The notes below the pieces were generated by a model, which saw only the letters and a list, made by a program, of their open reading frames with translations, ran no database searches and had not been told where the DNA came from. From the IMG/VR virus record IMGVR_UViG_3300025141_000020, positions 1-64,000 of that record: 64,000 bases of DNA. One strand, written 5' to 3'. This document shows, one piece after another, positions 1-64,000 of this stretch. Made by a program: the position numbers and the translations under genes. How positions within the stretch are numbered: position 1 is the stretch's first letter; each line of letters opens with the position of its first letter.

Positions 1-674
1 GTACCCTCAATTAATCCTAGTTTATATGCTTGATATCTAGCACTTTTATCATGTTTCATAAAAGCTTTTTGATACCTTGACGATGCTAAGGATGGAAGTT
101 TCGAATAATCGATACTATCCCAATCCTTTGCACACATCTTGGTTTCAACCACATTTGTAAGTTTTACCAATACCTTACGGTAAATTTTAGGTGAGACTTT
201 AAGGTATCTACGTATAATGTTAGCCTTGGCACCTTTTCTAGGCATCCATTTTGCACATAGACCATCTTTGTTCTCCAATGCTGTCTTAATTAAATCTAAA
301 GCAGAGTCCCAACAATTCTGGGTTCCTACTAAAGTTAAGACATCATCCCATCTACCATATTCACTAATTAAGTGAATGTTTTTATGTAAAACTTTTCTGT
401 GGTTGTCACATAACCATAATAGACAATCTCTGAAGATTTGTCTCTCACCAGCTCCACCACGGACATCACGTGCCCAAAAAATAATTCTAATTGTTGTGAG
501 AGGGTCTTCATTAAAAGCTTTAGAAACCTTGGCGAAAAGTTTCTCGTTGCTCGCACCACGCATTGCTCCTATTTGAAAAAATAAGTTGACACAATGTTTA
601 AGTGAGGATGAGTTTGTGGTCATCCCATTCTCAGTAGTTGTGTCTCTTTGTTGTATGGCGTCGATTAAATTCAT
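1..674 (-). CDS. DUF2828 / TROVE(ROT)-like protein, N-terminal part (runs off the window start; missing from the ORF track)
   Basis: Manual translation from ATG at 674: MNLIDAIQQRDTTTENGMTTNSSSLKHCVNLFFQIGAMRG...FWARDVRGGAGERQIFR...ISEYGRWDD...CAKWMPRKG...VVETKMC...IDYSKLPS, open to position 1. TENG, RDxRGGxGER, YGRWDD and AKWxPR are DUF2828 hallmarks. Confidence 0.85.
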   Translation of the reverse strand, partial: MNLIDAIQQRDTTTENGMTTNSSSLKHCVNLFFQIGAMRGASNEKLFAKVSKAFNEDPLTTIRIIFWARDVRGGAGERQIFRDCLLWLCDNHRKVLHKNIHLISEYGRWDDVLTLVGTQNCWDSALDLIKTALENKDGLCAKWMPRKGAKANIIRRYLKVSPKIYRKVLVKLTNVVETKMCAKDWDSIDYSKLPSLASSRYQKAFMKHDKSARYQAYKLGLIEG

Positions 675-720
675 AGTTATATAAGTATATTAGTTTTTGT
701 AAAAATTAAATTAGATAATA

Positions 721-749
721 ATGTTAATAATAAAAATACGTCCTGTCAA
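721..749 (-). promoter_or_regulatory. Class I promoter TTGACA-N17-TAACAT upstream of the DUF2828 gene
   Basis: Read directly on the minus strand; same geometry as the other class I sites. Confidence 0.55.
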
Positions 750-759
750 GCCCCTATGA

Positions 760-1032
760 CTAATTTTTTTGTTTTGATTCCCACCTTTCTCTTCTTGATG
801 GTTTAACGTCTTTCATTTTTTTAGTTTTAGATGGTGTGGCTGCGGTATTAAGTTTTCTACCAAATTTTACTAAATGCTCTAATTTTCTAATTTCTTTTTT
901 AGATTCACCGTTAATTGGCAGTCTATCTAGCTTTTGTTGTGGTGTTAAACTATTATAGTATTCCTGTCTTGACTCAGCAGCTCGTCTTCTCTCGTTTCTA
1001 CTTGTTGGTCCGTTTTTTCTTAATTTTGCCAT
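760..1032 (-). CDS. Small, very basic hypothetical protein (possible nucleic-acid binder)
   Basis: 90 aa, K/R-rich; lies between the tRNA-like gene and the DUF2828 gene. Confidence 0.7.
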   Translation of the reverse strand: MAKLRKNGPTSRNERRRAAESRQEYYNSLTPQQKLDRLPINGESKKEIRKLEHLVKFGRKLNTAATPSKTKKMKDVKPSRRERWESKQKN

Positions 1033-1051
1033 AGTTATTTTTAGTTTTTAG

Positions 1052-1123
1052 AGCGGGTGGGTGGAACGAACCACCATCTACCTACTGGAATGTATGCCGC
1101 TTTTATCTTTAAGCTACACCCGC
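1052..1123 (-). tRNA. Atypical tRNA-Gly(TCC)-like gene
   Basis: Minus strand: GCGGGTG TA GCTT AAAGATAA AAGC G GCATAC ATTCCA GTAGGT AGAT GGTGG TTCGTT CCACC CACCCGC T. Perfect 7-bp acceptor stem with Gly identity (G1-C72, C2-G71, G3-C70, U73), D stem and T stem present; anticodon and T loops only 6 nt; no encoded CCA. Confidence 0.75.
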
Positions 1124-1144
1124 ATGTGTTTTTACTTTAGTATA

Positions 1145-1173
1145 ATTATAAAATAAATTTTGTGTTTAGACAA
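1145..1173 (-). promoter_or_regulatory. Class I promoter TTGTCT-N17-TATAAT in front of the tRNA-like gene
   Basis: Read directly; -10 box lies 21 nt upstream of the tRNA 5' end. Confidence 0.7.
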
Positions 1174-1179
1174 GAAAAG

Positions 1180-1368
1180 TTAGTAATTTTTTTGATGTCT
1201 TCTGAATATCCTTTGTATATCCTCTGTTGTTATCCCTCCTCTATCTAGAGGGGCATCTAACAATACTTTAGATAAGGTTTTGAAAATATCAAATCTATCT
1301 TCTTTTAATGCGTCTTCTAGCATTTTAATTTGCTTTTTTCTATCTAAACTTAATAGAAAGTTTTCCAT
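1180..1368 (-). CDS. Hypothetical protein (62 aa)
   Basis: ORF tiles between neighbours on the coding strand. Confidence 0.6.
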   Translation of the reverse strand: MENFLLSLDRKKQIKMLEDALKEDRFDIFKTLSKVLLDAPLDRGGITTEDIQRIFRRHQKNY

Positions 1369-1400
1369 AGGTAATGGTTTTTAATTAATAATTTTTTGAT

Positions 1401-2894
1401 TTAGTTTTGTAAAGCTTTTTCGGCTTCCGCTGCAGTTGGGTAGTCACCTCTATCGTCTAGGTAACCAACTACAAATCTTTCATCTTTACATCCATTAGTT
1501 GCGTAGGATTTGAACTCACCTCCAACAATGAATGGTTTACCACACCACACATTTTCCATGATTGCCATTGGTATGGTTAGACTTTTATCTCCGGTTACAT
1601 TTAGAGCTGTAATATCTAAAGTGGATATACACTCAGGTATTGTTTTTAAATTAGGATTTTCAGGTATAGATATGAAATCTAAACTTTTACATTGACATAT
1701 CTCTGATGGTAGTTCTTTTAGTATTCCTGAAATATGTAATACCTTAAGTTGTTTAAACCTACCTATAGAAGGTGGTATTTTAAATCCTTTTAGTATATTA
1801 CTATCTGGTTTAACTTTACCGTATCCTGAACCTGTTGATATTGTTATGTCTAGGTGTGCTAAGTTATCGGGTAAGGTGTTAAAGAATTCATCAAACCCAT
1901 ATAAAGCGACAAATTTTCCTAGTGCATCACCTTGTGGGTACTTAAGAGATACATGGTCTGTCATTTTGTCATTCTCTGTCATGAATTTTTCTTTAAAAAA
2001 TTCTTTAAGTTCTTCCATAGGGCCAGATAACATTTCTACTATATCAACACCTCTATCATCTATATCCATAAAATTGCTAGTTTCAAAATGAAACTGATAT
2101 CTATTTTTTGGTAATCCAGTTTGGGTGTGTTTGTCTGCATCACTCCCTCTTGGTTTTGATACTTCGGTGTCCGTTTTATCTAATATAACATATAGTGGAC
2201 CTTTTGGTATGTATGTATTTTCATAATAGGTCAACCCTGGAGCTGAAGTACACCATTGTGTTTCTTTATTTTGACCACCGTAATAACAGGCTGCTTCTTT
2301 ACCTAAAGGATTTTTTTGTTCGATTTTTATAACTTGCCATTTATCACCATCAAAAACTAGTGTTGACCCAGGATGTATCTCCAACTCTTTTCTTTCTGCT
2401 TTAGACATTGTTAATTCATCCTTACTAATATTGTAGTCCTTTACCGCATCAAATAATGCATCCGTACCTTTAATTTTATTTATATCTTTTTCACCCTTAT
2501 ATTTTTTCATTGTTTTAAGGCGGTCTAACATTAATAAATTGTCAGTTACCTTATATAAATCTTCGAAAAATTGGTCTTGTAGTTGTTCTAATTTAACTCC
2601 CCAATCGGGACTACCGTAAGCGTAATGTTTATCAGCCTCTTGTTGTAACCCCATAAATTGTTTAATAATCCATTGGGTGTATTTTCCTACTTTCTTAATG
2701 TCTCCACTGTCAATATCTGCATCTCCTCCCGGCTTAGTTGTGGGGTCTGCTAACATCATGGCTTTTAATTGTTCTACTGACATTAAAGCTTTTTTACCTT
2801 TCTTTTTTGGCTTTGTATATTTTGTCATGAAAATATCATAACGAGAACCTTCAATAATCAGTTCGGATAATACGTCTCTAAAGTTAAATGCCAT
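1401..2894 (-). CDS. Phage protein with a central YG..T.WCT domain and C-terminal leucine-rich repeats
   Basis: LRR-like units IPPSIGRFKQLKVLHIS / LKELPSEICQCKSLDFISI / LKTIPECISTL; central AACYYGG..TQWCTS...GPLYVI...YQFHF motif; TATTTATA motif upstream. Confidence 0.7.
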   Translation of the reverse strand: MAFNFRDVLSELIIEGSRYDIFMTKYTKPKKKGKKALMSVEQLKAMMLADPTTKPGGDADIDSGDIKKVGKYTQWIIKQFMGLQQEADKHYAYGSPDWGVKLEQLQDQFFEDLYKVTDNLLMLDRLKTMKKYKGEKDINKIKGTDALFDAVKDYNISKDELTMSKAERKELEIHPGSTLVFDGDKWQVIKIEQKNPLGKEAACYYGGQNKETQWCTSAPGLTYYENTYIPKGPLYVILDKTDTEVSKPRGSDADKHTQTGLPKNRYQFHFETSNFMDIDDRGVDIVEMLSGPMEELKEFFKEKFMTENDKMTDHVSLKYPQGDALGKFVALYGFDEFFNTLPDNLAHLDITISTGSGYGKVKPDSNILKGFKIPPSIGRFKQLKVLHISGILKELPSEICQCKSLDFISIPENPNLKTIPECISTLDITALNVTGDKSLTIPMAIMENVWCGKPFIVGGEFKSYATNGCKDERFVVGYLDDRGDYPTAAEAEKALQN

Positions 2895-2912
2895 GTTAAA
2901 TTAGTGTTTTTA

Positions 2913-2920
2913 TATAAATA
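2913..2920 (-). promoter_or_regulatory. Class II (putative late) motif TATTTATA
   Basis: The same motif (TATTTAT[A/T/G]) lies on the coding strand upstream of genes at 5509, 7358(+), 11433, 12022, 14303, 15919(+), 17163(+), 17215, 21050, 21918, 26021, 27884, 41865 and 54408. Confidence 0.7.
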
Positions 2921-2938
2921 TGTGTTAAGTATAAAGAA

Positions 2939-3637
2939 TTATAGGGTTTTGATATAGGATATTATATCCATTAGAGCATTAACATCTTTTTCACAATATT
3001 CTTTTATTTCTGAAATGTTATTGTCTTCATAATAGCTTCTATGTATGTTAGTCCCATCTACTTTTCCGTCTTTTGGTGTGTCTAATCCCAACACACTACA
3101 TATTAAATGTAATGCTGATAATCCTTTGTAAGACCCAAAGTTCCATACCTCTTTGGTATCTAGTGCTTTTATTTCCCATGGTTTAGTATCGTGAGAAGGC
3201 ATAATAGGTGAAGGTTTTATCTTATTTACCAACATTCTTTTACCAAGGTAAGGTAAATCAAATGTTTTGATGTTATGTCCACATAATGAAAAATCTAACT
3301 TGTAAACTCTATTTAAAAGTTTAACTGTTTCTTTTAATATCTCTTCTTCACCACCTTTAGTAAATGATTGTATTTTTCTTTCTTTAGCTGTAATGAACCC
3401 TGCACTAACACAAACTATTCTACCAAACTCTGGTAATAGTCCAGCGTATTTCTTAAATAGTTCTCCTTCAGACATTCTTTCATCTTCTGGATAATGTCTT
3501 CTAAAGTAAGACTCACCCATTTTATTCCATAAATTATAAAGAATTGTATTCTTTTCTTCCATTTCTTCTATGGTTGCATAAGACCCACAGGTTTCTATAT
3601 CAAAAAATAGTAATTTATTCTCCTGAATATTTTTCAT
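2939..3637 (-). CDS. DEDDy 3'-5' exonuclease (PolB-exo2-like, stand-alone)
   Basis: Exo I FFDIET, Exo II GHNIKTFD, Exo III YCEKD. Confidence 0.85.
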   Translation of the reverse strand: MKNIQENKLLFFDIETCGSYATIEEMEEKNTILYNLWNKMGESYFRRHYPEDERMSEGELFKKYAGLLPEFGRIVCVSAGFITAKERKIQSFTKGGEEEILKETVKLLNRVYKLDFSLCGHNIKTFDLPYLGKRMLVNKIKPSPIMPSHDTKPWEIKALDTKEVWNFGSYKGLSALHLICSVLGLDTPKDGKVDGTNIHRSYYEDNNISEIKEYCEKDVNALMDIISYIKTL

Positions 3638-3794
3638 CGTTATTTTCGTCTTTTAGTTTTTGGTATGTGTCTGAATCTACACTTACTTGTACTACTCTTT
3701 CGTAAACTCCTGGTTCTCTATTGAAGTATTCTACGGTTTCTCCTTTGTTAAGTGTTTCTACGTCGTCTTCACGTACCCAAATTAGTATTTTCAT
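3615..3794 (-). CDS. Small hypothetical protein (59 aa, not in ORF track)
   Basis: MKILIWVREDDVETLNKGETVEYFNREPG...; fills the gap, with an ATGA overlap to the upstream ORF. Confidence 0.55.
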   Translation of the reverse strand: MKILIWVREDDVETLNKGETVEYFNREPGVYERVVQVSVDSDTYQKLKDENNDEKYSGE

Positions 3795-3907
3795 GTTTTT
3801 GGCTTTTTATTTTTTAAAAAAATATATTCTGTGATGGTCCATCCTATACATACCATAATAATACATACGAATGTTATTCCCAATATTTGTGTTATTGTTT
3901 CAATCAT
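3791..3907 (-). CDS. Small single-pass membrane peptide (38 aa, not in ORF track)
   Basis: MIETITQILGITFVCIIMVCIGWTITEYIFLKNKKPKT; Bacteroidota-type TATCTTTG box at 3912-3919 just upstream. Confidence 0.5.
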   Translation of the reverse strand: MIETITQILGITFVCIIMVCIGWTITEYIFLKNKKPKT

Positions 3908-3949
3908 AGCACAAAGATAATAAAAATTTATTTAATAATAAAATCTAGA

Positions 3950-5491
3950 CTAAGATTTTTCGTTTTTTATTTCTTCTTCTGGAAAAGGTAGTTTTAAGTT
4001 TGTAACCTCATCCATTATACCATCCACTTTAAAGTCCTCTGTTTTTGATATTGTGTCATCACCACTTAGTGTGTGTATAGTAACAGTATTATCTATCTCG
4101 TTAAAGTGACTTAACACCACTTTCCTCATATTTTTCCCTTCTGGTGTATGTATATCTAGTACCCATTGTTTTGGGTATGCTCCCCACATATTGGTATTAT
4201 TTCTAAACTTTAGGTGGTCCATTAGTTTTTTAAATACCTCCCGGTTATTTTTTGAGTCTTCGTAATTTCCTTTGTATTTTTCATCAATCTCATCTAATGT
4301 CCTCATCATAGCATAATTTATATCCTTCAATCCATCCTCGTCTATATCCCATGCATCATACCATGAATCTGACAAATTATACCCAATTTCATTTATGTCC
4401 CATTCCCTTAACTCACTAAAATTGTTTATCCCTCCACTACCTATTAATTGTAGTAACTGAGGATAACTTATCTTGGTGTAAAAGCCGTTGGTGGTAGCTT
4501 CCATTTCATATGTTACTTCCTGTTTAATTTCGTCTGCGACCGCTTCTTGTCTAGCTCTCCATACAGCGCACCCTATAGCCTCTAACACTTCCCACTGACT
4601 ATCGTCCCACTCTGTTCTAAAGTATCCTGTTAGAAAATTATCATATACACCTTCTGAATTAAAGATAGTAGTTTGACTGGTGGGGTTTATACCCTCCTCT
4701 TTCCAGTAATCTGGTTCGTATCTATTAACAATATCTATAAATTTTTCATTGGTTTTAGGTGAGAAGTGGTGGTCTATATATGTTAGTTCGTCATCGCTCA
4801 TCTCCTCACAGTCAGTATATGTTCCCATTGCAGAATCAAATGCCCAATCTTCATCTCCATCAATAACCAAATATGATTCTTTATATAAAGATGTAGGCGT
4901 AAACAACTCAATACCCCAATCTGAAAACTCTATAGTTTCAGTATCTTCCATATTATAAGGTGATATGTGGTCTCCTGCTAAAACTACATCATCACCAAAA
5001 AAATTATCAAGTTTGTCGATATTTCTTTCCAAATTTCTGGAACCACCTTCAATTATATCGTACACCGCTTTAGCAAATTGGTTTTTCTTAGAAAACCCTA
5101 GTAGTTCGTCCTCGGTATAAGGCATATTAAATTTTATTCTTTGTTTTGGGCTGTATCTTAACTTTAGTAGTTTAGAAATTTCTTGTTTGTGTGCAAGTAT
5201 TTTATGGGGTGTTCCGGCATTGTAACTCAATTCACTGAATAGAAGATAATCTCCGCTGTATAGGGTCGGCATTTTGGACCCTGTGTCTACGATAATGTAA
5301 CTTTTATCGTTAATTAATAATATGTAGGGGAATCCAACTGAACCTTTTATACGGTTTTCAGTGTGAGGCTGGACATCTTTTACCCAAGGTACTAATTCTT
5401 TTGTTGCTCCAAAATTAAGTGGTAGTATAAGTTTTCCGTCTTTACCATCGTAGAGTACTCTATGGTTTTTTATTTCTGTAAGATTATTCAT
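3950..5491 (-). CDS. Acidic hypothetical protein (513 aa), probably late
   Basis: Long ORF; TATTTATA motif at 5509-5516; no recognised domain. Confidence 0.75.
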   Translation of the reverse strand: MNNLTEIKNHRVLYDGKDGKLILPLNFGATKELVPWVKDVQPHTENRIKGSVGFPYILLINDKSYIIVDTGSKMPTLYSGDYLLFSELSYNAGTPHKILAHKQEISKLLKLRYSPKQRIKFNMPYTEDELLGFSKKNQFAKAVYDIIEGGSRNLERNIDKLDNFFGDDVVLAGDHISPYNMEDTETIEFSDWGIELFTPTSLYKESYLVIDGDEDWAFDSAMGTYTDCEEMSDDELTYIDHHFSPKTNEKFIDIVNRYEPDYWKEEGINPTSQTTIFNSEGVYDNFLTGYFRTEWDDSQWEVLEAIGCAVWRARQEAVADEIKQEVTYEMEATTNGFYTKISYPQLLQLIGSGGINNFSELREWDINEIGYNLSDSWYDAWDIDEDGLKDINYAMMRTLDEIDEKYKGNYEDSKNNREVFKKLMDHLKFRNNTNMWGAYPKQWVLDIHTPEGKNMRKVVLSHFNEIDNTVTIHTLSGDDTISKTEDFKVDGIMDEVTNLKLPFPEEEIKNEKS

Positions 5492-5523
5492 ATTATATAG
5501 TGTTATACTATAAATATTAGGAA

Positions 5524-5760
5524 TTAAATGTTATACTCGGTATAAGCTGACAATCTATTATGTTTAACTCTCATTAAAGTAGAACATTTTTCATACTCCT
5601 CATTAATTTCAAAATATTTTATTAATTTGTCTATTGTTCTATGAGGTTTTGTGGGATTAAAAAATTCTAAATCCATAATCTCAGTATCATCTTCAACAGA
5701 TGTAATTATAAACTCATAAGCTAATCTGTAAGCGGCATCTTTTTCTGTAAAATTAAACAT
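5524..5760 (-). CDS. Hypothetical protein with a UVR-like EEYEKC motif (start probably 5760 rather than 5820)
   Basis: LIKYFEINEEYEKCSTL; the shorter start removes the overlap with the upstream ORF. Confidence 0.55.
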   Translation of the reverse strand: MFNFTEKDAAYRLAYEFIITSVEDDTEIMDLEFFNPTKPHRTIDKLIKYFEINEEYEKCSTLMRVKHNRLSAYTEYNI

Positions 5761-5764
5761 ATTA

Positions 5765-5956
5765 TTATCTTTTACAGCTTCCTCTGATTTCATATTTGTG
5801 TCCACTATCACTGTTTTCATTTAACATTGTAGCGATTCGTACCGCTTCTTCTTTCTTTGTAATATCCCATATTTGTGATAGTCCGTCCGTTAATAAGACG
5901 TGAGTTTTTTTACCCGTTTTAAGGTCCATCATTACTTTTATTATATTATATGCCAT
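5765..5956 (-). CDS. Hypothetical protein (63 aa)
   Basis: Operon-like tiling. Confidence 0.65.
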   Translation of the reverse strand: MAYNIIKVMMDLKTGKKTHVLLTDGLSQIWDITKKEEAVRIATMLNENSDSGHKYEIRGSCKR

Positions 5957-6131
5957 TTTTATATTTTTTATTTAATAGTTTTACGTAAAAATCTGCCACT
6001 CCTGGACCTAGATTATCTTCCCATTTCTTTTTAAAATTATTAATTAAATTTCTTAATGCAGGTAAATGAATAAATTTATTATTCTTATTATTTAATACTC
6101 TCATTACAAAATCAAAATCTTTTTTAATCAT
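5946..6131 (-). CDS. Hypothetical protein (61 aa)
   Basis: Directly downstream of a class I promoter. Confidence 0.6.
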   Translation of the reverse strand: MIKKDFDFVMRVLNNKNNKFIHLPALRNLINNFKKKWEDNLGPGVADFYVKLLNKKYKNGI

Positions 6132-6135
6132 AATA

Positions 6136-6166
6136 CAAATATAAAAATTATTTTTTACTTATTCAA
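6136..6166 (-). promoter_or_regulatory. Class I promoter TTGAAT-N17-TATATTTG (Bacteroidota -33/-7 type)
   Basis: Exact TAnnTTTG with TTG 20 nt upstream. Confidence 0.7.
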
Positions 6167-7202
6167 CTACCTCTAACTTAACTTTTAAAGTATTTAAAAT
6201 TCTTTTGGTTATCTTATATGGGTCTCCATTACTTGCTGGCCTTCTATCTTCTATATGCCCTTTCCAGTTATTTTGTACCGTGGAAACTGGAATTCTTATA
6301 CTAGCTCCTCTATCGGATACACCATAACTAAACTTTTCAATAGATTGTGTTTCGTGTAATCCAGTAAGTCTTTTTTCATTGTCACTCCCATAGTTGTTAA
6401 TATGTTCTTCATGATAGAAAGAAAAAGTATCACAAATACCTTCTATCATATCTTTTCCACCAAGTTCTCTCATTTTTTTGGTTGAGAAGTTCACATGCAT
6501 TCCTGAACCATTCCAGTCACCGTTTACTGGTTTTGGGTGTAATTCTACTGTAACTCCGTGGCTTTCTGTAATTCTATAAAGTAGGTATCTGCTAACCCAT
6601 AGGTCATCTGAAACTTTTAGTGCTCCTTTACCGAATAGTTGATATTCCCATTGTCCTAACATTACCTCAGCGTTGACACCGGTAATATCTAACCCAATAT
6701 TCATACATGCATCTAAATGTTGTTCTACAATTTCTCTACCAATAACTCTATCTGTCCCAACTCCACAATAGTATTTTCCTTGTGGTTCTGGATATCCTTC
6801 TTTGGGGAATCCTAGGGGTTTACCATCTTTCATTAATACATACTCTTGTTCGAATCCAAACCACCATTCCTCTTGGTGTCTGTGAAAATCGATATCCTCC
6901 AATTCTGCTCTTTCGTTAGTCTTGTGTGAAATACCTTTTTCATTTAATACTTCACATAATGCAAGATAAGACCCAACTCTTTGTGGGTCTGGGTAAACTC
7001 TCACTGGTCTTAGGATACAATCTGAATTATTGCCCACGGCTTGTTGTGTGGAACTACCGTCGAATGACCATTCTGGTAAATCTTCTAGGTTTGGTGTGGT
7101 AATCGTACCATTTAATTCTACAATTTTAGTTTTACTTCTTAAAGTTTGTTCTGGTTTAGTTCCGTCTAACCAGATATATTCAATCTTTGTTTTTATTGTC
7201 AT
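6159..7202 (-). CDS. glnII: Glutamine synthetase type II (auxiliary metabolic gene)
   Basis: EYIWLDG, WSFDGSST, GFEQEY, PQGKYYCGVG, NAEVMLGQWEYQ, WNGSGMH, RLTGLHET, RGASIRIP, EDRRPASNGDPY. Confidence 0.95.
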   Translation of the reverse strand: MTIKTKIEYIWLDGTKPEQTLRSKTKIVELNGTITTPNLEDLPEWSFDGSSTQQAVGNNSDCILRPVRVYPDPQRVGSYLALCEVLNEKGISHKTNERAELEDIDFHRHQEEWWFGFEQEYVLMKDGKPLGFPKEGYPEPQGKYYCGVGTDRVIGREIVEQHLDACMNIGLDITGVNAEVMLGQWEYQLFGKGALKVSDDLWVSRYLLYRITESHGVTVELHPKPVNGDWNGSGMHVNFSTKKMRELGGKDMIEGICDTFSFYHEEHINNYGSDNEKRLTGLHETQSIEKFSYGVSDRGASIRIPVSTVQNNWKGHIEDRRPASNGDPYKITKRILNTLKVKLEVVE

Positions 7203-7353
7203 TTTTATCTATTTTATTTAAAAGTTTATCTAGTTGTTGTTGTAATAGTCGCACCTCATTAGGCTCTACATCATCTTCTAGTTTTAGGGTTAATAGGGTT
7301 TCTTTTAATTCCTCTAATTCTTTTTTAATTTCTGGGTTGGTTTCTGTATTCAT
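7180..7353 (-). CDS. Small coiled-coil hypothetical protein (57 aa, not in ORF track)
   Basis: MNTETNPEIKKELEELKETLLTLKLEDD...; fills the gap upstream of glnII. Confidence 0.45.
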   Translation of the reverse strand: MNTETNPEIKKELEELKETLLTLKLEDDVEPNEVRLLQQQLDKLLNKIDKNDNKNKD

Positions 7354-7370
7354 TTTATATTTATAATCAT

Positions 7371-7682
7371 ATGAATGTTATTTTAAATAATAAAGAAATT
7401 CCGGTAGAAATTATGTCTACCCCTAATAGTATTTCTACTGGCATGATGGGTAGAGACCATTTAGATGGTGGTATGTTGTTTGTTTTTGAGGATGTAGGCG
7501 AACGTTCTTTCTGGATGAAAAATTGTTTGATACCTTTAGATATCATTTTTATGGTTAATGGTGAAGTTAGTGAGGTTTACGAAAATTGTGTTCCTTGTGA
7601 ATCAGAGCCTTGTGAAAGATATTGGGGTTTGGCTGATAAAGTTTTAGAATTAAATGGTGGGGAATATTTAAAATTTATATGA
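7371..7682 (+). CDS. DUF192 family protein
   Basis: GMMGR...GMLFVF...SFWMKNCLIPLDIIF...VLELNGG. Confidence 0.9.
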   Translation: MNVILNNKEIPVEIMSTPNSISTGMMGRDHLDGGMLFVFEDVGERSFWMKNCLIPLDIIFMVNGEVSEVYENCVPCESEPCERYWGLADKVLELNGGEYLKFI

Positions 7683-9616
7683 AAAGAAAAAAATTAATAT
7701 TATCTAAAAGTAGTCTTATAGATTTAATATGTGAGACGGTACTAGAAGTCTCTAATATTAATGAGGGAGGAGATACAGACACAGTTATGCCGACACGTAA
7801 ATCTCTTGGATTAGGTGGTAAAACAGCTTTAGATAGTAAGACATCTTCTTTTGTAAAAGCACAAAAAGATTCTAGTGAACACATTGGACATACAGATTAT
7901 GGATATAGTCCACACGCAGGGTGGAAACAGTTTTGGGCTGATTGGCAAAATGACGATTTCTATATCGGCGATAAGCATAGTCAGTATTGTCATAGCTGTG
8001 GACTCGGTTATCACGGATATGCCGAGGGAAATATAGATGAAGACGCGAAATTTAGTTATATACAATCTGGAACTGGTGATTTAGTTGCTGATGCAAATGA
8101 TATACAAAGCTATTTAAAAAACGAAGTGGGTGACAAATACAAGAACCTCGGAACAGATGGTACTTTTGGTGATGAAACAGCAAAAGCTGTAGGTGCTTAC
8201 TTAGGGTACCCGAATATTACATCAAAGGTGAAATTATTAGAATACCTTGCACCTAAATACCCAGATGAATTTGGGACAAAAGGTAAATCTGGTTATGGAA
8301 TTGGTGGTAAATCACAAGGAATAATAGCAGACCTATTGTCTGCAAAATGTGTAAAGGATTTGAGGGAGTGTATGGACAAATCTGATTTTGCAACAAAACA
8401 CGGTAAGACAAGAGAAGAATTTGCAGATATGTTTTGGAAGGCAGCTGTTAAAGCTAGAACAGAGGCTATAGATTGGATTATAGAGTTTTATAGTGACAAA
8501 AACCCAGATAATTTCAATAAACTTATTCCGGAAGATGAGCAGTTTAAAAATTTCTATTCTCTTTGGACTCTAAAAGACATAGTTGCCGCTATGCAAAATA
8601 ACCAGGATTTAGGTTTATCGAAATATGAGCTGCAGGGTTTAAATTACTTGAGGATGGACGTTTATAGTAAACTGCGTAATAAATTAGAAGAGATGAAGGG
8701 AGAGGAGAAGTATGAAACAGACTTAGACTACGGTGTATTTTCTAAATCACTTAGAATATTCTTTTGTTGTGAAGGGGATTTTTTTGCTTGGGTTAACGAT
8801 TCCCAATCTCTGTATCGATATAATGTAAATTTATATACTTTTCTTAACCCGAGTGAAGAGGGTTGGGAACATGACATGTTTAGTTCAACCTTACATGAAT
8901 TAGGACATATTGTAGATAATATTCTTTTGAAAGACCTGGGGGTAAAACCCTATCCGGGAGATATATATCAGGATGAAGATAAAACGACAGACTACTTGAA
9001 CCCTCCTCCTAAAGATAAGGATAAGAGAGGCCCTTATGTCACTAGAAAATCTGAGCTTTATGCGAGAATGTTTAATCTTAGACATTATTTTGATGTAAAG
9101 TCCACTATAAGTGGTGAAGCATGGGCTCAAGCATGGATGAAGAAGGTTAATAAGGGTGATATAATTTGGAATCCAGAAAAGACATTTGATGACCTTCCTG
9201 TACCTGAGTTTGGAATTTCTAAAGTTGGTGATAAGGTCTATTTGGAATTAACCTTTGAGCTTGTGTGTCGTCTATGGAGTGGTAAACGGTGGCAGAAGAT
9301 ATGTAGGGACCCTGAAAAATGGACGTATGGTGATATATGGGATTTTACTACATTTATAAAATATAAGATAGGTGATAAGGAGACATTTTCTACTGAACAT
9401 GGACTGGGAGCGTTACTAGCTACTTTTACTTTTGACCCTAACAAATTTGAAGTTGATAATAAAGACCCAGATGTTTTCTGGATTGTCTTTGATTTTAATA
9501 AGATTGCAGAAGCTAATAGATTATACGTAATGATGGACCCAAATGAGTTGGTGACTGATTCAGAGGAGTTTGCTGCCTTGGAAAATCTATATGACGGACT
9601 TCCAAAACCAAGTTAA
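7679..9616 (+). CDS. Peptidoglycan-binding-domain + HExxH zinc metalloprotease (645 aa)
   Basis: PGBD-like IQSYL...DGTFGDETAKAV; zincin LHELGH with downstream SELYAR; leader LILSKSSLIDLICETVLE. Confidence 0.65.
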   Translation: MKRKKLILSKSSLIDLICETVLEVSNINEGGDTDTVMPTRKSLGLGGKTALDSKTSSFVKAQKDSSEHIGHTDYGYSPHAGWKQFWADWQNDDFYIGDKHSQYCHSCGLGYHGYAEGNIDEDAKFSYIQSGTGDLVADANDIQSYLKNEVGDKYKNLGTDGTFGDETAKAVGAYLGYPNITSKVKLLEYLAPKYPDEFGTKGKSGYGIGGKSQGIIADLLSAKCVKDLRECMDKSDFATKHGKTREEFADMFWKAAVKARTEAIDWIIEFYSDKNPDNFNKLIPEDEQFKNFYSLWTLKDIVAAMQNNQDLGLSKYELQGLNYLRMDVYSKLRNKLEEMKGEEKYETDLDYGVFSKSLRIFFCCEGDFFAWVNDSQSLYRYNVNLYTFLNPSEEGWEHDMFSSTLHELGHIVDNILLKDLGVKPYPGDIYQDEDKTTDYLNPPPKDKDKRGPYVTRKSELYARMFNLRHYFDVKSTISGEAWAQAWMKKVNKGDIIWNPEKTFDDLPVPEFGISKVGDKVYLELTFELVCRLWSGKRWQKICRDPEKWTYGDIWDFTTFIKYKIGDKETFSTEHGLGALLATFTFDPNKFEVDNKDPDVFWIVFDFNKIAEANRLYVMMDPNELVTDSEEFAALENLYDGLPKPS

Positions 9617-9759
9617 TCCGTTAAACGAATAAAAAAATATAATTTTACCATTCACAGGATTATATACACCTTTCATCTAATTATATTTGATTTACTATTT
9701 TAATGTTATTATTGTTACCATGTAAATAAATTTATTAATAACCTAAAAAAAAAAGAAAA

Positions 9760-9918
9760 ATGAAAAAATTAACGTATTTAACACTAATGGGATTAACATG
9801 TATTTTAGTAGCGTGTGGAGGTGATACAGAGACTGAAGTTATTGAAGAAACACCTTGTACTTCGGACACAACAGCTGTAGAAGTAATTGAAACGCCAACG
9901 GACACAGTTGTAGAATAG
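9760..9918 (+). CDS. Small acidic lipoprotein (52 aa, not in ORF track)
   Basis: MKKLTYLTLMGLTCILVA-CGGDTETEVIEETPC...; lipobox LVAC; own promoter TTGATT-N17-TATTGT (9687-9715) and terminator. Confidence 0.8.
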   Translation: MKKLTYLTLMGLTCILVACGGDTETEVIEETPCTSDTTAVEVIETPTDTVVE

Positions 9919-9941
9919 TAAATCTCATATTGTCTAAAAAT

Positions 9942-9967
9942 AAAAGGTCCTTCGGGACCTTTTTTTA
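9942..9967. terminator. Bidirectional intrinsic terminator with a UUCG tetraloop
   Basis: AAAAGGTCC-TTCG-GGACCTTTTTTT between convergent genes. Confidence 0.9.
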
Positions 9968-9988
9968 TATGGAGTTATTGCGTGTAAT

Positions 9989-11428
9989 CTAACTACCAAT
10001 TTTCTCTTTGATGGTATTAACTAGTTCTTTTTGTACCCATTTAACAAACTCAACATACCTTGTAGGTTTACTGTCCGCTTTTTTCTTCCATGTGCCTTCT
10101 GGGTTTCTAGTGGCTCTACTAAAGAAGTTTAGTCCACTTATATTGGTTATGCATTTATGCCCACCACTATTAGCTTGTATAACGTCCCAAGCTGGCACTG
10201 TTATTTTATCTAATACTATTTTTTGTTTTTCACTTAAATTATCCCAAGGGGTATCAATAATATCAATTGCCATGTTATAGTATTGTGAACCCTCTTTTGG
10301 CATATTTTGTAGGTGGTCTTTGTATAACGCGAATAAATCTGAAGTTTTAAAGCCAATACTATCATCTTGTGCTTTTGTTTCACCAACTCTCTTAATTACT
10401 GAAATAGGTATCATATGTGCTTTTAATTGTGGTTCTATTTTTTTAAGTACTTCTTGAGCTATATCTCCTAAGTTAACACCTTTAAGAGCTCTATCCTTTT
10501 TAAATGGATTGCACGAAGCTTGTACTAACCCCATTGGCCAAGCAACTACGAAGAAATCAGCTTCTGGGTATATTTTAAATGGTGTGTATCTATCATAAGA
10601 ACCCGGTTTAAATAATGCACCACCACCATATTGTACTATTATATTACCATCTAAAGTTAAATTATCACTTTCTTGTTGGGATTTGATGTATTCGGCTTGG
10701 TTTTGTGCCATATCTTCAGGTGAAGCAAATCCTTTTTCTTTTGCATATGAAGTTATATTTTGGTATATGTTTAGTAGGGATGGGGTAGAGTTCATTACCA
10801 GATTTTCTAAGAACCCAGGTTTATTTTTATAAGCTAATAATAACTTATTAGTTAAAAGACCTAACATCCATTTCTTTTCATATGCTTGGTCACCTTTTTC
10901 AAAATCCCTAATTAAGTTCATTACTTGTTCTGGTTCAATATCGTGTTTTGCGTAGTCTGCAGAATCTACGGTATTAATCATCATAATATCTTCATTACTA
11001 AAAATATCACTAGGACTTATGGTTTGTGAGATGGTTTCTACGTTTGACCTTGCTCCTTTAAATTGTGTTGCGGTGTCATCTTCAACACCTGCTTGTGAGT
11101 CATGGTGGTCTGTATGTATCTTAAAGATTGGTTTGCCGTGTGCAAAATCTACAAGTACCGGCATTACATCACCGCTTGCGTCTGGTTTTTTAACAGAAAA
11201 TTCTTTATCCCCATATTGTATAACATGTGAACCTATAACATCAATCCCATAGCTTTCAAGATAATTTTTCATTCCTAATGCTGATACTACTCCGTCTAGG
11301 TCTTGGTGAAAGTATATCTCTGCTTTTGGATATCTGTCTGCTAATTTGTTAATATCCCTAATCCCACCTTCATTTAAAAGTGACCCATTAATATGGTCTA
11401 GTTGTTGTTCTGTTATCTCTATTTTCAT
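9989..11428 (-). CDS. DHH-family phosphoesterase with a capsid-targeting-like leader
   Basis: HQDLDG, VDF, TDHH and C-terminal SGGH (DHHA1) motifs; N-terminus MKIEITEQQLDHINGSLLNE; TATTTATA 4 nt before the ATG. Confidence 0.8.
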   Translation of the reverse strand: MKIEITEQQLDHINGSLLNEGGIRDINKLADRYPKAEIYFHQDLDGVVSALGMKNYLESYGIDVIGSHVIQYGDKEFSVKKPDASGDVMPVLVDFAHGKPIFKIHTDHHDSQAGVEDDTATQFKGARSNVETISQTISPSDIFSNEDIMMINTVDSADYAKHDIEPEQVMNLIRDFEKGDQAYEKKWMLGLLTNKLLLAYKNKPGFLENLVMNSTPSLLNIYQNITSYAKEKGFASPEDMAQNQAEYIKSQQESDNLTLDGNIIVQYGGGALFKPGSYDRYTPFKIYPEADFFVVAWPMGLVQASCNPFKKDRALKGVNLGDIAQEVLKKIEPQLKAHMIPISVIKRVGETKAQDDSIGFKTSDLFALYKDHLQNMPKEGSQYYNMAIDIIDTPWDNLSEKQKIVLDKITVPAWDVIQANSGGHKCITNISGLNFFSRATRNPEGTWKKKADSKPTRYVEFVKWVQKELVNTIKEKIGS

Positions 11429-11442
11429 ATACTATAAATACT

Positions 11443-12006
11443 TTACAATCCTTCTATAAATTTTTGATGCTCTAACTCCCTTCTTTTAGCTAGTCCAGGA
11501 AATTTACTACTAACTCTATAAGTTTTAATTGCTTCCCCTGCTTTTTTATATTCATTAGTATCTAATGTGCCTATACTTTTTAATAGGGATATTACATCAG
11601 CCATTCTTAATCCTGAAGCACCACCATTATAGGATAAAGATAATAAAGCGTCGTACATATTTTGAGTTATTGGTACGTATATTCCTTGGTCCTCCCAATC
11701 CTTAAAAATTTTTCTTAGTCTCTTTGCGTGATAGTTAGAATCTTCTTGTAATTTCTCAGTGGCTTCCTTCTCACAATTTGTACCATCCCCTAATATATCA
11801 CCTTCTTTAACCCCCTCTGTATGTCCATATCCTATTGTCCATTTACCATCACCAATACTATATGCTTTACATTTTAAACCTTCCTCTTTTCTTATATGAC
11901 TCCAATACCATTGTGAAGCTTTTAAACTAGAAGCTCTCATAAAGTTAGAATTATCTAATTGTTCTGAAATTAGTTTAACTTGGTTTTCTGTAATTACTAT
12001 ACGCAT
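11443..12006 (-). CDS. GH24 phage lysozyme (start probably 12006)
   Basis: EEGLKCKAYSIGDGKWTIGYGHT (E-D-T catalytic arrangement), YDALLSLSYNGG, GLAKRRELE; leader MRIVITENQVKLISEQ. Confidence 0.9.
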   Translation of the reverse strand: MRIVITENQVKLISEQLDNSNFMRASSLKASQWYWSHIRKEEGLKCKAYSIGDGKWTIGYGHTEGVKEGDILGDGTNCEKEATEKLQEDSNYHAKRLRKIFKDWEDQGIYVPITQNMYDALLSLSYNGGASGLRMADVISLLKSIGTLDTNEYKKAGEAIKTYRVSSKFPGLAKRRELEHQKFIEGL

Positions 12007-12067
12007 AAAAAAGTCGTTTACAATAAATACAATCATAAACGACTTACTACATAAAGTAGTTATTTAT

Positions 12068-12967
12068 CTACATACAACTAAAATACCTCTCTCCCCTATC
12101 ACAAAGAATAGTAACCGCATTATTTTTATTGTTATCTCTTAGCCATTGAAATGCTGCGAATATATTAGCTGCAGCACTTATACCTACAAACAACCCGTAT
12201 TTTTTTGCTAAGTGTCTTGCACATTTTTTTGCACATGCTGTAGACACTGTTCTAACCTCATCTACCTTATCTAGGTCCACGAGGAATTTACTACCGTCTC
12301 CTATCCCTTGGATACCGTGAAGTCCTGGTTCACCACCACTCATAACAGCACTCTCTGTTGGCTCTATTGCTACTGTCTTTATGGTAGGCCACATTTCTTT
12401 TAAAAACTTATCGGTACCCATAAGGGTACCACCAGTTCCTGTTCCAGCCACAAAGACGTCTGGTGTACACTCTCTTATTTCATTAGCATCTTTAAATTGG
12501 TTGTATATTTCTGGACCTGTGCCCATATAATGTGCTTCTATATTTAACGGGTTGTGGAATTGGTTGCAATTAAACCAACCATTTTTATTACATATGTCAT
12601 CTCTTAAAGCTATTGCTCCATCAAAGTCTCCTTCTTCAACCTCAATTAATTCTGCACCATAAAACCTAAACATATTTTTCCTTTCTTCAGACATATTAGA
12701 TGGCATGATAATAACCATTTTATAACCTCTTTCCGCGGCTAACATTGCAAATGAGATACCACTATTACCTGATGTCGCTTCACATAGGGTATCACCTCGT
12801 TCTATTAGTTTTAATTTCTCTGCATTATTAATAATAAAGCTTGCCATTCTATCTTTAACAGAACCACTAGGATTCATAAATTCAGATTTGCCCCAAACGG
12901 TAAAATCCCCAATGGTAATGGGGATTAACGGGGTGTTACCCACATAATCAGATAGTCTTTGTTTCAT
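12068..12967 (-). CDS. cysK: Cysteine synthase (O-acetylserine sulfhydrylase, PLP-dependent; auxiliary metabolic gene)
   Basis: GNTPL, NPSGSVKDR (PLP lysine), EATSGNSG, GTGTGGT, HGIQGIG, DRGERY. Confidence 0.92.
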   Translation of the reverse strand: MKQRLSDYVGNTPLIPITIGDFTVWGKSEFMNPSGSVKDRMASFIINNAEKLKLIERGDTLCEATSGNSGISFAMLAAERGYKMVIIMPSNMSEERKNMFRFYGAELIEVEEGDFDGAIALRDDICNKNGWFNCNQFHNPLNIEAHYMGTGPEIYNQFKDANEIRECTPDVFVAGTGTGGTLMGTDKFLKEMWPTIKTVAIEPTESAVMSGGEPGLHGIQGIGDGSKFLVDLDKVDEVRTVSTACAKKCARHLAKKYGLFVGISAAANIFAAFQWLRDNNKNNAVTILCDRGERYFSCM

Positions 12968-13395
12968 TAGTCTACTATTTCTACTGAAAATTTGTCTCCT
13001 TGTTGGATTTGTTCTACAATCTCTAATCCTTCTGTTACTTTACCAAAACATGTATGTTGTTTATCTAGGTGTTGTGTTCCTTGTCTACTATGACAAAGAA
13101 AGAATTGTGAGCCACCAGTATTTCTACCAGCATGAGCCATAGATAACACCCCTTTGTCGTGGTATTGGTTATCCCCGTCTAGCTCACAATCAATTTTATA
13201 TCCTGGACCACCCATTCCGTTTCCGTTAGGACACCCACCCTGTGCTACGAAATTAGGGATGACTCTATGGAAGTTAAGGTCTTTATAAAAACCATCTTTT
13301 GCTAATTTAACAAAATTATTTACTGTGTTTGGTGCGTCTTTCTCATAGAACTCTACCACCATAGTTCCTTTGTTTGTGTTAATTTTACCTTTCAT
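12967..13395 (-). CDS. Cyclophilin-type peptidyl-prolyl isomerase
   Basis: [39 protein letters not shown]. Confidence 0.95.
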
Positions 13396-13663
13396 TTTTT
13401 AATTTTTTAATTTCTCTATTAATATACCAACTTGATTTTTCTAAGTCTTGTAACTTATTTCCTTTTTTATTTGCTCTTGCAATATATTTTACCGCGTTTC
13501 CTAAATTGAATCCTAAATCCCAACCCTCTATAACCTTAATAGCTTCATATGGGTTATCTTCACCACCATAATGATTTGGGTGGTCTACCATATCTTTTTT
13601 TCTATTTTCTTTAATATTAAACTCTATAATATCTTCTTGTGTTGGATATTTTCTTTTAGTCAT
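13385..13663 (-). CDS. DUF3310 (SaV-like) protein
   Basis: DMVDHPNHY...EAIKVIE...[15 protein letters not shown]...DLEKSSWY. Confidence 0.9.
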
Positions 13664-13664
13664 T

Positions 13665-14009
13665 TTATTTTTTTCTACCTATCATATCTTTAATTTTGGT
13701 ATATGGGGTGTCGGTTAAATCCTCATTACCATATTTACCATAAATGTATTCTTTTAAGGTATCAATATCAACCCTCTCTGAATCATAAATGCTTATTATT
13801 TTTCCTGAGGTTTCGTTTTCATTTGGAAAGACTAGTGTTGTGTATCCAGTTTCTTCTGTTATTTTTTTTATGAATTCTTTTAAATCCACTATTGCTCTAG
13901 TTGCCTGCTTAGACAGTTTTAGTATCATCACAGGTTTATAGTCCTCCAAAGCTAGTTCTTTAGCTATTTTTTTTACTGTTGTGTATTTATTCTCCATTAG
14001 TTCATGCAC
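13665..14009 (-). CDS. Hypothetical protein
   Basis: Operon-like tiling. Confidence 0.6.
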   Translation of the reverse strand: MHELMENKYTTVKKIAKELALEDYKPVMILKLSKQATRAIVDLKEFIKKITEETGYTTLVFPNENETSGKIISIYDSERVDIDTLKEYIYGKYGNEDLTDTPYTKIKDMIGRKK

Positions 14010-14299
14010 ATTGGAGGGAATCCTTTAATAATTGTTTTAAATATTTTCTTTTGTTCTACTGTTGGGTAATTTATATGGTTTTTTTGTTCTACCATAATTG
14101 CTGTTATAGTGGCCATTTGTTCTGCTGATAGCATAGGTTCTCCATCCATACCAACATTTTTTTCAGCTTGTTCCCTAACTAACTTAAAAAATTGTTCCAT
14201 ATCAACATCTAATCTAATAAACATATCTTTTCTTGCTTCTTCATCATTTTTAAAGAACTCTTTAAGTTGTCTTATGTAAATCTCTATATTAACGTCCAT
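13997..14299 (-). CDS. Hypothetical protein (start probably 14299)
   Basis: TATTTATG motif 3 nt before this ATG. Confidence 0.6.
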   Translation of the reverse strand: MDVNIEIYIRQLKEFFKNDEEARKDMFIRLDVDMEQFFKLVREQAEKNVGMDGEPMLSAEQMATITAIMVEQKNHINYPTVEQKKIFKTIIKGFPPMCMN

Positions 14300-14314
14300 A
14301 AACATAAATACCAC

Positions 14315-14425
14315 TTAAGAACTACTTTTATTTTTTTCTTTAGTTGGTGACGGGGGTTTATACCCATAGGTCTTCACCTGCCTTAATTCATTTAATGTTC
14401 TTTTTTTAATTATTTTTTTTCTCAT
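14315..14425 (-). CDS. Small basic peptide (36 aa, not in ORF track)
   Basis: MRKKIIKKRTLNELRQVKTYGYKPPSPTKKKNKSSS; fills the gap. Confidence 0.4.
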   Translation of the reverse strand: MRKKIIKKRTLNELRQVKTYGYKPPSPTKEKNKSSS

Positions 14426-14681
14426 TTTTTCTGTCATTTTTTATTAATTTTTCATTCTGTAATAAATATTTTTCTCTTTTAGTAAAATTATTTATCCTAT
14501 CTACCTTTTTAATCATAGTTTTTTCCATGGACATTATAGTTTTTTCCAAATTTAGAATTTGTCTCTCCACTTCTAATATAGTCTCTCTTTGTTCTCTACC
14601 CTTTTTCGCTTCCCAGATTAACCACCCAAAAGCTAATACTTCTAAAATGAATAATGCTATTAATAATGTGGTGTCTATCAT
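14406..14681 (-). CDS. Membrane-anchored coiled-coil protein
   Basis: N-terminal TM helix LLIALFILEVLAFGWLIW followed by a heptad pattern. Confidence 0.65.
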   Translation of the reverse strand: MIDTTLLIALFILEVLAFGWLIWEAKKGREQRETILEVERQILNLEKTIMSMEKTMIKKVDRINNFTKREKYLLQNEKLIKNDRKNEKKNN

Positions 14682-14682
14682 G

Positions 14683-15858
14683 TTATCTTCCTACCTCTTT
14701 TATATATTTATCTTGTGTGTCTTCCCACGATAAATCAATTACATCCCAATAAAATAATTGTTCTGGTTTAATTCTATCTTGGTCACACATATTTTTATAT
14801 CTTCTTATTGCTTTTTTCTTCCACCATTTTTCTGTATAAGGTATGTCGTCTTTGAATTTCTTTTTTAATTTTAAGTCTTCTTCTATTATTTCATTTCTTA
14901 GAAACTCACAGCCGTTATCATACATCATTGCAAGATAGACCCCTCTCTTGAACCCGTGGTCATAATCTGAACCCTTTATACCACAATGTTTAAAAACCTT
15001 GTTAATTATGTTCTGTTTAGGTCCTGTAGCGCTTATAGCTTTCTTATGTTCTTCTGGGTGATTATCTTTCAACCATTTATTCCAAGGTAAATATGCACTA
15101 TCATCTGGTTTTAACCTAACCTTACCGGATGTTTCACCCATTGTTTTGAAGTGCGGCATTCCATTGTACATTGAATTTATACCATATAGTGATGTTGTTC
15201 CTACAGCTATTAGTTTGTCTCCGTATTTTTCTTCCCAAGCATCTCTAATAGTCTTACAAGTAGTTAGTGCTGCTATTAATTTGCCCATTAACATATTATA
15301 CCCACCTGGTTGAGTGGAGCATATAGTTGTGGCTATAGCTGTATTATTTAGTTTGTGTTGGTCGAACTTATTGGTTTTATCCCAACCTATGTAAGCGTCT
15401 CTAACTTTAATACTTGTAACGTCAGACCCCAAACAAATCAAACCAAGGACTTTCTCTGTTTTCCTATCTCTAACCCAGAATTTCATATTACGTCCAGGAT
15501 TTGCAACCCATTCCATTGTATGGATAAGCTTACGATAGTTTACCCATTCAGTAACTCCCTTTCCTGGTTCTGCTATTTCAACATAAGGTTCTAAGTCTTC
15601 AATTTGTTTTATAGTCTTTTCTAAATTATCTAAATCTGATGGTAACCATAGATTATATCTGTACGTGTATAATTTTTTCTTTATCTTAGACATCTTACCA
15701 CCCTTATTCATTTCTTGCCACTTTTTATAAAGTGTTTGTTCTTCTACTGACATTTCTTTAAGCATGTCTAAATTATCGATTAGTTTTTGTTTCGTCTCCT
15801 CGAAATTAAAAGTGTATTCTGACTCTATAATATCAAATATTGTTGTTTGTTCTCCCAT
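14683..15858 (-). CDS. DUF4338 / Druantia DruA-like protein
   Basis: PGRNMKFWVRD...LGLICLGSDV.SI.VRD.YIGW...GYNMLMGKLIA...TTSLYG..SMYN...GETSG. Confidence 0.8.
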   Translation of the reverse strand: MGEQTTIFDIIESEYTFNFEETKQKLIDNLDMLKEMSVEEQTLYKKWQEMNKGGKMSKIKKKLYTYRYNLWLPSDLDNLEKTIKQIEDLEPYVEIAEPGKGVTEWVNYRKLIHTMEWVANPGRNMKFWVRDRKTEKVLGLICLGSDVTSIKVRDAYIGWDKTNKFDQHKLNNTAIATTICSTQPGGYNMLMGKLIAALTTCKTIRDAWEEKYGDKLIAVGTTSLYGINSMYNGMPHFKTMGETSGKVRLKPDDSAYLPWNKWLKDNHPEEHKKAISATGPKQNIINKVFKHCGIKGSDYDHGFKRGVYLAMMYDNGCEFLRNEIIEEDLKLKKKFKDDIPYTEKWWKKKAIRRYKNMCDQDRIKPEQLFYWDVIDLSWEDTQDKYIKEVGR

Positions 15859-15864
15859 AGGATA

Positions 15865-15893
15865 ATAGTAAGGTATTTTAATTGTTATTTCAA
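15865..15893 (-). promoter_or_regulatory. Class I promoter TTGAAA-N17-TACTAT
   Basis: Read directly; 6 nt before the ATG of the DUF4338 gene. Confidence 0.65.
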
Positions 15894-15941
15894 GTTTTGT
15901 TGACTTGTTAAAACTAGATATTTATGTTTAAATAAAAAATT

Positions 15942-16190
15942 ATGGCTTGTACTAATTGTAAAAAGAACGCTAAGACTAAAACAGATAACTTAAAAGTTGG
16001 CGCTGAGTCTATTTTAAATTCATTGGATTCCTCGTTGGAAGAACAGAAACTTAAATTAGCTGAAAAATTGTTAGATGGTTCAACTAGTGTATTAAATAAT
16101 CTGGAGAAGGTTGCTGTAACTATTTTTGGGTGGATTCCTTTAGCCGTTGGTTATTATTATATAATTAAATTTATTATTTCTTTATTTTAA
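15942..16190 (+). CDS. Small CxxC protein with a C-terminal TM helix
   Basis: MACTNCKK...VAVTIFGWIPLAVGYYYIIKFIISLF; TATTTATG at 15919. Confidence 0.7.
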   Translation: MACTNCKKNAKTKTDNLKVGAESILNSLDSSLEEQKLKLAEKLLDGSTSVLNNLEKVAVTIFGWIPLAVGYYYIIKFIISLF

Positions 16191-17199
16191 AGTTTTCTCC
16201 TTCTGACAAACTTTCTAACATTCTTATTTCGTCACCATGTAACTCTTTAGGCATTATAATTTGGGGTTTAATCACCAGGTTGCCCGATTTTCCGTTTGGG
16301 GTTTTCATTCCTTTTCCGTTCACACTAAAATTTCTAGTTATATCGGATAGAGGTGGTACAGTTATTTTTATAGCTCTTTCAAAATGAGGTATTTCTATAG
16401 TCCCTCCAAGAATCATATCCATAATCGGTGTTTGTGGTTCATAAATTAAATCACTAGCTAATAATTTAAAGTGTGGGTGTCTATTTATAACGACCTCTAT
16501 TAGGAGGTCACCAGGATGTCCTTGGTAAATCTCGTCTCCACCACCTTTATAAATAAAAGTTTGTCCTGTTGATAGGTTGGATGGGATTGTAAAGTCTACT
16601 ACCCTATCTTGAGTTATACCTCCCTTTCCTTTACAGTTAGTACAAGGTTTAATAACAATTTTACCTCTCCCTGCACAACTATTACACTGGTGTCTTTGTA
16701 CTTGTCTAAAGAAAGCGTTTCCAGCAACCTTTTCTATATGTCCTGTCCCGTTACACGTACTACAATTAACACTTTCACCACCCGCTCCTACACAAGCAGC
16801 ACAGTTAACGTTTTTTCTATATTTTAACTTTTTTGAATGACTAAAGTACATATCTTCTAAGTCTACTCTTAGTGGTATATTTAAATTTCTACCTTTATTA
16901 ACCCTTTGTTGTCGTTTGCCTCTACCAAAAAATTGACCAAAAAGGTCTTCCATTTCTGGACCACCTCTGTGGTGACTTCTGTGGTGACCACCAAATGGGT
17001 TTTGTTCACCCATGTCATATCTTTGTTTTTTTTCTGGGTTACTTAAGGTATCGTAAGCTTCACTTACTTCTTTAAAAACCGTTTCATTACCGCCTTTATC
17101 TGGGTGATGTTGTTTAGAAAGCTTACGAAAAGCCTTTTTTATGTCATCTTGTGATGAATCTCTATTTATATTTAGAGTTTTATAGTAATCTTTAATCAT
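16174..17199 (-). CDS. dnaJ: DnaJ (Hsp40) chaperone
   Basis: J-domain HPD, four CxxCxGxG zinc repeats, C-terminal GDL motif. Confidence 0.95.
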   Translation of the reverse strand: MIKDYYKTLNINRDSSQDDIKKAFRKLSKQHHPDKGGNETVFKEVSEAYDTLSNPEKKQRYDMGEQNPFGGHHRSHHRGGPEMEDLFGQFFGRGKRQQRVNKGRNLNIPLRVDLEDMYFSHSKKLKYRKNVNCAACVGAGGESVNCSTCNGTGHIEKVAGNAFFRQVQRHQCNSCAGRGKIVIKPCTNCKGKGGITQDRVVDFTIPSNLSTGQTFIYKGGGDEIYQGHPGDLLIEVVINRHPHFKLLASDLIYEPQTPIMDMILGGTIEIPHFERAIKITVPPLSDITRNFSVNGKGMKTPNGKSGNLVIKPQIIMPKELHGDEIRMLESLSEGENFKIKK

Positions 17200-17835
17200 A
17201 TGAGTTATAACAGAAATAAATATAAAATTATACTATTTAAGAACGGTAAAAGAGTTAAATGCTTTTTCTCGTCCAATAGTTACAAAAGTATCTTAAGAAA
17301 ATATAGTAATATAATTAATGAAAAGAAACCTAAATTCGTAATAGAATATCTTTCTCGTAAAAAAGTTAGGTTTGAGTTGGGTGTCGTAACTACCGAATCT
17401 ACAGATGATAGTATATTTGTTAAAGACGAGTTGGGTAGGACCAAAGAGGTTACTATGGACAACACTGTATACAATATAGTTAAGTTATTGCCTTACTGGA
17501 AGGAAGAGTTGGTGTATGACCACACTTCTAAGTGTAAAATAACTTACCTGGAGTTTTTATCTCAATATCTTAATTATAAGGACTTTAAACAGGTATTCAC
17601 ATTAAATAACAAATTAATTGTACAAAATGAAGATGAGTTTAGTCTTTTTAGTTTAAAAACTGTTTCAGATGCTTTGCGTTTAATAGATATTATCGAGTTT
17701 GAGTTAATGGACGCTGGTAGAATGGACTGTCTGTTTGTTAGAGATACCAATACTGTGCAACGTAAACAACTATATGATTTGTTAGAACGTAAGGGTTATG
17801 ATAGAGGATTTCTTAGGAAACAATACACTTATTAA
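17200..17835 (+). CDS. Hypothetical protein (211 aa)
   Basis: Long ORF filling the gap between minus-strand genes. Confidence 0.75.
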   Translation: MSYNRNKYKIILFKNGKRVKCFFSSNSYKSILRKYSNIINEKKPKFVIEYLSRKKVRFELGVVTTESTDDSIFVKDELGRTKEVTMDNTVYNIVKLLPYWKEELVYDHTSKCKITYLEFLSQYLNYKDFKQVFTLNNKLIVQNEDEFSLFSLKTVSDALRLIDIIEFELMDAGRMDCLFVRDTNTVQRKQLYDLLERKGYDRGFLRKQYTY

Positions 17836-18081
17836 TTATTTTTTATAAAAAATAAATTCCGTATCACTTATGGTTATAGATATGGTGTCTTGGGTTCTGT
17901 CAACTCTTACCCTAACAAACTCCTCAATTTCCTTTAGCAGACCCGGATAATCTTTTTGATTAATACCAATTTTAATTATTGGAGTTGAGAATATTTTATT
18001 TTGTTTTAGCTGTTCTGCAATTTCTGCACAATCACCTAAAAACTTAAAAGATTCCTTAATTTCTTCATTAATTTCACCCAT
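17836..18081 (-). CDS. Hypothetical protein
   Basis: Operon-like tiling. Confidence 0.6.
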   Translation of the reverse strand: MGEINEEIKESFKFLGDCAEIAEQLKQNKIFSTPIIKIGINQKDYPGLLKEIEEFVRVRVDRTQDTISITISDTEFIFYKK

Positions 18082-18236
18082 AAACTAACATTTTTTTCTT
18101 TTTTTTCTGGTTTTTTTAGAATACCTTCTATGCCGCTTTTTTTAATCTGTGATATCAAAGCTTTTTTGTGAGCCATAAGTTTAAGTTCATCTTTATGAAT
18201 CTCCTTTTTTAACCAAAGTAGCGAGTTCTTCCCCAT
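18036..18236 (-). CDS. Basic hypothetical protein
   Basis: Operon-like tiling. Confidence 0.55.
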   Translation of the reverse strand: MGKNSLLWLKKEIHKDELKLMAHKKALISQIKKSGIEGILKKPEKKEKNVSLWVKLMKKLRNLLSF

Positions 18237-18621
18237 TTAATTCCAATTTATTATCAAAAGCTATATTTAGATTTCTAAGTGAATCTACATTATTCTCATT
18301 AAACACTTTTCTTAATTCCACCATTTTAATATTAAGTAATTCATTTTTTTCTTCCTGGTCCTTATTCCATTTTATGATAGCAAATATTTCATCACTTAAA
18401 ATTTTTGTCCCTCCAGCGTCAAAAGGAGCAAAAAATGAAACTAATTTAAATTTTTCATTACTTGTTCCAACTTTCATCTGTACTTTGCCACCCCTCTCAT
18501 TTAAGACCTCTTTGTCTTTCCATTGGATGGGTAGTTTTAAATCAATTACTACTAACCCTTCATGCATTCTAAGACTATTAAAATACTTGTTAAATTTACT
18601 TAGTTCTGTATATAATCCCAT
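18193..18621 (-). CDS. Hypothetical protein
   Basis: Operon-like tiling. Confidence 0.65.
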   Translation of the reverse strand: MGLYTELSKFNKYFNSLRMHEGLVVIDLKLPIQWKDKEVLNERGGKVQMKVGTSNEKFKLVSFFAPFDAGGTKILSDEIFAIIKWNKDQEEKNELLNIKMVELRKVFNENNVDSLRNLNIAFDNKLELNGEELATLVKKGDS

Positions 18622-18627
18622 TATTAC

Positions 18628-18807
18628 TTAATAAATTAAATATGTTAATATATAAGATAGTGACAATCCTAGTAACCACCTTTCTTCTTTATTTATAATA
18701 TATTCGGTTGGTTCTGGTGAAAATAGTTTAATACCAAAATTAAATACGCTTCTCAATACAACAAATATTGTGAATATAAATAAACATACGTAATACCAAC
18801 CAGTCAT
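18628..18807 (-). CDS. Small two-TM membrane protein (59 aa, not in ORF track)
   Basis: MTGWYYVCLFIFTIFVVLRSVFNFGIKLFSPEP...ERWLLGLSLSYILTYLIY. Confidence 0.65.
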   Translation of the reverse strand: MTGWYYVCLFIFTIFVVLRSVFNFGIKLFSPEPTEYIINKEERWLLGLSLSYILTYLIY

Positions 18808-18809
18808 AT

Positions 18810-18983
18810 TTAGTTTTTGTTTGTGTTTAGTACTTCTTTTCTTAAATCTTGTAGTACATTTTTCATCTCTTGTGCTCCTTTTCTAGTTCTTACACCAGCA
18901 CTTTTATTTCCTTTTTCAAAGAATTTAATACTATCTTCTTTTAGTGTAGCCATTAAATTTTCTAATTTTTCGATTAATTCCAT
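18810..18983 (-). CDS. Histone H1-like protein, Hc1 family (57 aa, not in ORF track)
   Basis: MELIEKLENLMATLKEDSIKFFEKGNKSAGVRTRKGAQEMKNVLQDLRKEV; KGNKxAGxRxRK is the Hc1 signature. Confidence 0.85.
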   Translation of the reverse strand: MELIEKLENLMATLKEDSIKFFEKGNKSAGVRTRKGAQEMKNVLQDLRKEVLNTNKN

Positions 18984-18990
18984 TTTAATT

Positions 18991-19194
18991 TTATTTTTCT
19001 TCTTCTTTATTTAAATACGATTCTAGAGTTTCTAGTGAGTTATTTGTGTTTGCTAATTTACTAATTAATTCTACCGACTGTTTGGTTATGTGGTTGGTTG
19101 AAAATGTTTTATCGTTAAGGGTTCTTTCTAACTCATTTTCTAATTTCATTTTATCTAATAAAAACTCGTTTCGTATTATATTTATTATTCTCAT
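18991..19194 (-). CDS. Coiled-coil hypothetical protein (start probably 19194)
   Basis: Class I promoter TTGACA-N17-TACACT at 19201-19229 immediately upstream. Confidence 0.6.
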   Translation of the reverse strand: MRIINIIRNEFLLDKMKLENELERTLNDKTFSTNHITKQSVELISKLANTNNSLETLESYLNKEEEK

Positions 19195-19211
19195 AATGTA
19201 AGTGTAATACA

Positions 19212-19691
19212 TTATTCATTAACTGTCAAGTTAGCATCTAATATATTGTATATGTCATTTAACATATCTAACTCTGATTCTGTTTTAAGGATATATAGTT
19301 TAAATAAAAGAATAAGAAAATTTTTTATAGGTAACAAATCACTCTTATTTTCTAACATATAAAAAGACTCGTAAAAGAAGTTCCAGAAGTACTCTTTATG
19401 TTCACCCTCTTCATTAAAGTTAATGTTCTCTAATTTAAAATCACTAATAACTTTAGACCAACACCACTCATAGTGTTCTCTTTTAACCATCTCTGTGTTA
19501 ACCACATCGTCCCCTAAATAAGTTTTATGGATGATATATCGTAGTGAGTCTACATAATCAAAAAATAACTCTATTTTTTCTGAATCTATATTATGCACTT
19601 TAACCCATAAGCCCATTTTTTCACGGCTTACTGGTTCAGAAATATACTCTCTAAATTCTTGTGGTGATTTTTTTTCTTTTCCCATATACAA
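19212..19691 (-). CDS. Hypothetical protein
   Basis: 159-aa ORF in the minus-strand run. Confidence 0.7.
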   Translation of the reverse strand: MYMGKEKKSPQEFREYISEPVSREKMGLWVKVHNIDSEKIELFFDYVDSLRYIIHKTYLGDDVVNTEMVKREHYEWCWSKVISDFKLENINFNEEGEHKEYFWNFFYESFYMLENKSDLLPIKNFLILLFKLYILKTESELDMLNDIYNILDANLTVNE

Positions 19692-19727
19692 AATAATAAT
19701 AATTGAATGGGTTGGTTGGTAAAGCGT

Positions 19728-21038
19728 CTATTGAGTCTTTTTACTATAAGACCACAATTTTTTCATATTACTAATCTCAGTATTAACACCTTCCTTAACT
19801 TGTTTTACTTTTTGTACATCGGGTGAATATCTTTTATCGTTACTCATAGCTCTTTGTTGAGCCTCTATTTTTTCTTTTTTACGATTAATTTTTTTCTTTA
19901 TTTTTTCACCTAACTCACTAGGTACTACATTGCCAAGAGGGGTACCATCTTTGTCCACTTGTGCATTACCTGTTTCAGATGAACCCTCTAAATAATCGGA
20001 CAATCTACCTATGTCTCCAACCCCATCAGCATCTTCTAGTCCCATACCTCTCCAATCATCAACAAACTCGTCTTGAGTCTCATCATTTCTATAATACTGG
20101 TATTGACCGTCAGCATTCTCTTTAGAGTGTTCAGCAAATGGGAATTTAGGGTCGTCATTGCCTTTAAAATCACCATAATCCTTAAATTTCTTTTCAAAGT
20201 CTTTGTGGTAAGCTTTAGTCTCTTTAGTGGACTCCTTACGTGACTTTTCAAATTTTTCGTATCCTGGTATACTAACATTTTTAGCTTCATTAAGTTTCTT
20301 TCTTACCAATTTTTTAATTGTATTTGTTGTACTTTCGTTAACACTAACCTCTTCATCTTTACTTAATGGTGCTACAAAAGCTCCTGCCATTCCTGATGTA
20401 GTTGCTTCCTCTACTTCTTCCTCACTCTTTTCTTCTGAATCACCAATTATTTGGCTCTTCTCTAATAATTTCATAACTTGTGTGAAGGGTTTTCTAAGTT
20501 CTGTCCTATCATTAAATAATTCTGGTAACTCTTTAAGTGCCTGGTCCAAAGCAGTGCCCCTCAGACTCCCGGCTCTAACAAGTTTCTCAATTTTTTGTAA
20601 ATTTTTTAACAGTTCATTGCTTTTTGCGTCTTGGTTTATTTTCTTTTTAAGTCTCTCATAAAGGCTTTTTAAACGTTTTTCTACATTGTAGTAATTACTT
20701 TTTGCAGAGTTTAACATAGTTGTTTGTTCACCCATTTCTTGTCGTTTAGTGAATTTAGCTAGTGAGACAGAACCTCCTTGGCTAGATATAAATCCTGAAC
20801 CACCACCAATAGCTTTTACTTGTTCTTTAACAATACTATTTATATTGTTCTCTAGGACCATTTTTTCAGCCATATCTGTAGCTGCATCCTCTAAAGCTTC
20901 TTCAATTACAATAGTATCTTTATTTGTTAATGTAAGACCTTCATTATCTCTAGCTAATGCATGGTTTTCACCAATTCTGTTAACTGCTCTTTCAATAATT
21001 TTACTTAGTTCTTCACTTGTTGCTAATATATCTGACAT
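19728..21038 (-). CDS. Putative prohead core / internal head protein
   Basis: E/K-rich, many (L/I/V)xE sites, EEATTS motif, TATTTATA at 21050. Function inferred. Confidence 0.5.
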   Translation of the reverse strand: MSDILATSEELSKIIERAVNRIGENHALARDNEGLTLTNKDTIVIEEALEDAATDMAEKMVLENNINSIVKEQVKAIGGGSGFISSQGGSVSLAKFTKRQEMGEQTTMLNSAKSNYYNVEKRLKSLYERLKKKINQDAKSNELLKNLQKIEKLVRAGSLRGTALDQALKELPELFNDRTELRKPFTQVMKLLEKSQIIGDSEEKSEEEVEEATTSGMAGAFVAPLSKDEEVSVNESTTNTIKKLVRKKLNEAKNVSIPGYEKFEKSRKESTKETKAYHKDFEKKFKDYGDFKGNDDPKFPFAEHSKENADGQYQYYRNDETQDEFVDDWRGMGLEDADGVGDIGRLSDYLEGSSETGNAQVDKDGTPLGNVVPSELGEKIKKKINRKKEKIEAQQRAMSNDKRYSPDVQKVKQVKEGVNTEISNMKKLWSYSKKTQ

Positions 21039-21062
21039 AATCTTTTTATTATAAATATCTTA

Positions 21063-21671
21063 TTATTCGTATTTAGGTTTATTTCCCCCCATAGAATATA
21101 TTTTACCTATCGGAGTGTCCATTTTACCTACACCGACAATCCCAGCTTCTGGGTCTGTAACTGGTGACTTATAGAAACCTCGTTTAATTAGTTCCTCTAT
21201 TTCTTTCTTTACCAATTCTTTTATATATTCTTTATTTTTTCCTGTTTTTTTAGAAACAGTATCAATAGCTTCTTTAATTTTTATAGTTTCTGTTAACTCT
21301 AAAGCATTAATGTCTCCTTGGTTACAGTATGGGAATGTGGAACATTTCTTTTTTACTTTAACAAATTTTCCTCCTGGCCATTGTGTTTTTGAGGCTCCCC
21401 TCCAGTCTTTTTCACTTTTTGCCCATATTTTTGGTGTGGAGTAGGCTCCGGATGAAGAGGCAGTAGTAGCTTCCTCTACTTCTCCTTCTTGTGTCACTCC
21501 TAACCATTCTTCGTGTGATTGGTCTTGGTGTGCTTCGTCACAAGTTTTACCTGGATGGTCTTCGTCCTCCCGTATTTTACTTTTTGTTTTACGTAATCTA
21601 TCAAATTCCATTTTTAAGGGTCCTTGTGTTGCTTTTTTTAAATTACTATCAAAATTAGCTTTTATTCCCAT
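21063..21671 (-). CDS. Putative prohead core / internal head protein (start probably 21671)
   Basis: EEATTASSSGAYSTPK motif; KKCSTFPYCNQG; TAATG coupling to the upstream ORF. Confidence 0.5.
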   Translation of the reverse strand: MGIKANFDSNLKKATQGPLKMEFDRLRKTKSKIREDEDHPGKTCDEAHQDQSHEEWLGVTQEGEVEEATTASSSGAYSTPKIWAKSEKDWRGASKTQWPGGKFVKVKKKCSTFPYCNQGDINALELTETIKIKEAIDTVSKKTGKNKEYIKELVKKEIEELIKRGFYKSPVTDPEAGIVGVGKMDTPIGKIYSMGGNKPKYE

Positions 21672-21913
21672 TATCTTACTCTTTTTAATTCTGATTGCCA
21701 CATACCACGTCTAAACCAGAATGTTTTATAAAGTTCTAAAGTAACTTTACTTATAATGTCCACAATCTCACTTCTAGTCTTTCTTCCATTTTTTATCTGT
21801 AAATCAATTAATTTTTCAATCTCATTTTTAAATTGTGGTTTAGTAATAAAATCTTTTATCTCTTTTCGAGCTATTACTCCAATTTCTTTTTTATCTGTAT
21901 TAGTTAATGCCAT
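21671..21913 (-). CDS. Late hypothetical protein
   Basis: TATTTATA 4 nt before the ATG. Confidence 0.65.
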   Translation of the reverse strand: MALTNTDKKEIGVIARKEIKDFITKPQFKNEIEKLIDLQIKNGRKTRSEIVDIISKVTLELYKTFWFRRGMWQSELKRVR

Positions 21914-21925
21914 TACTTATAAATA

Positions 21926-22300
21926 TTAGTTAACATTCGATACTACCCATGATGCGGTAACAATTGTTGCTGCACCTAAAAAGAAGTGAATTACGGGTTT
22001 ATTATACCATTTTGGTCTTAATTCTTTTGTTAAATCCATATATAAATCTATTCTCTGGTTTAATAGGTCTGTCTTCTCACCCATAAAAGCTATATGTAAA
22101 CTATCTTGTATATGTAACGTCTTATAATTTGTAATTTGTGTATTTAATAAATTAATCTCTATTTTCTGTAAACTATCATTCTGTTCATACACTTGAAATA
22201 GTGAGTCCATTTCAACCACTTCTTTTTCAGTAAAAGTGTGTGTTTGACTAAAAACCCATACTGGGGTAAGCAACCATAATATTAATACTAGTTTTTTCAT
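21926..22300 (-). CDS. Secreted coiled-coil protein with a C-terminal hydrophobic helix (spanin-like; start probably 22300)
   Basis: Signal peptide MKKLVLILWLLTPVWVFSQ; coiled coil; C-terminus PKWYNKPVIHFFLGAATIVTASWVV. Confidence 0.55.
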   Translation of the reverse strand: MKKLVLILWLLTPVWVFSQTHTFTEKEVVEMDSLFQVYEQNDSLQKIEINLLNTQITNYKTLHIQDSLHIAFMGEKTDLLNQRIDLYMDLTKELRPKWYNKPVIHFFLGAATIVTASWVVSNVN

Positions 22301-22304
22301 ATTC

Positions 22305-23243
22305 CTATGTTCTCCATTTTCTATTTCCACAGCATTCGCTTGCGGCAACAGCAATATTTCCTCCTCCTTTGATGCCGAGCTTTTTTGCGTCTGCATCAGA
22401 TATTTCAAGGTTTTTATGGTACTCCACCGCTTCACCATCAGGGAAAACAAGTACTCCTCCACCCTCATCATAATATGGTCCTGCCGAGTTACCTTGGTCG
22501 GAGATACAAATTACTAACCCTCCTTTTTCCCAGTCGTAAGGAATCCACTTCATACAACCATCCTTAAACCAATCTGGTTTCTTTGTTCCTGGATTATCTT
22601 CAATCCTCATACAATCTACAAACATTTGCCATCTATTAACATCACCTAGTCCGATAACATATTTAAGACAAGCTTTAATCCTATCACAATCATTTCCGGA
22701 TTCTGCTGGAATGTCTATATCGATAAACCAATCGTCACCATCTATCTCTATACTATCTCCACCATCATCAGTCCCTTGTTGTTGTTTACAATTACATTCT
22801 CTCTGACATAAAATATACGCTGCTGAATCTTTAGGGCTTGCGCTACCGTAACAATACCCACAAAGTGAATTAAGGGTATTCCATCCAACTTTTCCGTCTA
22901 CACTTAACTGTCCAGCATCTCTTTGGAATTCTTCTACTGCTTTCTTTGTTTCTTTTTCAAATTTACCGTCACAATTAGTCCAGTTTTCTATACATCCTTC
23001 GTTTATTCCACCACCTTGTTTTGTTGGGTTATACGGTCCCATCTCCCCACATCCTTTTGCTAAAAGATGTTGTATCATTTTAACCACATCACCTCTAGAC
23101 CCTCTTTTAGCTACCTTTATCTTACACCATATATCACATGGGACATCACCTTCCCTAATTCTCCCACCACTATATTGTTCAGATATAACTTGTGAAATTA
23201 TTTCAGTTAATTGTGATTCAGTTAATTTAATTTTTTTCATCAT
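22305..23243 (-). CDS. Cys-rich peptidoglycan-binding-domain protein with a capsid-targeting-like leader
   Basis: RGSRGDVVKMIQHLL...DGKFEKETKKAVEEFQ...LSVDGKVGWNTL (PG_binding_1); leader MKKIKLTESQLTEIISQVISEQ. Confidence 0.75.
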   Translation of the reverse strand: MMKKIKLTESQLTEIISQVISEQYSGGRIREGDVPCDIWCKIKVAKRGSRGDVVKMIQHLLAKGCGEMGPYNPTKQGGGINEGCIENWTNCDGKFEKETKKAVEEFQRDAGQLSVDGKVGWNTLNSLCGYCYGSASPKDSAAYILCQRECNCKQQQGTDDGGDSIEIDGDDWFIDIDIPAESGNDCDRIKACLKYVIGLGDVNRWQMFVDCMRIEDNPGTKKPDWFKDGCMKWIPYDWEKGGLVICISDQGNSAGPYYDEGGGVLVFPDGEAVEYHKNLEISDADAKKLGIKGGGNIAVAASECCGNRKWRT

Positions 23244-23560
23244 TAGTTACGTTTTTTAAGTCTATTTTTTAATGAATTAGCTGCCTGTTTTCCATTCTTC
23301 TTTTTTACTTTAGGTTTTTTCTTTTTTATATTTTTTAAATCCTGGTTGGTCTTGGTTATTTTTTTCTTAGTGTCTTTCTTTTTCTTTTTTACGTTTTCTA
23401 TTTTCTTGTCAACTTCTTTTGTTTTCTTTTCATTAGATTTAATATTCTTTTTAATCTTTTTAACTTTTTTACTACTATTTGTATTCATCATCCACACAAG
23501 GCCTATAAAGAACCCTATAACCCCTAATACCCATTTCCACGATTTTCTTAAAAATTCCAT
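23243..23560 (-). CDS. N-terminal TM + lysine-rich coiled coil (i-spanin-like)
   Basis: WKWVLGVIGFFIGLVWMM followed by a K-rich helix. Confidence 0.5.
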   Translation of the reverse strand: MEFLRKSWKWVLGVIGFFIGLVWMMNTNSSKKVKKIKKNIKSNEKKTKEVDKKIENVKKKKKDTKKKITKTNQDLKNIKKKKPKVKKKNGKQAANSLKNRLKKRN

Positions 23561-23562
23561 AT

Positions 23563-24126
23563 CTATTGTTCTTCTGATTTTTCTTCGTCAGCGAATCTCT
23601 TAGTTGACTTTCTATTAGCTAAAACATTTGCCCATTTAGTTGTGAAAATTTTATAGTAAGCTTTTAAACTATTTAACATTTCTACAAGTTCGTCATCTAA
23701 TTTCATCATCTTGCCACTTAGATAAACACCATTTTCTTCTCCAACAGCATAAAAGAAGTCCACATCAAACTTAACCAATTTACCGGACCACTCTACAGTA
23801 TTGTCGTATATATTTAATCTGTTAAAATCTACTAGGTCAGATACTTGGTCTATAAAATCGTCCATTGTCTCTTGGTAGTTTCCTTGTTCTTCACTAGTTA
23901 GTTCTAAATCTTGTTTGTCGTAAGCGTGAACCACAACTTTACCGTTTGAAACGCTATATTCTTTTGTCTGTTCTTTGTCTCTTTCTAGAGGTTCTATCTC
24001 AGTTTCTGTCTCTACCTCTACTTGTTCAAATAAGCTTCTAGATAGGTCTAAAAGTGATTTCATTTCATCATACCTAACATTATTGTACTCATTAGTGTCT
24101 TTTGTTTTCATTGTTCTTTTTTTCAT
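23563..24126 (-). CDS. Hypothetical protein
   Basis: 187-aa ORF in the late operon. Confidence 0.7.
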   Translation of the reverse strand: MKKRTMKTKDTNEYNNVRYDEMKSLLDLSRSLFEQVEVETETEIEPLERDKEQTKEYSVSNGKVVVHAYDKQDLELTSEEQGNYQETMDDFIDQVSDLVDFNRLNIYDNTVEWSGKLVKFDVDFFYAVGEENGVYLSGKMMKLDDELVEMLNSLKAYYKIFTTKWANVLANRKSTKRFADEEKSEEQ

Positions 24127-24716
24127 AGTAATTCAAAATTAAACGAGGGATTAACATCTCTCCAATATTCATTATAGTTACTTCTACATACCACACCATT
24201 AAAATTTTCAACACCGTCAACTATAACATTATGGCCTATAAATTCAAAAGGTATGGTATATTCTTCACATATTTTTTTTATTAACTCTAAAACCCCCTTT
24301 AATTGTTTTTCACTATAGGTGTCCCAAAATATTCTACCTCTCCACTTTTTTTCATAGACCTTGTTATTATAAATATCCCCTAACCAGGTAACATACTTGC
24401 CATCCTGGTGTCTTCTTTTAAGCCAGCCCATATTTTCTAAACATATAACAACAACTTTATTATTATCATCGTGATATCCTGTTAAAAAGTGTTGGGTCAC
24501 ATCACCTTGTGTTAGGTGGTGTACTTTACCACTTTTTTCAATTAGATAATTAGGTATTTTTTTATAGTTCCCATCTTTACGCACTTTTATTGTTTTTAAA
24601 AAATCTATAGCACTTCTATTGCTATTACATAAAAGTACTTGTTTATACTCTCCTTGTAGTGTATTTAAGTGTGGTTTTACTATTGTCGTTGGTTTCATTA
24701 TTTTCAGTGTCTTCAT
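24123..24716 (-). CDS. N-acetylmuramoyl-L-alanine amidase (Amidase_2)-like protein, catalytic site degenerate
   Basis: NYLIEKSGKV, VICLENMG, YSEKQL..L...IC..Y.IP, IGH, DVNPSF pattern; the first Zn motif HHT appears as CNS. Confidence 0.65.
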   Translation of the reverse strand: MKTLKIMKPTTIVKPHLNTLQGEYKQVLLCNSNRSAIDFLKTIKVRKDGNYKKIPNYLIEKSGKVHHLTQGDVTQHFLTGYHDDNNKVVVICLENMGWLKRRHQDGKYVTWLGDIYNNKVYEKKWRGRIFWDTYSEKQLKGVLELIKKICEEYTIPFEFIGHNVIVDGVENFNGVVCRSNYNEYWRDVNPSFNFELL

Positions 24717-26007
24717 TTATCTTACTAGCTAAAGTTTGTGTGGTATCTGTTAATCTATCTAATGGTATATTATCTTCCTTATATTCAATATTAAGTACTT
24801 TAGCTAATTTTTCAAGTTCTTTATCGGTTGGGTTTATAGGTTTTTCTTCTAATTTGTTTTCGTTTCTACCAACCTCTTTACTTAACTCTTCTAATTCTTT
24901 TTCATTTAAGTCGTCTTCTGATTTAATTACTCGGGACTCTTCTTCAATTATTTCTTGTGGATAATGTTTTTCTACAAATTGTGGGTAGGTTAAATTCTCT
25001 ATATCTTCTTCTCTAGTATATTTTATATATCCTTCTAAATCAGTAAAGTAATCTTCATCAATTTCTTTTACTCTTTGTTTAGGTGATTCAGATGGTTCAG
25101 TTATATTATCTTCTTCTCTTAAACCTACTGGTGGTTCCATTTCTATTATTTTTTCTAGATGTTTATTTCTGGATGCAAAATAATCTTCTTCTGGGTCTTT
25201 ACGTTTAGGTGTTATCTGTGCGAATGCCATATTGGCTGCTACAACTAATGCAATTGCTAATGGGTCAAACACAAATATAATTAATAATAAAAACCAATTA
25301 ACAACAGTATCCATATCTTTACCTGTTGTACTAGCTAAATATTTAAGTGGGCCTAACTCTCTTTCATCTTCATTAGATATTTCTTTCTCCAATAAAGCCA
25401 TATCTGTTTTACCAATTGAATCTAATACAGCTTCTAACTTTAGATTTATCTTATCTCTGTCTGCAATTGTAGTTTTTAATTCTGCTTGTAATGCTCTTCT
25501 TGCTGAACTAGATGTTGATGTGATTACTGTTTGAGAATTTTTATCAAACCATGATACTTGTTGTGGATTAGATAATGATATTCGTAAATCTGAAATTGAT
25601 TTGTTTATTTGAGTTTTCTCAAGTGTTAGGTCTTCTTTCGTTTCTTGGAACCTAATTTGTTTTTGGTCTAATATAGCTAATGATTTGTCTAATAATTCAG
25701 ATTGAGTTGCAGTTGATTGATATGCTCCAGATAAGAATCCGTATATACCCCCACTAGTAATTACCATTAAAACAAAACAGGCTATCATTAGATAGCCTTT
25801 TAATACTTTATTTATAGTATCCCAGTACTGGTATAATAATGATGCAACAACTAATTTAGCGAATTCAAGTGAAGCTGCCATTATAATAACTTGGGTGCTT
25901 GCTCCAGCGAATAGTTTGCTTAATCCGAATACTGAGTAGAAAGCTGCGGACCCAGCCACAGATAATGCTGCCAACGCAACAATAAAAGGAAATAATCTTT
26001 TTTTCAT
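24643..26007 (-). CDS. Multi-TM membrane protein with a coiled coil and acidic tail
   Basis: Three N-terminal TM helices (SAAFYSVFGL, LEFAKLVVAS, ITSGGIYGFLS), coiled coil, GPLKY, TM WFLLLIIFVFDPLAIALVVA; TATTTATA at 26021. Confidence 0.75.
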   Translation of the reverse strand: MKKRLFPFIVALAALSVAGSAAFYSVFGLSKLFAGASTQVIIMAASLEFAKLVVASLLYQYWDTINKVLKGYLMIACFVLMVITSGGIYGFLSGAYQSTATQSELLDKSLAILDQKQIRFQETKEDLTLEKTQINKSISDLRISLSNPQQVSWFDKNSQTVITSTSSSARRALQAELKTTIADRDKINLKLEAVLDSIGKTDMALLEKEISNEDERELGPLKYLASTTGKDMDTVVNWFLLLIIFVFDPLAIALVVAANMAFAQITPKRKDPEEDYFASRNKHLEKIIEMEPPVGLREEDNITEPSESPKQRVKEIDEDYFTDLEGYIKYTREEDIENLTYPQFVEKHYPQEIIEEESRVIKSEDDLNEKELEELSKEVGRNENKLEEKPINPTDKELEKLAKVLNIEYKEDNIPLDRLTDTTQTLASKINEDTENNETNDNSKTTLKYTTRRV

Positions 26008-26028
26008 AGAATCTTTATTCTATAAATA

Positions 26029-26829
26029 TCATTCAGATAGGTACTCTAGCAGTTGATAGCTATCATTTCTTAATTTTCTTAAAGCTTTTTCTTTTATTTG
26101 TCTAACTCTCTCTTTTGTTAATGATAGTTCGTCCCCTATTTCTTGTAGTGTCATAGGCGTTCCTGCAAGACCATAATAGTCTTTTATAATACCTCTTTCT
26201 CTGCTATCTAATATATCCATTAAAGTGCCTAGTTCTGTTTTTAAATTAACCTCATCATCAAAAACATCTTCTGGATTGTCAGCATTATCATTTTTTAACA
26301 TATCTATTAATGTATCACCTTCATCATTTATTGGTTTATCATAATTTATGGTAGTTGGTAATAAAGCTAGTTTACTGTCAAACTGGGTTATCTCTTTTTC
26401 AGTTTTTTTCTTTTCTTTTTGTAAAGCTTGTATAACATTAACTGGATACCTTATGGTTCTAGCGTGTTCATTTAAGGACTGTAGTATTGATTGTTTTACC
26501 CACCACACAGCGTAAGATATAAACCTAAATCCCTTGTCCCAATCAAAGTTTTTGATAGCCTTTAATAACCCTAGATTACCTTCCGCTATTAAATCACTCA
26601 ATGGAATTCCTTGGTTTTGGTAGTCTTTTGCCACACTTATAACAAACCTTAGATTACCTTCTAGTAATTCTCTATGGATTTCTTCTATTTCTTTTTGTGT
26701 TATATTTGGTGATTTAATTTTTTTTGCAAGCAACTTTTCTCTATCTGGTGTTAGTACTTTAACTTTTCTAACGTCTTTTAGGTAGTGTGAAATTTCTGCT
26801 TGATTTATGAAGATGTTGTTTTTTGCCAT
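26029..26829 (-). CDS. Phage-encoded sigma-70 factor, RpoD-like, Bacteroidota type (no region 1.1)
   Basis: Region 1.2 YLKDV, region 2 NLRFVISVAK...DLIAEGNLGL...FDWDKGFRFISYAVWWVKQSI, region 4 TLQEIG..LSLTKERVRQIKEKALRKLR. Confidence 0.93.
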   Translation of the reverse strand: MAKNNIFINQAEISHYLKDVRKVKVLTPDREKLLAKKIKSPNITQKEIEEIHRELLEGNLRFVISVAKDYQNQGIPLSDLIAEGNLGLLKAIKNFDWDKGFRFISYAVWWVKQSILQSLNEHARTIRYPVNVIQALQKEKKKTEKEITQFDSKLALLPTTINYDKPINDEGDTLIDMLKNDNADNPEDVFDDEVNLKTELGTLMDILDSRERGIIKDYYGLAGTPMTLQEIGDELSLTKERVRQIKEKALRKLRNDSYQLLEYLSE

Positions 26830-26916
26830 GTTTATATTTTTTATATTAATAATCTACAATAAGTGTACCACACTAAGTTATACGACATTATGTCAGTATA
26901 GTTGTGAATACAGAGG

Positions 26917-26947
26917 CAAAAATACAAAAATAAATTTATATGAACAA
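26917..26947 (-). promoter_or_regulatory. Class I promoter TTGTTC-N17-TATTTTTG upstream of the sigma gene
   Basis: Exact Bacteroidota TTG-N20-TAnnTTTG geometry. Confidence 0.75.
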
Positions 26948-26964
26948 GTTTTGATTAAAAGAGT

Positions 26965-27309
26965 TTAGATACAGTATTTTTTAATAATTTCTATAGCTTC
27001 ATCATTACCATTAAAAGCTACACCAGCACTGAAATATTCTACATCACCGTTAGACGACTCTAATATCATAACTGGTGTAAATTTTATCTTACCTGGGTTT
27101 TCTTCGTCTGCATCACGAAAGTCCCATCTGTTTTGGATATTTTCTTTTATTTCCTTCCCTTCTAGTCCTCTAGCACCATCTCGTGGTGTTATACATCTAA
27201 TTGTATGTGGTATACTTAAATCATTAAGTCTTTTTTTCAAATCAATACAATCAGTGCATTCATTTTCGGTAAATAGTGATAGTTTATACTTACTAGTATC
27301 TAATTTCAT
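26965..27309 (-). CDS. Glutaredoxin/thioredoxin-fold protein
   Basis: LFTENECTDCIDLKKRL (CxxC) and cis-Pro motif FTPVMIL. Confidence 0.7.
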   Translation of the reverse strand: MKLDTSKYKLSLFTENECTDCIDLKKRLNDLSIPHTIRCITPRDGARGLEGKEIKENIQNRWDFRDADEENPGKIKFTPVMILESSNGDVEYFSAGVAFNGNDEAIEIIKKYCI

Positions 27310-27315
27310 ATTTTA

Positions 27316-27879
27316 TTAGTTATCTTTAAATTTATTAAGGAATTCCAATTCTTCATGTGTTAAACTTTCCATTCCTTCTTCTATAATTTTATCTAATAAA
27401 CTATCTATAGTAAAGGGCATACGTAATTTAACGTCTACTTTTTCTATAGGTGATTTTAATGTATTTCTAAGGTCTAACATTTTTTTTTCTACTAAAGCTT
27501 TAAGTGAATTAGATAATTCTTCAGCTAGTTTTGGGTCTATTAGTTTATGTTTTATGTTTTTACCTAATCCGTCATGAAATAAGTGTGACTCTAATTCTTT
27601 ATCCATACGATAAGCCAGTTTATTGGGTTTAGGCATTAAAAAATAGGTATTTACCTGGGGTGTTAAGAATTCATTCATTATTTCTGAAATTTCTTCAAAA
27701 TTCATTTTAGATTTTACACACATGATTACAATGTTGGTTCCTGTTACAAAAGAAAATTCGTCGTCAACTACTATACTCTGCATAACTTCCCTGATATTAG
27801 TTATTATTTGACGGCTTTTTTCAACCGTTTCCCAACCCCCAAACATGAATACCAAATATTTTTTTGTTCTCTTTTTCAT
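27316..27879 (-). CDS. Hypothetical protein with a DUF6576-like C-terminus
   Basis: IDSLLDKIIEEGMESLTHEELEFL. Confidence 0.6.
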   Translation of the reverse strand: MKKRTKKYLVFMFGGWETVEKSRQIITNIREVMQSIVVDDEFSFVTGTNIVIMCVKSKMNFEEISEIMNEFLTPQVNTYFLMPKPNKLAYRMDKELESHLFHDGLGKNIKHKLIDPKLAEELSNSLKALVEKKMLDLRNTLKSPIEKVDVKLRMPFTIDSLLDKIIEEGMESLTHEELEFLNKFKDN

Positions 27880-27892
27880 ATATAATAAATAT

Positions 27893-30220
27893 CTAAATAA
27901 TTCTAGATATATTCTTTTCTTTAGTTACTGTTATTATATTATCGGACCATTCTCTAACTAATGGATTATGAGTTATTAATAAAATATTTTCAAAATACTC
28001 TTTAATTCTACTGAAAAAAATACTTACTTCTTCTAGGTTCTCGTTGGATACTTTACCTAATACTTCGTCAAATACTGTTATATTTGGTCTAGGTAAACAT
28101 GAAACTTTAGTTAGTACTGTCCTAATAGCTAATGATGCCATAGTTTTTTCATATCCACTACCTGTTAATAATAATTTTTCCACCCCACTATCGTTATCTA
28201 CCATCCAAAAATCTACCTCGTTTTTGTCATTAACTTTAATCTTAACACTAAATTTAGTCACATCTGATAATAATGTTGTTAATTCATTATTTAATTTAGG
28301 AACGACACTTTTCATGATAGTTTTAATTATCCCATTTTTACCAAAAACAGTTAAATAAGCTCTAAATACTCTATCTACGTCATTCTCCTTATTTATGATA
28401 TCTATTCTTTCATTGTTTATCTTATTTGTATCTTCAATTACCTTATCTCTAGACTTATTCTCTTCAATAGTTCTAATTAGTTGGTCTTTTTTGTTATTTA
28501 ATACGTCAATTTCTGACTTAATAGTCATAGTCTTTTTATCTATATCGTTATTTTTTTCTAATTTTAATTTATTCTCTTCCCACTTTTTTAATCTACTAGA
28601 TAATTTATCTATATTAAGTTTCTTTTGGTCTATTTCTAATACTAGTCGTTCCTTTTTTAATATGTCTTTTTCATATTCATCAAAAATTAATTTTTTTGTA
28701 CTTAAAGTTTCTATAATTTTTTCAAATGATTTTAATTTTTCTTTGTCTTGTTTTACGTGTTTGGTTAATATTTTAATCTCATCTTTCAATCTTTTTATTT
28801 CCACACTATGGTCCACATCTTTAAGTGTTTGTTTACACATAGGACATATCTCAGACTCTATTAAATTATCTAAAGTATGATTTAGATTTTTTAAATTGGT
28901 TTCATTTTTTATGTTTTGGGTATTTAATGTGTCTCTGGATTTTGTTTTATCTCTTATTAATTCCAAATCTACTTCTTCTGGCACTTCATTATCTACATAA
29001 ATTTTTAATTTATCAGTCATACTTTCTAATATTCTACCCTCACTATTAATTTCTTCACCAACTAAACGTGGATTGGTGTTTTCCACATTCTTATCTATAT
29101 TCGTAGACTTACTAGCTAATAGGCCGTCTCTATCTTCATTTTTACCTTTTATTTTATTTTTAGTTTCTAATAATATAATATTATTATTTATATTTTCACT
29201 TAATAACACATCTTTTTCACTTTCTAGAGTTTTTATTTCATGTTTTAAATCTTCTATGTTATATAAATTAGATATTATTTTCTTTGACCACTCCGAGTAC
29301 ATTTTTTTAGCTACACTTTCTTTGTCTTTTAATGTCTCTAGACCCACAAATCTAGATAGTATATTACCTCGTTCTGTTGGTTTGGTATCTATTAGAGATT
29401 CTAGGTTTCCTGCTGTGGTTAGCACTGTTAATAAAAAATCGTTCATAGTTCCAATAGATTCCTTTATAAATGTCTCTGTTTCTCTCCTCTGTTCTCCGGT
29501 AAAATTCCTTAAGTCACCATTTTCATCTATTTGTAAAAATTCCAACGAAGTGCTTACTGACCAATCACCTTTTTTGGTTTTTTTTCTCTTAATTTTCCTA
29601 ATAATAATATAATCCTTACCGTCTATTTCTACGTCTCCTTGTACAAAAACTTCATTTGATTTCGTAAATCTATTAAAAATATCTATAGCTTTAGATGATT
29701 TTGTGGTGTCGTTGAAAAATAAGAATAGTATCAAATCTACAGCTAATACTGATTTTCCACCAAAATTAGGTGGGTTAGAGTCTACAACTGTTATCCCTCC
29801 TAATGAATTTATATCTAATATATTGTCTTTACCAAAAGATAAAAAGTTAGAGAATTTTATTTTTTTAATATAAACTCTTTTATATTTTGTGTTGATATTT
29901 AATTCATCGGACATTTTAGAATTAACTTTATCGTCTAATCTTTTTAATAAGTTTAAATCTACTCCGATAGAATGGGTTTTTACAAATTGTTCCATAAGAT
30001 TTTTTTGGTAAGTAGTATCCATTACATTCTCCTCAATGTCTATGTCTAACTCTCCTGTTGAATTTCTGTCGGTTGCTTTAGTTAAAAGCGTAACATTTTT
30101 TGAGTTGTACTTTCTTTGAAAGTAGCTCCTTACTCTTTTTATCTTTTCTTGTGTGAAGTTTTCTGGGGTATCTTCCCAGGTTACTTTAATAAAAGGGTTT
30201 TCTAACTTATCTATATCCAT
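27893..30220 (-). CDS. SbcC/Rad50/gp46-like SMC ATPase
   Basis: Walker A NFGGKS, coiled coils, zinc hook CPMC, signature SGYE, Walker B VFDE, H-loop ITH; class I promoter at 30227-30255. Confidence 0.92.
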   Translation of the reverse strand: MDIDKLENPFIKVTWEDTPENFTQEKIKRVRSYFQRKYNSKNVTLLTKATDRNSTGELDIDIEENVMDTTYQKNLMEQFVKTHSIGVDLNLLKRLDDKVNSKMSDELNINTKYKRVYIKKIKFSNFLSFGKDNILDINSLGGITVVDSNPPNFGGKSVLAVDLILFLFFNDTTKSSKAIDIFNRFTKSNEVFVQGDVEIDGKDYIIIRKIKRKKTKKGDWSVSTSLEFLQIDENGDLRNFTGEQRRETETFIKESIGTMNDFLLTVLTTAGNLESLIDTKPTERGNILSRFVGLETLKDKESVAKKMYSEWSKKIISNLYNIEDLKHEIKTLESEKDVLLSENINNNIILLETKNKIKGKNEDRDGLLASKSTNIDKNVENTNPRLVGEEINSEGRILESMTDKLKIYVDNEVPEEVDLELIRDKTKSRDTLNTQNIKNETNLKNLNHTLDNLIESEICPMCKQTLKDVDHSVEIKRLKDEIKILTKHVKQDKEKLKSFEKIIETLSTKKLIFDEYEKDILKKERLVLEIDQKKLNIDKLSSRLKKWEENKLKLEKNNDIDKKTMTIKSEIDVLNNKKDQLIRTIEENKSRDKVIEDTNKINNERIDIINKENDVDRVFRAYLTVFGKNGIIKTIMKSVVPKLNNELTTLLSDVTKFSVKIKVNDKNEVDFWMVDNDSGVEKLLLTGSGYEKTMASLAIRTVLTKVSCLPRPNITVFDEVLGKVSNENLEEVSIFFSRIKEYFENILLITHNPLVREWSDNIITVTKEKNISRII

Positions 30221-30255
30221 ATTTAAAATATAAGATAATGTTGTTAATATATCAA

Positions 30256-30591
30256 TTATACTATCCCTGGACCTGTGTCATCATTTTTAGGTGGTTTATT
30301 TTCCTCAAACCACTCTACAACAGCGTTAATAGCCCAAACAGAACCACTAGCTAACATACCATCAAAAAATATATTGCTATATGGTATTGTTACCATACTA
30401 ATAGTTGGTGAGTAAAATGCTATAGAGAAAAAGAATCCGACCCATGTTGAGGTACACATCATACACTCTAATAGGTCACCTAGGAACGTTGACTGGTTCG
30501 TTATCCATTGTCTTGTTTTATCGAATATGCTTCCAAATACTAGTATTTGTGACATTCCGTAAGCTGCTAAAATCCATATAAGTATTTCCAT
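30256..30591 (-). CDS. DUF1360-like CxxC membrane protein
   Basis: IFDKTRQWI...LLECMMCTSTWVGF with flanking TM helices. Confidence 0.7.
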   Translation of the reverse strand: MEILIWILAAYGMSQILVFGSIFDKTRQWITNQSTFLGDLLECMMCTSTWVGFFFSIAFYSPTISMVTIPYSNIFFDGMLASGSVWAINAVVEWFEENKPPKNDDTGPGIV

Positions 30592-30594
30592 AAT

Positions 30595-31032
30595 TTAATC
30601 TAGGTATGTGTCTTTTAAGTTAGATGTTTTTAAATATTGAGCTCTCCTGTTTACTGTAACGTTTTTAAAGTGTTCTAGAATATCTTCTTGTTTCTTCATT
30701 TCTTCTTTCTGTAAACTAATGACTTTTTCCCTTTCTAGTGATTGCTCTTTACATACATTTAATTTATCCAATAATTCTTTATTGTCAACCTCTTTGGTTA
30801 CAATTTTTTCTACTATAACTTCTTTTTCTACAGGTATCTCTACTATAACTTCTTTTATTACTTCTTTTTCTACTGGCATTTCTTGTATTTGTGATTTAGG
30901 TAAAAATGGAGCTACCCCATATTTGTCTAATACCAAACCATCTTTTGCACATTTGTTAAAGAACTCTTTGGTGTCTTCAATTTCATTTAATTTGCAGTAT
31001 TGTTCAAACTCTTTTAATAATTTTTTATCCAT
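30595..31032 (-). CDS. Hypothetical protein with VEKEV-type low-complexity repeats
   Basis: PVEKEVIKEVIVEIPVEKEVIVEKIVTKEV. Confidence 0.7.
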   Translation of the reverse strand: MDKKLLKEFEQYCKLNEIEDTKEFFNKCAKDGLVLDKYGVAPFLPKSQIQEMPVEKEVIKEVIVEIPVEKEVIVEKIVTKEVDNKELLDKLNVCKEQSLEREKVISLQKEEMKKQEDILEHFKNVTVNRRAQYLKTSNLKDTYLD

Positions 31033-31807
31033 TTATTAATATTTCTTTTTCTTTTTCGATATCATCAATATCTGTTATTCTAAAATTAAGATATGGTTGT
31101 GAATTAGTCAAATCTTTATATTTGTATTTATTTTTATTTATGTTATATATGCCATACCCATGTTTCTTTATACTTTCCCCAAAGTTTTGGCATATGGTAG
31201 ACCCAATCATATAAGCTTTCTTATTATTAGGTATTTTATAGGTTTGTCTTTTATGTATATCTCCTGCTAAAACCACATCACATCCATCAAACCTATCAAT
31301 ACTATAACCATCATTAAATGTATAACCAAAATCATTAGATGACCCTTCAATCATCCCATGAAATAAACCGACCTTATGTTTTTCTGTATTTTCTGGAATG
31401 TCAGGTTTTACATTATGAGATATTAATGAATATACACACCACAATATATTTTCGTCTTCATAACACCCTCTATTTTTATAGTAGGTGATATTATCATTAT
31501 TTAAACTTTTAACTACAGGTGTTATAGCGTCTAACCTATCTATATTATTTTCTAAAAAATCGTGATTACCAATTAAATAAACACATTTACATATTTTAGC
31601 TGTTTCAGTCATCCACCAACACATTAAATTTATTAATTCTGGGGTCATTTGGTTTTTGGAGTGCACTAAGTCCCCTGTAAACACTATCCTGTCTGGTTTA
31701 ATGTCGGACCATTCTTTTAAAGCCTGTTTTAATATTTTTTTATCTCGTTTATGTTGTTTGTATAATTTAAGATGTAAGTCGGAATAATGTACTATAGTGT
31801 TAATCAT
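31025..31807 (-). CDS. SbcD/Mre11/gp47-like metallophosphoesterase nuclease
   Basis: SDLH, TGDLVH, GNHD, FHG, GDIH motifs; upstream of the SbcC-like gene. Confidence 0.9.
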   Translation of the reverse strand: MINTIVHYSDLHLKLYKQHKRDKKILKQALKEWSDIKPDRIVFTGDLVHSKNQMTPELINLMCWWMTETAKICKCVYLIGNHDFLENNIDRLDAITPVVKSLNNDNITYYKNRGCYEDENILWCVYSLISHNVKPDIPENTEKHKVGLFHGMIEGSSNDFGYTFNDGYSIDRFDGCDVVLAGDIHKRQTYKIPNNKKAYMIGSTICQNFGESIKKHGYGIYNINKNKYKYKDLTNSQPYLNFRITDIDDIEKEKEILING

Positions 31808-32816
31808 CTTTTTTTTGTTGGTTTGCTGTATATCGTTCGCTTAGATAAATTATAGTCCCGAAAATAAGAAACTCTAAAGGTCCGTTTATAATCATTAGTA
31901 AACTTATTACAAATACTGGTATTATTATTGTTAATTGTGATATATTAGATATTAGGGTCATAATAATTCGTCTTATCATTACATTTTCAATTGGGAGTAC
32001 TATCTTAGTTGGGTTGTAATTAAAGTATCTTAACACCCTAACTACTAAAAGATATACTGCCAGTGATATCAACAACCAAACCAGGTATTTAAAATTTACC
32101 CAAATCAAAAAAACTAGTCCAGTGATGACTTTAATTGTGTTAACCAGTTGTACCTTATTAAAGAACTTTTTTAGGTATTTTTTTATATTTTCTATTGTAC
32201 ATGAGGTGCATGGTTTTGGTGGTTCTGGTTTAATTGCACCCTTAGTATAGATACTAATCCCCAACACACTTAGAAAGTCTTTTATAAGACTGGAGTTTTC
32301 ATGTATAACTTCTATTTCATAATCATCTCCATGTAATTCTTTTAATATTCTAAGTCTGTGGTTACCATCTACCAATTTATGTTTTTTATTTGTTGGTCCT
32401 GTAATAAACCTTAAACCTTCAAGTTTAAAATATTTGGTGGTTATTGTTGCTATTTCAGGGTGCTGTATAACTATTGGTTTTATTTCTAGGTTGTACCCCT
32501 CATTTTTCATTTTATCCCTTAAAGAATCCCAATCATATGGTTTACCTAAAAGTCTAACCATCACCCAAATTATGATTTTTTGAAGTGGGTTTAGTTTGTT
32601 TTTTAATGGTATAGATACAGTATTTAAACCTTCGTCGTTTGTTGGTGTTTTTCTTACAAAATCGTTTCTTGTTGTCCCGCATTGTTTTTGTAGTTGTTCA
32701 ATAGAATCACCTTTTTTGTAAAATATGAAGTTACTACCAATTAAATCTTTTAGTTTAACCTTCATGGTGTTGGTGTTTCTTGGATTGATTATGTCGTATT
32801 TCCTCATTTTTTTCAT
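31800..32816 (-). CDS. ParB/Srx-like domain fused to a C-terminal membrane domain
   Basis: PIVI...LVDGNHRL; CTSC; about four hydrophobic helices at the C-terminus. Confidence 0.6.
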   Translation of the reverse strand: MKKMRKYDIINPRNTNTMKVKLKDLIGSNFIFYKKGDSIEQLQKQCGTTRNDFVRKTPTNDEGLNTVSIPLKNKLNPLQKIIIWVMVRLLGKPYDWDSLRDKMKNEGYNLEIKPIVIQHPEIATITTKYFKLEGLRFITGPTNKKHKLVDGNHRLRILKELHGDDYEIEVIHENSSLIKDFLSVLGISIYTKGAIKPEPPKPCTSCTIENIKKYLKKFFNKVQLVNTIKVITGLVFLIWVNFKYLVWLLISLAVYLLVVRVLRYFNYNPTKIVLPIENVMIRRIIMTLISNISQLTIIIPVFVISLLMIINGPLEFLIFGTIIYLSERYTANQQKKDD

Positions 32817-33580
32817 TTTGTCATAATTTTTAATATCTCATCTCTAAAGTCATAACATTTAATAACTTTATATTCCTCATTCTTTTCGTTAAACCAGACT
32901 ATATAAGAATCACCCAAAACCAAATCAGTGTTTCTTTCTACAATTAACCTATAAAAAGATAATTGTAATGAATATGTGTTTAATTCACACACATCTAAAT
33001 GTGATAGGGGCTCTTTAAATTGTTGCCATTTATTAACCTTTTTTATGTCTTTATTTGTTTTCCAATCCCATATTTCTAATTGTTTTGACTTTTCGTTAAA
33101 AAACAACTGGTCAATCATTCCAGTTACACTCCATTCTTCATCACCAACAACAACCTCAGCTCTAACTGGTATTAATTTTCCATGAGAATCATCATAGAAT
33201 TTTTTAAACATATCTATAATCTTAAATACCCCTTCCTTACATTCTAACATCTTTTTTTCATCACCCAAGACATTAGTTATTTTATGTTCTGGGAATGGAA
33301 ATACTTTGTTGGTTAGGTAGTTTTCAGCAAATTCGTGAAAAGCGGAGCCTCTTTCACAAGAAAAATCTGCTTTATATTTCCACTCTTTTAATATCTCTTC
33401 TTTTGTTATACCTCTTTCGTCAGCTTTTTTTTGTGACCAATAATCTTTATCAAAAGGATGTTTATATTGGCCTATGATAGACGTTACTGACTTAGTTTTA
33501 ACTCCTTTCATGTAATAAACATGGTCTTGGTCATGAAATTTAATATTATTAAATTTAGCTAATTCTCTAGTTATTTTCAT
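32813..33580 (-). CDS. PD-(D/E)xK exonuclease (RecB/Cas4-like fold)
   Basis: SVTSII, RGSAFH, GMIDQL, IWDWKT, YSLQLSFY. Confidence 0.88.
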   Translation of the reverse strand: MKITRELAKFNNIKFHDQDHVYYMKGVKTKSVTSIIGQYKHPFDKDYWSQKKADERGITKEEILKEWKYKADFSCERGSAFHEFAENYLTNKVFPFPEHKITNVLGDEKKMLECKEGVFKIIDMFKKFYDDSHGKLIPVRAEVVVGDEEWSVTGMIDQLFFNEKSKQLEIWDWKTNKDIKKVNKWQQFKEPLSHLDVCELNTYSLQLSFYRLIVERNTDLVLGDSYIVWFNEKNEEYKVIKCYDFRDEILKIMTK

Positions 33581-34495
33581 TTATAGTAATGTTATTTCTT
33601 TTAATCCTTCTATCCCACCTAGTTCACCAACATCTTTATCTTTTGGTAGTTTAAGTAGTTTTACCTTATTCATTAGTCTTCCCCCTTCTAATTTTCTATA
33701 TAGTTTTTTTGAATCTTCCCAGGCATCACCATCTAAACATATAATTATGTTTTTTTGTGATTTATCATATAACATAGTCCATAATTTTTCACTTACACTT
33801 TTACCTAATACTGGTATAGAATTTTCTATAAAAAACATATCAAACACACCTTCAACCAAATATATGTCTTTTTCCCAATTAATTAAATGTTCATTAAATA
33901 TTATTTTATCCTTTTCAGCTTCAGGGTTTTTATATTTATTTTTATGTCCAGTATAGGACCTAGAAACAAAATAATTAAGGTTGTTGTCAATATCATAGGA
34001 GGGAACTATTACCCTGCCACTGTATTGACCTTGGGTTACGTAACCAATTTTAAATTTGTCTATAATTTGGTCGCTTAGTCCTCTTTTCCTTAAATAGTTA
34101 TAGGCTTCTTTGTATGGTATACTTAATTTTATACCTTCTTTAAAAGAAGTGTATTCTCTTGGTAGTTCTACTTTTTTATATTTTTTCTCTGTTTTTTTAA
34201 TGAAGTCCCCACCTATTAGTTTCCAGGTTTCCTTAGTTCGTCTATTTCCCCATTTATTAAATAATTTATTTATGGACCCGTGTGTATTCATATGTTCTGA
34301 ACAAGACCAACATTTATAGACACCCATATAATAATTTACTTCAAAGTTACCTTTACCATCACCATGGTCTAGGCCTTTTATATCATAAGAACAAACTGGA
34401 CAATCAAAAGAGATTTGTCCTTTATTCGGGTAGTGTGACATATTGTCACCTAAAACTTCATTCAATAATTCTATTAGTAGTATTGGGTCTTCCAT
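33581..34495 (-). CDS. DnaG-type DNA primase
   Basis: Zn finger CPVC...CWSC, YLRKRGL, RVIVP, KYKNP, TOPRIM VEGVFD and LDGD. Confidence 0.92.
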   Translation of the reverse strand: MEDPILLIELLNEVLGDNMSHYPNKGQISFDCPVCSYDIKGLDHGDGKGNFEVNYYMGVYKCWSCSEHMNTHGSINKLFNKWGNRRTKETWKLIGGDFIKKTEKKYKKVELPREYTSFKEGIKLSIPYKEAYNYLRKRGLSDQIIDKFKIGYVTQGQYSGRVIVPSYDIDNNLNYFVSRSYTGHKNKYKNPEAEKDKIIFNEHLINWEKDIYLVEGVFDMFFIENSIPVLGKSVSEKLWTMLYDKSQKNIIICLDGDAWEDSKKLYRKLEGGRLMNKVKLLKLPKDKDVGELGGIEGLKEITLL

Positions 34496-34501
34496 AGGTA
34501 A

Positions 34502-34530
34502 ATTATATGGGTTTTTTAAAAAGAAGTCAA
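34502..34530 (-). promoter_or_regulatory. Class I promoter TTGACT-N17-TATAAT upstream of primase
   Basis: Near-consensus; 6 nt before the ATG. Confidence 0.75.
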
Positions 34531-35127
34531 TTACCAGACCTTAGTCTTGTTCATTTGGCCTAAAACACATGTGTAAGCATCACACATATCATAATTTTCT
34601 TTCTTTAATGTGTTGTTCCTAGTATACACCCATGTTAGATGAGATTCTTTGTCGGAAACTTTTTGCCATATAATGTGTTTTTTATCACACCCCTTATCAT
34701 AGGAACCAAATAAAACTTTTTTTCCTTTTTTGTTCTCAGTAAATAAAGTTGGGAATGCAAATTTTCTAGAATCGTAAGTAGAAATAAATTCTGGTAATAT
34801 ATCTAACACATCATAAATAACTCTAGTTATAAAAGAGTTATATCTTATTAATATTGCTACAGTCCTTACATTATTAGAACTAATTAAGGGTTCTTCAATA
34901 ATCACTTTGGTTATACCCACCTTTTTATAGTCCATTAGTTTAGCTTTAAACTGATTTACTTTTGCCATCATTTCCGCAATCTTAGACTCTGCTTTTGGTT
35001 TTACTTTAGGTGAAAAATGAGTTAGTTCTAATAAATCTTTACTTTGCATATCAAATAATGCCCAACCTATCGTTTTTGTTGATATGTCCAGTCCTAGTAC
35101 TTTTGGTGTGTTTCCTGTCTTTGTCAT
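34531..35127 (-). CDS. RuvC-like Holliday junction resolvase
   Basis: LGLDISTKTIGW, IIEEP, DMCDA (RNase H-fold acidic residues). Confidence 0.8.
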   Translation of the reverse strand: MTKTGNTPKVLGLDISTKTIGWALFDMQSKDLLELTHFSPKVKPKAESKIAEMMAKVNQFKAKLMDYKKVGITKVIIEEPLISSNNVRTVAILIRYNSFITRVIYDVLDILPEFISTYDSRKFAFPTLFTENKKGKKVLFGSYDKGCDKKHIIWQKVSDKESHLTWVYTRNNTLKKENYDMCDAYTCVLGQMNKTKVW

Positions 35128-35137
35128 AAGACAAATA

Positions 35138-36325
35138 TTAGAATTTCATTTTCAAAGTAAAGTTTGAGGGTGTGTTTTTTAGTTTTTTGATGGGTCTGTC
35201 TGTGTCAACTACTCCGATTAATTGATTTCTGTCATCGTACAAACCTATTTGTGTTATATATGTCGCTCCTACATCTGACATATTCCAAATATTATGTACC
35301 TCACCAAAAGGTGTTTTAAACTGCATTCCAGTATTTGTCCCCCCTGCTCCATAATAAGGGGCCTCTGCACTTGCCGCCGTTTGATTTTCTGTAACATAGA
35401 ACTCTCCTGAATCGGCAACAATATTTACCGTCAACACCCATTCTTTTTCAAAAGAGTAGTATTGACTCTGAGCTGATGTACTAGCTGTAAAATGTAAGTT
35501 AGTAAATCCTGATGAATCTCCCTCATAAAGAGTTGTGTTATCTTCAGTTCCACAACTATAACAAAAGTTGTTAACTAGGGTTGGGTGTGTTATAACCATG
35601 AATCCCATATCTAAATAACATATCCCTACTGGTATATCTTCAGATTGTGCGTAAGCTTTAGGTGTGTTAGAAGAAGAAACTGTATCTACAAATCTGAATG
35701 TGTCTGTAGCACCACCAGGATACCCTGTAGGTATAACCCCTGTCTGCCATCCTCCAGCCCAAGTAGCTGTGTTTACATTGGTTGCTGATAAGGTTGGTCC
35801 TGCTATTGTGTCTGAAAATAGAAATGCTCTATTAGTTGACGCTATACCTGGGTCACCTAATACATTCCCGTGTATCATTGGATTACCAAAATATGTAGCT
35901 TCTAATGAATTGTCAGAAGAAAATGCTTTAGGTTCATAATAAGAACTGTATAGTGTTTGTATTGTATAATCGTTACTTGTAATTGGGTTGTCCAGTGTAG
36001 GAAAATCAAATTTAATTGTTCTACCGTCTTGAAGTTCTCCGAATTGGCTGGAATCTATACTAACAACAATAATGTCTGATTGCATTAACCCACTAATACC
36101 ATTATTAATCCAAGTAGACGCAAAAGATTCTGTTTGTGCACAAGTTGTAGGTAAACTAAATGATGTGTATAGGTTAGAAAACGCTCTACCGTTTGTAGGA
36201 CTTCTTTGAGCTGCCGTAAATGTTAGTGAGGTCCCTGTAGCTGCTGCCCAACCATTATCTAGAAAAGGCACTAATTCAGTATTTATTAATTTTTGATTTG
36301 ATTCTATATTTTTTAATTTTCCCAT
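35138..36325 (-). CDS. Tail/baseplate structural protein
   Basis: C-terminus YITQIGLYDDRNQLIGVVDTDRPIKK resembles the tail-collar fibre (DUF3751-like) C-half; S/T/G-rich. Confidence 0.6.
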   Translation of the reverse strand: MGKLKNIESNQKLINTELVPFLDNGWAAATGTSLTFTAAQRSPTNGRAFSNLYTSFSLPTTCAQTESFASTWINNGISGLMQSDIIVVSIDSSQFGELQDGRTIKFDFPTLDNPITSNDYTIQTLYSSYYEPKAFSSDNSLEATYFGNPMIHGNVLGDPGIASTNRAFLFSDTIAGPTLSATNVNTATWAGGWQTGVIPTGYPGGATDTFRFVDTVSSSNTPKAYAQSEDIPVGICYLDMGFMVITHPTLVNNFCYSCGTEDNTTLYEGDSSGFTNLHFTASTSAQSQYYSFEKEWVLTVNIVADSGEFYVTENQTAASAEAPYYGAGGTNTGMQFKTPFGEVHNIWNMSDVGATYITQIGLYDDRNQLIGVVDTDRPIKKLKNTPSNFTLKMKF

Positions 36326-36326
36326 T

Positions 36327-36722
36327 TTACGTCCAAGTTTTAGTGTTATTATTTAAGCTTAATGATATTTTATTAGACCCTATGTTAAGTTTTAAAATAT
36401 GGTAAGGGCTTGCTTTTGTGTCTAATCTTTCATTACTAGAATTAGCTGGAAATACAGTAGTTTTGGTTATTTTTGAGTTTGCTGGGTAATCCACATAAAA
36501 AGTTTTTGCTTTCTCCGTAGAATTATTTAATGAAATATATTTTGACGCTGCATACGAAGCCCCATATTCTGCCGGCGTACCAAAAAACCTCAATCCACTT
36601 GTTGCTACTTTATCATGATATCTAATTCCACCACCCATCTTGATTGAATCGAAATATACTAGGCCATTATTTTCAGTACCAAGACTATTTGCTCTAAACC
36701 ATTTTAACGCTTCTATATTCAT
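36327..36722 (-). CDS. Hypothetical protein in the structural operon
   Basis: Tight tiling. Confidence 0.6.
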   Translation of the reverse strand: MNIEALKWFRANSLGTENNGLVYFDSIKMGGGIRYHDKVATSGLRFFGTPAEYGASYAASKYISLNNSTEKAKTFYVDYPANSKITKTTVFPANSSNERLDTKASPYHILKLNIGSNKISLSLNNNTKTWT

Positions 36723-36723
36723 T

Positions 36724-38619
36724 TTAATTTGCTTTTATTTCTTTCCCATTTATTAATTTACGGAATAATCTTTTACCTGTGCTTGTCTCATAAGAAGTTG
36801 TTCCACTAGTTGTGTATCCATACCCTCTCGGGTCTTCTGAGTAACTATCTTTGGTTTCTCCGTCTTCACCATAAAATCTAAATACAGCGTTATCATATAT
36901 ACTATAAAAATTCTGAGATGCCGCATTTTTATATGGTATAGATTCTAGTATAGCCCCTTTATTAAATATAAAATTAACTGTCACATTAAGTGGTGTGGTG
37001 TTGCCCTTTGCTTGGGCTGTTTCTAGTACCAAACTTATCGGTATAGAGACATTATAATTATCTATACTGTCACCACTTAACCCACTTTTATATCCTCCGC
37101 TATATTTGTTAGTACTCCAAAAACTATTAGATTGTGAGGATATACCTACAAACATATCGTCGGCCATTTTTAACATTCTACCTAATAATGTGTAGTGTGG
37201 GTCTGTCCCCGCTGCTACCCTACTGGGTGATGTTGGTTGTCCTCCTGCTTGTGATGGGAAAACATTAAATAGTGCACCAGAGGATTTAAATCCATTTTGT
37301 GTAGTATTCCAATTAGAACTATATTCCATTAAACCTATTACCCTACCATAAGCATCACTAGGATTTTCCGTGTCTGTTATTTTTATCCCTTTGGCTCCTG
37401 AGTTATTTATATTCAATAAATCACCATTTGCTTCTGTCATCATGAAAGGTGGTATGGGGTAATAGACTGGACTTAAACTAGAAGTAGCTACATCCAAAAC
37501 TAACCTTGCTGCTGGTAAGGTCGTGTCTATATTTTTATAACCATCGGAATCTAGAGCGTCTACTGATAGTGCTGCTTCCATATCTGTTGTAGTCACAAAA
37601 CCAACATATGTATCTCTTATATTTGTACTTTCTCCTGCCCAACCATTAATCTTATTATCCATAATAAATTTAGGGTAGACATTTCCAACTGTATTCCAAG
37701 GTACCATTCCACCAACATTTAAATACCCCCAATCAAAAGCTCCTAAACCAAGACTTGCTTCTCCAGCTCCCGCCTTATAAGCTCTTGTAGTGTTATTTAG
37801 ACTTGGTGAAAAGAATAGTGAAAATGGGGAAGCTTGTTTAAGTCCTTTAATTGTTGTTCCATTGTATTCTATACCTGTTTGTTGGCCATTAGCTCCATTC
37901 CTGATAAATGCTCCTCCAGCTACAACTAACGAATTATAATAATCATAGTCCTTCTTTAATACCATCTTTATGTTTTCTGGTTCTAGTGACGTTCCGTCAT
38001 AAACTTTTACAGAATCCCATATATTTCCATACATACCTAAACCATATTCTGATAGCTTTTGCAAAAATTGTGAATATTCACCTTTAGTGTCAATACCTAA
38101 CCCAGTTTCAAAATATGTGGTTGCTGAACCCACAATAGTAGATGAATTAATTGATAGTGTGTCCTTATAATCAGCTACATACCTAAAAGCAAATAATTTA
38201 TGTAAGACAAATAAATCATGTACATAATAATCTATAACACATGTATCTCTATAATATTTCATATTTCCATTAGGTTGTCTCATCCCTAAGGCTACATATT
38301 TTTTATCTGTTGCTTGAACTTGGGTCTTTTCTGGTTTTGCCCATACATTATCTCGGACTTTATAACCATCATTTACTGCGTTTCTGAATGTAGTTTTGTC
38401 ACCAGTAACATCAGGAAGGTAACCTAATTGTGCGGAGTCGTTGGATGTGGCGGATGTGTCAGAATGTGCTTGTGTATTTCTATAATCTATATCACTATCT
38501 GATATACCAAATTTAGTAAATAAGTTAATTACATTGCCCGCGTTAAGTACACGACTTCTACCCAAATCGGTCAGTTGTATATTTAATGTTGTTGTTGTTG
38601 CACTACTTATAAATCCCAT
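36724..38619 (-). CDS. Tail/baseplate structural protein
   Basis: N-terminus LTDLGRSRVL...FTKFGISDSDIDY shared with the two upstream paralogs. Confidence 0.6.
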   Translation of the reverse strand: MGFISSATTTTLNIQLTDLGRSRVLNAGNVINLFTKFGISDSDIDYRNTQAHSDTSATSNDSAQLGYLPDVTGDKTTFRNAVNDGYKVRDNVWAKPEKTQVQATDKKYVALGMRQPNGNMKYYRDTCVIDYYVHDLFVLHKLFAFRYVADYKDTLSINSSTIVGSATTYFETGLGIDTKGEYSQFLQKLSEYGLGMYGNIWDSVKVYDGTSLEPENIKMVLKKDYDYYNSLVVAGGAFIRNGANGQQTGIEYNGTTIKGLKQASPFSLFFSPSLNNTTRAYKAGAGEASLGLGAFDWGYLNVGGMVPWNTVGNVYPKFIMDNKINGWAGESTNIRDTYVGFVTTTDMEAALSVDALDSDGYKNIDTTLPAARLVLDVATSSLSPVYYPIPPFMMTEANGDLLNINNSGAKGIKITDTENPSDAYGRVIGLMEYSSNWNTTQNGFKSSGALFNVFPSQAGGQPTSPSRVAAGTDPHYTLLGRMLKMADDMFVGISSQSNSFWSTNKYSGGYKSGLSGDSIDNYNVSIPISLVLETAQAKGNTTPLNVTVNFIFNKGAILESIPYKNAASQNFYSIYDNAVFRFYGEDGETKDSYSEDPRGYGYTTSGTTSYETSTGKRLFRKLINGKEIKAN

Positions 38620-38671
38620 ATTATTATCTTCTTATTATATAATTATCTAATTATCTAGTTTATTTTAACTA

Positions 38672-39451
38672 CTACATACATTTTGTACAACCCCCACTGC
38701 AAGTAGATTTTTCACCTAATTTATCACATAACATACAGTATATTTCATCATCTAAACAATAATCAAAATAGTTAGCTCCTGTAGATACCAAACATTTGTT
38801 AAGATATCCTAAATCTGCTATGTCAACTTTTCCGTCTCCATTAAAATCACCAATTAAGTCTTCCCCTTCTTCTGCAGTAGAACCTAGTAAATTAATTAAT
38901 AATTTAAAGTCTTCTTTATCTACAATTCCATTTCCATTAAAATCTGCACATGCGGTACAATACGTTGGGAAAAAATTTATTACTGATGACCCTACTGTCC
39001 AACAAGTATTAAACATACCTGTTGATGGTTCGTCTATACCATTTACTGTTTTTGATGGGTGGTAATTTGCCCATAATGTTGATTTAACCGGATTAGTTCC
39101 TATCCCTTGGTCATAAGTAATCACTCTATTGTCTTTAACCTCACAACTAGGGCCAACCATAACTGCTGATAGTGTGCCATAATTAACTTCGGTATCGGCC
39201 TGAACCCTACCTCTACTAGCTGGAATATCATAAAAACAACTAGTGGTTAGTGCACTTAAATCTACATCTGATACACAACTACCATCACCCACAAATCTAC
39301 GATAATCAATATCTGAATCTGATAATCCAAATTTTTTTATAGCGTCTACAAACCCACTGCCAGTAGTTAATAGTGTTTTACCGTAATCTGATAGATATAA
39401 TTTAAATGTATTACCAGAGAGTGTTACGTTATGTATGTTTAAATATGCCAT
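38672..39451 (-). CDS. Tail/baseplate protein with a dockerin-like paired Ca-binding domain
   Basis: N-terminus LSDYGKTLL...KFGLSDSDIDY; ADFNGNGIVDKEDFKLL and GDFNGDGKVDIADLGYL; Cys-rich tail. Confidence 0.7.
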   Translation of the reverse strand: MAYLNIHNVTLSGNTFKLYLSDYGKTLLTTGSGFVDAIKKFGLSDSDIDYRRFVGDGSCVSDVDLSALTTSCFYDIPASRGRVQADTEVNYGTLSAVMVGPSCEVKDNRVITYDQGIGTNPVKSTLWANYHPSKTVNGIDEPSTGMFNTCWTVGSSVINFFPTYCTACADFNGNGIVDKEDFKLLINLLGSTAEEGEDLIGDFNGDGKVDIADLGYLNKCLVSTGANYFDYCLDDEIYCMLCDKLGEKSTCSGGCTKCM

Positions 39452-39452
39452 T

Positions 39453-41849
39453 TTAAAAATCTATAGTTATAACAAATTGTTGTTGTCCATCTCTTTCTAC
39501 TGGTGATTGTAGTTTTGCTATCGCCATTAAATCTGGGAAACCGTTTTCATTATCATATAAACCTATTTCACTTATTTTAGGTTTTGTGCTATTTCCTGCA
39601 ATAGCGTTATAATTTACAAATGTCGGATTAACTGAGTTAGTAAATGACATAGTACCTGTGCCTAAAGAGACAACGTGTCTCATCTCATATATAGTTGCCA
39701 TAATATCCGTCTCTATTGTACCATAAAAGAAGTATTCGTCACCAAATTGTAATTGAGTTGCACCCAATGTGCTTGCAGGTGGTACTGATACAAAATCATT
39801 GTATGTATACCCAGTTGGTGTTGTTGGGTATGGACATGGTGCTCCTAGTGTGTCGTTACCTGTTAGATAAACTGTTGTACCAACTAAATTACTTGCTGAT
39901 ATAGCGGTTCCTACTACGTGGTTAGGTATGTCTGCTGTCATATCTAAATATTCCCACGCTCCTGGTAATGGGTCACCACCAGTTGTTATTTGAAATAGTA
40001 TGAGTAGTCTGTTTGCTTCAAATCCTAATCCTCCACTAGCTGATAAATCTTTTAAGTATGGAAACTCTTGACCGAAGGTTATGCCTACATCAAATAAAGT
40101 GTCGTTAGGTCCTAAAGTCTCATAAACATAGTAATTACAATGCATCCCCGTCATTCCCGCGGTATCGTCTGCTAACATATAAGTTATATAAACTCTATCG
40201 TACGTACTTTGAACTACTCCTTGTGTGCATCCAGACCCAGAACATCCAGTGCCCGCATCTATTTTACTTGTTCCTGGAGCGGGTAGTGTATAGCTTCTAT
40301 TAGATTTATATGACATGGCCGTTAATAACTCTTGGTCGTCTATAATTACAGTTTTATAATCTGGAAATACTTTACCTACAGTATTAGGTGTATTACCACT
40401 ACCAATATTATCATCAGTTAGAGGGTAATACCTAAGACCATCATCATTCATGTTTAGATTTTTATTGGATAGCATCACATTAGGCGTTGGGTTAAATGAG
40501 CTATTTATTGGTGGGTCAACATAAAATGTTTGCCCTAGTATTGTCTCGTCTCCCATACCTGTCCCTGTACCTGAACCAAAATTATCTTTTTTATGCCACA
40601 TTAACCAAGGCATATGTAATTTAAAGTTCCTTGCCGCTCCCATATTATTAATATTTCCAGCGAAATTATAAGCTTCTAAAGCAAATTTTTCGCCATAAAA
40701 ATCAGTAGTAGAGTTATTTGTGTAGTGTATAATCCCAATACATTTCTGTTGTTCTGGAAGTACAACTCTTGGTTTGTCCTGTGAATCATAGTACCATGTA
40801 CCACCAATTGTACCATGATATGCATCCACATCTTGTAAACTAAAACTTTGTCCATTGTTACTACCATAACCAAAATATTCTTTACTACCACAATAACCAC
40901 TTGAGCCATATTTATTAACGTCTTCGTATCCTGAAGTAATTCCAGCTACACTCTCAGACCAATTTATATTCATATTCCAAATTTTAGCGTCATTTGTTGA
41001 TACACTACAGCAATCGTTATAAGAGAGTGTGTCGTCACACCAATAAGATGTGGCATTTGCTATATTGTATATACTACCTACTGTGGTCATTGGATTACCG
41101 GAAACTGCTGGATATACTCTCATAGCTACACAATTAGATACAACCCCTTCAGAAGCATAGTCTGGCACATCCCTATCTAAAGTTAATACTATTGTACCTG
41201 TGGTAGCTGTGTAGTATGTTGCACTAACAACTTGATAAAATAGTGTTGGTCCAGCCGCTGAATAAACTAATTCTGAACAACCATTACCTGAAAATGTGTA
41301 AGATATAGATACTATATCACCTACTAGTGGGGCATAAACTTGTGAGCTACAAGCGCCTGATGTCAGAACAACTGTACTAGTTCCAGACATACCTGAAGAA
41401 CACACATTCCAGTTTGATGACAAGGTATAGTAACTATTTGTATTTGCACTAAAGTTGTGGTCTCCAGCTGTATTAATATAGGGCCCCAATGCTGGCACAC
41501 TAAAAAATCCTCTTGTGGTTGCACTATTATACACTTCTTCTATATTATGTTGTGGTATTGTTGGGCCAAATGTGTCTGTAGTATTAATTCCGCCATTTAA
41601 AGGGTATTTTATATGACCTTTATTTTTTGCTGGATAAGGATTCAAATTTTGTGCATTATGTTCAGCTTGTAGAATATTTAACTCTGCGTAAGCTATAGGT
41701 AGGGTATTATAACAATCATAACAAACTTCACTGTCTCCTAATTGGAATAATCCTATATTTAATTTACCTTCTGAAAGTTTTTTTCTTCCGGCATCTGTTA
41801 GTCTAGCTACAATTGCTCCTTGGGTACTGTTTTTAATTATATAACTCAT
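39453..41849 (-). CDS. Tail/baseplate structural protein
   Basis: N-terminal LTDAGRKKL..G...FQLGDSE and C-terminal ISEIGLYD...LMAIAKL.SPV; TATTTATA at 41865. Confidence 0.65.
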   Translation of the reverse strand: MSYIIKNSTQGAIVARLTDAGRKKLSEGKLNIGLFQLGDSEVCYDCYNTLPIAYAELNILQAEHNAQNLNPYPAKNKGHIKYPLNGGINTTDTFGPTIPQHNIEEVYNSATTRGFFSVPALGPYINTAGDHNFSANTNSYYTLSSNWNVCSSGMSGTSTVVLTSGACSSQVYAPLVGDIVSISYTFSGNGCSELVYSAAGPTLFYQVVSATYYTATTGTIVLTLDRDVPDYASEGVVSNCVAMRVYPAVSGNPMTTVGSIYNIANATSYWCDDTLSYNDCCSVSTNDAKIWNMNINWSESVAGITSGYEDVNKYGSSGYCGSKEYFGYGSNNGQSFSLQDVDAYHGTIGGTWYYDSQDKPRVVLPEQQKCIGIIHYTNNSTTDFYGEKFALEAYNFAGNINNMGAARNFKLHMPWLMWHKKDNFGSGTGTGMGDETILGQTFYVDPPINSSFNPTPNVMLSNKNLNMNDDGLRYYPLTDDNIGSGNTPNTVGKVFPDYKTVIIDDQELLTAMSYKSNRSYTLPAPGTSKIDAGTGCSGSGCTQGVVQSTYDRVYITYMLADDTAGMTGMHCNYYVYETLGPNDTLFDVGITFGQEFPYLKDLSASGGLGFEANRLLILFQITTGGDPLPGAWEYLDMTADIPNHVVGTAISASNLVGTTVYLTGNDTLGAPCPYPTTPTGYTYNDFVSVPPASTLGATQLQFGDEYFFYGTIETDIMATIYEMRHVVSLGTGTMSFTNSVNPTFVNYNAIAGNSTKPKISEIGLYDNENGFPDLMAIAKLQSPVERDGQQQFVITIDF

Positions 41850-41886
41850 ATTTTTTTCTTTATTTATAAATACATTTTATATCACT

Positions 41887-44800
41887 TTAATATGATGATT
41901 GTTGGGAATAAAATGCATCCCTACTTATTTTAAATGTAACTCTCTCTGTTTGTGAATCAGTTTGTATTGTTTTCGCGTTAAGGATTGGGTAGTATCTTCT
42001 TATTATAACATCGTAAGAATAAGTACCGAATGTCGGTAGTTTTAATGTTACTATCTCATTTATATTACCTACTGTGTTTATATCTATAGTTATTTTATAA
42101 TCTCTAACTATGGACCCATTAGAATCAAATAGCCTAACTATAATCTCGTCAATAGTCGTTTTGTCTTTATAGTAAAATACTGGTATGCTTGGGTTCTTAT
42201 CTGGTGTAAAACCTATAACAGTATAAATTGTTCTATACCATAATGTGAATGTGTCGTTAACGGTATAAGTATCTAAACTATCTAATAGTTGAATTCTTGT
42301 GTCGCTTGTTTTTTGATAATCTTTTTCTGGGTATATTAATGCCCCATTAACCGCGATTGTTACCGCACCCACAGATTGTTTATCTAGATTAATATAATAA
42401 TACCCATCCTTTTCGAATATGGTTTCTGTGGTTGTAGTGGTTACGGTAGCGGGAACTTGGAAAGTTTGTATGTCGGTACCTCCTTTGGTGTCGTATAGAA
42501 ATTGTATGTTGTCCCCGTTTTTTACAGTTTCTTTAAAGAAGACAACTAAACCTGTCGACCTATTATACTGATAGTCACCATTATTCGCGGTTATTTCTAC
42601 CCCATCAGGCCATTTTGTGGGGTTGGTGTAGTTGGTACTTCCCGATATACCTTGTTTTAGTGTTACTCCGTTTACTGCCACCAACGGGGAACTTCCAATA
42701 CTTGCACTTAACTGGTAGCTAAAATTTTGTGCACTCCATGCAAATGGAATTGCTGGATTACTACCATCCACTTCTTGCATGCTACGTACCAATACCGTAT
42801 CTGTAGCCAGTTGGTGGGTTTGTACGGGTAACTTAAAGTCATCCAGGTATAGTGTTGGTATCGGTGGATTAGTTAAGACTGTCATGTATAAATCTTTATC
42901 ATAATCTATTTTTTTACTAGGTGGGTATTGAGCTGTATCAAACCATAGTTCTGTTTTAGCTTTTTTATCTTTAGTTAAGTAGCTAGGTCTAATAATATAT
43001 TCCCATGATTCGGTAGTTGATAATGCTGAAAATGGAATCTCTGTAGTACCTGTACATATAATACCTCCTGTTGCACTATCCACACCACAAGGCAATGTAT
43101 CAAACATAAATTCGTAATCGGGTAGTGTTGCTACTTCCTCTGTTTCAAAAACATATGGATATATCCTATATTTAGGATAACTGTTACCAAAAATTAAATC
43201 GTCTGTATTGCCACCAAAATAGAAAGTCATTTCTTTTGATGTGTCTGTACTTGCGTTGTAGATTGGTAACGCTGGCATATTACCAATTGTAGTTATTGGG
43301 GTTACGCTCGGGCTAGATAACCCTGGTATGGTTGTTGTTGGTTGTGGAGTACTTTGTAATGTTACATTAACTTTTGGTCGTATTACGGGTACCCCTTTAT
43401 TGCACCTGTTGTTGGTTGTGGGTCTACACTTTTGTGTGGTTATTATGTTTGATGTTGAGGCACTCGTTGCTAACACGCTTACTGTTGTAGATGGGCCCTC
43501 TAAATTAGATTTAAAGGTCATGTGATACCAATTTGCCTGTGGTTGTGACGTCTGATACATACCAATTCTTCCAGGTAATTTATATTTTAATAAGGAATTA
43601 TTATCTACCCATTCTGGTGCTGAGGCACTATTACCTGACCACGTAAGACTATTATTTAAATCAAAATTAATGTCATACACAGAATTATATGGTCTTGCAT
43701 CCCCTATGCTACCATTAAGTGGGTCTGTAAATTCTATTTTAAATCTAGTATTAGCTCTAGTAATCTTAATCCTAAGTCCTTGTACGGATGCCCAAGTACC
43801 ACCACTTGTTAGTGGTGATGTTGTTCCAGAGTTTGTTAGTATCATAGTTTGACCGTAGTCTGATGCCGCGGAGTAAGTAGTAGAGATGCAACCACCATTA
43901 CACTCCCTAAAATTAGGGCTTGTGTATCTATTGAATGCGTACGCACTCATATGAGAATTATTTCTTACTGATACTTGTCCTGTACTAGTTCTCATACTTA
44001 AAGATAATGAGTGTCTTACACCTATTGGTCCATATAACCCCAATGTATCTCTAAATGAATGTAGTAATAAAGCTATTGTATCGTCATCACTAGATGTTGA
44101 GTTTACCGTGACTTCCCATTCATAGTTGTCAGATGGGCAAGCACTAACCATACCTGTTGACTGTGAATTATTTGTGTTAGATTGTAATTTTCTCAAACTA
44201 CCAGTTAAGACATTACTAGCTAAAGCTATTTTACCATTAGAATCTACTGTTCTATCACTACCATCAACATCAATATTTCTAACTCCATAAGTACTACCTG
44301 TACACATTGAAGCTCTTGGATTGCCGTACATCCCATAGTTTTGTCTTGGGTCTATAGTTAACCATTTTACCAATGGTGTTTGTGATGTAGTCGGCCACCT
44401 AACAACAAATTTATCAATGTATTCATTATAATAAAATTTACCTATATCACCGGCAAGTGTACCAACAGTTGGTCCTATTGCGTTACCTTCCTCCATTTCT
44501 AGATTGTATGCTCCTAGATACCAATCTGTTCCTGTGTCAGTTAATCTATCTGCTGTATCTCCGGTATATAACCAGACTTTTGGGTCGTTAGAGTGTATTA
44601 CTCCGTCTTGGAATAGTCCTGTAGGTACTGAACGGTCTTCTGCCCAACCAGGCCCCCAACCTGCTTGAAATTGAAAATCGTAATCAGCGAAAGGTACGAA
44701 AGCACCCCACTTATCAAAAATTTCAGTCATTGACCACCCACTATATGTCAATCCACTATTATAATCAAATTCAGTACATCCGGAACTAAACTCAATATTG

Positions 44801-45300
44801 TCAACTGTAGGTCTATTTTCAACCATAGTAACACTATATACACCATTATCTAGATTGTTGAAAGTATATGTTGTGTCCGCTGAGGTTCCGTAATAAATGT
44901 CTATTAATTTATCGGATTTTCTTAGCTCATACCTAAAATACTCCCCTAATGTTGTAGCGGTAGTTACGGCTATACTACATTTCTTGTTTGTGTCCGTAAC
45001 ACATGAATTGTCTGATAGACTTACAGTAAGAGTTGGTTTAACTAGTCCACTTATGGTAAATGTGGTGGACCCGGTCTCCCCTACAATGTCAGTTATAGTT
45101 CCAGTATAATCACCTTCACATAGATTATACACCCCAAAAGTGTCTGCGGTATAAGAGTTAACTGAGCCTGACCAAGAAACACTATATGGTGAAGTCCCCC
45201 CAGAAACTGTTAACCCATTTATGTATCCACTACAAGACCCGCTTAATGTGTTTCTTAAATTATATTGACTAAAAATTATATTTCCGTTATTTGTTGGCAT
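41887..45300 (-). CDS. Putative receptor-binding/baseplate protein with a SprB-type repeat and TSP-C-like lectin domain
   Basis: G.I.LTVSGGTSPYSVSWS...NLCEGDYTGTITD (SprB repeat); VNSTSSDDDTIA...GRIGMYQTSQ..ANW (thrombospondin-C-like); C-terminal VAVNG..L...DY repeats. Confidence 0.65.
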   Translation of the reverse strand: MPTNNGNIIFSQYNLRNTLSGSCSGYINGLTVSGGTSPYSVSWSGSVNSYTADTFGVYNLCEGDYTGTITDIVGETGSTTFTISGLVKPTLTVSLSDNSCVTDTNKKCSIAVTTATTLGEYFRYELRKSDKLIDIYYGTSADTTYTFNNLDNGVYSVTMVENRPTVDNIEFSSGCTEFDYNSGLTYSGWSMTEIFDKWGAFVPFADYDFQFQAGWGPGWAEDRSVPTGLFQDGVIHSNDPKVWLYTGDTADRLTDTGTDWYLGAYNLEMEEGNAIGPTVGTLAGDIGKFYYNEYIDKFVVRWPTTSQTPLVKWLTIDPRQNYGMYGNPRASMCTGSTYGVRNIDVDGSDRTVDSNGKIALASNVLTGSLRKLQSNTNNSQSTGMVSACPSDNYEWEVTVNSTSSDDDTIALLLHSFRDTLGLYGPIGVRHSLSLSMRTSTGQVSVRNNSHMSAYAFNRYTSPNFRECNGGCISTTYSAASDYGQTMILTNSGTTSPLTSGGTWASVQGLRIKITRANTRFKIEFTDPLNGSIGDARPYNSVYDINFDLNNSLTWSGNSASAPEWVDNNSLLKYKLPGRIGMYQTSQPQANWYHMTFKSNLEGPSTTVSVLATSASTSNIITTQKCRPTTNNRCNKGVPVIRPKVNVTLQSTPQPTTTIPGLSSPSVTPITTIGNMPALPIYNASTDTSKEMTFYFGGNTDDLIFGNSYPKYRIYPYVFETEEVATLPDYEFMFDTLPCGVDSATGGIICTGTTEIPFSALSTTESWEYIIRPSYLTKDKKAKTELWFDTAQYPPSKKIDYDKDLYMTVLTNPPIPTLYLDDFKLPVQTHQLATDTVLVRSMQEVDGSNPAIPFAWSAQNFSYQLSASIGSSPLVAVNGVTLKQGISGSTNYTNPTKWPDGVEITANNGDYQYNRSTGLVVFFKETVKNGDNIQFLYDTKGGTDIQTFQVPATVTTTTTETIFEKDGYYYINLDKQSVGAVTIAVNGALIYPEKDYQKTSDTRIQLLDSLDTYTVNDTFTLWYRTIYTVIGFTPDKNPSIPVFYYKDKTTIDEIIVRLFDSNGSIVRDYKITIDINTVGNINEIVTLKLPTFGTYSYDVIIRRYYPILNAKTIQTDSQTERVTFKISRDAFYSQQSSY

Positions 45301-45308
45301 TTTCTATA

Positions 45309-48300
45309 TTATTCTTCTGGACATACATCATCACTAGATATACACTCGTTTATTGCTTTACAAAAATAAGTTCCATGAGGACATATACCACTCTCATCAC
45401 TATCAGTCTCAGTATCAGGGTTGTCTATCAGGTCATCTTTAATTGTTTGTGGTGTTAATGGATTTTCTATTTGGTCTACTCTTTGTTTTTCTTTTTCTGC
45501 GTCACTAATTACTTGTGTTGTGGACTTATCTCTTATTTCATCTTCAGTTTCCGTTATTACCTCTTGACAGTTTGCCTTACATTTTTCTATACTCTCATAA
45601 CGACCATTTCTGTCTTCAAAACATAACCCCTCAAAACAGTTCCACCTCTCAGTGCCGTTTCCGTTTCCAGAGCCTGACCCCCAACCTGAACCACACCAAT
45701 TATTCCATTCACCACATTTGATTGGTCCGTCTGGGTCACAACCTCCCGGTTCACACCTACATCCACACTGCCTTTGGGTACAAACCTTTTTACAGTCCTC
45801 TAGACTACTATATCTTCCTTGGTTAGTTTCTATACACTCACTTTTTGTGGGTGATGCTCCTATACCAATTTTTCCTCTATTGTCCCGATTTACGGGTAAT
45901 CTTTGTTGTACACAATCATACCCCCTTCTTCTACCTACACCACTACCATAACTACTACCATTAACTTGTTGGCACTCTTCCTCACATCTATCTAAAGTTT
46001 CAAATCTACCTCGTGGGTCTTCTATACAAACCGGTTCACTACTACCATTGCCATCAGATGTCCTCCTACCTCTATCTGTAGGAATATAACATGTATATCT
46101 ACATTCACCGTAGTCACATTCTGATTGTGGCTTTGGTGGTCCTCCTGGGTTTGTACCACCGTCGTCATCATCTATATTTGGTATTACACCTTTAGGTTTT
46201 ATAGGGGTTACACCACTCACAACCTCTTTTATTAGATTGCCGCTCTCAGCACAGTGATTTATAATTACCGGAGTACAACTTGCGTTTAATTTTTTACAAT
46301 ATTCATTTGCCCTTTTTATACAATCTATACAATCATCAGATTTAGTATCTGCCATTATTTCTGATATTCCGAATATTGGGTCTAATTTCAATTTATTAGC
46401 AACGTCTTGGTTACATTTGCAATAATACTGACAACTAGTAGATTCTGGTTTAACTATTATTGTTGGGTCTACAATCGTGATTACTTTACCGTCTATAGTT
46501 ATTTTTTTATCTACATTAACTACTTTCCATTTATCCGGTGTAGTTTTATGTAAAATGTCGTAGGAGGTTAACGCTTTTTCTGTTGAGCATGGTTTAAATA
46601 GTCCACATTCTGGTGTAATTACTATATAGTGTATTAAATCGTTGCCATATAAATCTTTAAATATATTTTTCACCACATATGAATGTCTTTGTTGTGGAAA
46701 TGTGTATAGACAAGTAGCGTCATAGTCTTGGTTGTATTGTGGCAAACATACTTTAAATATCCCATTTTTAGACATTTTTGTCATATAGTTGATTGTCCCT
46801 CCTTTAAGTGTATAGTCTTTTATAATATTGTTTTCTATTAGTGATTGCCATGCATTCATTGGTTTATTTCTTACTATATCCCATTTTAGTACATTATTAG
46901 TTCCTTTGCTGTCCACAAAAGTTAAATGGTTAAAAGTTGTCATATTAACTGTAGGCACCGTTAATGTATTACACCCATTATCGGTTATATAAAGTGACCC
47001 GTCTAACTTTACAGACCTACCGTTATTTCCTTTAACAATATCAAACCCTTGTGACATCTCCGTTGAGTCAAAAAATAATTGTTTTTCCCGTACACTATTT
47101 GCGGACTTAATTGCTCTAAAAAATGGTGCTTCTGAAATCGCCCCACTATCATCTAGTTTATGCCCTAAATTTACTGTTATAGTACTAGTGCCCCCAGTAC
47201 CAAATTTAGATGTTGTCTCACTAACACAAGTATACTTTAATTGTACTTTATCCCCTTTAATTAAATTTACAAACCCACTATCAACACTAACAGTACCATT
47301 ATGTTCAAATATTGTTGATGCTGATGTAGCACTCATATCACAAATTGTAAATGTACTAGATGTTTTATCTATATCCGTTACTTGTAACTTTAAATAATCA
47401 TTGGCTATACCATCATTATCGGTCCTTAAGACTTTATATTCAGCTAATGTACTTTCTGTACCAGCTGAAGAAGTTTTAACCAAAGATACCACAAAAGAGA
47501 ACCCTAATATCCCGTTAGCATTTTTACCTCTTTCTCCTGGGTAGTATTTGAAGTTGGTGTCCATTAGTGCTATATTAGTTTCTCCAACACCCGCATTTAT
47601 TAAAGAAGTGTTTATTAATCTTTTAATTTCATAGTTAGTGGAAGGATAGGTTCCAGTCATAGCGGAAGCATAAACAGTACTTAGATATTCACACCATTTA
47701 GTGTCTTTGTATCCCACGTTTAAGTGCCCTTTGTATGTTAACCTATACAGACCACTACTCTGAGCACTATATGTCATATAATCTGTCGAGGTTGTTTCAT
47801 TTATAATTAAACCGTCATTATATACATTATAAAAAGCGTAGGGCTTATAACTCTCTGTGTAGTCACCAATTAATGGAATAGGTTTGTTTAAATTAAAATC
47901 ACTTATAGGTACTACTGTGTCAGCCGAGATAGAGGCCCCACTAATAGTTATATCATAAGTATTAGTTATAGCTGATGTATGTGCGGAATATATCCCGCTA
48001 TATCTTCCGTAAGTTGTAAAACAAAAATCTGTATTACTATTCTGTTGTATTGGAGTGTCTTTATATAAAAATGTTAATTTTTTAATGTTTTCACTTTTAG
48101 GACTTCTTTCTGTATATGGGTGGCTCGCCTTGCCAATATGGTAGTAACCAATATACGGACTACCGTCTAATAATAATTCTTTTCCTGTGGTATATAATCC
48201 GTTTTGTCTACCAGATTTTATGGTCCCTATCCTTGTTTTTTTACGTGGACATATTAATATCTCTTTTATTAAACCATCACTATCATAAGTAAATCTAACA

Positions 48301-49472
48301 TCATTAAATTGATTTAATGTGGAACGTTTAATCCATTGTGATATATTAGAATATATCCTATTTACAGTTTTCGTTGACCCATTTTTATCCACTACATTAT
48401 AAGTTTCTTTACTACCTATTTGCTGTTTTTTTAATTTTTCTATAAAAGCTATTTGTTGTTGGGTGTTTGTAAATTTTAATGATATACATTTATTAACTGA
48501 TGAAAATATTTTATTATTTCTTATTTCACTTGTCCAATCAAGTGGGCTTATTTCTTTTCCGTTAAGTACAAGTGTTGGGGTTTCTGTTATTATCCCTTCA
48601 TTGACTTCTCTACTAACATTATATGGTATCTGAATCTTGTTAGTCGTACCCAAATTGAATTCACTTAAATTTGCGTTAACGTTAAATTCATTTTCAATAG
48701 CGTATACCTGACTTGACATTAATTCTATAGCGTCTGCTGGTATATTTTGTTTAGTTAGTTGTTTTTTATAGTCGTAGATTACCTCGCCAGTACCCATATT
48801 ACCATTATCTAGAGTTAGGTATGCTGTATTTAATTTCACCTTTTTTCTGGGCACTGTAACTTGTTTTGGTACACTTATATTTGGTGTAAACCCTTCTAAT
48901 ATAATATTGTCTGTAACATCACAATTAAAACTTAGTGATGTGGTATATTGGCCACAATTCTCACTTAGTATGTCCATGTCAAAAGAAAGTCTTGCTAGAT
49001 TGTTTTTACTTATATTAGGTAGTATCATTTGGATTGGGTGTACCCTTCTTGTCTTACTGCCTGTTGGCAATTTTAATGCCCCTATAACTATACCTGTACG
49101 AGTATTCTGTGTATTATAATAATTTATATGAGATAAAAATGCCCCATATTCTTTACCTCGTACGGAATTAAAAGAATATTTCCCATTATCCCCTTTAAAA
49201 ACTTCTAGAATAATATCAGAGTTATTAATACCTATATTGTCTAAATATTTTTTTAATTTTACCTGTTTACTGCTAAATCTTAAAAATAATCTTTTAAGGT
49301 TACTGTCTGTTTTAACAAAAATCTGAGCTGGTGATTGTGTGTTATATGTAAAACTAAAGCATTTTCTTTTTTTGTAGTTTTTATCCTTGATTCTTCCTGA
49401 AACATAGAATACGAATTTTAACTCATTACTGAGTACCCTAAAATCAACACTACTGTTATAAACTTTTGACAT
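45309..49472 (-). CDS. Large structural protein with C-terminal Cys-rich repeats
   Basis: 1387 aa; CIEDPRGRFETLDRCEEEC / CIETNQGRYSSLEDCKKVC / CFEDRNGRYESIEKCKANC. Confidence 0.65.
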   Translation of the reverse strand: MSKVYNSSVDFRVLSNELKFVFYVSGRIKDKNYKKRKCFSFTYNTQSPAQIFVKTDSNLKRLFLRFSSKQVKLKKYLDNIGINNSDIILEVFKGDNGKYSFNSVRGKEYGAFLSHINYYNTQNTRTGIVIGALKLPTGSKTRRVHPIQMILPNISKNNLARLSFDMDILSENCGQYTTSLSFNCDVTDNIILEGFTPNISVPKQVTVPRKKVKLNTAYLTLDNGNMGTGEVIYDYKKQLTKQNIPADAIELMSSQVYAIENEFNVNANLSEFNLGTTNKIQIPYNVSREVNEGIITETPTLVLNGKEISPLDWTSEIRNNKIFSSVNKCISLKFTNTQQQIAFIEKLKKQQIGSKETYNVVDKNGSTKTVNRIYSNISQWIKRSTLNQFNDVRFTYDSDGLIKEILICPRKKTRIGTIKSGRQNGLYTTGKELLLDGSPYIGYYHIGKASHPYTERSPKSENIKKLTFLYKDTPIQQNSNTDFCFTTYGRYSGIYSAHTSAITNTYDITISGASISADTVVPISDFNLNKPIPLIGDYTESYKPYAFYNVYNDGLIINETTSTDYMTYSAQSSGLYRLTYKGHLNVGYKDTKWCEYLSTVYASAMTGTYPSTNYEIKRLINTSLINAGVGETNIALMDTNFKYYPGERGKNANGILGFSFVVSLVKTSSAGTESTLAEYKVLRTDNDGIANDYLKLQVTDIDKTSSTFTICDMSATSASTIFEHNGTVSVDSGFVNLIKGDKVQLKYTCVSETTSKFGTGGTSTITVNLGHKLDDSGAISEAPFFRAIKSANSVREKQLFFDSTEMSQGFDIVKGNNGRSVKLDGSLYITDNGCNTLTVPTVNMTTFNHLTFVDSKGTNNVLKWDIVRNKPMNAWQSLIENNIIKDYTLKGGTINYMTKMSKNGIFKVCLPQYNQDYDATCLYTFPQQRHSYVVKNIFKDLYGNDLIHYIVITPECGLFKPCSTEKALTSYDILHKTTPDKWKVVNVDKKITIDGKVITIVDPTIIVKPESTSCQYYCKCNQDVANKLKLDPIFGISEIMADTKSDDCIDCIKRANEYCKKLNASCTPVIINHCAESGNLIKEVVSGVTPIKPKGVIPNIDDDDGGTNPGGPPKPQSECDYGECRYTCYIPTDRGRRTSDGNGSSEPVCIEDPRGRFETLDRCEEECQQVNGSSYGSGVGRRRGYDCVQQRLPVNRDNRGKIGIGASPTKSECIETNQGRYSSLEDCKKVCTQRQCGCRCEPGGCDPDGPIKCGEWNNWCGSGWGSGSGNGNGTERWNCFEGLCFEDRNGRYESIEKCKANCQEVITETEDEIRDKSTTQVISDAEKEKQRVDQIENPLTPQTIKDDLIDNPDTETDSDESGICPHGTYFCKAINECISSDDVCPEE

Positions 49473-49476
49473 ATAA

Positions 49477-52400
49477 TTAATAATTAAAACTAGAGCTTTT
49501 TATGTTATAAGATTGTGCTCCTTGGTTGGTGTTATTACCAACAATGTTAGTTGGGGCTATATTATAATTTTCAATCCAAGCTTGTGTATTCGCTCCAAAA
49601 CATTTAAGACCATCTATATTTAAAATATTATCTGTTGCTCCTTGTTTTGTAAATATAGATTGTGATAAGTATTTATCTTTGTTACTATGATATCTGTTAG
49701 CAAGTCTATTGGTTACCTCTCTGACTAATTCGCTCCCTGAAGCTCTGTTCTGATTATTTATATTATATTGATTTGCGTAACTAGATATTGGGTTGTATGT
49801 ACCTCCACTTATTATATTATTAAAGTATAAAGAACCTGATGTTGGTGGTGCTGGTAAACTCATCATCATAGGAGTACTAGCCATTCTTGCTTGTGGGTAA
49901 GAAGTGTAACCACTTAAAGCGGGGCCAGTTATTAATATCTGAGGGATAATAGGCATTGTATTTCCGCTTGGGTTGAAACACCTATAAACAAATTTATCTC
50001 TATGAAATGCTGAATTTTCTACTTTCTCACCACTTGTCCATAGTGTGGTTGCTGGAACCATTTCTTCAACAAGTTTAAGCCAATATGTGCCTAACTCCCT
50101 AACATAACTTAACATTTTAGTGTACGTATATTGATTATTGTTAGCACAAACTTCTTGTAAGTATTGAAGATAAATTTGTTGTAGTACGGGATACCCTCCC
50201 GTTTTACCATCGTTTATTGTCATCCTATCTCTAACATCAATTAAAACTTTCCAGAAATTGTTAAGGAATCTTTTAAAATTCATATTTCTAGTGTCTATAC
50301 TAAGCCCAGCTATTGTTTCATCAAAGACGTATATATAGTTTAATATAAGAAACTGTCCCGATGCTCCACCAGAATCATCTTCAGATACAAATACTTTAAC
50401 ATCCTCTAAAACATTACCATAAGTTTCAAATGTAGACATTACATGTGGACTACCATCAGCGTATAGAGTGTATATAGCTCCACCACCTTCTTTTAATCTA
50501 ATTTCTCCTTTAAAAAATTTATCAACACCAGATGTCCAAACATTACTACCTAAAACATTAGTTCCTTGTTCAGTTGCACTACCTGAATTATTAGCATCAC
50601 TATATACTTTAATATTTCTACCTGTAAAAAAGATGCTTTCTACAAAATGAGTTACGTTGGGGGGTGTGCTGATATCATTTGTGGTTAATGTCCCAGGAGA
50701 GAACCCAATTATAGTCTGTGGAGAAGTGTCGTTAACACAAACTTCAAACCTTAAAAGAGCCCCTTTTGACCTTCTAAAATTCTTATTTGAGGCAAATCCA
50801 CCGTCATGACTCCCTGCTCCACCCGACCTAAATTTACTTCCGGTATAAGGTGTTCCGTCATCTGTTTGTCCTACAACTGTTTGAGAGTAGTTAGCTCCGA
50901 ACCATTTACCAGTATCATCGATAGAGGTTTGGAATGTGCTGTATAGTGTGCCTCCGGTCATACTATTGGTGTTCGCACTAAAGAAACAGCCGTATTCTAC
51001 TGATTGTCTATATACGTCATATACTAATGCTTGTCCTATATTTAGTGATATGTCAACATTTTTTACATTTAATACTAATCTTTCATCTTGGGTTTGATAA
51101 TATGATGCTCTTGTATCGTAAACCCAGTCTCTTGTTTCTAGTTGTGGTTCTTTTCTATTCCATGATTTTTTATCGTCAATCATTCTTGTTAGACCAAACC
51201 CAAAATACATATGTGGGAACCTTCTAAACCTATCTAAATAAGGTGCTTTAATTCTATTAGAATATTCTCCTCCTGTCCAAAAGCCACCCCAAGTGAAGTT
51301 TTCAAATTTATTTACTATTGTTGGTGTACAACCCGTTAGTATCGATTTATCTCTATTAACTATTATATCCGATTTATGTTCTTCTGTTCTTTGGAACCAT
51401 CCGGCCCCTCTTTGGAAGAAATAGTTATTTGTAACTCTTGGTCTTACTGGAAACCCTTCGTTGTCTATAGGGTAATCGCTTCTTTGGAAGTTGTGGGATG
51501 TGGCTCCTGTTTCATAATACCATTGGCTTAATGGCACACTGTAGTTTATTGTGGATGAGGTATACGTTCCTCCGGATAATGTGCTCCAACTTCTGGTAAA
51601 TTTATTTTGTGCCTGTTCGTAGTGGTAGGTCCCACCTGTTGTCATTGCATTAAGACTATTATCGTCCCACACAAAACTTAATGGGGTGTTCATATTAATT
51701 TTAGTGTCCGCTAAAACTACATATTCGTTAAATTCAATTAAGGCCTCTGGTGCACCCACTAATGTTAGTAAAAACTCTATTGCTTTCCTTGTACCTTTAG
51801 ATTTAAATAGATACCCCGTATTTAGTAATATTCTTCTATATAGTTCTATATCTAGTTCAGCTGGAGTCATACCAACACTACTACCAGAATAGGTTGGTTT
51901 GCTAACCCCTAATACGCTGTCTAAGAACCCTACTTTATCTAATGTACTTGGTGTTGACCATCCTAACGTTCTGGCAAAATTCTTAATTAACCCATTAGGT
52001 ATATTATTTTTACCATCGTAGGTTACATTGGTCATATAGGCTATACCATCTACAAAAGTTTTTATGTCGTCAAAACTCCTACCGTATATTTGTAAGGTTT
52101 TTTCTACTTTTTGGTCTGGCGTGTCAAATTCTTTTAGTGTTGGTGATGTTAGAAATCTAGAGACTAGGTTGGTTTTTATATTGTCTAGTTCATCTCCTAT
52201 GTCAGCCAAACCTTTTAGGTAATCAATATACGCAGAACTTACCACATCAAGATTGACATCGTCCCCTAACGGCCACGTTTTATTTATGTAATCATAAAAT
52301 TTGACTCCCTCACTGGTTTCTTTAACTATTTTAAATTTAGCTGTATAGATAGGAATGACATTTCTAGTCATTAGAAAAGCTTCAACACCTTTTAAAGACC

Positions 52401-53241
52401 CTAGTTGTCTTTCACTTTCATCACCATTAGGCTTTAAGTAAAATTTTGTGGTGGTGGATGTCACTGCTGTACCAAAAGGGTCTCCCTCTACTATTATTTC
52501 TATAAAAGATGACCCTATAGTTTGTGCTATAAAGTCAACAACTTTATATTCTTGAGTACCGACATTATTATTAAAAGTTAAAACATAATCTTTATACTCA
52601 TTTGTTATATTTCTTAATTTAGATACCTTACCTTCAGCGATTTTAGTTATTGTATTTGCTGTATTACCTAGATTTTCTAAATTTAATATAACTTCTTCTG
52701 GTGACAAATGTCCGTCTAATAGATTTCCATTTGTTGTAAATTCTATATTAAATGGGTTGGATATGTAATTAACATCACACTTAAAGGTTGTTCTATTTGT
52801 TGTGATGTTATAACTTATATTATACGCTGTAGTATATCCGGTTGTTTCATAGATATCGGTACCATCAAAATATAATGCTGCGGGAAATGTGTTGATGATG
52901 TTATCTACAGCAACATTTAACCTTTTCTTTAGGGAGCCATATAAAACAAAACTACTTAAATCACTAGTGTCGTTATTTATAAAAACCTCTAAATTATTGC
53001 TAGCTGTAGTTCTTGCTATCTCTAGATTAGCTATGCCTAGTGTTGATAATGTTATTGGGTTGGAGAAACTATTTATTTCGTACCCTACTGGCACTGGATT
53101 ACTTATATCTTGCGCAAAAGAGAATGTGCTATTGGTCATTTGTGATGACCCGTCAGTTATTTGGTTTCCGACTAAATTATCACTAAATGTTTCACTGCCG
53201 TTTGGTGGTGCTGGAGGGTATCGGAATCTATTACTTGCCAT
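49477..53241 (-). CDS. Baseplate wedge-like structural protein
   Basis: LYRRILLN..YLFKSKGTRKAIEFLL resembles the P2 gpI-type KGT motif; 1254 aa. Confidence 0.6.
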   Translation of the reverse strand: MASNRFRYPPAPPNGSETFSDNLVGNQITDGSSQMTNSTFSFAQDISNPVPVGYEINSFSNPITLSTLGIANLEIARTTASNNLEVFINNDTSDLSSFVLYGSLKKRLNVAVDNIINTFPAALYFDGTDIYETTGYTTAYNISYNITTNRTTFKCDVNYISNPFNIEFTTNGNLLDGHLSPEEVILNLENLGNTANTITKIAEGKVSKLRNITNEYKDYVLTFNNNVGTQEYKVVDFIAQTIGSSFIEIIVEGDPFGTAVTSTTTKFYLKPNGDESERQLGSLKGVEAFLMTRNVIPIYTAKFKIVKETSEGVKFYDYINKTWPLGDDVNLDVVSSAYIDYLKGLADIGDELDNIKTNLVSRFLTSPTLKEFDTPDQKVEKTLQIYGRSFDDIKTFVDGIAYMTNVTYDGKNNIPNGLIKNFARTLGWSTPSTLDKVGFLDSVLGVSKPTYSGSSVGMTPAELDIELYRRILLNTGYLFKSKGTRKAIEFLLTLVGAPEALIEFNEYVVLADTKINMNTPLSFVWDDNSLNAMTTGGTYHYEQAQNKFTRSWSTLSGGTYTSSTINYSVPLSQWYYETGATSHNFQRSDYPIDNEGFPVRPRVTNNYFFQRGAGWFQRTEEHKSDIIVNRDKSILTGCTPTIVNKFENFTWGGFWTGGEYSNRIKAPYLDRFRRFPHMYFGFGLTRMIDDKKSWNRKEPQLETRDWVYDTRASYYQTQDERLVLNVKNVDISLNIGQALVYDVYRQSVEYGCFFSANTNSMTGGTLYSTFQTSIDDTGKWFGANYSQTVVGQTDDGTPYTGSKFRSGGAGSHDGGFASNKNFRRSKGALLRFEVCVNDTSPQTIIGFSPGTLTTNDISTPPNVTHFVESIFFTGRNIKVYSDANNSGSATEQGTNVLGSNVWTSGVDKFFKGEIRLKEGGGAIYTLYADGSPHVMSTFETYGNVLEDVKVFVSEDDSGGASGQFLILNYIYVFDETIAGLSIDTRNMNFKRFLNNFWKVLIDVRDRMTINDGKTGGYPVLQQIYLQYLQEVCANNNQYTYTKMLSYVRELGTYWLKLVEEMVPATTLWTSGEKVENSAFHRDKFVYRCFNPSGNTMPIIPQILITGPALSGYTSYPQARMASTPMMMSLPAPPTSGSLYFNNIISGGTYNPISSYANQYNINNQNRASGSELVREVTNRLANRYHSNKDKYLSQSIFTKQGATDNILNIDGLKCFGANTQAWIENYNIAPTNIVGNNTNQGAQSYNIKSSSFNY

Positions 53242-53251
53242 AATTCCGAAT

Positions 53252-54172
53252 TTAAACTTTTATATTACTAAAAATCTTACCGAAATCTATATTATTACCT
53301 CTATTTTGCCTAACCTCATATAATTGGTCGTTATATTGGTCTCTAACCTCATATAAGTCGTATTGAGCGTAGATGTTGTTGTTACCAGATAAATCATATA
53401 AAGTGTAAATACCGTCATCGATAGATTTAGTTTGATTACCGTAAGCTGCTATTGCTAATGTTTCAAAGTCGTGGTCTACCATTTCAATATCTAACACCAA
53501 TGGATTAAAAAATGTATTAGTTATTATAACCTTTTGACCTGGTTGTCCAATAAATGGTATAGCGTTTGGATTATTAGAAGGTGCACTAGTTGGTGTTAGT
53601 GTACAAAAAATTAAATTAGTTTGTTTATTAGTATAAACATATCTTGGTGATATTTGATTTGGATTAGATAGGTTTGCTGTTACTGGTTCACAAAAAAAGT
53701 TAGACGTTACTACTCTGAAAAAATTATGTATTTTTTCGTTATTTAGTTGTAGGTATTCTATTCTATATCCAACTAGTCCGTGTGGTTGAAATCTACTTCT
53801 AAATTCTGTTGGTATGTTATTTAAGTCGAATACTAACCCTTTAACGTTTGGTAGTGATGATAGTATCCCACAATCAATAATTTCTGTTCTGATTTCTGCA
53901 GGTCTTATGTAGACAGTGTATATTCCTTTATTTGCAAAAATATTGGATGGGAGACTTAGGTTATATAATCCACCTAACACCTCTATTCCAGCAGATGCTG
54001 GACCCCCAGTGCCCCCTGCATGGTAATATGGGGTAAGTACCGAATTTGCTTGTAATTTAAATAGTGTAGTTGTACTGGTAGCGTCTCTATTAGGTGCTGC
54101 GTGTACAATCACTTCCATATCATCTGGAAGTACATCAGCTGGTCTCTTTATTCCGTATGCTCCTAATGCCAT
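53252..54172 (-). CDS. Putative structural protein (306 aa)
   Basis: Position in the late operon; no recognised domain. Confidence 0.6.
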   Translation of the reverse strand: MALGAYGIKRPADVLPDDMEVIVHAAPNRDATSTTTLFKLQANSVLTPYYHAGGTGGPASAGIEVLGGLYNLSLPSNIFANKGIYTVYIRPAEIRTEIIDCGILSSLPNVKGLVFDLNNIPTEFRSRFQPHGLVGYRIEYLQLNNEKIHNFFRVVTSNFFCEPVTANLSNPNQISPRYVYTNKQTNLIFCTLTPTSAPSNNPNAIPFIGQPGQKVIITNTFFNPLVLDIEMVDHDFETLAIAAYGNQTKSIDDGIYTLYDLSGNNNIYAQYDLYEVRDQYNDQLYEVRQNRGNNIDFGKIFSNIKV

Positions 54173-54175
54173 ATA

Positions 54176-54397
54176 TTAAGGTTGTTTGTCAATTTTATAA
54201 AATCCTCTACCGTGTAATGCTAATTCACCTAGATTCGGTACTTGTCCTAGTCTTTGTGGTCTCTCAAAAACACTAATTCTGCCTCTTTCTATGAATATAT
54301 TCGACCTAACTTCTGGTCTCTCACATACATTCATTAATACCTCTTCTTTTGTTAAGGGTATTATACATCCGGTTACATCAACTTTTTGTAAAGGCAT
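54176..54397 (-). CDS. Small late protein (73 aa)
   Basis: PLTKEEVLMNV.ERPEVRSNIFIERG; own TATTTATA at 54408-54415. Confidence 0.7.
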   Translation of the reverse strand: MPLQKVDVTGCIIPLTKEEVLMNVCERPEVRSNIFIERGRISVFERPQRLGQVPNLGELALHGRGFYKIDKQP

Positions 54398-54455
54398 CGT
54401 TTTTTATTATAAATATCTGTGTACTCATTTATTTGTTTCATTAGGCACATAATTT

Positions 54456-57400
54456 CTATAGTAGTGTTAACGGAGTACCACAACTTTCACAACCCTCTTT
54501 AACACCACATGTAACCCATTGTCCTGTATGGTTATGAAATTGTACGGTTATAGTTCCTAATGTTCCTCCTGCTGCAGTAGTGTCATGTAGAACATTACCA
54601 TAACCATCATTTGCCCAACTAACGTGACCAGGAATAGGACTTCCATTTGGGTAAACCGCTGTAGTTGTAGCCTCCCAAAAACAATCTCCTAGAACACCAT
54701 TTTGAAATGGGTCTGGGTTACCTCCTGGGCCTCCAGCTACACAACATACACAACAGTCACCTGATAAAGTACCTGAGCCGTAATTGTAGAATCCACTTAA
54801 ACCTGGGTATGTAAAACATTCGTTTTCTTGGAAAGCATACTGTATGGTTGGGAAACTCCATTGGCTACCTCCTAAATATGAATGGGTAAGTGGTTGTCCT
54901 GGTGCTAGTAAACCTGCTGACATTAAATCTGGTTCACAGCATCCACAAATTGTGTGTTCACAACAGTTTTGGGTACAACCAGTATAATCACTTATTGGCC
55001 ATGCATCGTCCCACACATTAGATGGACCTCCAGTTGTTCCTGTCCCAGGAAGTATCCAACAATCACATGTTATGGGTCCTGTTGTACAATGACAAGGTCG
55101 AGCTCCACCCCATACCTCAGGACAACAACCTTGAGCACCTCTTGGAGATAATGTTGGGTCCCATATTTGACATGCAGGTCCTAAATTTGGTAATGGGCTC
55201 GGATTAAGGTATAAACCTGAATCGTTATATTTAGTAGCTGTCCCCAAAGGAAGTGTTGCTGCACAAGCAGCCCCGGTAATACTATCGGCATTACACTGAT
55301 TCACACAAGCATTAAAATTAGTGGGACTTACCCATTCACAAGCCAGATTCCTCATAATGGATTGTATTTCTACGAAATCTGTACATGTTGATACGTCGGT
55401 ATTGTATTCGGTCATCAATCCAGCAATAGTATCTCCCCAAGATGGGTACATAGCGAAGCCTAATCCCCAAGTCGTATGACAATGGTATGTACCCCCGTTT
55501 GGGTTTGGTGGATAGCCACTAGATGAGCTTGGTGGTGCGTTAGAATATGTGCTATAAAACAGATGGTCAGAAGAACACATGCCTCCGGTTCCCACTCCTG
55601 TTGGTGGTGGAATCGGGCAAGGAACAGTTTGTCCTGGTGACGATATTCCTACTGTATTGGTGTAAACACTTTGTATTGCAGGCTGGAAAGGTGGGGCAAC
55701 GTTAATATGCCAGTTGATGTAATCCGTGGGAGTACCAACAACACCACTATGGTTAGTATTACTACATTTTGATTGAGCCCACCAATATGGACTACTATTA
55801 CATAAGTAAGACTTACATAAGGCGTCACAGTCTACTTGATTCACAAAAACATCTGGGTCACTATAACTATACATCGCTTGAACACACCCACCAATATTTC
55901 CATCAATACATTTCCACGTTAGTGTTGGTGTACCTCCTGTACCACATGTAAAACATTTCTCATCAAGTCCAGTGGAATTAAGAAAGTGTTCAGTGTCACA
56001 TGGCACCCACCATGGCTTACCGGCACCTTGACCCTGCCAAGTTGTTACGTTAGGGCTAGGTCCCATTGTATAGAGATTTAACCCGTCTGCACTATTACCA
56101 GATAACCAATTACACCAATGTTCTGATGGTGAGTATTGGTCTGGTAACATATTTGCTAAATGTTGTCCTGCATCCCACATCTGAGTTCTAACCCAACAAC
56201 AGCCCGGGTGGAGTGGGTCTTTTACAATTTGTCCTTCTCCCCAATAAGGTTCTGTGCTTGACCACATTTGTACTGTTGTGTGGGGTATTACATTGGTTCC
56301 GTCCCAACCGTCAAATGTGTTTGGTACTGAGTTATCATATATCCCAAGACTACCATTCGATAATACAGTTGGATTCCAATAGCCAAGTAAACCAGCCTGA
56401 TGATGGTACCATGATTTTTGTCCCACACACTGGTCACATTCTCCTGGCTCTATAGGTTCACAATTATTTGTTAATGTCATGCAACTATAGAAACTATCAT
56501 AACAATCACGAGTACAAGTTGCACACCCCCAATCTAATTCACATGGTGTTGGTGCTGATGGAGGTGTACATGGTCCAACATTTATATCTAACCATCCACT
56601 ACATTTACAAGGGTTTAATACTGAATTTGGGTTAGATACTATGTATTGGCTACCCATTGGATTTTGACATATAATACAACATGGTACTGGTGGTCCAGAA
56701 GATACAGGAGCAGAACCTATAGTTCCTAGATTAATATCTACGGGATTAACATCTGGCCCTAATACTTTTTGATGTACTATTTGCTCTGATACGAATCCTT
56801 CTGTTGTTGGATAGATTGGTACTGGGCCGTCATTACACTTGCCCATACTTACTTGTGTGTCGATTCCATTACAATTACAAGGAGCTGCTCCCTGCACTAT
56901 ATAGTAAATAATACCTGTTCCACGAACCTCTGGTAGATGTTTACAACATATTTTACAATTTCCTGAACTACTCCCACCGTCTGGGCATTCTACCATTGGT
57001 CCCGTGCCATCTAAAGACGTACAATACATTCGGCATGGTAAATTTTGGGGGTTTGGGTAGCTAAGTGTCGTACCTGCTACACAACCACCTTGGCCATCAT
57101 CTTCACAACAACAACAATCCTGTGGACAACTAATCTGACTAATTCCCGCACAAACTGAGTTACATGGTAGTCCTGTTGGGTTGAATTGCGTCGTTTGTGT
57201 ACCGTTAACACAGTTTCCAAATCCATCGTCCTCACAACAACAACATGGAGTTCCTTGGGTGGTGGGTTCACAACAGTATTTACACCATTCCTGACACTTT
57301 TCTAAACTAGAGAAAGGTGTACCACCACCATTATAACTCACTTGTGAACCAGGAGCTCCAGCGTCAGTACCCCAAACATTATCCCCATAAGATGCATTAG

Positions 57401-60400
57401 CTGTTATTTCAGTGTTTATATATGGGTATTCTTCTATACAATTTGTTATCTGATATGGGTATTGTGGGTTATTATCGTCACACCACCATCTTTCTTCATA
57501 CACTACAGGAGGACACTCTGGGTCACATGGAATCCACATTAAATCAGTACCGTACGCTGGTAGTCCTGAAGTATTTAAGGCGTTCATATATAGATTATAA
57601 TAATCAGAAGGTAACATTGTTGTATCATACAGTGCCCAATCCCCTGTACCTAAAACCATCACATAACAACAACCATCTTGAGTCACAACATCACCATTTA
57701 TGTATGTTCCTCCATTAGCTGTTGGTGTTGGTGTCCATGACAAAGGTGTACTATTAAAGCTGGTCAAGGTAATACTATAAGTTAGTAGAACACCAGCACT
57801 ACCCTCGTAATGGTATGTTATGGTATTATCTAAACATTTCTCACACTCACAACATCTTTGATTATTGTTTGTTGCTGCATGACAGCACGCTAAGGTGTAA
57901 CATGGTGGTAATTGTACTGGATTAGTTGGTGCGGCTGTGAACTCACATTGGCACACACCATTACATTCAAATTGACATACCAGTTGGCAGTCAGCTTGTG
58001 CAGTAGGACCTACATATGGCCCAGACATTAAGGTGTTAATTACTGGGTAAACTATACATCCCAGTATATCATCACAATAATAATCTAGGTATATTTCTAC
58101 ACAAGGCTCCTCGGTAATGATACAATCAATTAGTGTTGCATAACAATCTGCTGCCATACAGTTGCAGTTTTGATTCATAGCACAATACCAGTTTAAATAA
58201 CAAGTTCCTGGGGATGAGGTTACTGAGTCACAGTCACAACAAAATCTACAAGCTTCTTGACAAGCTCCTAGTGAAGTAAAATAAGCCATATTGTTTACAG
58301 CTCTAGTTACAGCTCCAACACCAAATAAATTTGTATCTAATAGTGTGCTAATATTACTCACACAACCACCCAAACTAGCACTGTAATCATAGTGACACCA
58401 GTACTCTGTTGGTGGTAATGAACAGTCACAAGGTGTTGTTGTTGTTGTTGCTAAGAAACAACCTAAAGCGTCCCAGAAAAAAGTACCAGCACAGTTAGAT
58501 ACATTTCCGACAAAAGTACATACAGACACACCATTAGGGTCGCAGCACCAAGTACACTCTGGTTGACAGTCCCCTAATGACGTAAAGTTTGTAGTTAGTG
58601 GGTTTTGGTACAGTGCGTCACCATCATTTACTTCTACACACCCAGTACCATCTACATTTACCACCGCATTAGGTGAACAATCAGAACTATCGTCACAATA
58701 CCATTGTGGCGGTAATGGTCCGGGACAACAGTTTGGTAATAACGCATTTACTGGATTTATACCCATACATTCATTGTAGGAATTGTATGCGTAAACATTT
58801 GGTGGACAATCCGTTGGGATTGGACCAGATGCTAGAATTAATTCTTGTTGGTAAGTTGCACACATTGGTATGCAAGGATTTGTTCCTGGTATACAAAAAC
58901 ATTGTGCGTCACACTCATCACCACTACCATTATCACAAGTTGAGTTATTATAACAATTAAAAATATGTCCTGTTCCCATAGTAGTGTCACACGCACTTGG
59001 TACACATCCGTCTGGTGAACATTCCCAACTTGGTGTATAGGCCGGGTCACAAACATCACATGGGTCATAAGTTGCTGCTTGCCATATAAATGGTACTGGT
59101 GGGTCTCCTGGCGTTAGATTACAACTTACCCAACAGTTTGGTACTGAACCAGCTGGTGGGTCTCCTGGTGTAAAATGATTACAATCATATGTTGTTGGGT
59201 CTCCTGGTGTAGGTGGGGTTTGTGGTAATATAATAGGGCAATCACATCTAAAACAACAAAAATCGGTATCAGTATCACCCCAATAAACAGCATCATCTTC
59301 ATCGTAAAACTGGAATAAACTATTCCAGGCTCCAGTTGAATTTACTGGTTCCGGGCCACATGCACAATCACATGTTTCATCTGTTGGGTCACAACATGTT
59401 GGAGTAGTAGCTGGTGCTACTGGTGGGCATAAAGCGTTAGTACAATCAAACATAAAACACCACGGATATGCGGGGTTAAATACATACCCAGATGATGTTG
59501 GGTCATTACATGGGGTAGTTGATATGTTGTAAGCCTGGTCGTATGAACAAGGCCAATCTAATATTGGTGATGGTGGCCCATTTGGGTACCAAATCATATT
59601 GAATCCTGATGTTAAGTCATCATCACAGTCCGCATAACAACATCCTTGATTTGCATAACAACAAGCTGAAAAAGTGTCATATCCGGTCCATAATGGGTCT
59701 GGGTCGGTAACCTGCCAATTATTTTGAGCTATAATTGTTTGACTAATCCCTTGTTTACAACCAATTAAAACCGGTGGTATAGTTGGTGTCGTTGTTGTAC
59801 CTGTTTCTGTAAAGCAGTCCCAACCAAAATCACAAATACAAGCTGCTAGACAAGATGGTTGGTCAGGATAAGATGGGATTCCGTTTAATCCTCCTGTTGG
59901 GTCTGGACCATATGTGTTAGGACTTGTAGATATTAGTGTAGGACACATGTTTGGGTAGGAACTAGTACATGGAGTCATGGCATTACAATCACATGTCCAA
60001 CATTCTATATTTACTGTACAAGCTGTAACACAGTCTGCCTCGGTTAAGTATGGACCAGTACCGGTTGGTGGTCCACCTAATGTATACCATGGTATACATG
60101 GACTCTGGTATGGTCCTGGTGTAGGTGGGTTATATACAATATATGGGTCATCACACCACCAACTACAAGGTACATCTCCAACTACATTTGACACACCAAA
60201 ATATATTAACATATTTGATTCACAGTCACTTTGTGAAGGCCACAAGGTGGCGTTTGGGTCCATTGAACCAATAACTAGTGGTCCTGGTGTCGGTATACCA
60301 CCCAAAGACTGGCATCCACTTTCACAATCCCAAGTCCAGACTGTATCAATACAACATCCTGCTATAGGGCCAATAGGTGCTAGATTAACTGGTGGTATAA

Positions 60401-63107
60401 ATGTGCTTGGTGCATTAGATAGTACACCATTATTACAATCACTTATGAGATAAGGTGGACTTAAATATAAACTATAGTTATAAGCTAAATCAGTAAATGT
60501 GTTATTTATTGCGTTAACACTAATCATTGTGTTAATATATAAGGTAGCATCATAGTCACAACCTAATGTATCACAACAAGGCACTCCCATAGCCGCTGGT
60601 GTTGTACATGAATAAGCTATTGGTTCACAATAATCACTACATAGTGGTTCTGTAGCAAAAGATAGTGGTGTAAAATAAAGAGGGTCGTCAGATAGTATTG
60701 GGTAACATCCTTGACATGTATATTGTTCTGTACATACCCATCTACTATCAAAACACGTACCATCATTTAAGTTAGTATCACAGTCACCCCAAAACATTTC
60801 TCCGGTTACAGTAATTGGATTACCAAATTGGTCAACCGTATCTAAAGTTGCTCCCGATATCATAATACAGTCCAGACTTGTAGAACTTGGTAATGGACAT
60901 GCTTGCCAGTGTGGGGATATGTCTGGTTCACCATAAGTTCCTGCATAGTTCCATTCAGAACAAGGAAAAGATGATGAAATCTGGTCAGTTAAACACACGT
61001 AACATACACCATTATAACTTACCGTATCATTCTCATTATAGCTAGCAAACGTAGAATCCCAAGGTCCCCCAAGCCATCCCCATGGATTAGAATTCATTTG
61101 CATGGCATTGAAGATACCATTTATTCCAATACAATCAACATCACAATCTCCTACTGGCCCTTCTATAGGACAAACCCAACTTACACACCCTATGTAATCC
61201 CATTGGGTTGTAAATTGCATTGTGTATCCTGTTGGTGGGTCTAATGTTCCACTAACTAGGGCTTGGTAACAATTTCCTTCTGTTCCTTCTACGAAGTCTC
61301 CAGCGTTATAAAAGTTACCCTGACTATAAAAGTTAGTTGGTCCTAGTGTAAAGTCGTTACATGGCGTATTTGTTCCTGGTGGACATGCAACACAATCTGG
61401 AGTACAAGCTTCCCATACATGTGTTTTAACACCACCGTCATTATATACCCCTTCTTCCATCATAACAGGGGCTACACCATACCATGGGTCAGATGAAGAT
61501 ATGTTTATTACAGCCATAAAACAACAACAAGAATTATATGTAACATCATAAACTATATCACCTATAGCATAGTTACCACTTGGTGACCAATCACCAATTA
61601 CAGTACCTGGACCTATTGGTATTGAAGTTCCCATAATTCCAGGTATATTACCTCTATCCACATATTCATCTTTTGTTGTACAATATTCACAATCACCTGA
61701 TGGACACGCAATGCATTCTTCTGCTCCCCACGCTAAATTATCTAAACCACAACTCGTAGCCTCAAAAATTGTTATCCCGTTAGTAAAGTCCCAGAAATTT
61801 ATTGGTGTGTCACCATCAGCCCATGTACCACTAGAGTTTGCTGCGGAAGATATGGTGTAAGCTGTAAACACGGTAGTTGCATCTGTAATCACACCATATA
61901 CACCAGTTAAAAATCCGTTAGTTATAGGGTCTAAAACATCACCACCTATAGGTACTACCACACCAACATTAAAACCTGGTGGTAGGTTAGGTGAGTTTAA
62001 GTTTGTATATGTTTGAAAATTACCCAAAATACTATCTGTTATTCCTGACACCGTAAAACATGGTTTACCAGATATAGCTCCAGGGCCAAAAGTCATACCA
62101 CTGTATTGATTTATGTGGGTTGCTGAATCCAGAGGTAAATCTGGGTAGTCATTAAAATAACCTGTAGATGAACCTTGAAAACCACTTGGGTTACCAAATA
62201 TATCATAGGTTGGTGGTCCCGTTAGGGGACTTGATTGGTCCATTTGAAATGGTGGAGTTGCTAATGGACCGGCCATAAATGGATAAGTCTCTAATGGTAG
62301 TGATAATATTTTTTCAGTACTTAGTGGTCCCCATGGTGAATCTTGTGTAATGGTCACCTTATATTTTGCTGGTGTTGTCGGATAAATCTTTATATCTTGT
62401 GTAGTTAAATTTGGAAAATACATGTGTTGCACTGATGTTCCGTCACCCCAGTCGATAGTATATGGTGACTTTTGTAATTGTTCGTAATATCCAAAATCAG
62501 TAGTATTACTTACTAACACACCATAACCACTGTTGGATACACCAGAATAAACAAAGTTAGCGAAAACTTCTTGTTGTGATATATTTCCATCCCAAACAGA
62601 ATAATGTCCAATATCATTAAAATCTTGACTTAAAAAAATTGGTACTTTACTAACATCTGGACCTAGTTGGTCTAGACATTCACAACCAAAAGTGTTTGGT
62701 GTTATGTTAATAGGGTTATTATTACTTTGGCCAACATTTATAACACTCCTTGTTTGATTAAAACTATCACTGTATGTGGTTCCTAATAAGGTAACATGTA
62801 GCCCTTTAAAAAGTATGTATAAAAAACTATCTACACTGGTACAGTGGTTAGGGCTATTATTAGGCCCTGTATTCCACAAAATAACACAAGGGTCACTTGG
62901 GGAACAATGTTTTAGTTCTTCTGGGAATGTATTAAGTATGTCTCCATTAATTGCAGACATAACATCAACTCCAGTAGTATTGTACATAGTAATGCCAGAA
63001 CAATTTGTACTAGTGTTTATAGGCCAAAAATTTGTACCACCACTACAAGGTATTTCCCAATATATATCTGGGTTTATTCTCTTTATTCTAAATTTTTGTA
63101 CTTCCAT
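54456..63107 (-). CDS. Giant Cys/Pro-rich virion protein with PKD-like and CBM5/12-like modules
   Basis: 2883 aa, about 230 Cys (manual count), few K/R; YTIDWGDG PKD-like motif; W-x4-6-Y-x2-GD-x-V repeats; WxC...C...F/Y.S/T..xCxxxC repeats. Confidence 0.8.
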   Translation of the reverse strand: MEVQKFRIKRINPDIYWEIPCSGGTNFWPINTSTNCSGITMYNTTGVDVMSAINGDILNTFPEELKHCSPSDPCVILWNTGPNNSPNHCTSVDSFLYILFKGLHVTLLGTTYSDSFNQTRSVINVGQSNNNPINITPNTFGCECLDQLGPDVSKVPIFLSQDFNDIGHYSVWDGNISQQEVFANFVYSGVSNSGYGVLVSNTTDFGYYEQLQKSPYTIDWGDGTSVQHMYFPNLTTQDIKIYPTTPAKYKVTITQDSPWGPLSTEKILSLPLETYPFMAGPLATPPFQMDQSSPLTGPPTYDIFGNPSGFQGSSTGYFNDYPDLPLDSATHINQYSGMTFGPGAISGKPCFTVSGITDSILGNFQTYTNLNSPNLPPGFNVGVVVPIGGDVLDPITNGFLTGVYGVITDATTVFTAYTISSAANSSGTWADGDTPINFWDFTNGITIFEATSCGLDNLAWGAEECIACPSGDCEYCTTKDEYVDRGNIPGIMGTSIPIGPGTVIGDWSPSGNYAIGDIVYDVTYNSCCCFMAVINISSSDPWYGVAPVMMEEGVYNDGGVKTHVWEACTPDCVACPPGTNTPCNDFTLGPTNFYSQGNFYNAGDFVEGTEGNCYQALVSGTLDPPTGYTMQFTTQWDYIGCVSWVCPIEGPVGDCDVDCIGINGIFNAMQMNSNPWGWLGGPWDSTFASYNENDTVSYNGVCYVCLTDQISSSFPCSEWNYAGTYGEPDISPHWQACPLPSSTSLDCIMISGATLDTVDQFGNPITVTGEMFWGDCDTNLNDGTCFDSRWVCTEQYTCQGCYPILSDDPLYFTPLSFATEPLCSDYCEPIAYSCTTPAAMGVPCCDTLGCDYDATLYINTMISVNAINNTFTDLAYNYSLYLSPPYLISDCNNGVLSNAPSTFIPPVNLAPIGPIAGCCIDTVWTWDCESGCQSLGGIPTPGPLVIGSMDPNATLWPSQSDCESNMLIYFGVSNVVGDVPCSWWCDDPYIVYNPPTPGPYQSPCIPWYTLGGPPTGTGPYLTEADCVTACTVNIECWTCDCNAMTPCTSSYPNMCPTLISTSPNTYGPDPTGGLNGIPSYPDQPSCLAACICDFGWDCFTETGTTTTPTIPPVLIGCKQGISQTIIAQNNWQVTDPDPLWTGYDTFSACCYANQGCCYADCDDDLTSGFNMIWYPNGPPSPILDWPCSYDQAYNISTTPCNDPTSSGYVFNPAYPWCFMFDCTNALCPPVAPATTPTCCDPTDETCDCACGPEPVNSTGAWNSLFQFYDEDDAVYWGDTDTDFCCFRCDCPIILPQTPPTPGDPTTYDCNHFTPGDPPAGSVPNCWVSCNLTPGDPPVPFIWQAATYDPCDVCDPAYTPSWECSPDGCVPSACDTTMGTGHIFNCYNNSTCDNGSGDECDAQCFCIPGTNPCIPMCATYQQELILASGPIPTDCPPNVYAYNSYNECMGINPVNALLPNCCPGPLPPQWYCDDSSDCSPNAVVNVDGTGCVEVNDGDALYQNPLTTNFTSLGDCQPECTWCCDPNGVSVCTFVGNVSNCAGTFFWDALGCFLATTTTTPCDCSLPPTEYWCHYDYSASLGGCVSNISTLLDTNLFGVGAVTRAVNNMAYFTSLGACQEACRFCCDCDSVTSSPGTCYLNWYCAMNQNCNCMAADCYATLIDCIITEEPCVEIYLDYYCDDILGCIVYPVINTLMSGPYVGPTAQADCQLVCQFECNGVCQCEFTAAPTNPVQLPPCYTLACCHAATNNNQRCCECEKCLDNTITYHYEGSAGVLLTYSITLTSFNSTPLSWTPTPTANGGTYINGDVVTQDGCCYVMVLGTGDWALYDTTMLPSDYYNLYMNALNTSGLPAYGTDLMWIPCDPECPPVVYEERWWCDDNNPQYPYQITNCIEEYPYINTEITANASYGDNVWGTDAGAPGSQVSYNGGGTPFSSLEKCQEWCKYCCEPTTQGTPCCCCEDDGFGNCVNGTQTTQFNPTGLPCNSVCAGISQISCPQDCCCCEDDGQGGCVAGTTLSYPNPQNLPCRMYCTSLDGTGPMVECPDGGSSSGNCKICCKHLPEVRGTGIIYYIVQGAAPCNCNGIDTQVSMGKCNDGPVPIYPTTEGFVSEQIVHQKVLGPDVNPVDINLGTIGSAPVSSGPPVPCCIICQNPMGSQYIVSNPNSVLNPCKCSGWLDINVGPCTPPSAPTPCELDWGCATCTRDCYDSFYSCMTLTNNCEPIEPGECDQCVGQKSWYHHQAGLLGYWNPTVLSNGSLGIYDNSVPNTFDGWDGTNVIPHTTVQMWSSTEPYWGEGQIVKDPLHPGCCWVRTQMWDAGQHLANMLPDQYSPSEHWCNWLSGNSADGLNLYTMGPSPNVTTWQGQGAGKPWWVPCDTEHFLNSTGLDEKCFTCGTGGTPTLTWKCIDGNIGGCVQAMYSYSDPDVFVNQVDCDALCKSYLCNSSPYWWAQSKCSNTNHSGVVGTPTDYINWHINVAPPFQPAIQSVYTNTVGISSPGQTVPCPIPPPTGVGTGGMCSSDHLFYSTYSNAPPSSSSGYPPNPNGGTYHCHTTWGLGFAMYPSWGDTIAGLMTEYNTDVSTCTDFVEIQSIMRNLACEWVSPTNFNACVNQCNADSITGAACAATLPLGTATKYNDSGLYLNPSPLPNLGPACQIWDPTLSPRGAQGCCPEVWGGARPCHCTTGPITCDCWILPGTGTTGGPSNVWDDAWPISDYTGCTQNCCEHTICGCCEPDLMSAGLLAPGQPLTHSYLGGSQWSFPTIQYAFQENECFTYPGLSGFYNYGSGTLSGDCCVCCVAGGPGGNPDPFQNGVLGDCFWEATTTAVYPNGSPIPGHVSWANDGYGNVLHDTTAAGGTLGTITVQFHNHTGQWVTCGVKEGCESCGTPLTLL
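56985..57246 (-). repeat. Internal tandem duplication encoding CCCCEDDGxGxCVxGT...NP..LPC...C (2 copies)
   Basis: Seen in both protein and DNA (acaacaacaaca tracts at about 57105 and 57234). Confidence 0.8.
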
Positions 63108-63110
63108 TAA

Positions 63111-63995
63111 TTATATTATATATTCATACCATGTTATAGGTTGTATAGATGTCATACCTTTTTCACCTAGAAAGACAGGGTTAAAAGGAAATCCTAATAA
63201 GTAAGCGTTATTATCAAACACCCTCACCTTATAACTATATTTTGGTGTTGTTAGTTCATTAACACTTATATTGACCTGGTAATAAAACCAGTTTGATGGT
63301 TCCATAGGTCCTACATTCCCACTTGGGTTTGCATTTACAAATCTATTTGATTTACCTGTTTTTGCATTAAAGAACTTGCATGACATGTAAAATGTTTCTA
63401 TCTCAAAAAGGTCTCTATTTTTTAACCAATGTATATAGTAACTCTCATCTTTTCCTGTGTATGGACCTAATTGTACTTCTGGTAACCAAACATCGTACTG
63501 GGTAGGTAGTGCTTGTGATGCTAGTTGGTAGTAAGCTACTGGGTCTTCGTCTTTGTCTATATTTACGGGATACTTACCACAGTTAGTGGTTGGTAGTATG
63601 ATAGTAAACATTAATTTTTGTTTTTCTCTTTCTGGACTGTCGTAGTAGTCGAACTTCCAAAAACTATTTGTAAAGGATTTTTTATTTCTATATAATTCAG
63701 CGTCAGTAAAGTCAGCATTATTAAAATTAACAGCGTTAGCTCCCCAGTTTTGATTAACTTCATCAAAAAATCTAAACTGATAAAATATATTATAATCCCC
63801 TGTGTCGTTACCATAATAATATCTTGTGGTTTCGTAGTCTTGGATTACATTTACGGCATCCTCCAACTCAACTTGTTCATAATCTGTAATAAGTTGTTCT
63901 CTACCAACTTCATCAAATATTTGACCTAGGGGTACGGTGATATTTTTTTCACCTGGGTTTACTCTTATTTGTATTCTATTCACAGACATCTCCAA
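63111..63995 (-). CDS. Putative structural protein (294 aa)
   Basis: Directly upstream of the giant gene; aromatic-rich beta-type composition. Confidence 0.65.
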   Translation of the reverse strand: MEMSVNRIQIRVNPGEKNITVPLGQIFDEVGREQLITDYEQVELEDAVNVIQDYETTRYYYGNDTGDYNIFYQFRFFDEVNQNWGANAVNFNNADFTDAELYRNKKSFTNSFWKFDYYDSPEREKQKLMFTIILPTTNCGKYPVNIDKDEDPVAYYQLASQALPTQYDVWLPEVQLGPYTGKDESYYIHWLKNRDLFEIETFYMSCKFFNAKTGKSNRFVNANPSGNVGPMEPSNWFYYQVNISVNELTTPKYSYKVRVFDNNAYLLGFPFNPVFLGEKGMTSIQPITWYEYII

Positions 63996-64000
63996 ATTCT

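What the first reader, a model, noticed from the sequence alone, without database searches (positions are those of the whole stretch)
1..1173. TROVE/ROT-like protein + basic small protein + tRNA-like RNA: possible ribonucleoprotein RNA-repair or decoy module
Seen: in one minus-strand run, a promoter drives an aberrant tRNA-Gly, followed by a 90-aa highly basic ORF and a DUF2828 protein that the ORF track missed. Established: Ro60/TROVE proteins bind Y RNAs, bacterial YrlA RNAs are tRNA mimics, and such genes often neighbour RNA-repair ligases. Inference: this could be a phage RNP that protects, repairs or decoys tRNA against host anticodon nucleases.
Basis: partly seen in the sequence, partly recalled or inferred. 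Interest (0 to 1): 0.65.

Follow-up and report, generated by a model that had tools for sequence, protein, structure and literature searches.

The report
Phage Ro60-like gene beside odd tRNA
At the left end of this marine jumbo-phage contig, a gene for a Ro60-type RNA-binding ring protein sits next to a conserved but non-standard glycine tRNA gene and a small basic orphan gene; the protein belongs to a known phage family, the three genes are not a fixed module, and the unusual tRNA is the new part.

Summary
All three elements are real and lie on the minus strand. They are a tRNA-like gene (1123..1052), a 90-aa ORF with pI 10.9 (1032..763), and the first 224 codons of a DUF2828 gene (674..3) cut by the contig start.

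Full-length relatives (~477 aa, DUF2828+DUF7788) fold like Ro60. Every top PDB match is a Ro60 structure (Z 14-19, both domains). The family (phrog_850) occurs in 711 phage records. It lies within 4 kb of tRNA genes in 12 of 19 genomes sampled. In mycobacteriophage LeBron it lies next to a YrlA-like RNA, and in a Listeria phage next to RtcB.

The three-gene linkage holds in only one sublineage. In a 93%-complete relative the genes are 15-200 kb apart. The closest relative of the Ro-like gene lacks the other two upstream. No RNA ligase and no YrlA was found in this phage group.

The RNA is a compensatorily conserved cloverleaf. It keeps the bacterial GlyRS identity set but has an 8-nt (or 6-nt) anticodon loop and non-canonical D and T loops. 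It is the only tRNA-model hit in two ~200-300 kb genomes. It belongs to a tRNA-Gly lineage found only in phage contigs, with variable positions 33-34.

Verdict: observation confirmed, interpretation partly supported, functional coupling unproven.

The parts
3..674 (-). N-terminal 224 codons of a Ro60-like RNA-binding protein gene (DUF2828 domain). The C-terminal half, including the vWA/DUF7788 domain, lies beyond the contig start.
   Evidence: Pfam DUF2828 E 5.5e-31. Contig starts at window base 1. Full-length relatives of 477-479 aa carry DUF2828 plus DUF7788. phrog_850 'RNA-binding protein' E 1e-151. Ro60 fold, Z 14-19.
721..749 (-). Promoter-like site (TTGACA-17-TAACAT) in the 88-nt spacer in front of the Ro-like gene.
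   Evidence: Consensus scan, 10 of 12 matches. Not statistically distinguishable from chance.
760..1032 (-). 90-aa, strongly basic (pI 10.9) orphan protein gene, restricted to this marine jumbo-phage group.
   Evidence: ORF. No Pfam or PHROG match. 218 conserved homologues, all unnamed with no Pfam on record; those carrying a source label are from Tara, ENA or JGI metagenomes. 27 invariant columns.
1052..1123 (-). Non-canonical tRNA-Gly(UCC)-derived RNA. It has a 7-bp acceptor stem, U73, a 4-bp D stem and a D loop without GG. The anticodon arm reads as 6 bp plus a 6-nt loop, or as 5 bp plus an 8-nt loop CAUUCCAG. The variable loop is 4 nt and the T loop is 6 nt. No CCA is encoded.
   Evidence: Rfam tRNA 40 bits. 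ARAGORN relaxed. 17 distinct variants with compensatory changes at 5 pairs. Only RF00005 hit in the contig.
1145..1173 (-). Promoter-like site (TTGTCT-17-TATAAT) ending 21 nt upstream of the RNA's 5' end.
   Evidence: Consensus scan, 10 of 12. The same segment is conserved in L003 and L087, while other relatives have a tRNA-Arg or unrelated sequence there.

Best explanation
The region holds three separately conserved phage genes brought together in one sublineage, not an obligate three-part module.

(1) The DUF2828/DUF7788 protein is a compact Ro60 homologue: a HEAT-repeat ring closed by a vWA domain with an intact MIDAS site. By analogy with Ro60/Rsr and with the Thermus phage phiLo Ro60 (inferred, not shown here), it binds structured or tRNA-like RNA on or in the ring. 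It would use a bound RNA and/or its MIDAS face to engage a protein such as a host exoribonuclease, so reshaping RNA decay or blunting an RNA-directed host defence. Its genes recur beside phage tRNA arrays in unrelated phages and beside a YrlA-like RNA in LeBron. That points to tRNA-like transcripts as its clients.

(2) The RNA is a functional, phage-restricted derivative of tRNA-Gly(UCC). It keeps the features GlyRS reads but has an altered anticodon loop and elbow. It is the only tRNA-model hit in these ~200-300 kb genomes, although the contig also encodes a tmRNA. It is therefore a leading candidate client or partner of the Ro-like protein in this phage. It also occurs without that protein and far from its gene, so it must have a use of its own. 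The most likely use is as a glycine tRNA surrogate or decoy that a host tRNA-directed nuclease cannot use or destroy.

(3) The small basic protein is a lineage-specific gene of unknown role. It happens to be translated from a start 19 nt behind the RNA.
For: Ro60 fold. The AlphaFold model of a full-length relative (87% identical over the window's 224 aa; pLDDT 78.7) matches only Ro60 structures at the top. Foldseek gives E 2e-9 to 7e-5. VIA-align gives Z 14.1-18.8 over residues 26-478, against about 11 for vWA-only chains. The MIDAS residues D273, S275, S277, T345 and D377 are invariant.

Known family. phrog_850. 711 phage records, some annotated 'Ro-like RNA binding protein'.

tRNA company. 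A tRNA lies 166 nt away in REP5, 243 nt in CP81, 622 nt in LMTA-34 (plus RtcB 1.3 kb away), 2.0 kb in phiM7, 2.3 kb in SEP9 and 3.4 kb in KVP40. It lies 0.1-3.8 kb away in G006-G010. A YrlA-like RNA lies 125 nt downstream of LeBron gp53.

Not a fixed module. L002 (96% nt identity over the gene) lacks both other elements upstream. In G001 the RNA, the small gene and the Ro-like gene are at 251.7, 267.0 and 48.5 kb. The 37-kb complete phage G005 has the RNA but no Ro-like gene.

The RNA is functional. 96% of cells are paired, 5 pairs carry double changes, and slid controls pair only 35-49%. The anticodon loop and the first three acceptor pairs plus U73 are invariant, while the D and T loops vary in length. 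It is the sole RF00005 hit in G000 and G001.
Against: The RNA, small gene and Ro-like gene are adjacent in at least 11 contigs of the sublineage. The RNA and the Ro-like gene share a contig in 8 of 10 contigs of 37 kb or more that carry an RNA of this lineage. A dedicated pairing is therefore not excluded. The co-occurrence may equally reflect common descent.

No binding, charging or expression of the RNA was shown. Metatranscriptome contigs cover the Ro-like gene and once the small ORF, but not the RNA. That is uninformative for a small structured RNA.

The defence-evasion role is an analogy to published phage tRNAs. No nuclease that targets tRNA-Gly is known to me.
Confidence: 0.55

Rival explanations
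1. The three genes encode one ribonucleoprotein. The aberrant tRNA acts as a Y-RNA-like scaffold or decoy held by the Ro-like ring, with the basic protein as a third subunit. The complex protects, repairs or decoys tRNA against a host anticodon nuclease.
For: The three are adjacent and co-oriented in at least 11 contigs. These phages have no recognisable YrlA, and this RNA is their only tRNA-model hit. Related Ro-like genes sit beside a YrlA-like RNA or RtcB in other phages. The Bas63 homologue was reported as a counter-defence gene.
Against: The genes are dispersed in G001 and G002. Both other elements are absent upstream of the closest Ro-like relative, L002. In the sister clades G011 and G012 the RNA lies 16-20 kb from the Ro-like gene. 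G005 has the RNA alone. The RNA has normal tRNA topology without a 5'/3' Ro-binding stem. No RNA ligase was found.
Confidence: 0.13
2. The RNA is simply the phage's own glycine tRNA for translation and is unrelated to the Ro-like protein. It would be charged by host GlyRS. With C32 and anticodon UCC it might read all GGN codons. Its altered loop would let it escape a host tRNA-cleaving defence. Adjacency to the Ro-like gene would then be a by-product of both genes living in the phage's tRNA region.
For: G1-C72, C2-G71, G3-C70, U73, C35 and C36 are invariant in all 17 variants. That these are the GlyRS identity elements is my own knowledge. GGA plus GGG make up 46% of Gly codons in the contig. 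In L009, L090 and L104 the RNA directly follows a canonical tRNA-Arg(UCU), as in a tRNA array. Positions 33-34 differ between clades (AUU, AU, UA), as expected under pressure from a nuclease. Phage tRNAs with loop changes that evade nucleases are published.
Against: The loop is 8 nt (or 6 nt if C32 pairs with G38). The sister clades have A33. There is no G18G19, and the T loop varies between 6 and 8 nt. All of these would impair ribosomal decoding. No defence that targets tRNA-Gly is known to me.
Confidence: 0.3
3. The tRNA-like fold serves mainly as an RNA-processing signal. Cleavage by RNase P and RNase Z would release the downstream message with a short leader.
For: An ORF start lies 15-24 nt behind the RNA's 3' end in most of the genomic contexts listed, although the downstream ORF differs: 90-aa basic, 55 aa, 133 aa, 37-39-aa peptides or 95 aa.
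Against: This does not explain the invariant anticodon loop or the invariant GlyRS identity set. Tight gene spacing is normal in phages. The downstream ATG is 81-82 nt away in L007 and L082, and 134-139 nt away in L119 and L126.
Confidence: 0.1
4. The RNA is a decaying tRNA pseudogene and its neighbourhood is meaningless.
For: It fails ARAGORN's default settings and has defective loops.
Against: The stems are kept by compensatory changes. The loop is invariant across contigs whose neighbouring protein is only 53-57% identical. It is retained as the only tRNA-model hit in two large genomes, and it is also present in an unrelated 37-kb phage.
Confidence: 0.04

Closest known systems
Ro60/Rsr with YrlA-type Y RNAs (Salmonella, Deinococcus, mycobacteriophages; Thermus phage phiLo Ro60 with Yrl1/Yrl2 and host PNPase; PMC4201824, PMC12135203)
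   Same: A ring-plus-vWA protein with MIDAS, encoded next to a tRNA-like RNA in a phage. The fold match is full length, Z 17-19 to the phiLo Ro60.
   Different: The sequence family is DUF2828/DUF7788, not Pfam TROVE (no TROVE hit at E up to 10), and the protein is about 50 residues shorter. The neighbouring RNA has ordinary tRNA topology with an anticodon arm. It lacks a permuted tRNA-like domain on a 5'/3' Ro-binding stem and has no RF02553 match. The adjacency is not conserved.
Felixounavirus Bas63 gp130 (bioRxiv 10.1101/2024.10.10.617714)
   Same: A Ro60-like phage protein directly upstream of a tRNA array. It was reported to counter the Ppl defence, and its authors suggest some 'tRNAs' are Y RNAs. 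The same gene, in the same position, is a core Felixounavirus gene and a homologue of the window's protein (39% identity).
   Different: Orthology of Bas63 gp130 itself is inferred from REP5, not checked. Felixounaviruses carry over 20 canonical tRNAs, whereas this phage has one non-canonical tRNA.
Phage tRNAs with anticodon-loop changes that evade host anticodon nucleases (PMC10264068, PMC11555353)
   Same: A phage-encoded tRNA whose anticodon loop departs from the canonical pattern while its identity elements are kept. The loop's 5' half differs between related phages.
   Different: Those tRNAs keep a 7-nt loop and a normal elbow. Here the loop is expanded (or has A33) and the D and T loops are non-canonical. 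No cognate nuclease is known.
Non-proteinogenic tRNA-Gly of Staphylococcus, and +1 frameshift-suppressor tRNAs with 8-nt anticodon loops such as sufD (both from my own knowledge)
   Same: A glycine tRNA lacking G18G19 and the canonical T loop (the Staphylococcus case). An extra nucleotide in a glycine anticodon loop (the suppressor case).
   Different: Neither a Fem-type transferase nor a frameshift site was looked for. The sister clades have 7-nt loops, which argues against quadruplet reading as the lineage's shared function.

Membership tests
Ro60 / TROVE-vWA proteins | HEAT-repeat ring (TROVE module) followed by a C-terminal vWA domain that closes the ring | tested here: met
   The model of a full-length relative aligns over residues 26-478 to ten Ro60 entries at Z 14.1-18.8, rmsd 4.0-5.7 A, 381-397 residues. 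vWA-only chains score about 11. The window itself holds only the first 224 residues.
Ro60 / TROVE-vWA proteins | Sequence match to Pfam TROVE (PF05731) | tested here: not met
   No TROVE hit in any of 29 members at E up to 10. Only faint vWA_Ro60 hits (5 members, best E 0.017). The PDB profile search reaches the phiLo TROVE protein only at E 1.3e-3, over the MIDAS stretch.
Ro60 / TROVE-vWA proteins | MIDAS motif (DxSxS...T...D) in the vWA domain | tested here: met
   D273, S275, S277, T345 and D377 are invariant in 29 sequences. That these form MIDAS is my reading of the motif.
Ro60 / TROVE-vWA proteins | RNA binding, in particular of a Y RNA encoded nearby | tested here: inconclusive
   A YrlA-like RNA lies 125 nt downstream of the LeBron homologue (39.8 bits, below gathering 69). 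None was found in G000, G001, G011, G012 or G017, nor within 6 kb in five relatives. Binding itself is not testable here.
DUF2828/DUF7788 phage family (phrog_850) | Matches to both Pfam models and to the PHROG over full length | tested here: met
   Window fragment: DUF2828 E 5.5e-31. Relatives: DUF7788 E about 1e-50 and DUF2828 E about 1e-38. phrog_850 E 1e-151 over 8-475.
YrlA / Y RNA | Match to the Rfam YrlA model (RF02553) | tested here: not met
   No hit at E up to 10 in window 1-3000 or at E up to 0.01 in the whole contig. The model does ring in LeBron and phiM7.
YrlA / Y RNA | 5' and 3' ends paired into a long stem that carries the Ro-binding site | tested here: not met
   With 17 and 13 nt of flank, the minimum-energy and centroid folds are the plain cloverleaf with unpaired flanks.
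YrlA / Y RNA | Encoded next to the Ro gene | tested here: inconclusive
   Adjacent in one sublineage. 16 kb to over 90 kb away in G001, G011 and G012.
Canonical elongator tRNA (tRNA-Gly) | Cloverleaf with a 7-bp acceptor stem, D, anticodon and T stems | tested here: met
   22 pairs, 96% of cells paired, compensatory changes at 5 pairs. Rfam tRNA 40 bits.
Canonical elongator tRNA (tRNA-Gly) | 7-nt anticodon loop with U33 | tested here: not met
   The loop is CAUUCCAG (8 nt), or AUUCCA (6 nt) if C32 pairs with G38, and it is invariant in 17 variants. Sister clades have CAUCCAG (A33) or CUACCAG.
Canonical elongator tRNA (tRNA-Gly) | G18G19 in the D loop and a 7-nt T-loop (TPsiC-R-A) | tested here: not met
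   The D loop has no GG and varies from 5 to 9 nt. The T loop is 6 or 8 nt and varies in sequence.
Canonical elongator tRNA (tRNA-Gly) | Bacterial GlyRS identity set (G1-C72, C2-G71, G3-C70, U73, C35, C36) | tested here: met
   All six are invariant in 17 variants, including the divergent G005 copy. The list of identity elements is from my own knowledge. Charging is not testable here.
Phage/bacterial RNA-repair cassette (RtcB, Rnl, Pnkp) | An RNA ligase gene in the locus or genome | tested here: not met
   No RtcB, PF09414 or PF09511 match in G000 (66% complete) or G001 (93%). The PF09511 control rang nowhere, so that result is weak. Sequence to the left of the window does not exist in this contig.

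The most novel reading that the evidence does not exclude
The non-canonical tRNA-Gly lineage is found only in phage contigs. Its members have an 8-nt loop or A33, a conserved C32/G38, a kept GlyRS identity set and a degenerate elbow. The novel reading is that this lineage is a new, normal-topology kind of Y RNA. It would be a chargeable tRNA surrogate that the Ro-like ring holds and presents as a decoy or shield against a host tRNA-Gly-directed defence. That would replace the missing YrlA in these marine jumbo phages.
Probability: 0.12. Interest if true: 0.75.

Novelty: new variant of a known kind. Interest (0 to 1): 0.45.

Why it matters
Ro60-like proteins are among the most widespread phage proteins that still lack a demonstrated function: 711 cultured-phage records here. 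The survey made for this finding shows that their genes recur beside tRNA genes across unrelated phage families. It also shows a sub-threshold YrlA-like match beside the DUF2828-type gene of LeBron, and RtcB plus a ROOL RNA near the gene in a Listeria phage. This gives a concrete, testable client class, tRNA-like RNAs, for the whole family. It fits the one genetic result available, Bas63 gp130 as a counter-defence gene.

The second point is the tRNA itself. A lone, conserved glycine tRNA with a rule-breaking anticodon loop, found only in phage contigs, is a clean system for asking what phage tRNAs do beyond codon supply. Candidate roles are decoy, nuclease-proof replacement, unusual decoder or Ro partner. 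None of this changes textbook views unless the coupling is shown.

Tried and rejected
- Continuation of the gene. I looked for the rest of the gene at the other contig end and found no continuation and no terminal overlap.
- Further copies of the RNA. A covariance model of the RNA (R1), searched over 67 other loci, gave only canonical tRNAs at 30 bits or less and no further copies.
- YrlA. The Rfam search found none in the window, in five relatives' loci or in five whole phage records.
- RNA repair and CCA addition. No RtcB, Rnl2-type, Rnl1-type or class II CCA-adding enzyme was found in G000 or G001.
- Complex prediction. A fold of the Ro-like protein with the 90-aa protein gave 'no answer' (score 0.00). 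It is not evidence either way.
- Metatranscriptome contigs. In four runs they cover the Ro-like gene (1-700) and once the small ORF, but not the RNA. These are contigs, relatives' reads also map, and small RNAs are usually lost, so this shows neither expression levels nor absence.
- Cellular genomes. A pattern scan of 185,579 species' genomes for the A33 glycine tRNA gave one match, which on inspection is not a tRNA.
- Bas63 by accession. My guess hit Bas51 instead, and Bas63 was not among the 60 rows listed. Its orthology therefore stays inferred.
- Conserved neighbour. Clustering of neighbouring proteins found no neighbour conserved across all 80 loci.
- Sequence searches with the small protein. 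Pfam and PHROGs gave nothing.
- Housekeeping. No other genetic code was used.
Full report
WHAT IS THERE

The window is the first 64 kb of a 210,568-bp IMG/VR virus contig with 33.6% G+C, estimated 66% complete. Sequencing runs that hold it are marine metagenomes. All elements of the finding are on the minus strand.

- The tRNA-like RNA. A 72-nt RNA at 1123..1052 matches the Rfam tRNA model at 40 bits, against a gathering score of 29. ARAGORN rejects it at default settings. At relaxed settings it draws a cloverleaf with a two-base anticodon 'tc'.
- The small ORF. A 90-aa ORF (1032..763, pI 10.9) starts 19 nt behind the RNA.
- The DUF2828 ORF. After an 88-nt spacer, an ORF runs off the contig start (674..3). 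It is 224 aa with Pfam DUF2828 at E 5.5e-31.
- Promoter-like sites. One precedes the RNA (1173..1145) and one precedes the DUF2828 gene (749..721). Such matches are no commoner here than in shuffled sequence. The first is conserved in two relatives.

The DUF2828 gene is cut by the assembly, not broken. The other contig end does not continue it.

THE PROTEIN

IMG/VR holds 146 relatives, of which 80 were fetched. Complete genes encode 460-501 aa. The nearest encode 477-479 aa and are 82-87% identical over the window's part. They carry DUF2828 plus DUF7788, a vWA domain.

I aligned 29 non-redundant sequences (A2) and folded the first. The model has pLDDT 78.7 and pTM 0.73.

- Foldseek's eleven best PDB matches are all Ro60: Thermus phage phiLo, Xenopus, human and Deinococcus Rsr, at E 2e-9 to 7e-5.
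- VIA-align gives Z 14.1-18.8 over residues 26-478 with 381-397 aligned residues. Chains that match only the vWA domain reach about 11.
- The vWA MIDAS residues are invariant.
- By sequence the family is distinct from Pfam TROVE. There is no TROVE hit at E up to 10, and only faint vWA_Ro60 hits.

It equals phrog_850, 'RNA-binding protein', at E 1e-151. It occurs in 711 cultured-phage records. These include Felixounavirus (a core gene, 252 records), KVP40, Campylobacter, Listeria, Staphylococcus and Enterococcus phages. They also include cluster-L-type mycobacteriophages, where it is already annotated 'Ro-like RNA binding protein'. So 'Ro-like' is right, and it is already known.

WHAT KEEPS COMPANY WITH THIS PROTEIN FAMILY

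I looked at annotated neighbourhoods in seven cultured lineages.

| Phage | Nearest tRNA or related feature |
|---|---|
| REP5 (Felixounavirus) | tRNA array starts 166 nt downstream |
| CP81 | five tRNAs end 243 nt upstream |
| Listeria LMTA-34 | tRNA-Met 622 nt upstream, a tRNA array about 3 kb upstream, RtcB 1.3 kb downstream |
| Listeria LMTA-34 | a ROOL RNA match about 1 kb upstream |
| phiM7 | tRNAs 2.0 and 2.2 kb away |
| phiM7 | a partial YrlA match |
| SEP9 | a tRNA 2.3 kb away |
| KVP40 | a tRNA array 3.4 kb upstream |
| LeBron | no tRNA within 5 kb |
| LeBron | a full-length YrlA-model match (39.8 bits, E 2e-7 locally) 125 nt downstream, with well-matched T and D arms |

In IMG/VR genomes the gene lies 0.1-3.8 kb from tRNAs in G006-G010, and 13-66 kb away in G013-G015. 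Altogether 12 of 19 sampled genomes have a tRNA(-like) gene within 4 kb. By my rough estimate, only about 10-20% of such genomes lies that close to a tRNA. The samples are not all independent.

A preprint reports that the Felixounavirus Bas63 protein gp130 counters the Ppl defence. That protein is Ro60-like and lies directly upstream of the tRNA array. The authors guess that some 'tRNAs' are Y RNAs. Earlier work found YrlA RNAs next to Ro60 in many bacteria and phages. It also showed the phiLo Ro60 binding two upstream Y-like RNAs and host PNPase.

THE LINKAGE TEST FOR THIS LOCUS

Adjacent arrangements:
- The RNA, the small gene and the Ro-like gene are adjacent in the window and in at least ten further contigs. 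Examples are L003, L007-L009, L082, L087, L090, L100, L104 and L106.
- L110 has the RNA and the Ro-like gene without the small gene.

Dispersed or missing arrangements:
- L002 is 96% identical in DNA across the Ro-like gene, but the similarity stops at the start codon. Neither other element lies upstream. The same holds for L004-L006.
- In G001, a 297,623-bp relative that is 93% complete, the RNA is at 251.7 kb (-), the small gene at 267.0 kb (+) and the Ro-like gene at 48.5 kb (-).
- G002 shows the same RNA-to-small-gene separation.
- In those genomes the RNA sits between a DnaK-KTSC pair and a 253-aa protein with a weak nucleotidyltransferase match.
- The window's own genome has that block at 160-165 kb, without the RNA.
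- G005, a complete 37-kb phage with terminal repeats, has a diverged copy of the RNA and no Ro-like gene.

The trio is therefore a lineage-specific juxtaposition. No RtcB, Rnl2-type or Rnl1-type ligase and no class II CCA enzyme was found in G000 or G001. Nothing exists left of the window to inspect.

THE RNA

Seventeen distinct variants align with 88% mean identity. For the cloverleaf, 96% of cells pair. Five pairs show changes on both sides: acceptor pair 4-69, two in the anticodon stem and two in the T stem. Controls with slid partners pair only 35-49%. The support is modest because the sequences are close, but it is consistent.

Invariant features:
- the first three acceptor pairs (G-C, C-G, G-C);
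- the discriminator U;
- the D stem;
- the whole anticodon loop.

By my own knowledge the first two, together with C35 and C36, are the bacterial GlyRS identity set.

Non-canonical features:
- The anticodon arm is 6 bp plus a 6-nt loop. In standard numbering it is 5 bp plus an 8-nt loop, CAUUCCAG, with an extra A before U33 and a possible C32-G38 pair.
- The D loop lacks GG and varies from 5 to 9 nt.
- The T loop is 6 or 8 nt and varies in sequence.
- No CCA is encoded.

With its flanks it folds as the plain cloverleaf, with no stem between the 5' and 3' flanks. It gives no YrlA match. It is the only RF00005 hit in G000 and in G001. The contig does also encode a tmRNA, at 171,559-171,967, 123 bits.

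Wider searches show it is one branch of a glycine-tRNA lineage found only in phage contigs.
- Sister clades of the same jumbo-phage group carry a homologous gene with loop CAUCCAG, that is A33 with anticodon UCC. These are G011, L118, L122, L124-L128 and tandem pairs in L119 and L126.
- G012 has loop CUACCAG.
- These copies again have imperfect T arms. They lie 16-20 kb from the Ro-like gene.
- The pattern found no true match in 185,579 species' genomes.

Across clades, C32, C35, C36, A37 and G38 stay fixed. Only positions 33-34 change (AUU, AU, UA). That pattern suits an RNA that must still be read by GlyRS but is under pressure at the site where anticodon nucleases usually cut. This last point is an analogy to published phage tRNAs, not a result.

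GGA plus GGG are 46% of Gly codons in the contig. In most of the contexts listed, an ORF start lies 15-24 nt behind the RNA, whatever that ORF is.

THE SMALL PROTEIN

It has no Pfam or PHROG family. It has 218 homologues, all about 90 aa, unnamed and with no Pfam on record. Those carrying a source label are from Tara, ENA or JGI metagenomes, on contigs of up to 302 kb. It is strongly conserved. A fold together with the Ro-like protein gave no verdict. Its role is unknown. I see no evidence that it belongs to an RNP.

EXPRESSION

Contigs from four marine metatranscriptome runs lie on 1-700, the Ro-like gene. One lies on 740-939, the small ORF. None lies on the RNA or further upstream. Contigs cannot show strand, ends or level. 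Relatives' conserved genes also map. This is only weak support that the Ro-like gene is transcribed, and it says nothing about the RNA.

CONCLUSION

Shown here:
- a Ro60-fold protein gene of a known, widespread phage family;
- a conserved, structured, non-canonical tRNA-Gly-derived RNA gene;
- a conserved orphan basic protein gene;
- adjacency of the three in one sublineage only;
- a recurrent family-level neighbourhood of Ro-like genes with tRNA genes, and in LeBron with a YrlA-like RNA.

Inferred:
- the Ro-like protein binds tRNA-like RNA and modulates host RNA decay or defence;
- the odd tRNA is charged with glycine and serves as a surrogate or decoy;
- it is a leading candidate client in this phage.

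I put 0.55 on 'three independent genes with a possible, unproven client relation'. I put 0.13 on a dedicated three-part RNP and about 0.3 on the RNA being an unrelated defence-evading translation tRNA.

The kind of system (phage Ro60 plus tRNA-like RNA) is known. The RNA variant is new to my knowledge and to the papers I could search.

Noticed in passing
G000:C1:171559-171967 (outside the window; L134:760-1168): The phage contig encodes a tmRNA (Rfam 123 bits; ARAGORN tag peptide AKLATLGLVREGSTVAIA). It is a second RNA with a tRNA-like domain in a genome that has no canonical tRNA. L050 also carries a tmRNA.
   Followed up: partly
L113:6502-6610 (Mycobacterium phage LeBron, 125 nt downstream of gp53): A full-length match to the Rfam YrlA model (39.8 bits, below the gathering score of 69) in the 360-nt gap behind the DUF2828-type 'Ro-like' gene. 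This suggests the DUF2828 branch of Ro proteins also pairs with YrlA-type RNAs.
   Followed up: partly
L131:2461-3012 and 6841-8052 (Listeria phage LMTA-34): A ROOL RNA match (88.5 bits, just under the gathering score of 99.1) about 1 kb upstream of the Ro-like gene, and RtcB 1.3 kb downstream, with a tRNA array nearby.
   Followed up: no
L119:7321-7503, L126:5812-5990, L120, L122, L124-L128, L121: A glycine-tRNA lineage found only in phage contigs, with A33 (loop CAUCCAG) or loop CUACCAG, sometimes as tandem pairs. The narrow pattern used found no true match in 185,579 species' genomes.
   Followed up: partly
G000:C1:160142-164749; L095:1237-6404: A DnaK - KTSC-domain - 253-aa (weak NTP_transf_2 match, phrog_36119) gene block. 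In relatives G001-G004 the odd tRNA sits between the KTSC gene and the 253-aa gene. In the window's genome it does not.
   Followed up: partly
L091:683-753 (G005, 37,095-bp contig with terminal repeats): An apparently unrelated small phage (it lacks both the Ro-like and the small gene) carries a diverged copy of the same RNA. The anticodon loop is identical, the acceptor stem is changed compensatorily and the T arm is rebuilt. It has no Ro-like gene.
   Followed up: partly
window 1033-1051 and the equivalent places in L003, L008, L009, L090, L091, L095, L107, L118: The next ORF's ATG lies 15-24 nt behind the RNA's 3' end in most of the contexts listed, although the ORF differs. This may be tRNA-type processing that creates a short-leader mRNA.
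   Followed up: no
G017 (380,343 bp, complete): 75497-76945 and 308518-309930: One jumbo phage carries two paralogues of the Ro-like gene and two tandem A33 glycine tRNAs.
   Followed up: no
window 1404-2894 (-) and 2942-3637 (-): A 497-aa protein with weak leucine-rich-repeat matches, and a 232-aa PolB-exonuclease-like 3'-5' exonuclease (PF10108, E 5e-11), just upstream of the finding.
   Followed up: no
L004:1879-5237 and the L010-L024 loci: In the clade whose Ro-like protein is about 72% identical, the gene is preceded by glutamine-synthetase-like, glutaredoxin and thioredoxin genes.
   Followed up: no

Follow-up and report, generated by a model that had tools for sequence, protein, structure and literature searches.

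Why should enzymes whose bodies are unrelated begin alike? The question is raised by positions 1,401 to 23,243 of a 64,000-nucleotide stretch of DNA (the window; positions 1 to 64,000 of the IMG/VR virus record IMGVR_UViG_3300025141_000020), the source genome of which is that of a T4-type jumbo phage. A preliminary description had quoted similar N-termini from six proteins, namely a DHH phosphoesterase, a lysozyme, a PG-binding protein, a zinc protease, an LRR protein and ORF 19728, and had read them as one leader addressing enzymes to the head. All six read as quoted. Three of them (DHH phosphoesterase, lysozyme and PG-binding protein) carry a common leader, here termed class-1, and that of the zinc protease is a diverged copy, whereas the LRR protein and ORF 19728 begin with helices belonging to their own families.

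A short leader with two conserved glutamates

The class-1 leader is 20-22 residues long, with the consensus MKK-I-[KR]-L-T-E-S-[DQ]-L-x-x-I-V-K-R-V-I-x-E. A profile of it scores 22-40 bits at ten N-termini: those starting at 11428 (DHH phosphoesterase), 12006 (lysozyme) and 23240 (PG-binding protein), and seven outside the window. An eleventh copy, at 16 bits, begins about 28 residues inside ORF 95649-96476; beyond the six named proteins, eight further ones with the leader lie elsewhere in the 210-kb genome. The maximum is 13.5 bits in internal 32-residue segments (n=3,398) and 7.1 bits in reversed sequences, and thus the motif is real, N-terminal and far beyond chance. Its codons show synonymous variation, which places the constraint at the level of the protein.

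In a logo of 65 proteins two glutamates are near-invariant (63/65 and 54/65), each with L/I/V at -2; the second lies at a fixed distance, has I/V/L at -2 in 51 of the 65, and is followed by an abrupt drop in conservation. Charged or polar residues recur every 2-4 positions, with heptad-like hydrophobic spacing, and AF2 confidence is low over the leader. The hydrophobic-x-E ending reported for all six proteins is present as quoted, but such an ending says little by itself since a [LIVM]xE triplet ends at residues 12-25 in 32% of all genes, and the I-I-E quoted for ORF 19728 is not kept in its orthologues. A second terminal motif, EINRxKEIMGL, also has C-terminal occurrences, including that of the putative scaffold.

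The six proteins and their leaders

The DHH phosphoesterase opens with a 20-residue class-1 leader (11369..11428, minus strand; 30.3 bits), MKIEITEQQLDHINGSLLNE, followed by GG; in its AF2 model residues 7-16 form a helix, confidence is low over 13-23 and the domain begins at residue 26. The body (9989..11368, minus strand) bears the motifs DxD (43-45), DHH (107) and GGH (422-424), with Pfam DHH below cut-off, and its best Foldseek matches are PggH, archaeal RecJ and pAp phosphatase (probability 1.0, low TM-scores of 0.27-0.41). The three motifs together with the two-domain DHH fold recovered by Foldseek place the product of 9989-11428 among the DHH/DHHA1 proteins. The junction [LI]xE/[GST]G (the slash marks the boundary, here and below) is kept in 114/114 homologues, with a preceding leader of anything from 6 to 110 residues. 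A structural role, and not cleavage, could account for the E-[GST]-G kept before the domain.

The lysozyme has a shortened class-1 leader of 15 residues that ends in LISE (11962..12006, minus strand; 25.1 bits). Translation probably begins at its second ATG (12006), since the TATTTAT element at 12023-12029 falls downstream of the first (12036). The body (11443..11961, minus strand) is a Phage_lysozyme domain protein (PF00959, E 2.3e-19, domain from residue 40) with PHROG endolysin matches. The role of endolysin can be filled by a leaderless Amidase_2 protein encoded next to a membrane protein, and the tagged lysozyme would therefore be an extra wall enzyme. The PG-binding gene lies just downstream of both; its 21-residue leader, MKKIKLTESQLTEIISQVISE (23178..23240, minus strand), has the top score of the genome, 39.8 bits, and precedes a Cys-rich protein with a PG_binding_1 domain (22305..23177, minus strand; PF01471, E 2.8e-7).

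The zinc metallopeptidase leader (7679..7765, plus strand) scores only -1.2 bits by itself, with Lys in place of the first conserved Glu, and offers two candidate sites, VLE23 and INE29, followed by GG. We consider it a diverged class-1 copy because its orthologues have the leader pattern, at up to about 13 bits: they read MKRKKLILSESSLIDLIxSTVME/A, and P0140-P0149, which score up to 13.2 bits, retain ...LILSESSLIDLI..TVME/A or ...ETVLEVSNINE/A. The body (7766..9616, plus strand) is a putative zincin metallopeptidase with HELGH at 406, a weak Pfam ATLF match and a PG-binding-like segment, for which the pointers to PG_binding_1 are weak.

The LRR protein begins with a 15-residue helix ending in IIE (2850..2894, minus strand) that gains no score from the leader profile, and among the 120 matches listed its family keeps another leader, of 13-17 residues, MxFxxhhxxhhhE/xSRYD; the body (1401..2849, minus strand) has a weak LRR_14 match of its own, and PF23598 is found in many homologues. 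The N-terminal helix of ORF 19728-21038, 24 residues to IGE (20967..21038, minus strand), is marginally leader-like at 7.8 bits, a score inside the top 0.2% of internal segments. Its orthologues do not keep IIE16 but do keep the I-G-E at residue 24 (RIGE/NH). Its body (19728..20966, minus strand) has no Pfam family above cut-off; the C-terminal domain (about residues 230-436) is common to 184 cluster representatives with varied N-termini, leader-like ones at 10.9-14.3 bits being those of P0325, P0331 and P0334. For the LRR and 19728 N-termini, taken singly, a chance origin is possible.

The head module and the maturation site

The prohead protease, whose location had been proposed as a check, was found in the head module: it is of the gp21 type (genome 150869-151570; Peptidase_S77, PF03420 at 92 bits), is 37% identical to T4 gp21, and is neighboured by genes for a gp23-type capsid protein (PF07068), a gp20 portal (PF07230) and the large terminase (TerL). 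The predicted maturation site of the capsid protein, LINE60/A61, aligns with T4 gp23 LTE65/A66, with both E and A invariant. The leader end and this predicted site are of the same type ([LIV]-x-E). The nearest cultured phage is Flavobacterium phage immuto, with a capsid protein 37% identical; a search of immuto for the leader found none.

The leader in related phages

The leader recurs in uncultured related phages, where 289 of 301 matches are N-terminal (96%, the motif running from Met1) and a few copies are C-terminal; together with its position in this genome, this bears out the expected enrichment at N-termini. The 218 distinct proteins that bear it, of median length 137 residues, fall into 128 families without BLAST similarity to one another, and an alignment of the 128 family representatives yields the leader as its consensus and nothing beyond it. 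Most are small ORFans and not enzymes; LysM, PG-binding and HAD-like proteins are also among them. In one relative a tagged protein is a sigma-70 factor, which could be delivered cargo or a hint of another role of the tag.

A complete genome has 10-18 copies, often in tandem small ORFs. With a degenerate DNA pattern of the leader, 596 Gb of prokaryote genomes yield 4 sites and IMG/VR at least 120, in at least 120 stretches on contigs of up to 321 kb; the leader is almost absent from cellular genomes, with matches on two Bacteroidota MAG contigs. Nine of ten large records picked by the leader alone encode Peptidase_S77. The clade is one of distant, uncultured T4-type jumbo phages with genomes of 250-320 kb, and its host is probably Bacteroidota, as the nearest cultured relative is a Flavobacterium phage and two Bacteroidota MAG contigs are matched.

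The TATTTAT element

Four of the six genes were described as sitting directly behind TATTTAT and the other two as lying in strings headed by it, and both statements agree with what we find. On the minus strand, the element stands 5 nt before the DHH start (11434..11440), 16 nt before the lysozyme start (12023..12029), 19 nt before that of the LRR protein (2914..2920) and 12 nt before that of ORF 19728 (21051..21057), i.e. at 5-19 nt in the four cases. On the plus strand, 7358..7364 lies 6 nt before a DUF192 gene (Pfam) that overlaps the start of the zinc protease, and on the minus strand 26022..26028 heads the gene string from 26007 to 22305, of which the PG-binding gene is the last and which we infer to be co-transcribed because of its tight spacing. 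Of the 11 leader genes 8 are preceded by the element, vs 41 of the 187 other genes (p = 8e-4); it also stands before the genes for protease, portal and terminase and before some non-structural genes. TATTTAT is a real gene-start element; the label "late" derives from the genes behind it.

A predicted prohead-loading propeptide and the competing readings

The leader is best explained as a propeptide for loading the prohead, which would match the T4 capsid-targeting sequence (CTS) in function but is new in sequence and length, a reading that we hold at a probability of about 0.62 on comparative sequence evidence. TATTTAT(A) elements would drive the leader genes along with head and tail genes, and each protein would dock on the scaffolding core of the assembling prohead by an amphipathic helix of 20-22 residues at its very N-terminus. 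The gp21-type serine protease would then cut after the final conserved Glu ([LIV]-x-E), with the first perhaps a second cut site, and so free the mature protein inside the head; at least part of the cargo, which would comprise the lysozyme, PG-binding proteins, zinc peptidase, DHH phosphoesterase, a HAD-like protein and many small ORFans, would exit with the DNA at infection. The motif is N-terminal, modular and almost restricted to phage records, and its site is similar to the capsid maturation site; we infer the docking, cleavage, head retention and ejection of the tagged proteins. The idea of a modular address tag is supported in part, with the protease, the [LIV]-x-E end, the 128 families and the near-restriction to phages on its side, though only three of the six proteins first adduced are canonical. 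Points against a propeptide are the lack of sequence likeness to T4, the absence from immuto, the lack of overall [LIV]xE depletion, the C-terminal copies, the tagged sigma-70 factor and the low AF2 confidence.

The T4 proteins gp22, gp67 and gp68 are degraded and expelled at maturation, and the leader might likewise load the prohead mostly with assembly or core parts that meet this fate, instead of with effectors for delivery. Small size and strong acidity are common among the tagged proteins (a mature pI of 4.0-4.7 in 5/11 of this genome, the putative scaffold being at 4.4), a tagged family of about 160 residues adjoins the capsid gene in relatives, and the cargo bodies show no overall depletion of [LIV]xE (ratio 1.00 over 62 proteins; only the set of this genome is low, with 17 observed vs 29.7 expected). 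We nevertheless regard this as unlikely: the larger cargo proteins of this genome have 0-1.2 such sites per 100 residues vs 3.7 in the scaffold; cargo pI is bimodal and reaches 9.8; folded enzymes (lysozyme, DHH, PG-binding and LysM proteins) have no obvious assembly role; and the fast turnover of 128 families is unlike that of core assembly proteins.

Distinctly less probable is a helix that stays uncleaved and serves docking to, or oligomerisation with, a non-capsid partner, such as the phage's own Hsp70/DnaJ, a membrane complex or a replication compartment. The heptad-like spacing, the rare C-terminal copies, the tagged sigma factor and the Hsp70 and DnaJ that the phage seems to encode (N-termini judged by eye) would all suit such a helix, but it leaves unexplained the Met1 start in 96% of copies, the conservation that stops exactly at [LIV]-x-E, the DHH family's keeping of the junction alone behind leaders of 6 to 110 residues, and the co-occurrence with Peptidase_S77.

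Several tagged proteins target peptidoglycan, and the PG-binding gene follows the amidase and the membrane protein, as might be expected if the leader were an export or lysis-timing signal for wall enzymes, like a signal peptide or SAR anchor. This is very improbable: the leader logo lacks the unbroken hydrophobic core, about 10 residues or longer, of a Sec or lipoprotein signal peptide or a SAR anchor, the tagged proteins are mostly not wall enzymes, and the true signal peptides of the genome, e.g. MKKLTYLTLMGLTCILVACGG, look quite unlike the leader. Finally, a resemblance by chance or composition among K-, I- and E-rich N-termini of an AT-rich genome (GC 33.6%) is hardly credible and is rejected for the class-1 leader: [LIVM]xE occurs near 32% of N-termini and 3/6 named examples miss the profile, but against this stand the 22-40 bits vs 13.5 at most in segments of the same proteins and the return of the motif in hundreds of relatives, at the N-terminus in 96% of cases.

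Implications

Phage proteins injected with the DNA act ahead of any phage gene expression, and most of them are unknown. We tentatively suggest that the leader is a portable head-loading tag from which the whole packaged and injected proteome of this widespread clade could be read in sequence; it would amount to 10-18 proteins in each genome, from 128 families or more. The ORFans, most of the set, could then be anti-defence effectors like T4 Ip1-3, accompanied by wall enzymes, by a conserved DHH phosphoesterase that on entry might break down nucleotide immune signals and, in one relative, by a sigma factor, with EINRxKEIMGL possibly marking a second loading route. The T4 CTS is already used to package foreign proteins, and the leader would add a second, independent capsid-loading tag. 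A shared leader led to the injected proteins of the T-even phages, and the T4 internal proteins, all three of them, inhibit host restriction enzymes (PMC12373910); a different leader that a simple profile can pick out would open a large environmental clade without a cultured member to the same approach. If the propeptide reading is true, candidate early effectors would number in the hundreds, and the tag-plus-protease design would predate the T-even phages and reach beyond them in the T4 superfamily.

Comparison with known systems

In T7, gp16 is a head-internal peptidoglycan hydrolase released at infection, and the core proteins have neither a shared removable leader nor gp21-type processing. 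The likeness to gp16 would lie in a wall-degrading domain carried in the head.

In the jumbo phages phiKZ, SPN3US and 201phi2-1, a homologous prohead protease cuts after Glu, the propeptides are thought to target the prohead, and paralogues have conserved N-termini (PMC5694885). Most of those propeptides exceed 100 residues, are specific to one protein and are cut at S/A/G-x-E, unlike the single short tag with L/I/V at -2 that is here reused on at least 128 families. A long propeptide of the phiKZ-like type was accordingly set aside for this leader of 20-22 residues.

The closest parallel is T4, where the internal proteins have in common only an N-terminal CTS of 10-19 residues that gp21 removes after Glu (PMC9026906, PMC12373910). 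As with the CTS of IPI, IPII, IPIII and Alt, a short N-terminal leader ending in (L/I)-x-E stands on otherwise unrelated proteins, beside a gp21-type prohead protease and a gp23-type capsid protein, and, as in T4, there are many small cargo genes, which evolve fast and often stand in tandem (PMC9026906; PMC12373910). A search of the T4 genome with the leader profile, at E up to 10, gave zero matches, so the likeness is one of function and architecture and not of sequence. The present leader differs from the T4 CTS in its 20-22 residues (10-19 in T4) and in two conserved x-E sites that flank an amphipathic helix, and its cargo, unlike that of T4, includes enzymes of up to about 70 kDa, among them the lysozyme, the DHH phosphoesterase and the zinc peptidase.

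Detection of the leader

A profile of the leader, seeded with the copies of this genome and then enlarged with those of its relatives, was scored on all six-frame ORFs, all called N-termini and 3,398 internal 32-residue windows. Scores of 22-40 bits were obtained for ten N-termini, against at most 13.5 bits for internal windows and at most 7.1 bits for reversed sequences; the motif is therefore N-terminal. Three of these copies are in the window: those of the DHH protein, of the lysozyme (counted from the second ATG of its gene, 12006) and of the PG-binding protein. The remainder belong to genes starting at genome positions 95219, 144305, 176912, 186564, 188464, 205953 and 207482. An eleventh copy, of 16 bits, lies about 28 residues inside the ORF 95649-96476.

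The preliminary description assigned a leader to six proteins of the window. All six of the N-termini it quoted read as given, and the DHH protein, the lysozyme and the PG-binding protein match the profile, whereas the zinc protease, the LRR protein and ORF 19728 do not. The score is -1.2 bits for the N-terminus of the zinc protease; the orthologs, some of them only 23-42% identical overall, keep a leader of the form MKRKKLILSESSLIDLIxSTVME|A or ...ETVLEVSNINE|A, scoring up to 13 bits, and the version in the window is therefore a diverged copy, in which the first conserved Glu appears as Lys. A scan of IMG/VR found no close relatives of this protease. The family of the LRR protein has 2,839 members, and every one of the 120 listed begins with a different helix of 13-17 residues, MxFxxhhxxhhhE, followed by SRYD. 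ORF 19728 scores 7.8 bits, and its orthologs keep R-I-G-E at residue 24 but not the quoted I-I-E. The hydrophobic-x-E ending, noted earlier for all six, carries no meaning by itself, since 32% of all genes have such a triplet ending at residues 12-25.

Half leaders are present on the genes adjoining that of the terminase, L005:12572-13888 (-) and L005:13892-14842 (-) in a stretch of this genome: one corresponds to the first half (MSKKIKLTEAPP.., 10.3 bits) and the other to the second (MPKNRKKLITKLINE|G, 9.5 bits). The protein with the second half has 5.4 [LIV]xE per 100 aa, the top density measured, and might be a degraded core protein.

Anatomy of the leader

Built from 65 distinct leader proteins, the logo is M-K-K-[IV]-[KR]-[LI]-[TS]-E-[SEN]-[QDE]-L-x-x-[IL]-[IV]-[KRE]-[RK]-[VI]-[IVL]-x-E, with two near-invariant glutamates (63/65 and 54/65), each with L, I or V at -2. 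Conservation drops at once past the second glutamate, and 55 of 59 leaders measure 20-22 residues from Met to Glu. The hydrophobic positions show heptad-like spacing, as fits an amphipathic helix. An RNA-level cause of the conservation was ruled out: several synonymous codons are used at the conserved positions, and the constraint is therefore on the protein. As modeled by AF2 (mean pLDDT 70.5), the DHH protein has its leader as a separate helix (residues 7-16); the low-confidence residues 13-23 hold the Glu-Gly-Gly junction, and the folded domain begins at residue 26.

Modularity and phyletic distribution

The leader was sought in 2.08 Mb of sequence, comprising the capsid-gene neighborhoods of 80 relatives, five larger records and the loci found with a degenerate DNA pattern. 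It matched 301 times at 14 bits or more, with 289 matches (96%) at the N-terminus and three at the C-terminus. The 218 distinct complete tagged proteins (median 137 residues) fall into 128 BLAST-unrelated families, and an alignment with one representative per family has a consensus in the leader alone and none beyond it (E8 invariant; M1, L11 and E21 at least 90% conserved), bearing out the view of a modular tag on non-homologous proteins. Pfam domains are recognized in only a small number of the representatives: lysozyme (2), LysM, PG_binding_1, sigma-70 factor (one), DUF6576 and Kyano_Gp96. Complete genomes (257-321 kb) encode 10-18 copies each, and tandem small ORFs are frequent.

In one class-1-tagged protein of a relative, sigma-70 regions 2 and 4 are recognizable (E 1e-12 to 2e-15); if this protein is packaged, a sigma factor would be delivered with the DNA. 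In three relatives the class-1 motif is at the extreme C-terminus of a ~250-aa protein (..VRLTESDLVRLVKKIINEQIG, then stop; L026:~5149-5901(+), L066:~5302-6051(+) and L021:~8445-9173(+)), where cleavage at the first x-E site would part the helix from the body. Propeptides at both ends are known from T4 Alt (PMC9026906).

The degenerate pattern, encoding LTESDLxxIVK[KR]V, has four sites in 596 Gb of prokaryote genomes versus at least 120 in IMG/VR. All four are N-terminal and in phage-looking low-GC contigs, of which two are from Bacteroidota MAGs and one is from a Prochlorococcus single cell. The last, QCKH01000009.1 (L118, L119; Prochlorococcus sp. AG-409-L21 single-cell assembly), is 64 kb long and bears two tagged ORFs; contig 9 of the assembly, probably this one, also holds a Peptidase_S77 gene. 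The contig has the look of a phage from this clade that was inside or attached to the sorted cell, and so has a bearing on the host range. Among ten large records found via the leader alone, nine encode Peptidase_S77, including all five complete genomes. No leader match was found in T4 or in Flavobacterium phage vB_FspM_immuto, a tblastn search with one tagged protein for a cultured relative gave no meaningful match, and all five homologs whose names were looked up are unnamed or 'hypothetical protein'.

The genome and its head module

The IMG/VR record is of 210,568 bp (33.6% GC; the window is its first 64 kb), with a completeness of 66% as estimated by CheckV, and megablast against deposited phage genomes found no close match. 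Its head module is of the T4 type and sited outside the window, with a gp23-type major capsid protein (genome 147401-149197), an acidic putative scaffold (149232-150701), a gp20-type portal and the large terminase. The nearest cultured phage is immuto, with 37% capsid-protein identity. Relatives of the capsid protein are encoded in at least 598 IMG/VR stretches, the best 80 of which are 64-92% identical; the clade is therefore large and uncultured. The huge-phage clades that encode bS21 were considered as its home and set aside, as no bS21 gene was found. Very large ORFs of 2,883, 1,387 and 1,254 aa in the window (54456-63107, 45309-49472 and 49477-53241, all on the minus strand) presumably form a structural block.

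The prohead protease, which the preliminary description had left to be located, is a gp21-type Peptidase_S77 at genome 150869-151570 (92 bits), 37% identical to T4 gp21 over 164 residues. In T4, gp23 is cleaved after Glu65 with loss of a 65-residue propeptide (PMC5694885). The T4 site L-T-E65|A66 aligns opposite L-I-N-E60|A61 of the clade capsid protein, with Glu and Ala invariant in T4, immuto and five clade members; the maturation site predicted for the capsid protein thus shares its type with the ends of the leaders (VINE|Q, LLNE|G and VISE|Q).

A conserved junction is also seen in the very large and highly conserved family of the DHH protein (window 9989-11428; 4,133 matches, with about 60% identity or more among the members listed, e.g. 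P0056-P0060, P0079 and P0089-P0119). Among the members listed, each of the 114 with the domain retained shows [LI]-x-E|[GST]-G right in front of it, and upstream of this junction the leader is of 7 (MKKLIKE, the most frequent form), 9, 14, 20 (class-1) or ~102 residues. A constant junction with a variable upstream part is as a processing site predicts, making this a candidate site, though the conserved residues could instead have a structural role.

Tagged proteins and their neighbors

Among the tagged proteins of the window, the lysozyme (PF00959, E 2e-19) and the PG_binding_1 domain are solid, and the zinc protease has HELGH together with a PG-binding-like segment. The DHH phosphoesterase has weak Pfam support but is backed by its motifs (DxD, DHH, GGH) and by the structures that Foldseek matched to it (PggH, RecJ and a pAp phosphatase). 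Many of its homologs have C-terminal M23 peptidase, GH19, PG_binding_1 or SET domains, thereby connecting the family with the cell wall and with virion-associated lysins. The tagged protein at genome 94359-95219 is HAD-like in appearance. A leaderless Amidase_2 (24123-24716), with a membrane protein close by (23243-23560), can act as endolysin.

Other genes of the window, all on the minus strand, include a DruA (Druantia defense protein A) match (14683-15858; Pfam, E 3e-24), an unexpected defense-system component in a lytic-type jumbo phage genome, and auxiliary genes for a glutamine-synthetase-like protein (6159-7202), a PLP-dependent cysteine-synthase-like protein (12068-12967, immediately upstream of the gene pair for lysozyme and DHH protein) and a complete sigma-70 factor (26029-26829). 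Read by eye, there are also a putative DnaJ-like protein (N-terminus ..HHPDK; 16174-17199 (-)) and, in another stretch of the genome, a putative Hsp70-like protein (MAKVIGIDLGTTNS..; L005:18878-20749 (-)).

The TATTTAT element occurs 168 times in the genome, with 64 copies in intergenic DNA (9.4 kb in total) and 57 at most 60 nt upstream of a start, at spacings that peak at 4-6 and 11-19 nt. Extended, the consensus reads (not T)TATTTATAaTAAAA, and no -35-like conservation is seen upstream. Genes that follow it include those of the protease, portal and terminase and many large ones of structural type, along with some non-structural ones, and it is upstream of 8/11 leader genes versus 41/187 others (p = 8e-4). 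By analogy with T4 late promoters, we infer that it may be a late promoter.

A second terminal motif

A class-2 motif, E-[IV]-N-R-x-[KR]-E-I-M-G-L, begins four proteins of 150-945 aa in an 'island' at 173-186 kb (L006:11590-11650(-), L006:17923-17988(-), L007:2006-2071(-) and L006:12052-12117(-)) and is also N-terminal in relatives (24-50 bits). Class-2-like strings close several proteins of this genome and its relatives, among them the putative scaffold (..FSRMKDLMSKL; L005:5232-5270(-)). Suggestive as this is by eye, a match of the scaffold C-terminus to the class-2 leader was not supported: with a profile built solely on N-terminal copies, the C-terminus of a relative's scaffold scores 6 bits versus 8.1 for the reversed control, which is not significant.

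Mechanistic interpretation

In T4, the capsid-targeting sequence is an N-terminal propeptide of 10-19 residues, the sole feature common to otherwise unrelated internal proteins; it is required for entry into the prohead core, and gp21 cleaves it off behind a Glu (PMC9026906; PMC12373910). All measurable features here match that design, and the best explanation is therefore that the leader loads proteins into the prohead and is removed by the protease, a reading to which we give a probability of roughly 0.6. That the tagged proteins are then delivered into the host is a further and weaker proposal.

In the main rival, clearly less probable, the tag brings in proteins of assembly or of the core, whose fate would be degradation and not delivery. 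It accords with the often small and acidic nature of the tagged proteins and with cargo bodies that overall show no depletion of cleavage-type triplets. The cargo bodies of this genome have 17 [LIV]xE where 29.7 are expected; as a mark of survival beside the protease such depletion was discarded, the ratio for 62 cargo proteins including those of relatives being 1.00 versus 1.08 for other genes. Less likely still is an uncleaved helix docking to another partner, which fails to account for the strict start at Met1, for conservation ending at Glu and for the DHH junction.

In the literature searched, whose coverage is limited, no description of this tag was found: the motif as text returned noise alone, and work on the 'capsid targeting sequence' concerned T4, P1 and SPN3US, with none on this clade. 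With prohead loading and proteolytic removal as the preferred reading, the principle is already known from T4, and what is new is the sequence and length of the tag, its two flanking x-E sites, its scale of at least 128 families and the clade itself: the head machinery is common to both systems, whereas the sequence of the tag is not.

What the first reader, a model, noticed from the sequence alone, without database searches (positions are those of the whole stretch)
2913..54415. Recurrent TATTTAT motif just before late genes, paired with a phage sigma factor
Seen: TATTTAT(A/T/G) on the coding strand at 15 sites, flipping with gene orientation (7358, 15919, 17163 on +). It is often only 3-5 nt from the ATG (7371, 11428, 14299, 21913), implying leaderless or near-leaderless mRNA. 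Variants TACTTATA (680) and TAATTATA (38638) also occur. It is the reverse complement of the T4 late box TATAAATA, so it is not the T4 promoter. Inference: a -10-only late promoter, possibly read by the RpoD-like sigma at 26029-26829.
Basis: partly seen in the sequence, partly recalled or inferred. Interest (0 to 1): 0.6.

Follow-up and report, generated by a model that had tools for sequence, protein, structure and literature searches.

The report
T4-type late promoter box TATTTATA

Summary
TATTTAT is not enriched in the window overall (47 copies, about 54 expected) but is sharply positioned. In the window 13 of 64 genes carry it on the coding strand within 40 nt of the start (3 antisense; local shuffles mean 2.2, 0 of 2000 reach 13). 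In the whole 210-kb contig the count is 52 of 193 genes (3.4 expected). It is invariant at orthologous gene starts in 14-16 related contigs and is the top upstream 7-mer in 80 more distant ones. No -35 element accompanies it, an A-rich stretch follows, and spacing to the ATG is bimodal (4-6 nt, predicted leaderless; 11-19 nt, short leaders). The phage is a distant T4 relative (gp20 portal, gp23 capsid, gp17 terminase), and those virion genes are headed by the box. Read in the same orientation, TATTTATA matches T4's late box TATAAATA at 6 of 8 positions. The contig encodes two sigmas: the RpoD-like one in the window, and a 233-aa protein at 137 kb whose family matches the gp55 late-sigma profile (E 7e-6). 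The best reading is a T4-type late promoter variant read by the gp55-like sigma. Which sigma reads the box is inferred, and no RNA data exist.

The parts
2914..2920 (-). TATTTAT box, 19 nt before the ATG of gene 1401-2894 (497 aa, unknown function)
5510..5516 (-). TATTTAT box, 18 nt before the ATG of gene 3950-5491 (513 aa, unknown function)
7358..7364 (+). TATTTAT box, 6 nt before the ATG of gene 7371-7682; heads a plus-strand pair with 7679-9616; predicted near-leaderless
11434..11440 (-). TATTTAT box, 5 nt before the ATG of gene 9989-11428 (479 aa); predicted leaderless
14304..14310 (-). TATTTAT box, 4 nt before the ATG at 14299 (ORF 13997-14299); the longer GTG-started ORF call would bury the box
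15919..15925 (+). TATTTAT box, 16 nt before the ATG of gene 15942-16190
17163..17169 (+). TATTTAT copy 30 nt before gene 17200-17835, inside the DnaJ CDS on the other strand; weak candidate, kept in only 6 of 13 relatives
17216..17222 (-). TATTTAT box, 16 nt before the ATG of the DnaJ gene 16174-17199, inside the CDS of the divergent gene; kept in 10 of 13 relatives
21051..21057 (-). TATTTAT box, 12 nt before gene 19728-21038; invariant in 14 of 14 orthologous loci; extended form GATATTTATAATAAAAAG
21919..21925 (-). TATTTAT box, 5 nt before gene 21671-21913, abutting the stop codon of the previous gene; invariant in 14 of 14 loci with the spacing kept; predicted leaderless
26022..26028 (-). 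TATTTAT box directly after the stop codon of the RpoD-like sigma gene, 14 nt before gene 24643-26007; invariant in 16 of 16 loci
27885..27891 (-). TATTTAT box, 5 nt before gene 27316-27879; invariant in 16 of 16 loci although the protein is only 49-59% identical; predicted leaderless
41866..41872 (-). TATTTAT box, 16 nt before gene 39453-41849 (798 aa); part of the palindrome TATTTATAAATA at 41861-41872
54409..54415 (-). TATTTAT box, 11 nt before gene 54176-54397; heads a run of giant ORFs (306, 1254, 1387 and 1137 aa), which are assumed, not shown, to be virion proteins
26029..26829 (-). RpoD/RpoS-like phage sigma (266 aa; regions 1.2, 2 and 4). It has no TATTTAT upstream. Alternative, less favoured reader of the box
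26917..26948 (-). Host-type (Bacteroidota) promoter TTG-N21-TATTTTTG, ending 87 nt upstream of the sigma gene; suggests that the sigma gene is an early gene read by host sigma-A
   Evidence: consensus from PMC6847099

Best explanation
TATTTAT(A) is the -10-type, -35-less late promoter box of an uncultivated clade of marine T4-like jumbo phages of about 300 kb. Their translation signals and early promoters point to Bacteroidota hosts. The box is a two-base variant (TAT-TT-ATA) of the T4 late box TATAAATA.

Proposed mechanism: host core RNA polymerase carries a phage late sigma. The best candidate is the gp55-related 233-aa sigma at contig 137007-137708, outside the window. This holoenzyme melts DNA at the box and starts 5-6 nt downstream of the heptamer, usually at an A.

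Where the ATG lies 4-6 nt after the box, the mRNA is leaderless or has 1-2 nt of leader. Where it lies 11-19 nt after, the leader is a 6-14 nt A-rich stretch suited to Shine-Dalgarno-independent initiation.

The RpoD-like sigma in the window is more likely an early gene product that serves the phage's -35/-10-type promoters. That would give a three-step cascade of host sigma-A, then the RpoD-like sigma, then the gp55-like sigma.

Shown: position, strand bias, invariance, conservation, absence of a -35 element, the association with virion genes, T4 kinship, and the existence and family of both sigmas.

Inferred: that the box is a promoter, where transcription starts, its timing, and which sigma reads it.
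For: Enrichment and strand bias.

Phylogenetic footprint: the box is invariant in 14-16 of 14-16 orthologous sites while the flanks drift. It is the top upstream 7-mer in 80 loci whose 233-aa sigma is 51-80% identical (280 of 1843 genes against 20.6 expected). It is kept at the junction after the sigma gene in contigs whose sigma is only 29-33% identical. It is absent from 13 unrelated viral loci (3 of 249 genes).

Anatomy: there is no information upstream of the box, and an A-rich stretch follows, with A at position 12 in 39 of 46 sites. Spacing to the ATG is bimodal at 4-6 and 11-19 nt with none at 7-10. This is replicated without any gene model in 91 related loci: 129 sites at 4-6 nt, 1 at 7-8 nt, 155 at 12-16 nt.

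Independent geometry: canonical TTGAnn-N17-TAnnnT promoters (17 genes against 3.1 expected) and host-type TAHHTTTG boxes place their -10/-7 element 6 or 4 nt before an ATG. This gives the same predicted +1 as the short TATTTAT class.

Unit boundaries: a terminator-like hairpin with a T-run lies 14-24 nt upstream of the box at 5 of 47 box-led genes against 1 of 146 others (p = 0.0035).

T4 kinship and late genes: Portal_T4 6e-79 and Terminase_6N; Gp23 8e-64. Eight boxes lie in the 17-kb virion module, including one ahead of the capsid operon. The replication block at 27.9-38.6 kb has none.

T4 late promoters are an 8-bp box at -13 to -6 with no -35 element, an AT-rich downstream segment, about 50 sites and tight adherence to the consensus (PMC2988020).

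The gp55-like sigma: phrog_234 'late sigma' is its only PHROG hit, and 14 of 61 family members hit it. hhalign against a gp55 profile gives E 7e-6 over 111 columns, covering gp55 residues 8-123 with Y10 aligned to Y10. The AlphaFold model (pLDDT 93) has a sigma-2 domain at Z about 9 and 2.5-2.9 A rmsd. The RpoD-like sigma against gp55 aligns over only 32 columns at 8% probability.
Against: There are no RNA data: no sequencing run on record as RNA holds this phage, so transcription starts, timing and promoter activity are untested.

Both sigmas co-occur in all four of the largest records, so comparative genomics cannot assign the box to one of them.

The 233-aa protein is about as similar to ordinary sigma-2 (E 1.3e-5) as to gp55. 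It is longer than gp55, and its C-terminal domain may be sigma-4-like (best hit sigma-H region 4, Z 6.1, within the noise range). A sigma-4 domain would normally imply a -35 element.

No gp45 clamp or gp33 homologue was detected, although the Pfam models are narrow and the records incomplete.

The box also precedes non-virion genes: a DnaB-like helicase and DnaJ.

The box lacks the T at -7 that sigma-70-family -10 elements usually need.
Confidence: 0.6

Rival explanations
1. One reading: the box is a -10-only promoter read by the RpoD-like sigma at 26029-26829 bound to host core polymerase.
For: The protein is a sigma with an intact region 2. It is conserved across the clade together with the box. 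A host-type promoter upstream of its gene makes it a plausible early product that switches on later genes. A TATTTAT box starts directly after its stop codon.
Against: It has a strong region 4 (Pfam E 1e-17), but the box has no -35 partner. The phage has a separate class of TTGAnn-N17-TAnnnT promoters that fit such a sigma better. It shows almost no similarity to the gp55 late-sigma family. In every studied T4 relative the late box is read by gp55 (PMC2988020), and a gp55-like protein is present here.
Confidence: 0.2
2. The box is read by the host primary sigma-A, alone or redirected by a small phage factor (as T4 AsiA/MotA do at middle promoters), as a degenerate Bacteroidota -7 box.
For: With the first T at -12, the box matches the host -7 consensus T-12 A-11 H H T-8 T-7 T-6 G-5 at four of its six fixed positions (T-12, A-11, T-8, T-6) and has permitted bases at -10 and -9 (PMC6847099). 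The -33 element is weak in flavobacteria, so a -7-only look is not unusual.
Against: The two mismatches (A at -7, A at -5) fall on nearly invariant host positions. The phage also carries true host-type boxes (TTATCTTTG) as a distinct class. TATTTGT and TATTTTT variants are not enriched. Such strict invariance across 29-80% sigma divergence points to a dedicated reader.
Confidence: 0.1
3. The motif acts at the RNA level, as UAUUUAU: a translation enhancer, a ribosomal protein bS1 site, or an endonuclease processing site in polycistronic RNA. On this reading it is not a promoter.
For: It is always on the sense strand, close to start codons, and often abuts the previous stop codon (8 of 47). A-rich leaders matter for initiation in Bacteroidota (PMC6847099).
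Against: The sharp 4-6 nt mode and the empty 7-10 nt interval fit a start-site geometry shared with two other promoter classes. Terminator-like hairpins directly precede the motif. At the capsid operon it lies about 100 nt from the start codon. A U-rich heptamer is the opposite of the A-rich signals known to aid initiation.
Confidence: 0.07

Closest known systems
Bacteriophage T4 late promoters (TATAAATA at -13 to -6) read by gp55, with gp33 and the gp45 sliding clamp
   Same: Both are 8-bp boxes made only of A and T, at the -10 position. Neither has a -35 element, and both have an AT-rich segment just downstream. Each genome has about 50 tightly conserved copies, placed ahead of virion genes. 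The phage has T4-type portal, capsid and terminase proteins and a gp55-related sigma. The boxes agree at 6 of 8 positions in the same orientation.
   Different: The central AA is TT, a box not listed among those reported for T4 relatives in the T4 review (PMC2988020), which mentions only A at -13 and (a/g)C at -13/-12. The candidate sigma is 233 aa, against 185 aa for gp55. It is only about 18% identical to gp55, looks more like an ordinary sigma-2, and has an extra C-terminal helical domain. No gp33 or gp45 was found. A second, RpoD-like sigma is encoded. Many transcripts are predicted to be leaderless.
Bacteroidota sigma-A promoters (-33 TTTG / -7 TAnnTTTG)
   Same: The -12 to -5 register is the same. 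T-12, A-11, T-8 and T-6 are shared. Upstream-element dependence is weak. Translation does not use Shine-Dalgarno sequences and the leaders are A-rich.
   Different: The box has A instead of T at -7 and A instead of G at -5. The phage has separate true host-type boxes. Host mRNAs are mostly leadered (87% over 10 nt; leaderless 5.5%), whereas here leaders are absent or 6-14 nt long.
Phage sigma cascades such as Bacillus phage SPO1 (gp28 for middle genes, gp33/34 for late genes); recalled from my own knowledge
   Same: Several phage-encoded sigmas successively redirect host core polymerase to distinct promoter classes.
   Different: This phage is unrelated to SPO1. The cascade proposed here would combine a T4-type late sigma with an RpoD-like sigma. 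I know of no T4 relative in which this has been described; that statement is from memory and has not been tested.

Membership tests
T4-type late promoter / gp55 system | 8-bp box with consensus TATAAATA on the non-template strand | tested here: not met
   The box is TATTTAT(A/T), 6 of 8 identical to the T4 consensus. The exact TATAAATA occurs in sense orientation upstream of only 7 genes, against 35 for TATTTATA.
T4-type late promoter / gp55 system | Box about one helical turn upstream of the start site (-13 to -6) | tested here: inconclusive
   No 5'-end data exist. The geometry is inferred from the 4-6 nt spacing to the ATG and from A at position 12 in 39 of 46 sites. This places the first T at -11 to -13.
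T4-type late promoter / gp55 system | No conserved -35 element; AT-rich segment just downstream of the box | tested here: met
   Information content is below 0.3 bit at every position from -45 to -2 relative to the box. Positions 7-13 are A/T-rich.
T4-type late promoter / gp55 system | Tens of copies per genome with tight adherence to the consensus | tested here: met
   47-53 gene-proximal sense copies lie in 210 kb. No single-mismatch variant is enriched above background.
T4-type late promoter / gp55 system | Located ahead of late (virion) genes of a T4-related phage | tested here: met
   Portal_T4, Terminase_6N and the operon holding Gp23 are each headed by the box. The box also precedes a helicase gene and the DnaJ gene.
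T4-type late promoter / gp55 system | A gp55-family sigma is encoded | tested here: met
   The ORF at contig 137007-137708 hits phrog_234 at E 8e-4 as its only hit, and 14 of 61 family members hit it. hhalign against a gp55 profile gives E 7e-6, 84% probability and 111 columns including N-terminal segment 1. This is moderate evidence, not proof: the family is about equally close to ordinary sigma-2.
T4-type late promoter / gp55 system | gp33 co-activator and gp45 sliding clamp as activator | tested here: inconclusive
   Pfam gp45 models PF09116 and PF02916 give no hit in this contig or in three relatives up to 93% complete. The models are narrow. gp33 was not searched because no model was at hand.
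Bacteroidota sigma-A -7 box (TAHHTTTG) | Nearly invariant T-12, A-11, T-8, T-7, T-6 and G-5 | tested here: not met
   The box has A at -7 and A/T at -5. The variants TATTTGT and TATTTTT are not enriched. The consensus is taken from PMC6847099.
Canonical sigma-70 -10 hexamer or extended -10 | TATAAT with T at -7; TGn immediately upstream for extended -10 promoters | tested here: not met
   In the register fixed by the leaderless class, position -7 is A. The base before the box is A in 31 of 46 sites and never T. G is present two bases before the box in only 13 of 46 sites.

The most novel reading that the evidence does not exclude
The 233-aa protein is an unsplit T4-type late sigma. On this reading a gp55-like sigma-2 module is fused to a C-terminal sigma-4/gp33-like module. 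The T4 review (PMC2988020) notes that such a 'fused late sigma' has not been found in nature. It would work alongside a second, RpoD-like phage sigma in a three-tier cascade: host sigma-A, then the RpoD-like sigma, then the gp55-like sigma. It would drive largely leaderless late mRNAs in a very large, uncultivated clade of about 300-kb T4-like phages of marine and freshwater Bacteroidota.
Probability: 0.2. Interest if true: 0.7.

Novelty: new variant of a known kind. Interest (0 to 1): 0.5.

Why it matters
If this is right, it gives a ready-made regulatory map for a widespread but uncultivated group of jumbo phages (more than 577 IMG/VR contigs). The box marks late transcription units and corrects start codons; for example, it points to the ATG at 14299. 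It shows that the T4 late box can drift at its centre while keeping its architecture. The gp55-like protein looks intermediate between ordinary sigmas and T4 gp55, which bears on how the split gp55/gp33 system arose. The predicted heavy use of leaderless and very short-leader mRNAs stands out against hosts in which leaderless mRNAs are rare (about 5%). That makes SD-independent and leaderless initiation in Bacteroidota testable with natural templates.

Tried and rejected
- The whole-window count of TATTTAT is not enriched, so the count alone is uninformative. Position-aware tests were needed.
- Megablast of window DNA against deposited phages found nothing.
- PHROGs, Pfam and the protein atlas gave nothing for most window proteins, including the giant ORFs. 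'Virion protein' for those ORFs is therefore an assumption.
- I considered that the true element might be TATAAATA on the opposite strand. I rejected this because the box tracks the downstream ATG at fixed spacing, flips with gene orientation, and has its A-rich flank on the gene side.
- A presence/absence test to separate the two sigmas failed, because both occur together in all large records.
- A covariation test of box against sigma failed, because the box is unchanged even at 29-33% sigma identity and those contigs are only 1-2 kb long.
- phmmer and tblastn of the 233-aa protein against PDB and phage records were uninformative. Foldseek alone gave only weak E-values.
- The fold of the C-terminal domain is not resolved (Z 6.1).
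- The gp45 clamp searches were blank.
- The sequencing-run search found only DNA metagenome contigs. Read laying was therefore not used, since contigs cannot show transcript ends.
- The generic sigma-70 consensus scan of the window shows no enrichment (89 against 89.6).
- The same-composition spacing controls are contaminated by the other promoter classes, so I did not use them as a null.

Full report
**What the window is.** The window is the first 64 kb of a single 210,568-bp viral contig with 33.6% GC. IMG/VR classes it as linear, and CheckV rates it about 66% complete. Gene density is about 95%, and most window genes lie on the minus strand. Only 10 of 193 genes have any Shine-Dalgarno-like 4-mer. 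Leaders are depleted in G, with A at -3 in 123 of 193 genes and A-rich positions at -11 to -14. This is the translation-initiation signature described for Bacteroidota (PMC6847099).

Pfam identifies a T4-type portal (Portal_T4, 5.6e-79), a T4-type large terminase and a Gp23-type major capsid protein (8.3e-64) elsewhere on the contig. The phage is therefore a distant T4 relative. Related contigs reach 270-311 kb at 88-93% completeness. All sequencing runs that hold the window are labelled marine metagenomes or carry coded organism names.

**Checking the observation.** The heptamer is not over-represented in the window as a whole: 47 copies on both strands against 53.6 +/- 7 in shuffles. Its placement is far from random.

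- Fourteen copies lie on the coding strand 4-30 nt upstream of a start codon, and they flip with gene orientation.
- With a hand-curated gene list, 13 of 64 genes have a sense copy within 40 nt and 3 have an antisense copy.
- Dinucleotide-preserving shuffles of those same AT-rich upstream segments give a mean of 2.2 and a maximum of 7. None of 2000 shuffles reaches 13. Among all 21 permutations of the same base composition the next best has 6.
- On the whole contig, TATTTAT is the most enriched upstream 7-mer: 52 of 193 genes against 3.4 expected, with 16 antisense. Thirty-five of the 78 genomic copies of TATTTATA sit in sense within 50 nt of a start.
- Every single-base variant falls back to the 1-5-fold, strand-symmetric enrichment of any AT-only word.
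- The copy at 12023-12029 lies in the loop of a 14-bp terminator-like hairpin.

**Anatomy.** I aligned 46 gene-proximal sites on the box. There is no information at any position from -45 to -2, so no -35 or -33 element. The base before the box is A in 31 of 46 sites and never T, partly because a stop codon abuts the box at 8 of 47 sites. The eighth base is A (35) or T (9). An A-rich run follows, and A at position 12, counted from the first T as 0, occurs in 39 of 46 sites.

The distance from the heptamer to the ATG is bimodal: 4-6 nt at 13 sites, 11-19 nt at most of the rest, and none at 7-10 nt. A count that needs no gene model, run on 91 distinct related loci, reproduces this. It finds 129 sites at 4-6 nt, 1 at 7-8 nt and 155 at 12-16 nt.

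**Conservation.** Sixteen marine-virome contigs encode a sigma 76-79% identical to the window's. At the starts orthologous to 24643-26007 and 27316-27879 the box is identical in 16 of 16 contigs. At 21671-21913 and 19728-21038 it is identical in 14 of 14. Flanking bases vary, and the downstream proteins can be as little as 43-60% identical; the 4-5 nt spacing is kept. The DnaJ site is kept in 10 of 13 contigs, and the site at 17163 in only 6 of 13.

In 80 further loci, found through the second sigma at 51-80% identity, TATTTAT is again the top upstream 7-mer: 280 of 1843 genes against 20.6 expected. Three short contigs whose sigma is only 29-33% identical still carry the box at the junction after the sigma gene, twice right after a hairpin. 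Thirteen unrelated viral loci show 3 hits among 249 genes.

**Why a promoter.** Three independent lines support this.

- Other promoter classes share the geometry. The contig has canonical TTGAnn-N17-TAnnnT dyads ahead of 17 genes against 3.1 expected. In the window these precede the primase gene 33581-34495, 27893-30220, the DruA-like gene 14683-15858 and 5946-6131. Many place the hexamer exactly 6 nt before the ATG.
- The contig also has true Bacteroidota-type promoters, TTG-N19-21-TTATCTTTGTAGT, several with the G of the -7 box 4 nt before an ATG. Both geometries put the predicted +1 on the A of the ATG. The 5-nt TATTTAT class does the same if its first T is at -12.
- Terminator-like hairpins with T-runs lie 14-24 nt upstream of the box at 5 of 47 box-led genes against 1 of 146 others (Fisher p = 0.0035). 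The same arrangement precedes the box ahead of the capsid operon.

The empty 7-10 nt interval would fit two modes of initiation, leaderless and with a leader of at least about 6 nt. That reading is inference from my own knowledge.

**Which genes.** The 17-kb virion module (147-164 kb) carries eight boxes, including those ahead of the portal, the terminase and the operon containing the capsid gene. In the window, the replication block at 27.9-38.6 kb (primase, PD-(D/E)XK nuclease, metallophosphoesterase) has no sense copy upstream of any gene and uses -35/-10-type promoters instead. The boxes at 54409 and 41866 head runs of very large ORFs with no family match. The 32-kb sugar and glycosyltransferase block (112.8-144.8 kb) has only three boxes.

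The distribution therefore fits a late class, but not exclusively. A DnaB-like helicase and the DnaJ gene are also box-led.

**Relation to T4.** The T4 box is nearly palindromic, so in the same orientation the two agree at six of eight positions (TAT-AA-ATA against TAT-TT-ATA).

The T4 review describes late promoters as an 8-bp box about one helical turn upstream of the start. There is an AT-rich stretch just downstream and no -35 conservation. About 50 sites adhere tightly to the consensus. They are read by gp55, a minimal sigma similar to other sigmas only in domain 2, and gp55 and gp45 are core genes of all T4 relatives (PMC2988020). Every architectural point is matched here, but the exact consensus is not.

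**Two sigmas.** The ORF at 26029-26829 is an RpoD/RpoS-like sigma with regions 1.2, 2 and 4. It hits phrog_351 at 1e-55 and is about 35% identical to the best phage and bacterial sigmas. It has no box upstream. A host-type promoter ends 87 nt upstream of it, and a clade-conserved GGTACAC..ATTGTA element lies closer to the gene.

A second sigma-like ORF lies at contig 137007-137708 (233 aa), outside the window.

- Its only PHROG hit is phrog_234, 'late sigma transcription factor' (8e-4), and it is the only such hit on the contig.
- Its family is large: 1187 representatives at 50% clustering and more than 577 IMG/VR contigs. Fourteen of 61 members hit phrog_234, and no other family recurs.
- A profile of the family finds SigA region 2 (2.5e-3) and T4 gp55 (0.13) among PDB sequences.
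- The AlphaFold model (pLDDT 93) matches only sigma factors in the top 50 rows. Sigma-2 superposes at Z about 9 and 2.5-2.9 A rmsd over about 90 residues.
- Against a gp55 family profile built from seven T4-like phages, hhalign gives E 7e-6, 84% probability and 111 columns. These cover gp55 residues 8-123, including the gp55-specific N-terminal segment, with the invariant Y10 aligned to gp55 Y10 (single-sequence comparison).
- The RpoD-like family against the same profile aligns over only 32 columns at 8% probability.
- The two phage sigmas resemble each other only across regions 1.2-2.
- The C-terminal 100 residues of the 233-aa protein, folded alone (pLDDT 89), find sigma-H region 4 as the best of 48,161 chains. 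The Z of 6.1 is within the noise range for small helical domains.

**Assignment.** This phage is a T4 relative, the box is T4-like in every architectural respect, and the 233-aa protein is the only gp55-like protein on the contig. The most economical reading is therefore that the 233-aa protein reads TATTTATA. The RpoD-like sigma, with its full region 4, would serve the -35/-10-type promoters.

This is inference. Both sigmas are present in all four of the largest related records, so co-occurrence cannot separate them. No gp45 or gp33 homologue was found, and no RNA run holds the phage. My estimates are about 0.85 that the box is a promoter element. Given that, I put about 0.6-0.65 on the gp55-like sigma, 0.2-0.25 on the RpoD-like sigma and about 0.1 on host sigma-A.

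**Novelty.** Full-text searches found no phage paper describing TATTTAT(A) as a promoter. The thing itself is a new variant of a known kind: a T4-type late promoter with a changed core. It occurs in an undescribed clade that also carries a second sigma and appears to rely on leaderless or very short-leader mRNAs. In flavobacterial hosts leaderless mRNAs are about 5% of the total, and 87% of leaders exceed 10 nt (PMC9723704, PMC6847099).

**Limits.** Gene starts come from my own ORF-based calls. Functional labels rest on Pfam and PHROG hits. The host phylum is inferred from translation and promoter signals only. Read laying was not used, because only DNA contigs were available.

Noticed in passing
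contig G000 171559-171967 (+), outside the window (L037:7559-7967): The phage encodes a full-length tmRNA: Rfam RF00023 at 123 bits, with an ARAGORN tag peptide ending in VAIA. A host-type promoter ends at 171343, upstream of it.
   Followed up: partly
window 6136-6166 (-) and 26917-26948 (-); about 10 intergenic sites on the contig: True Bacteroidota-type promoters of the form TTG-N19-21-TA(H)(H)TTTG, often as TTATCTTTGTAGT. Several have the ATG 4 nt after the G, so they are predicted leaderless. They suggest the host phylum and an early promoter class.
   Followed up: partly
window, upstream of 5946-6131, 14683-15858, 27893-30220 and 33581-34495 (all -): Canonical sigma-70-like TTGAnn-N17-TAnnnT promoters with the hexamer 6 nt before the ATG (for example TTGACT-17-TATAAT before the primase gene). 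Across the contig they precede 17 genes against 3.1 expected, and they are conserved in relatives. This could be the promoter class read by the RpoD-like sigma.
   Followed up: partly
window 26855-26869 (-): The element GGTACAC(T/A)(T/A)ATTGTA lies between the host-type promoter and the RpoD-like sigma gene and is conserved in 16 of 16 relatives. Its function is unknown; an operator, a second promoter or a leader element are possibilities.
   Followed up: no
window 17197-17202: The DnaJ gene (16174-17199, -) and gene 17200-17835 (+) start back to back (CAT|ATG), so each gene's upstream region lies inside the other's coding sequence. The DnaJ-side box is conserved and the other is not.
   Followed up: partly
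window 12011-12045 (-) and 9942-9963 (both strands): There are strong terminator-like hairpins. The first (14 bp) covers the annotated ATG of ORF 11443-12036 and holds a TATTTAT in its loop, so that ORF's start is doubtful. The second is a bidirectional terminator between convergent genes.
   Followed up: no
window 54456-63107 (-); contig 194122-202968 and 80142-86201: Giant ORFs of 2883, 2948 and 2019 aa have no PHROG match. The 2883-aa ORF, the only one scanned against Pfam, has no Pfam hit above cut-off and has a clearly higher GC content (0.41 against 0.33).
   Followed up: no
window 6159-7202, 12068-12967, 14683-15858, 16174-17199; contig 112.8-144.8 kb: Host-like genes are present: a glutamine-synthetase-like gene, a PLP-dependent (PALP) enzyme, a Druantia DruA-like protein, a full DnaJ, and a 32-kb block of glycosyltransferase and nucleotide-sugar genes (GDP-mannose dehydratase, CMP-sugar synthase).
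   Followed up: no
window 7679-9616 (+): The 645-aa protein has a sub-threshold Pfam hit to the ATLF domain (anthrax lethal factor N/C domain; E 0.003, 17.6 bits against a cut-off of 27.4). The hit is too weak to interpret.
   Followed up: no
related record G002 (IMG/VR contig of 310,691 bp), 176350-177153: The RpoD-like sigma homologue in this 93%-complete relative has one in-frame TAA within the match. This could be a sequencing error, a split gene or a pseudogene.
   Followed up: no
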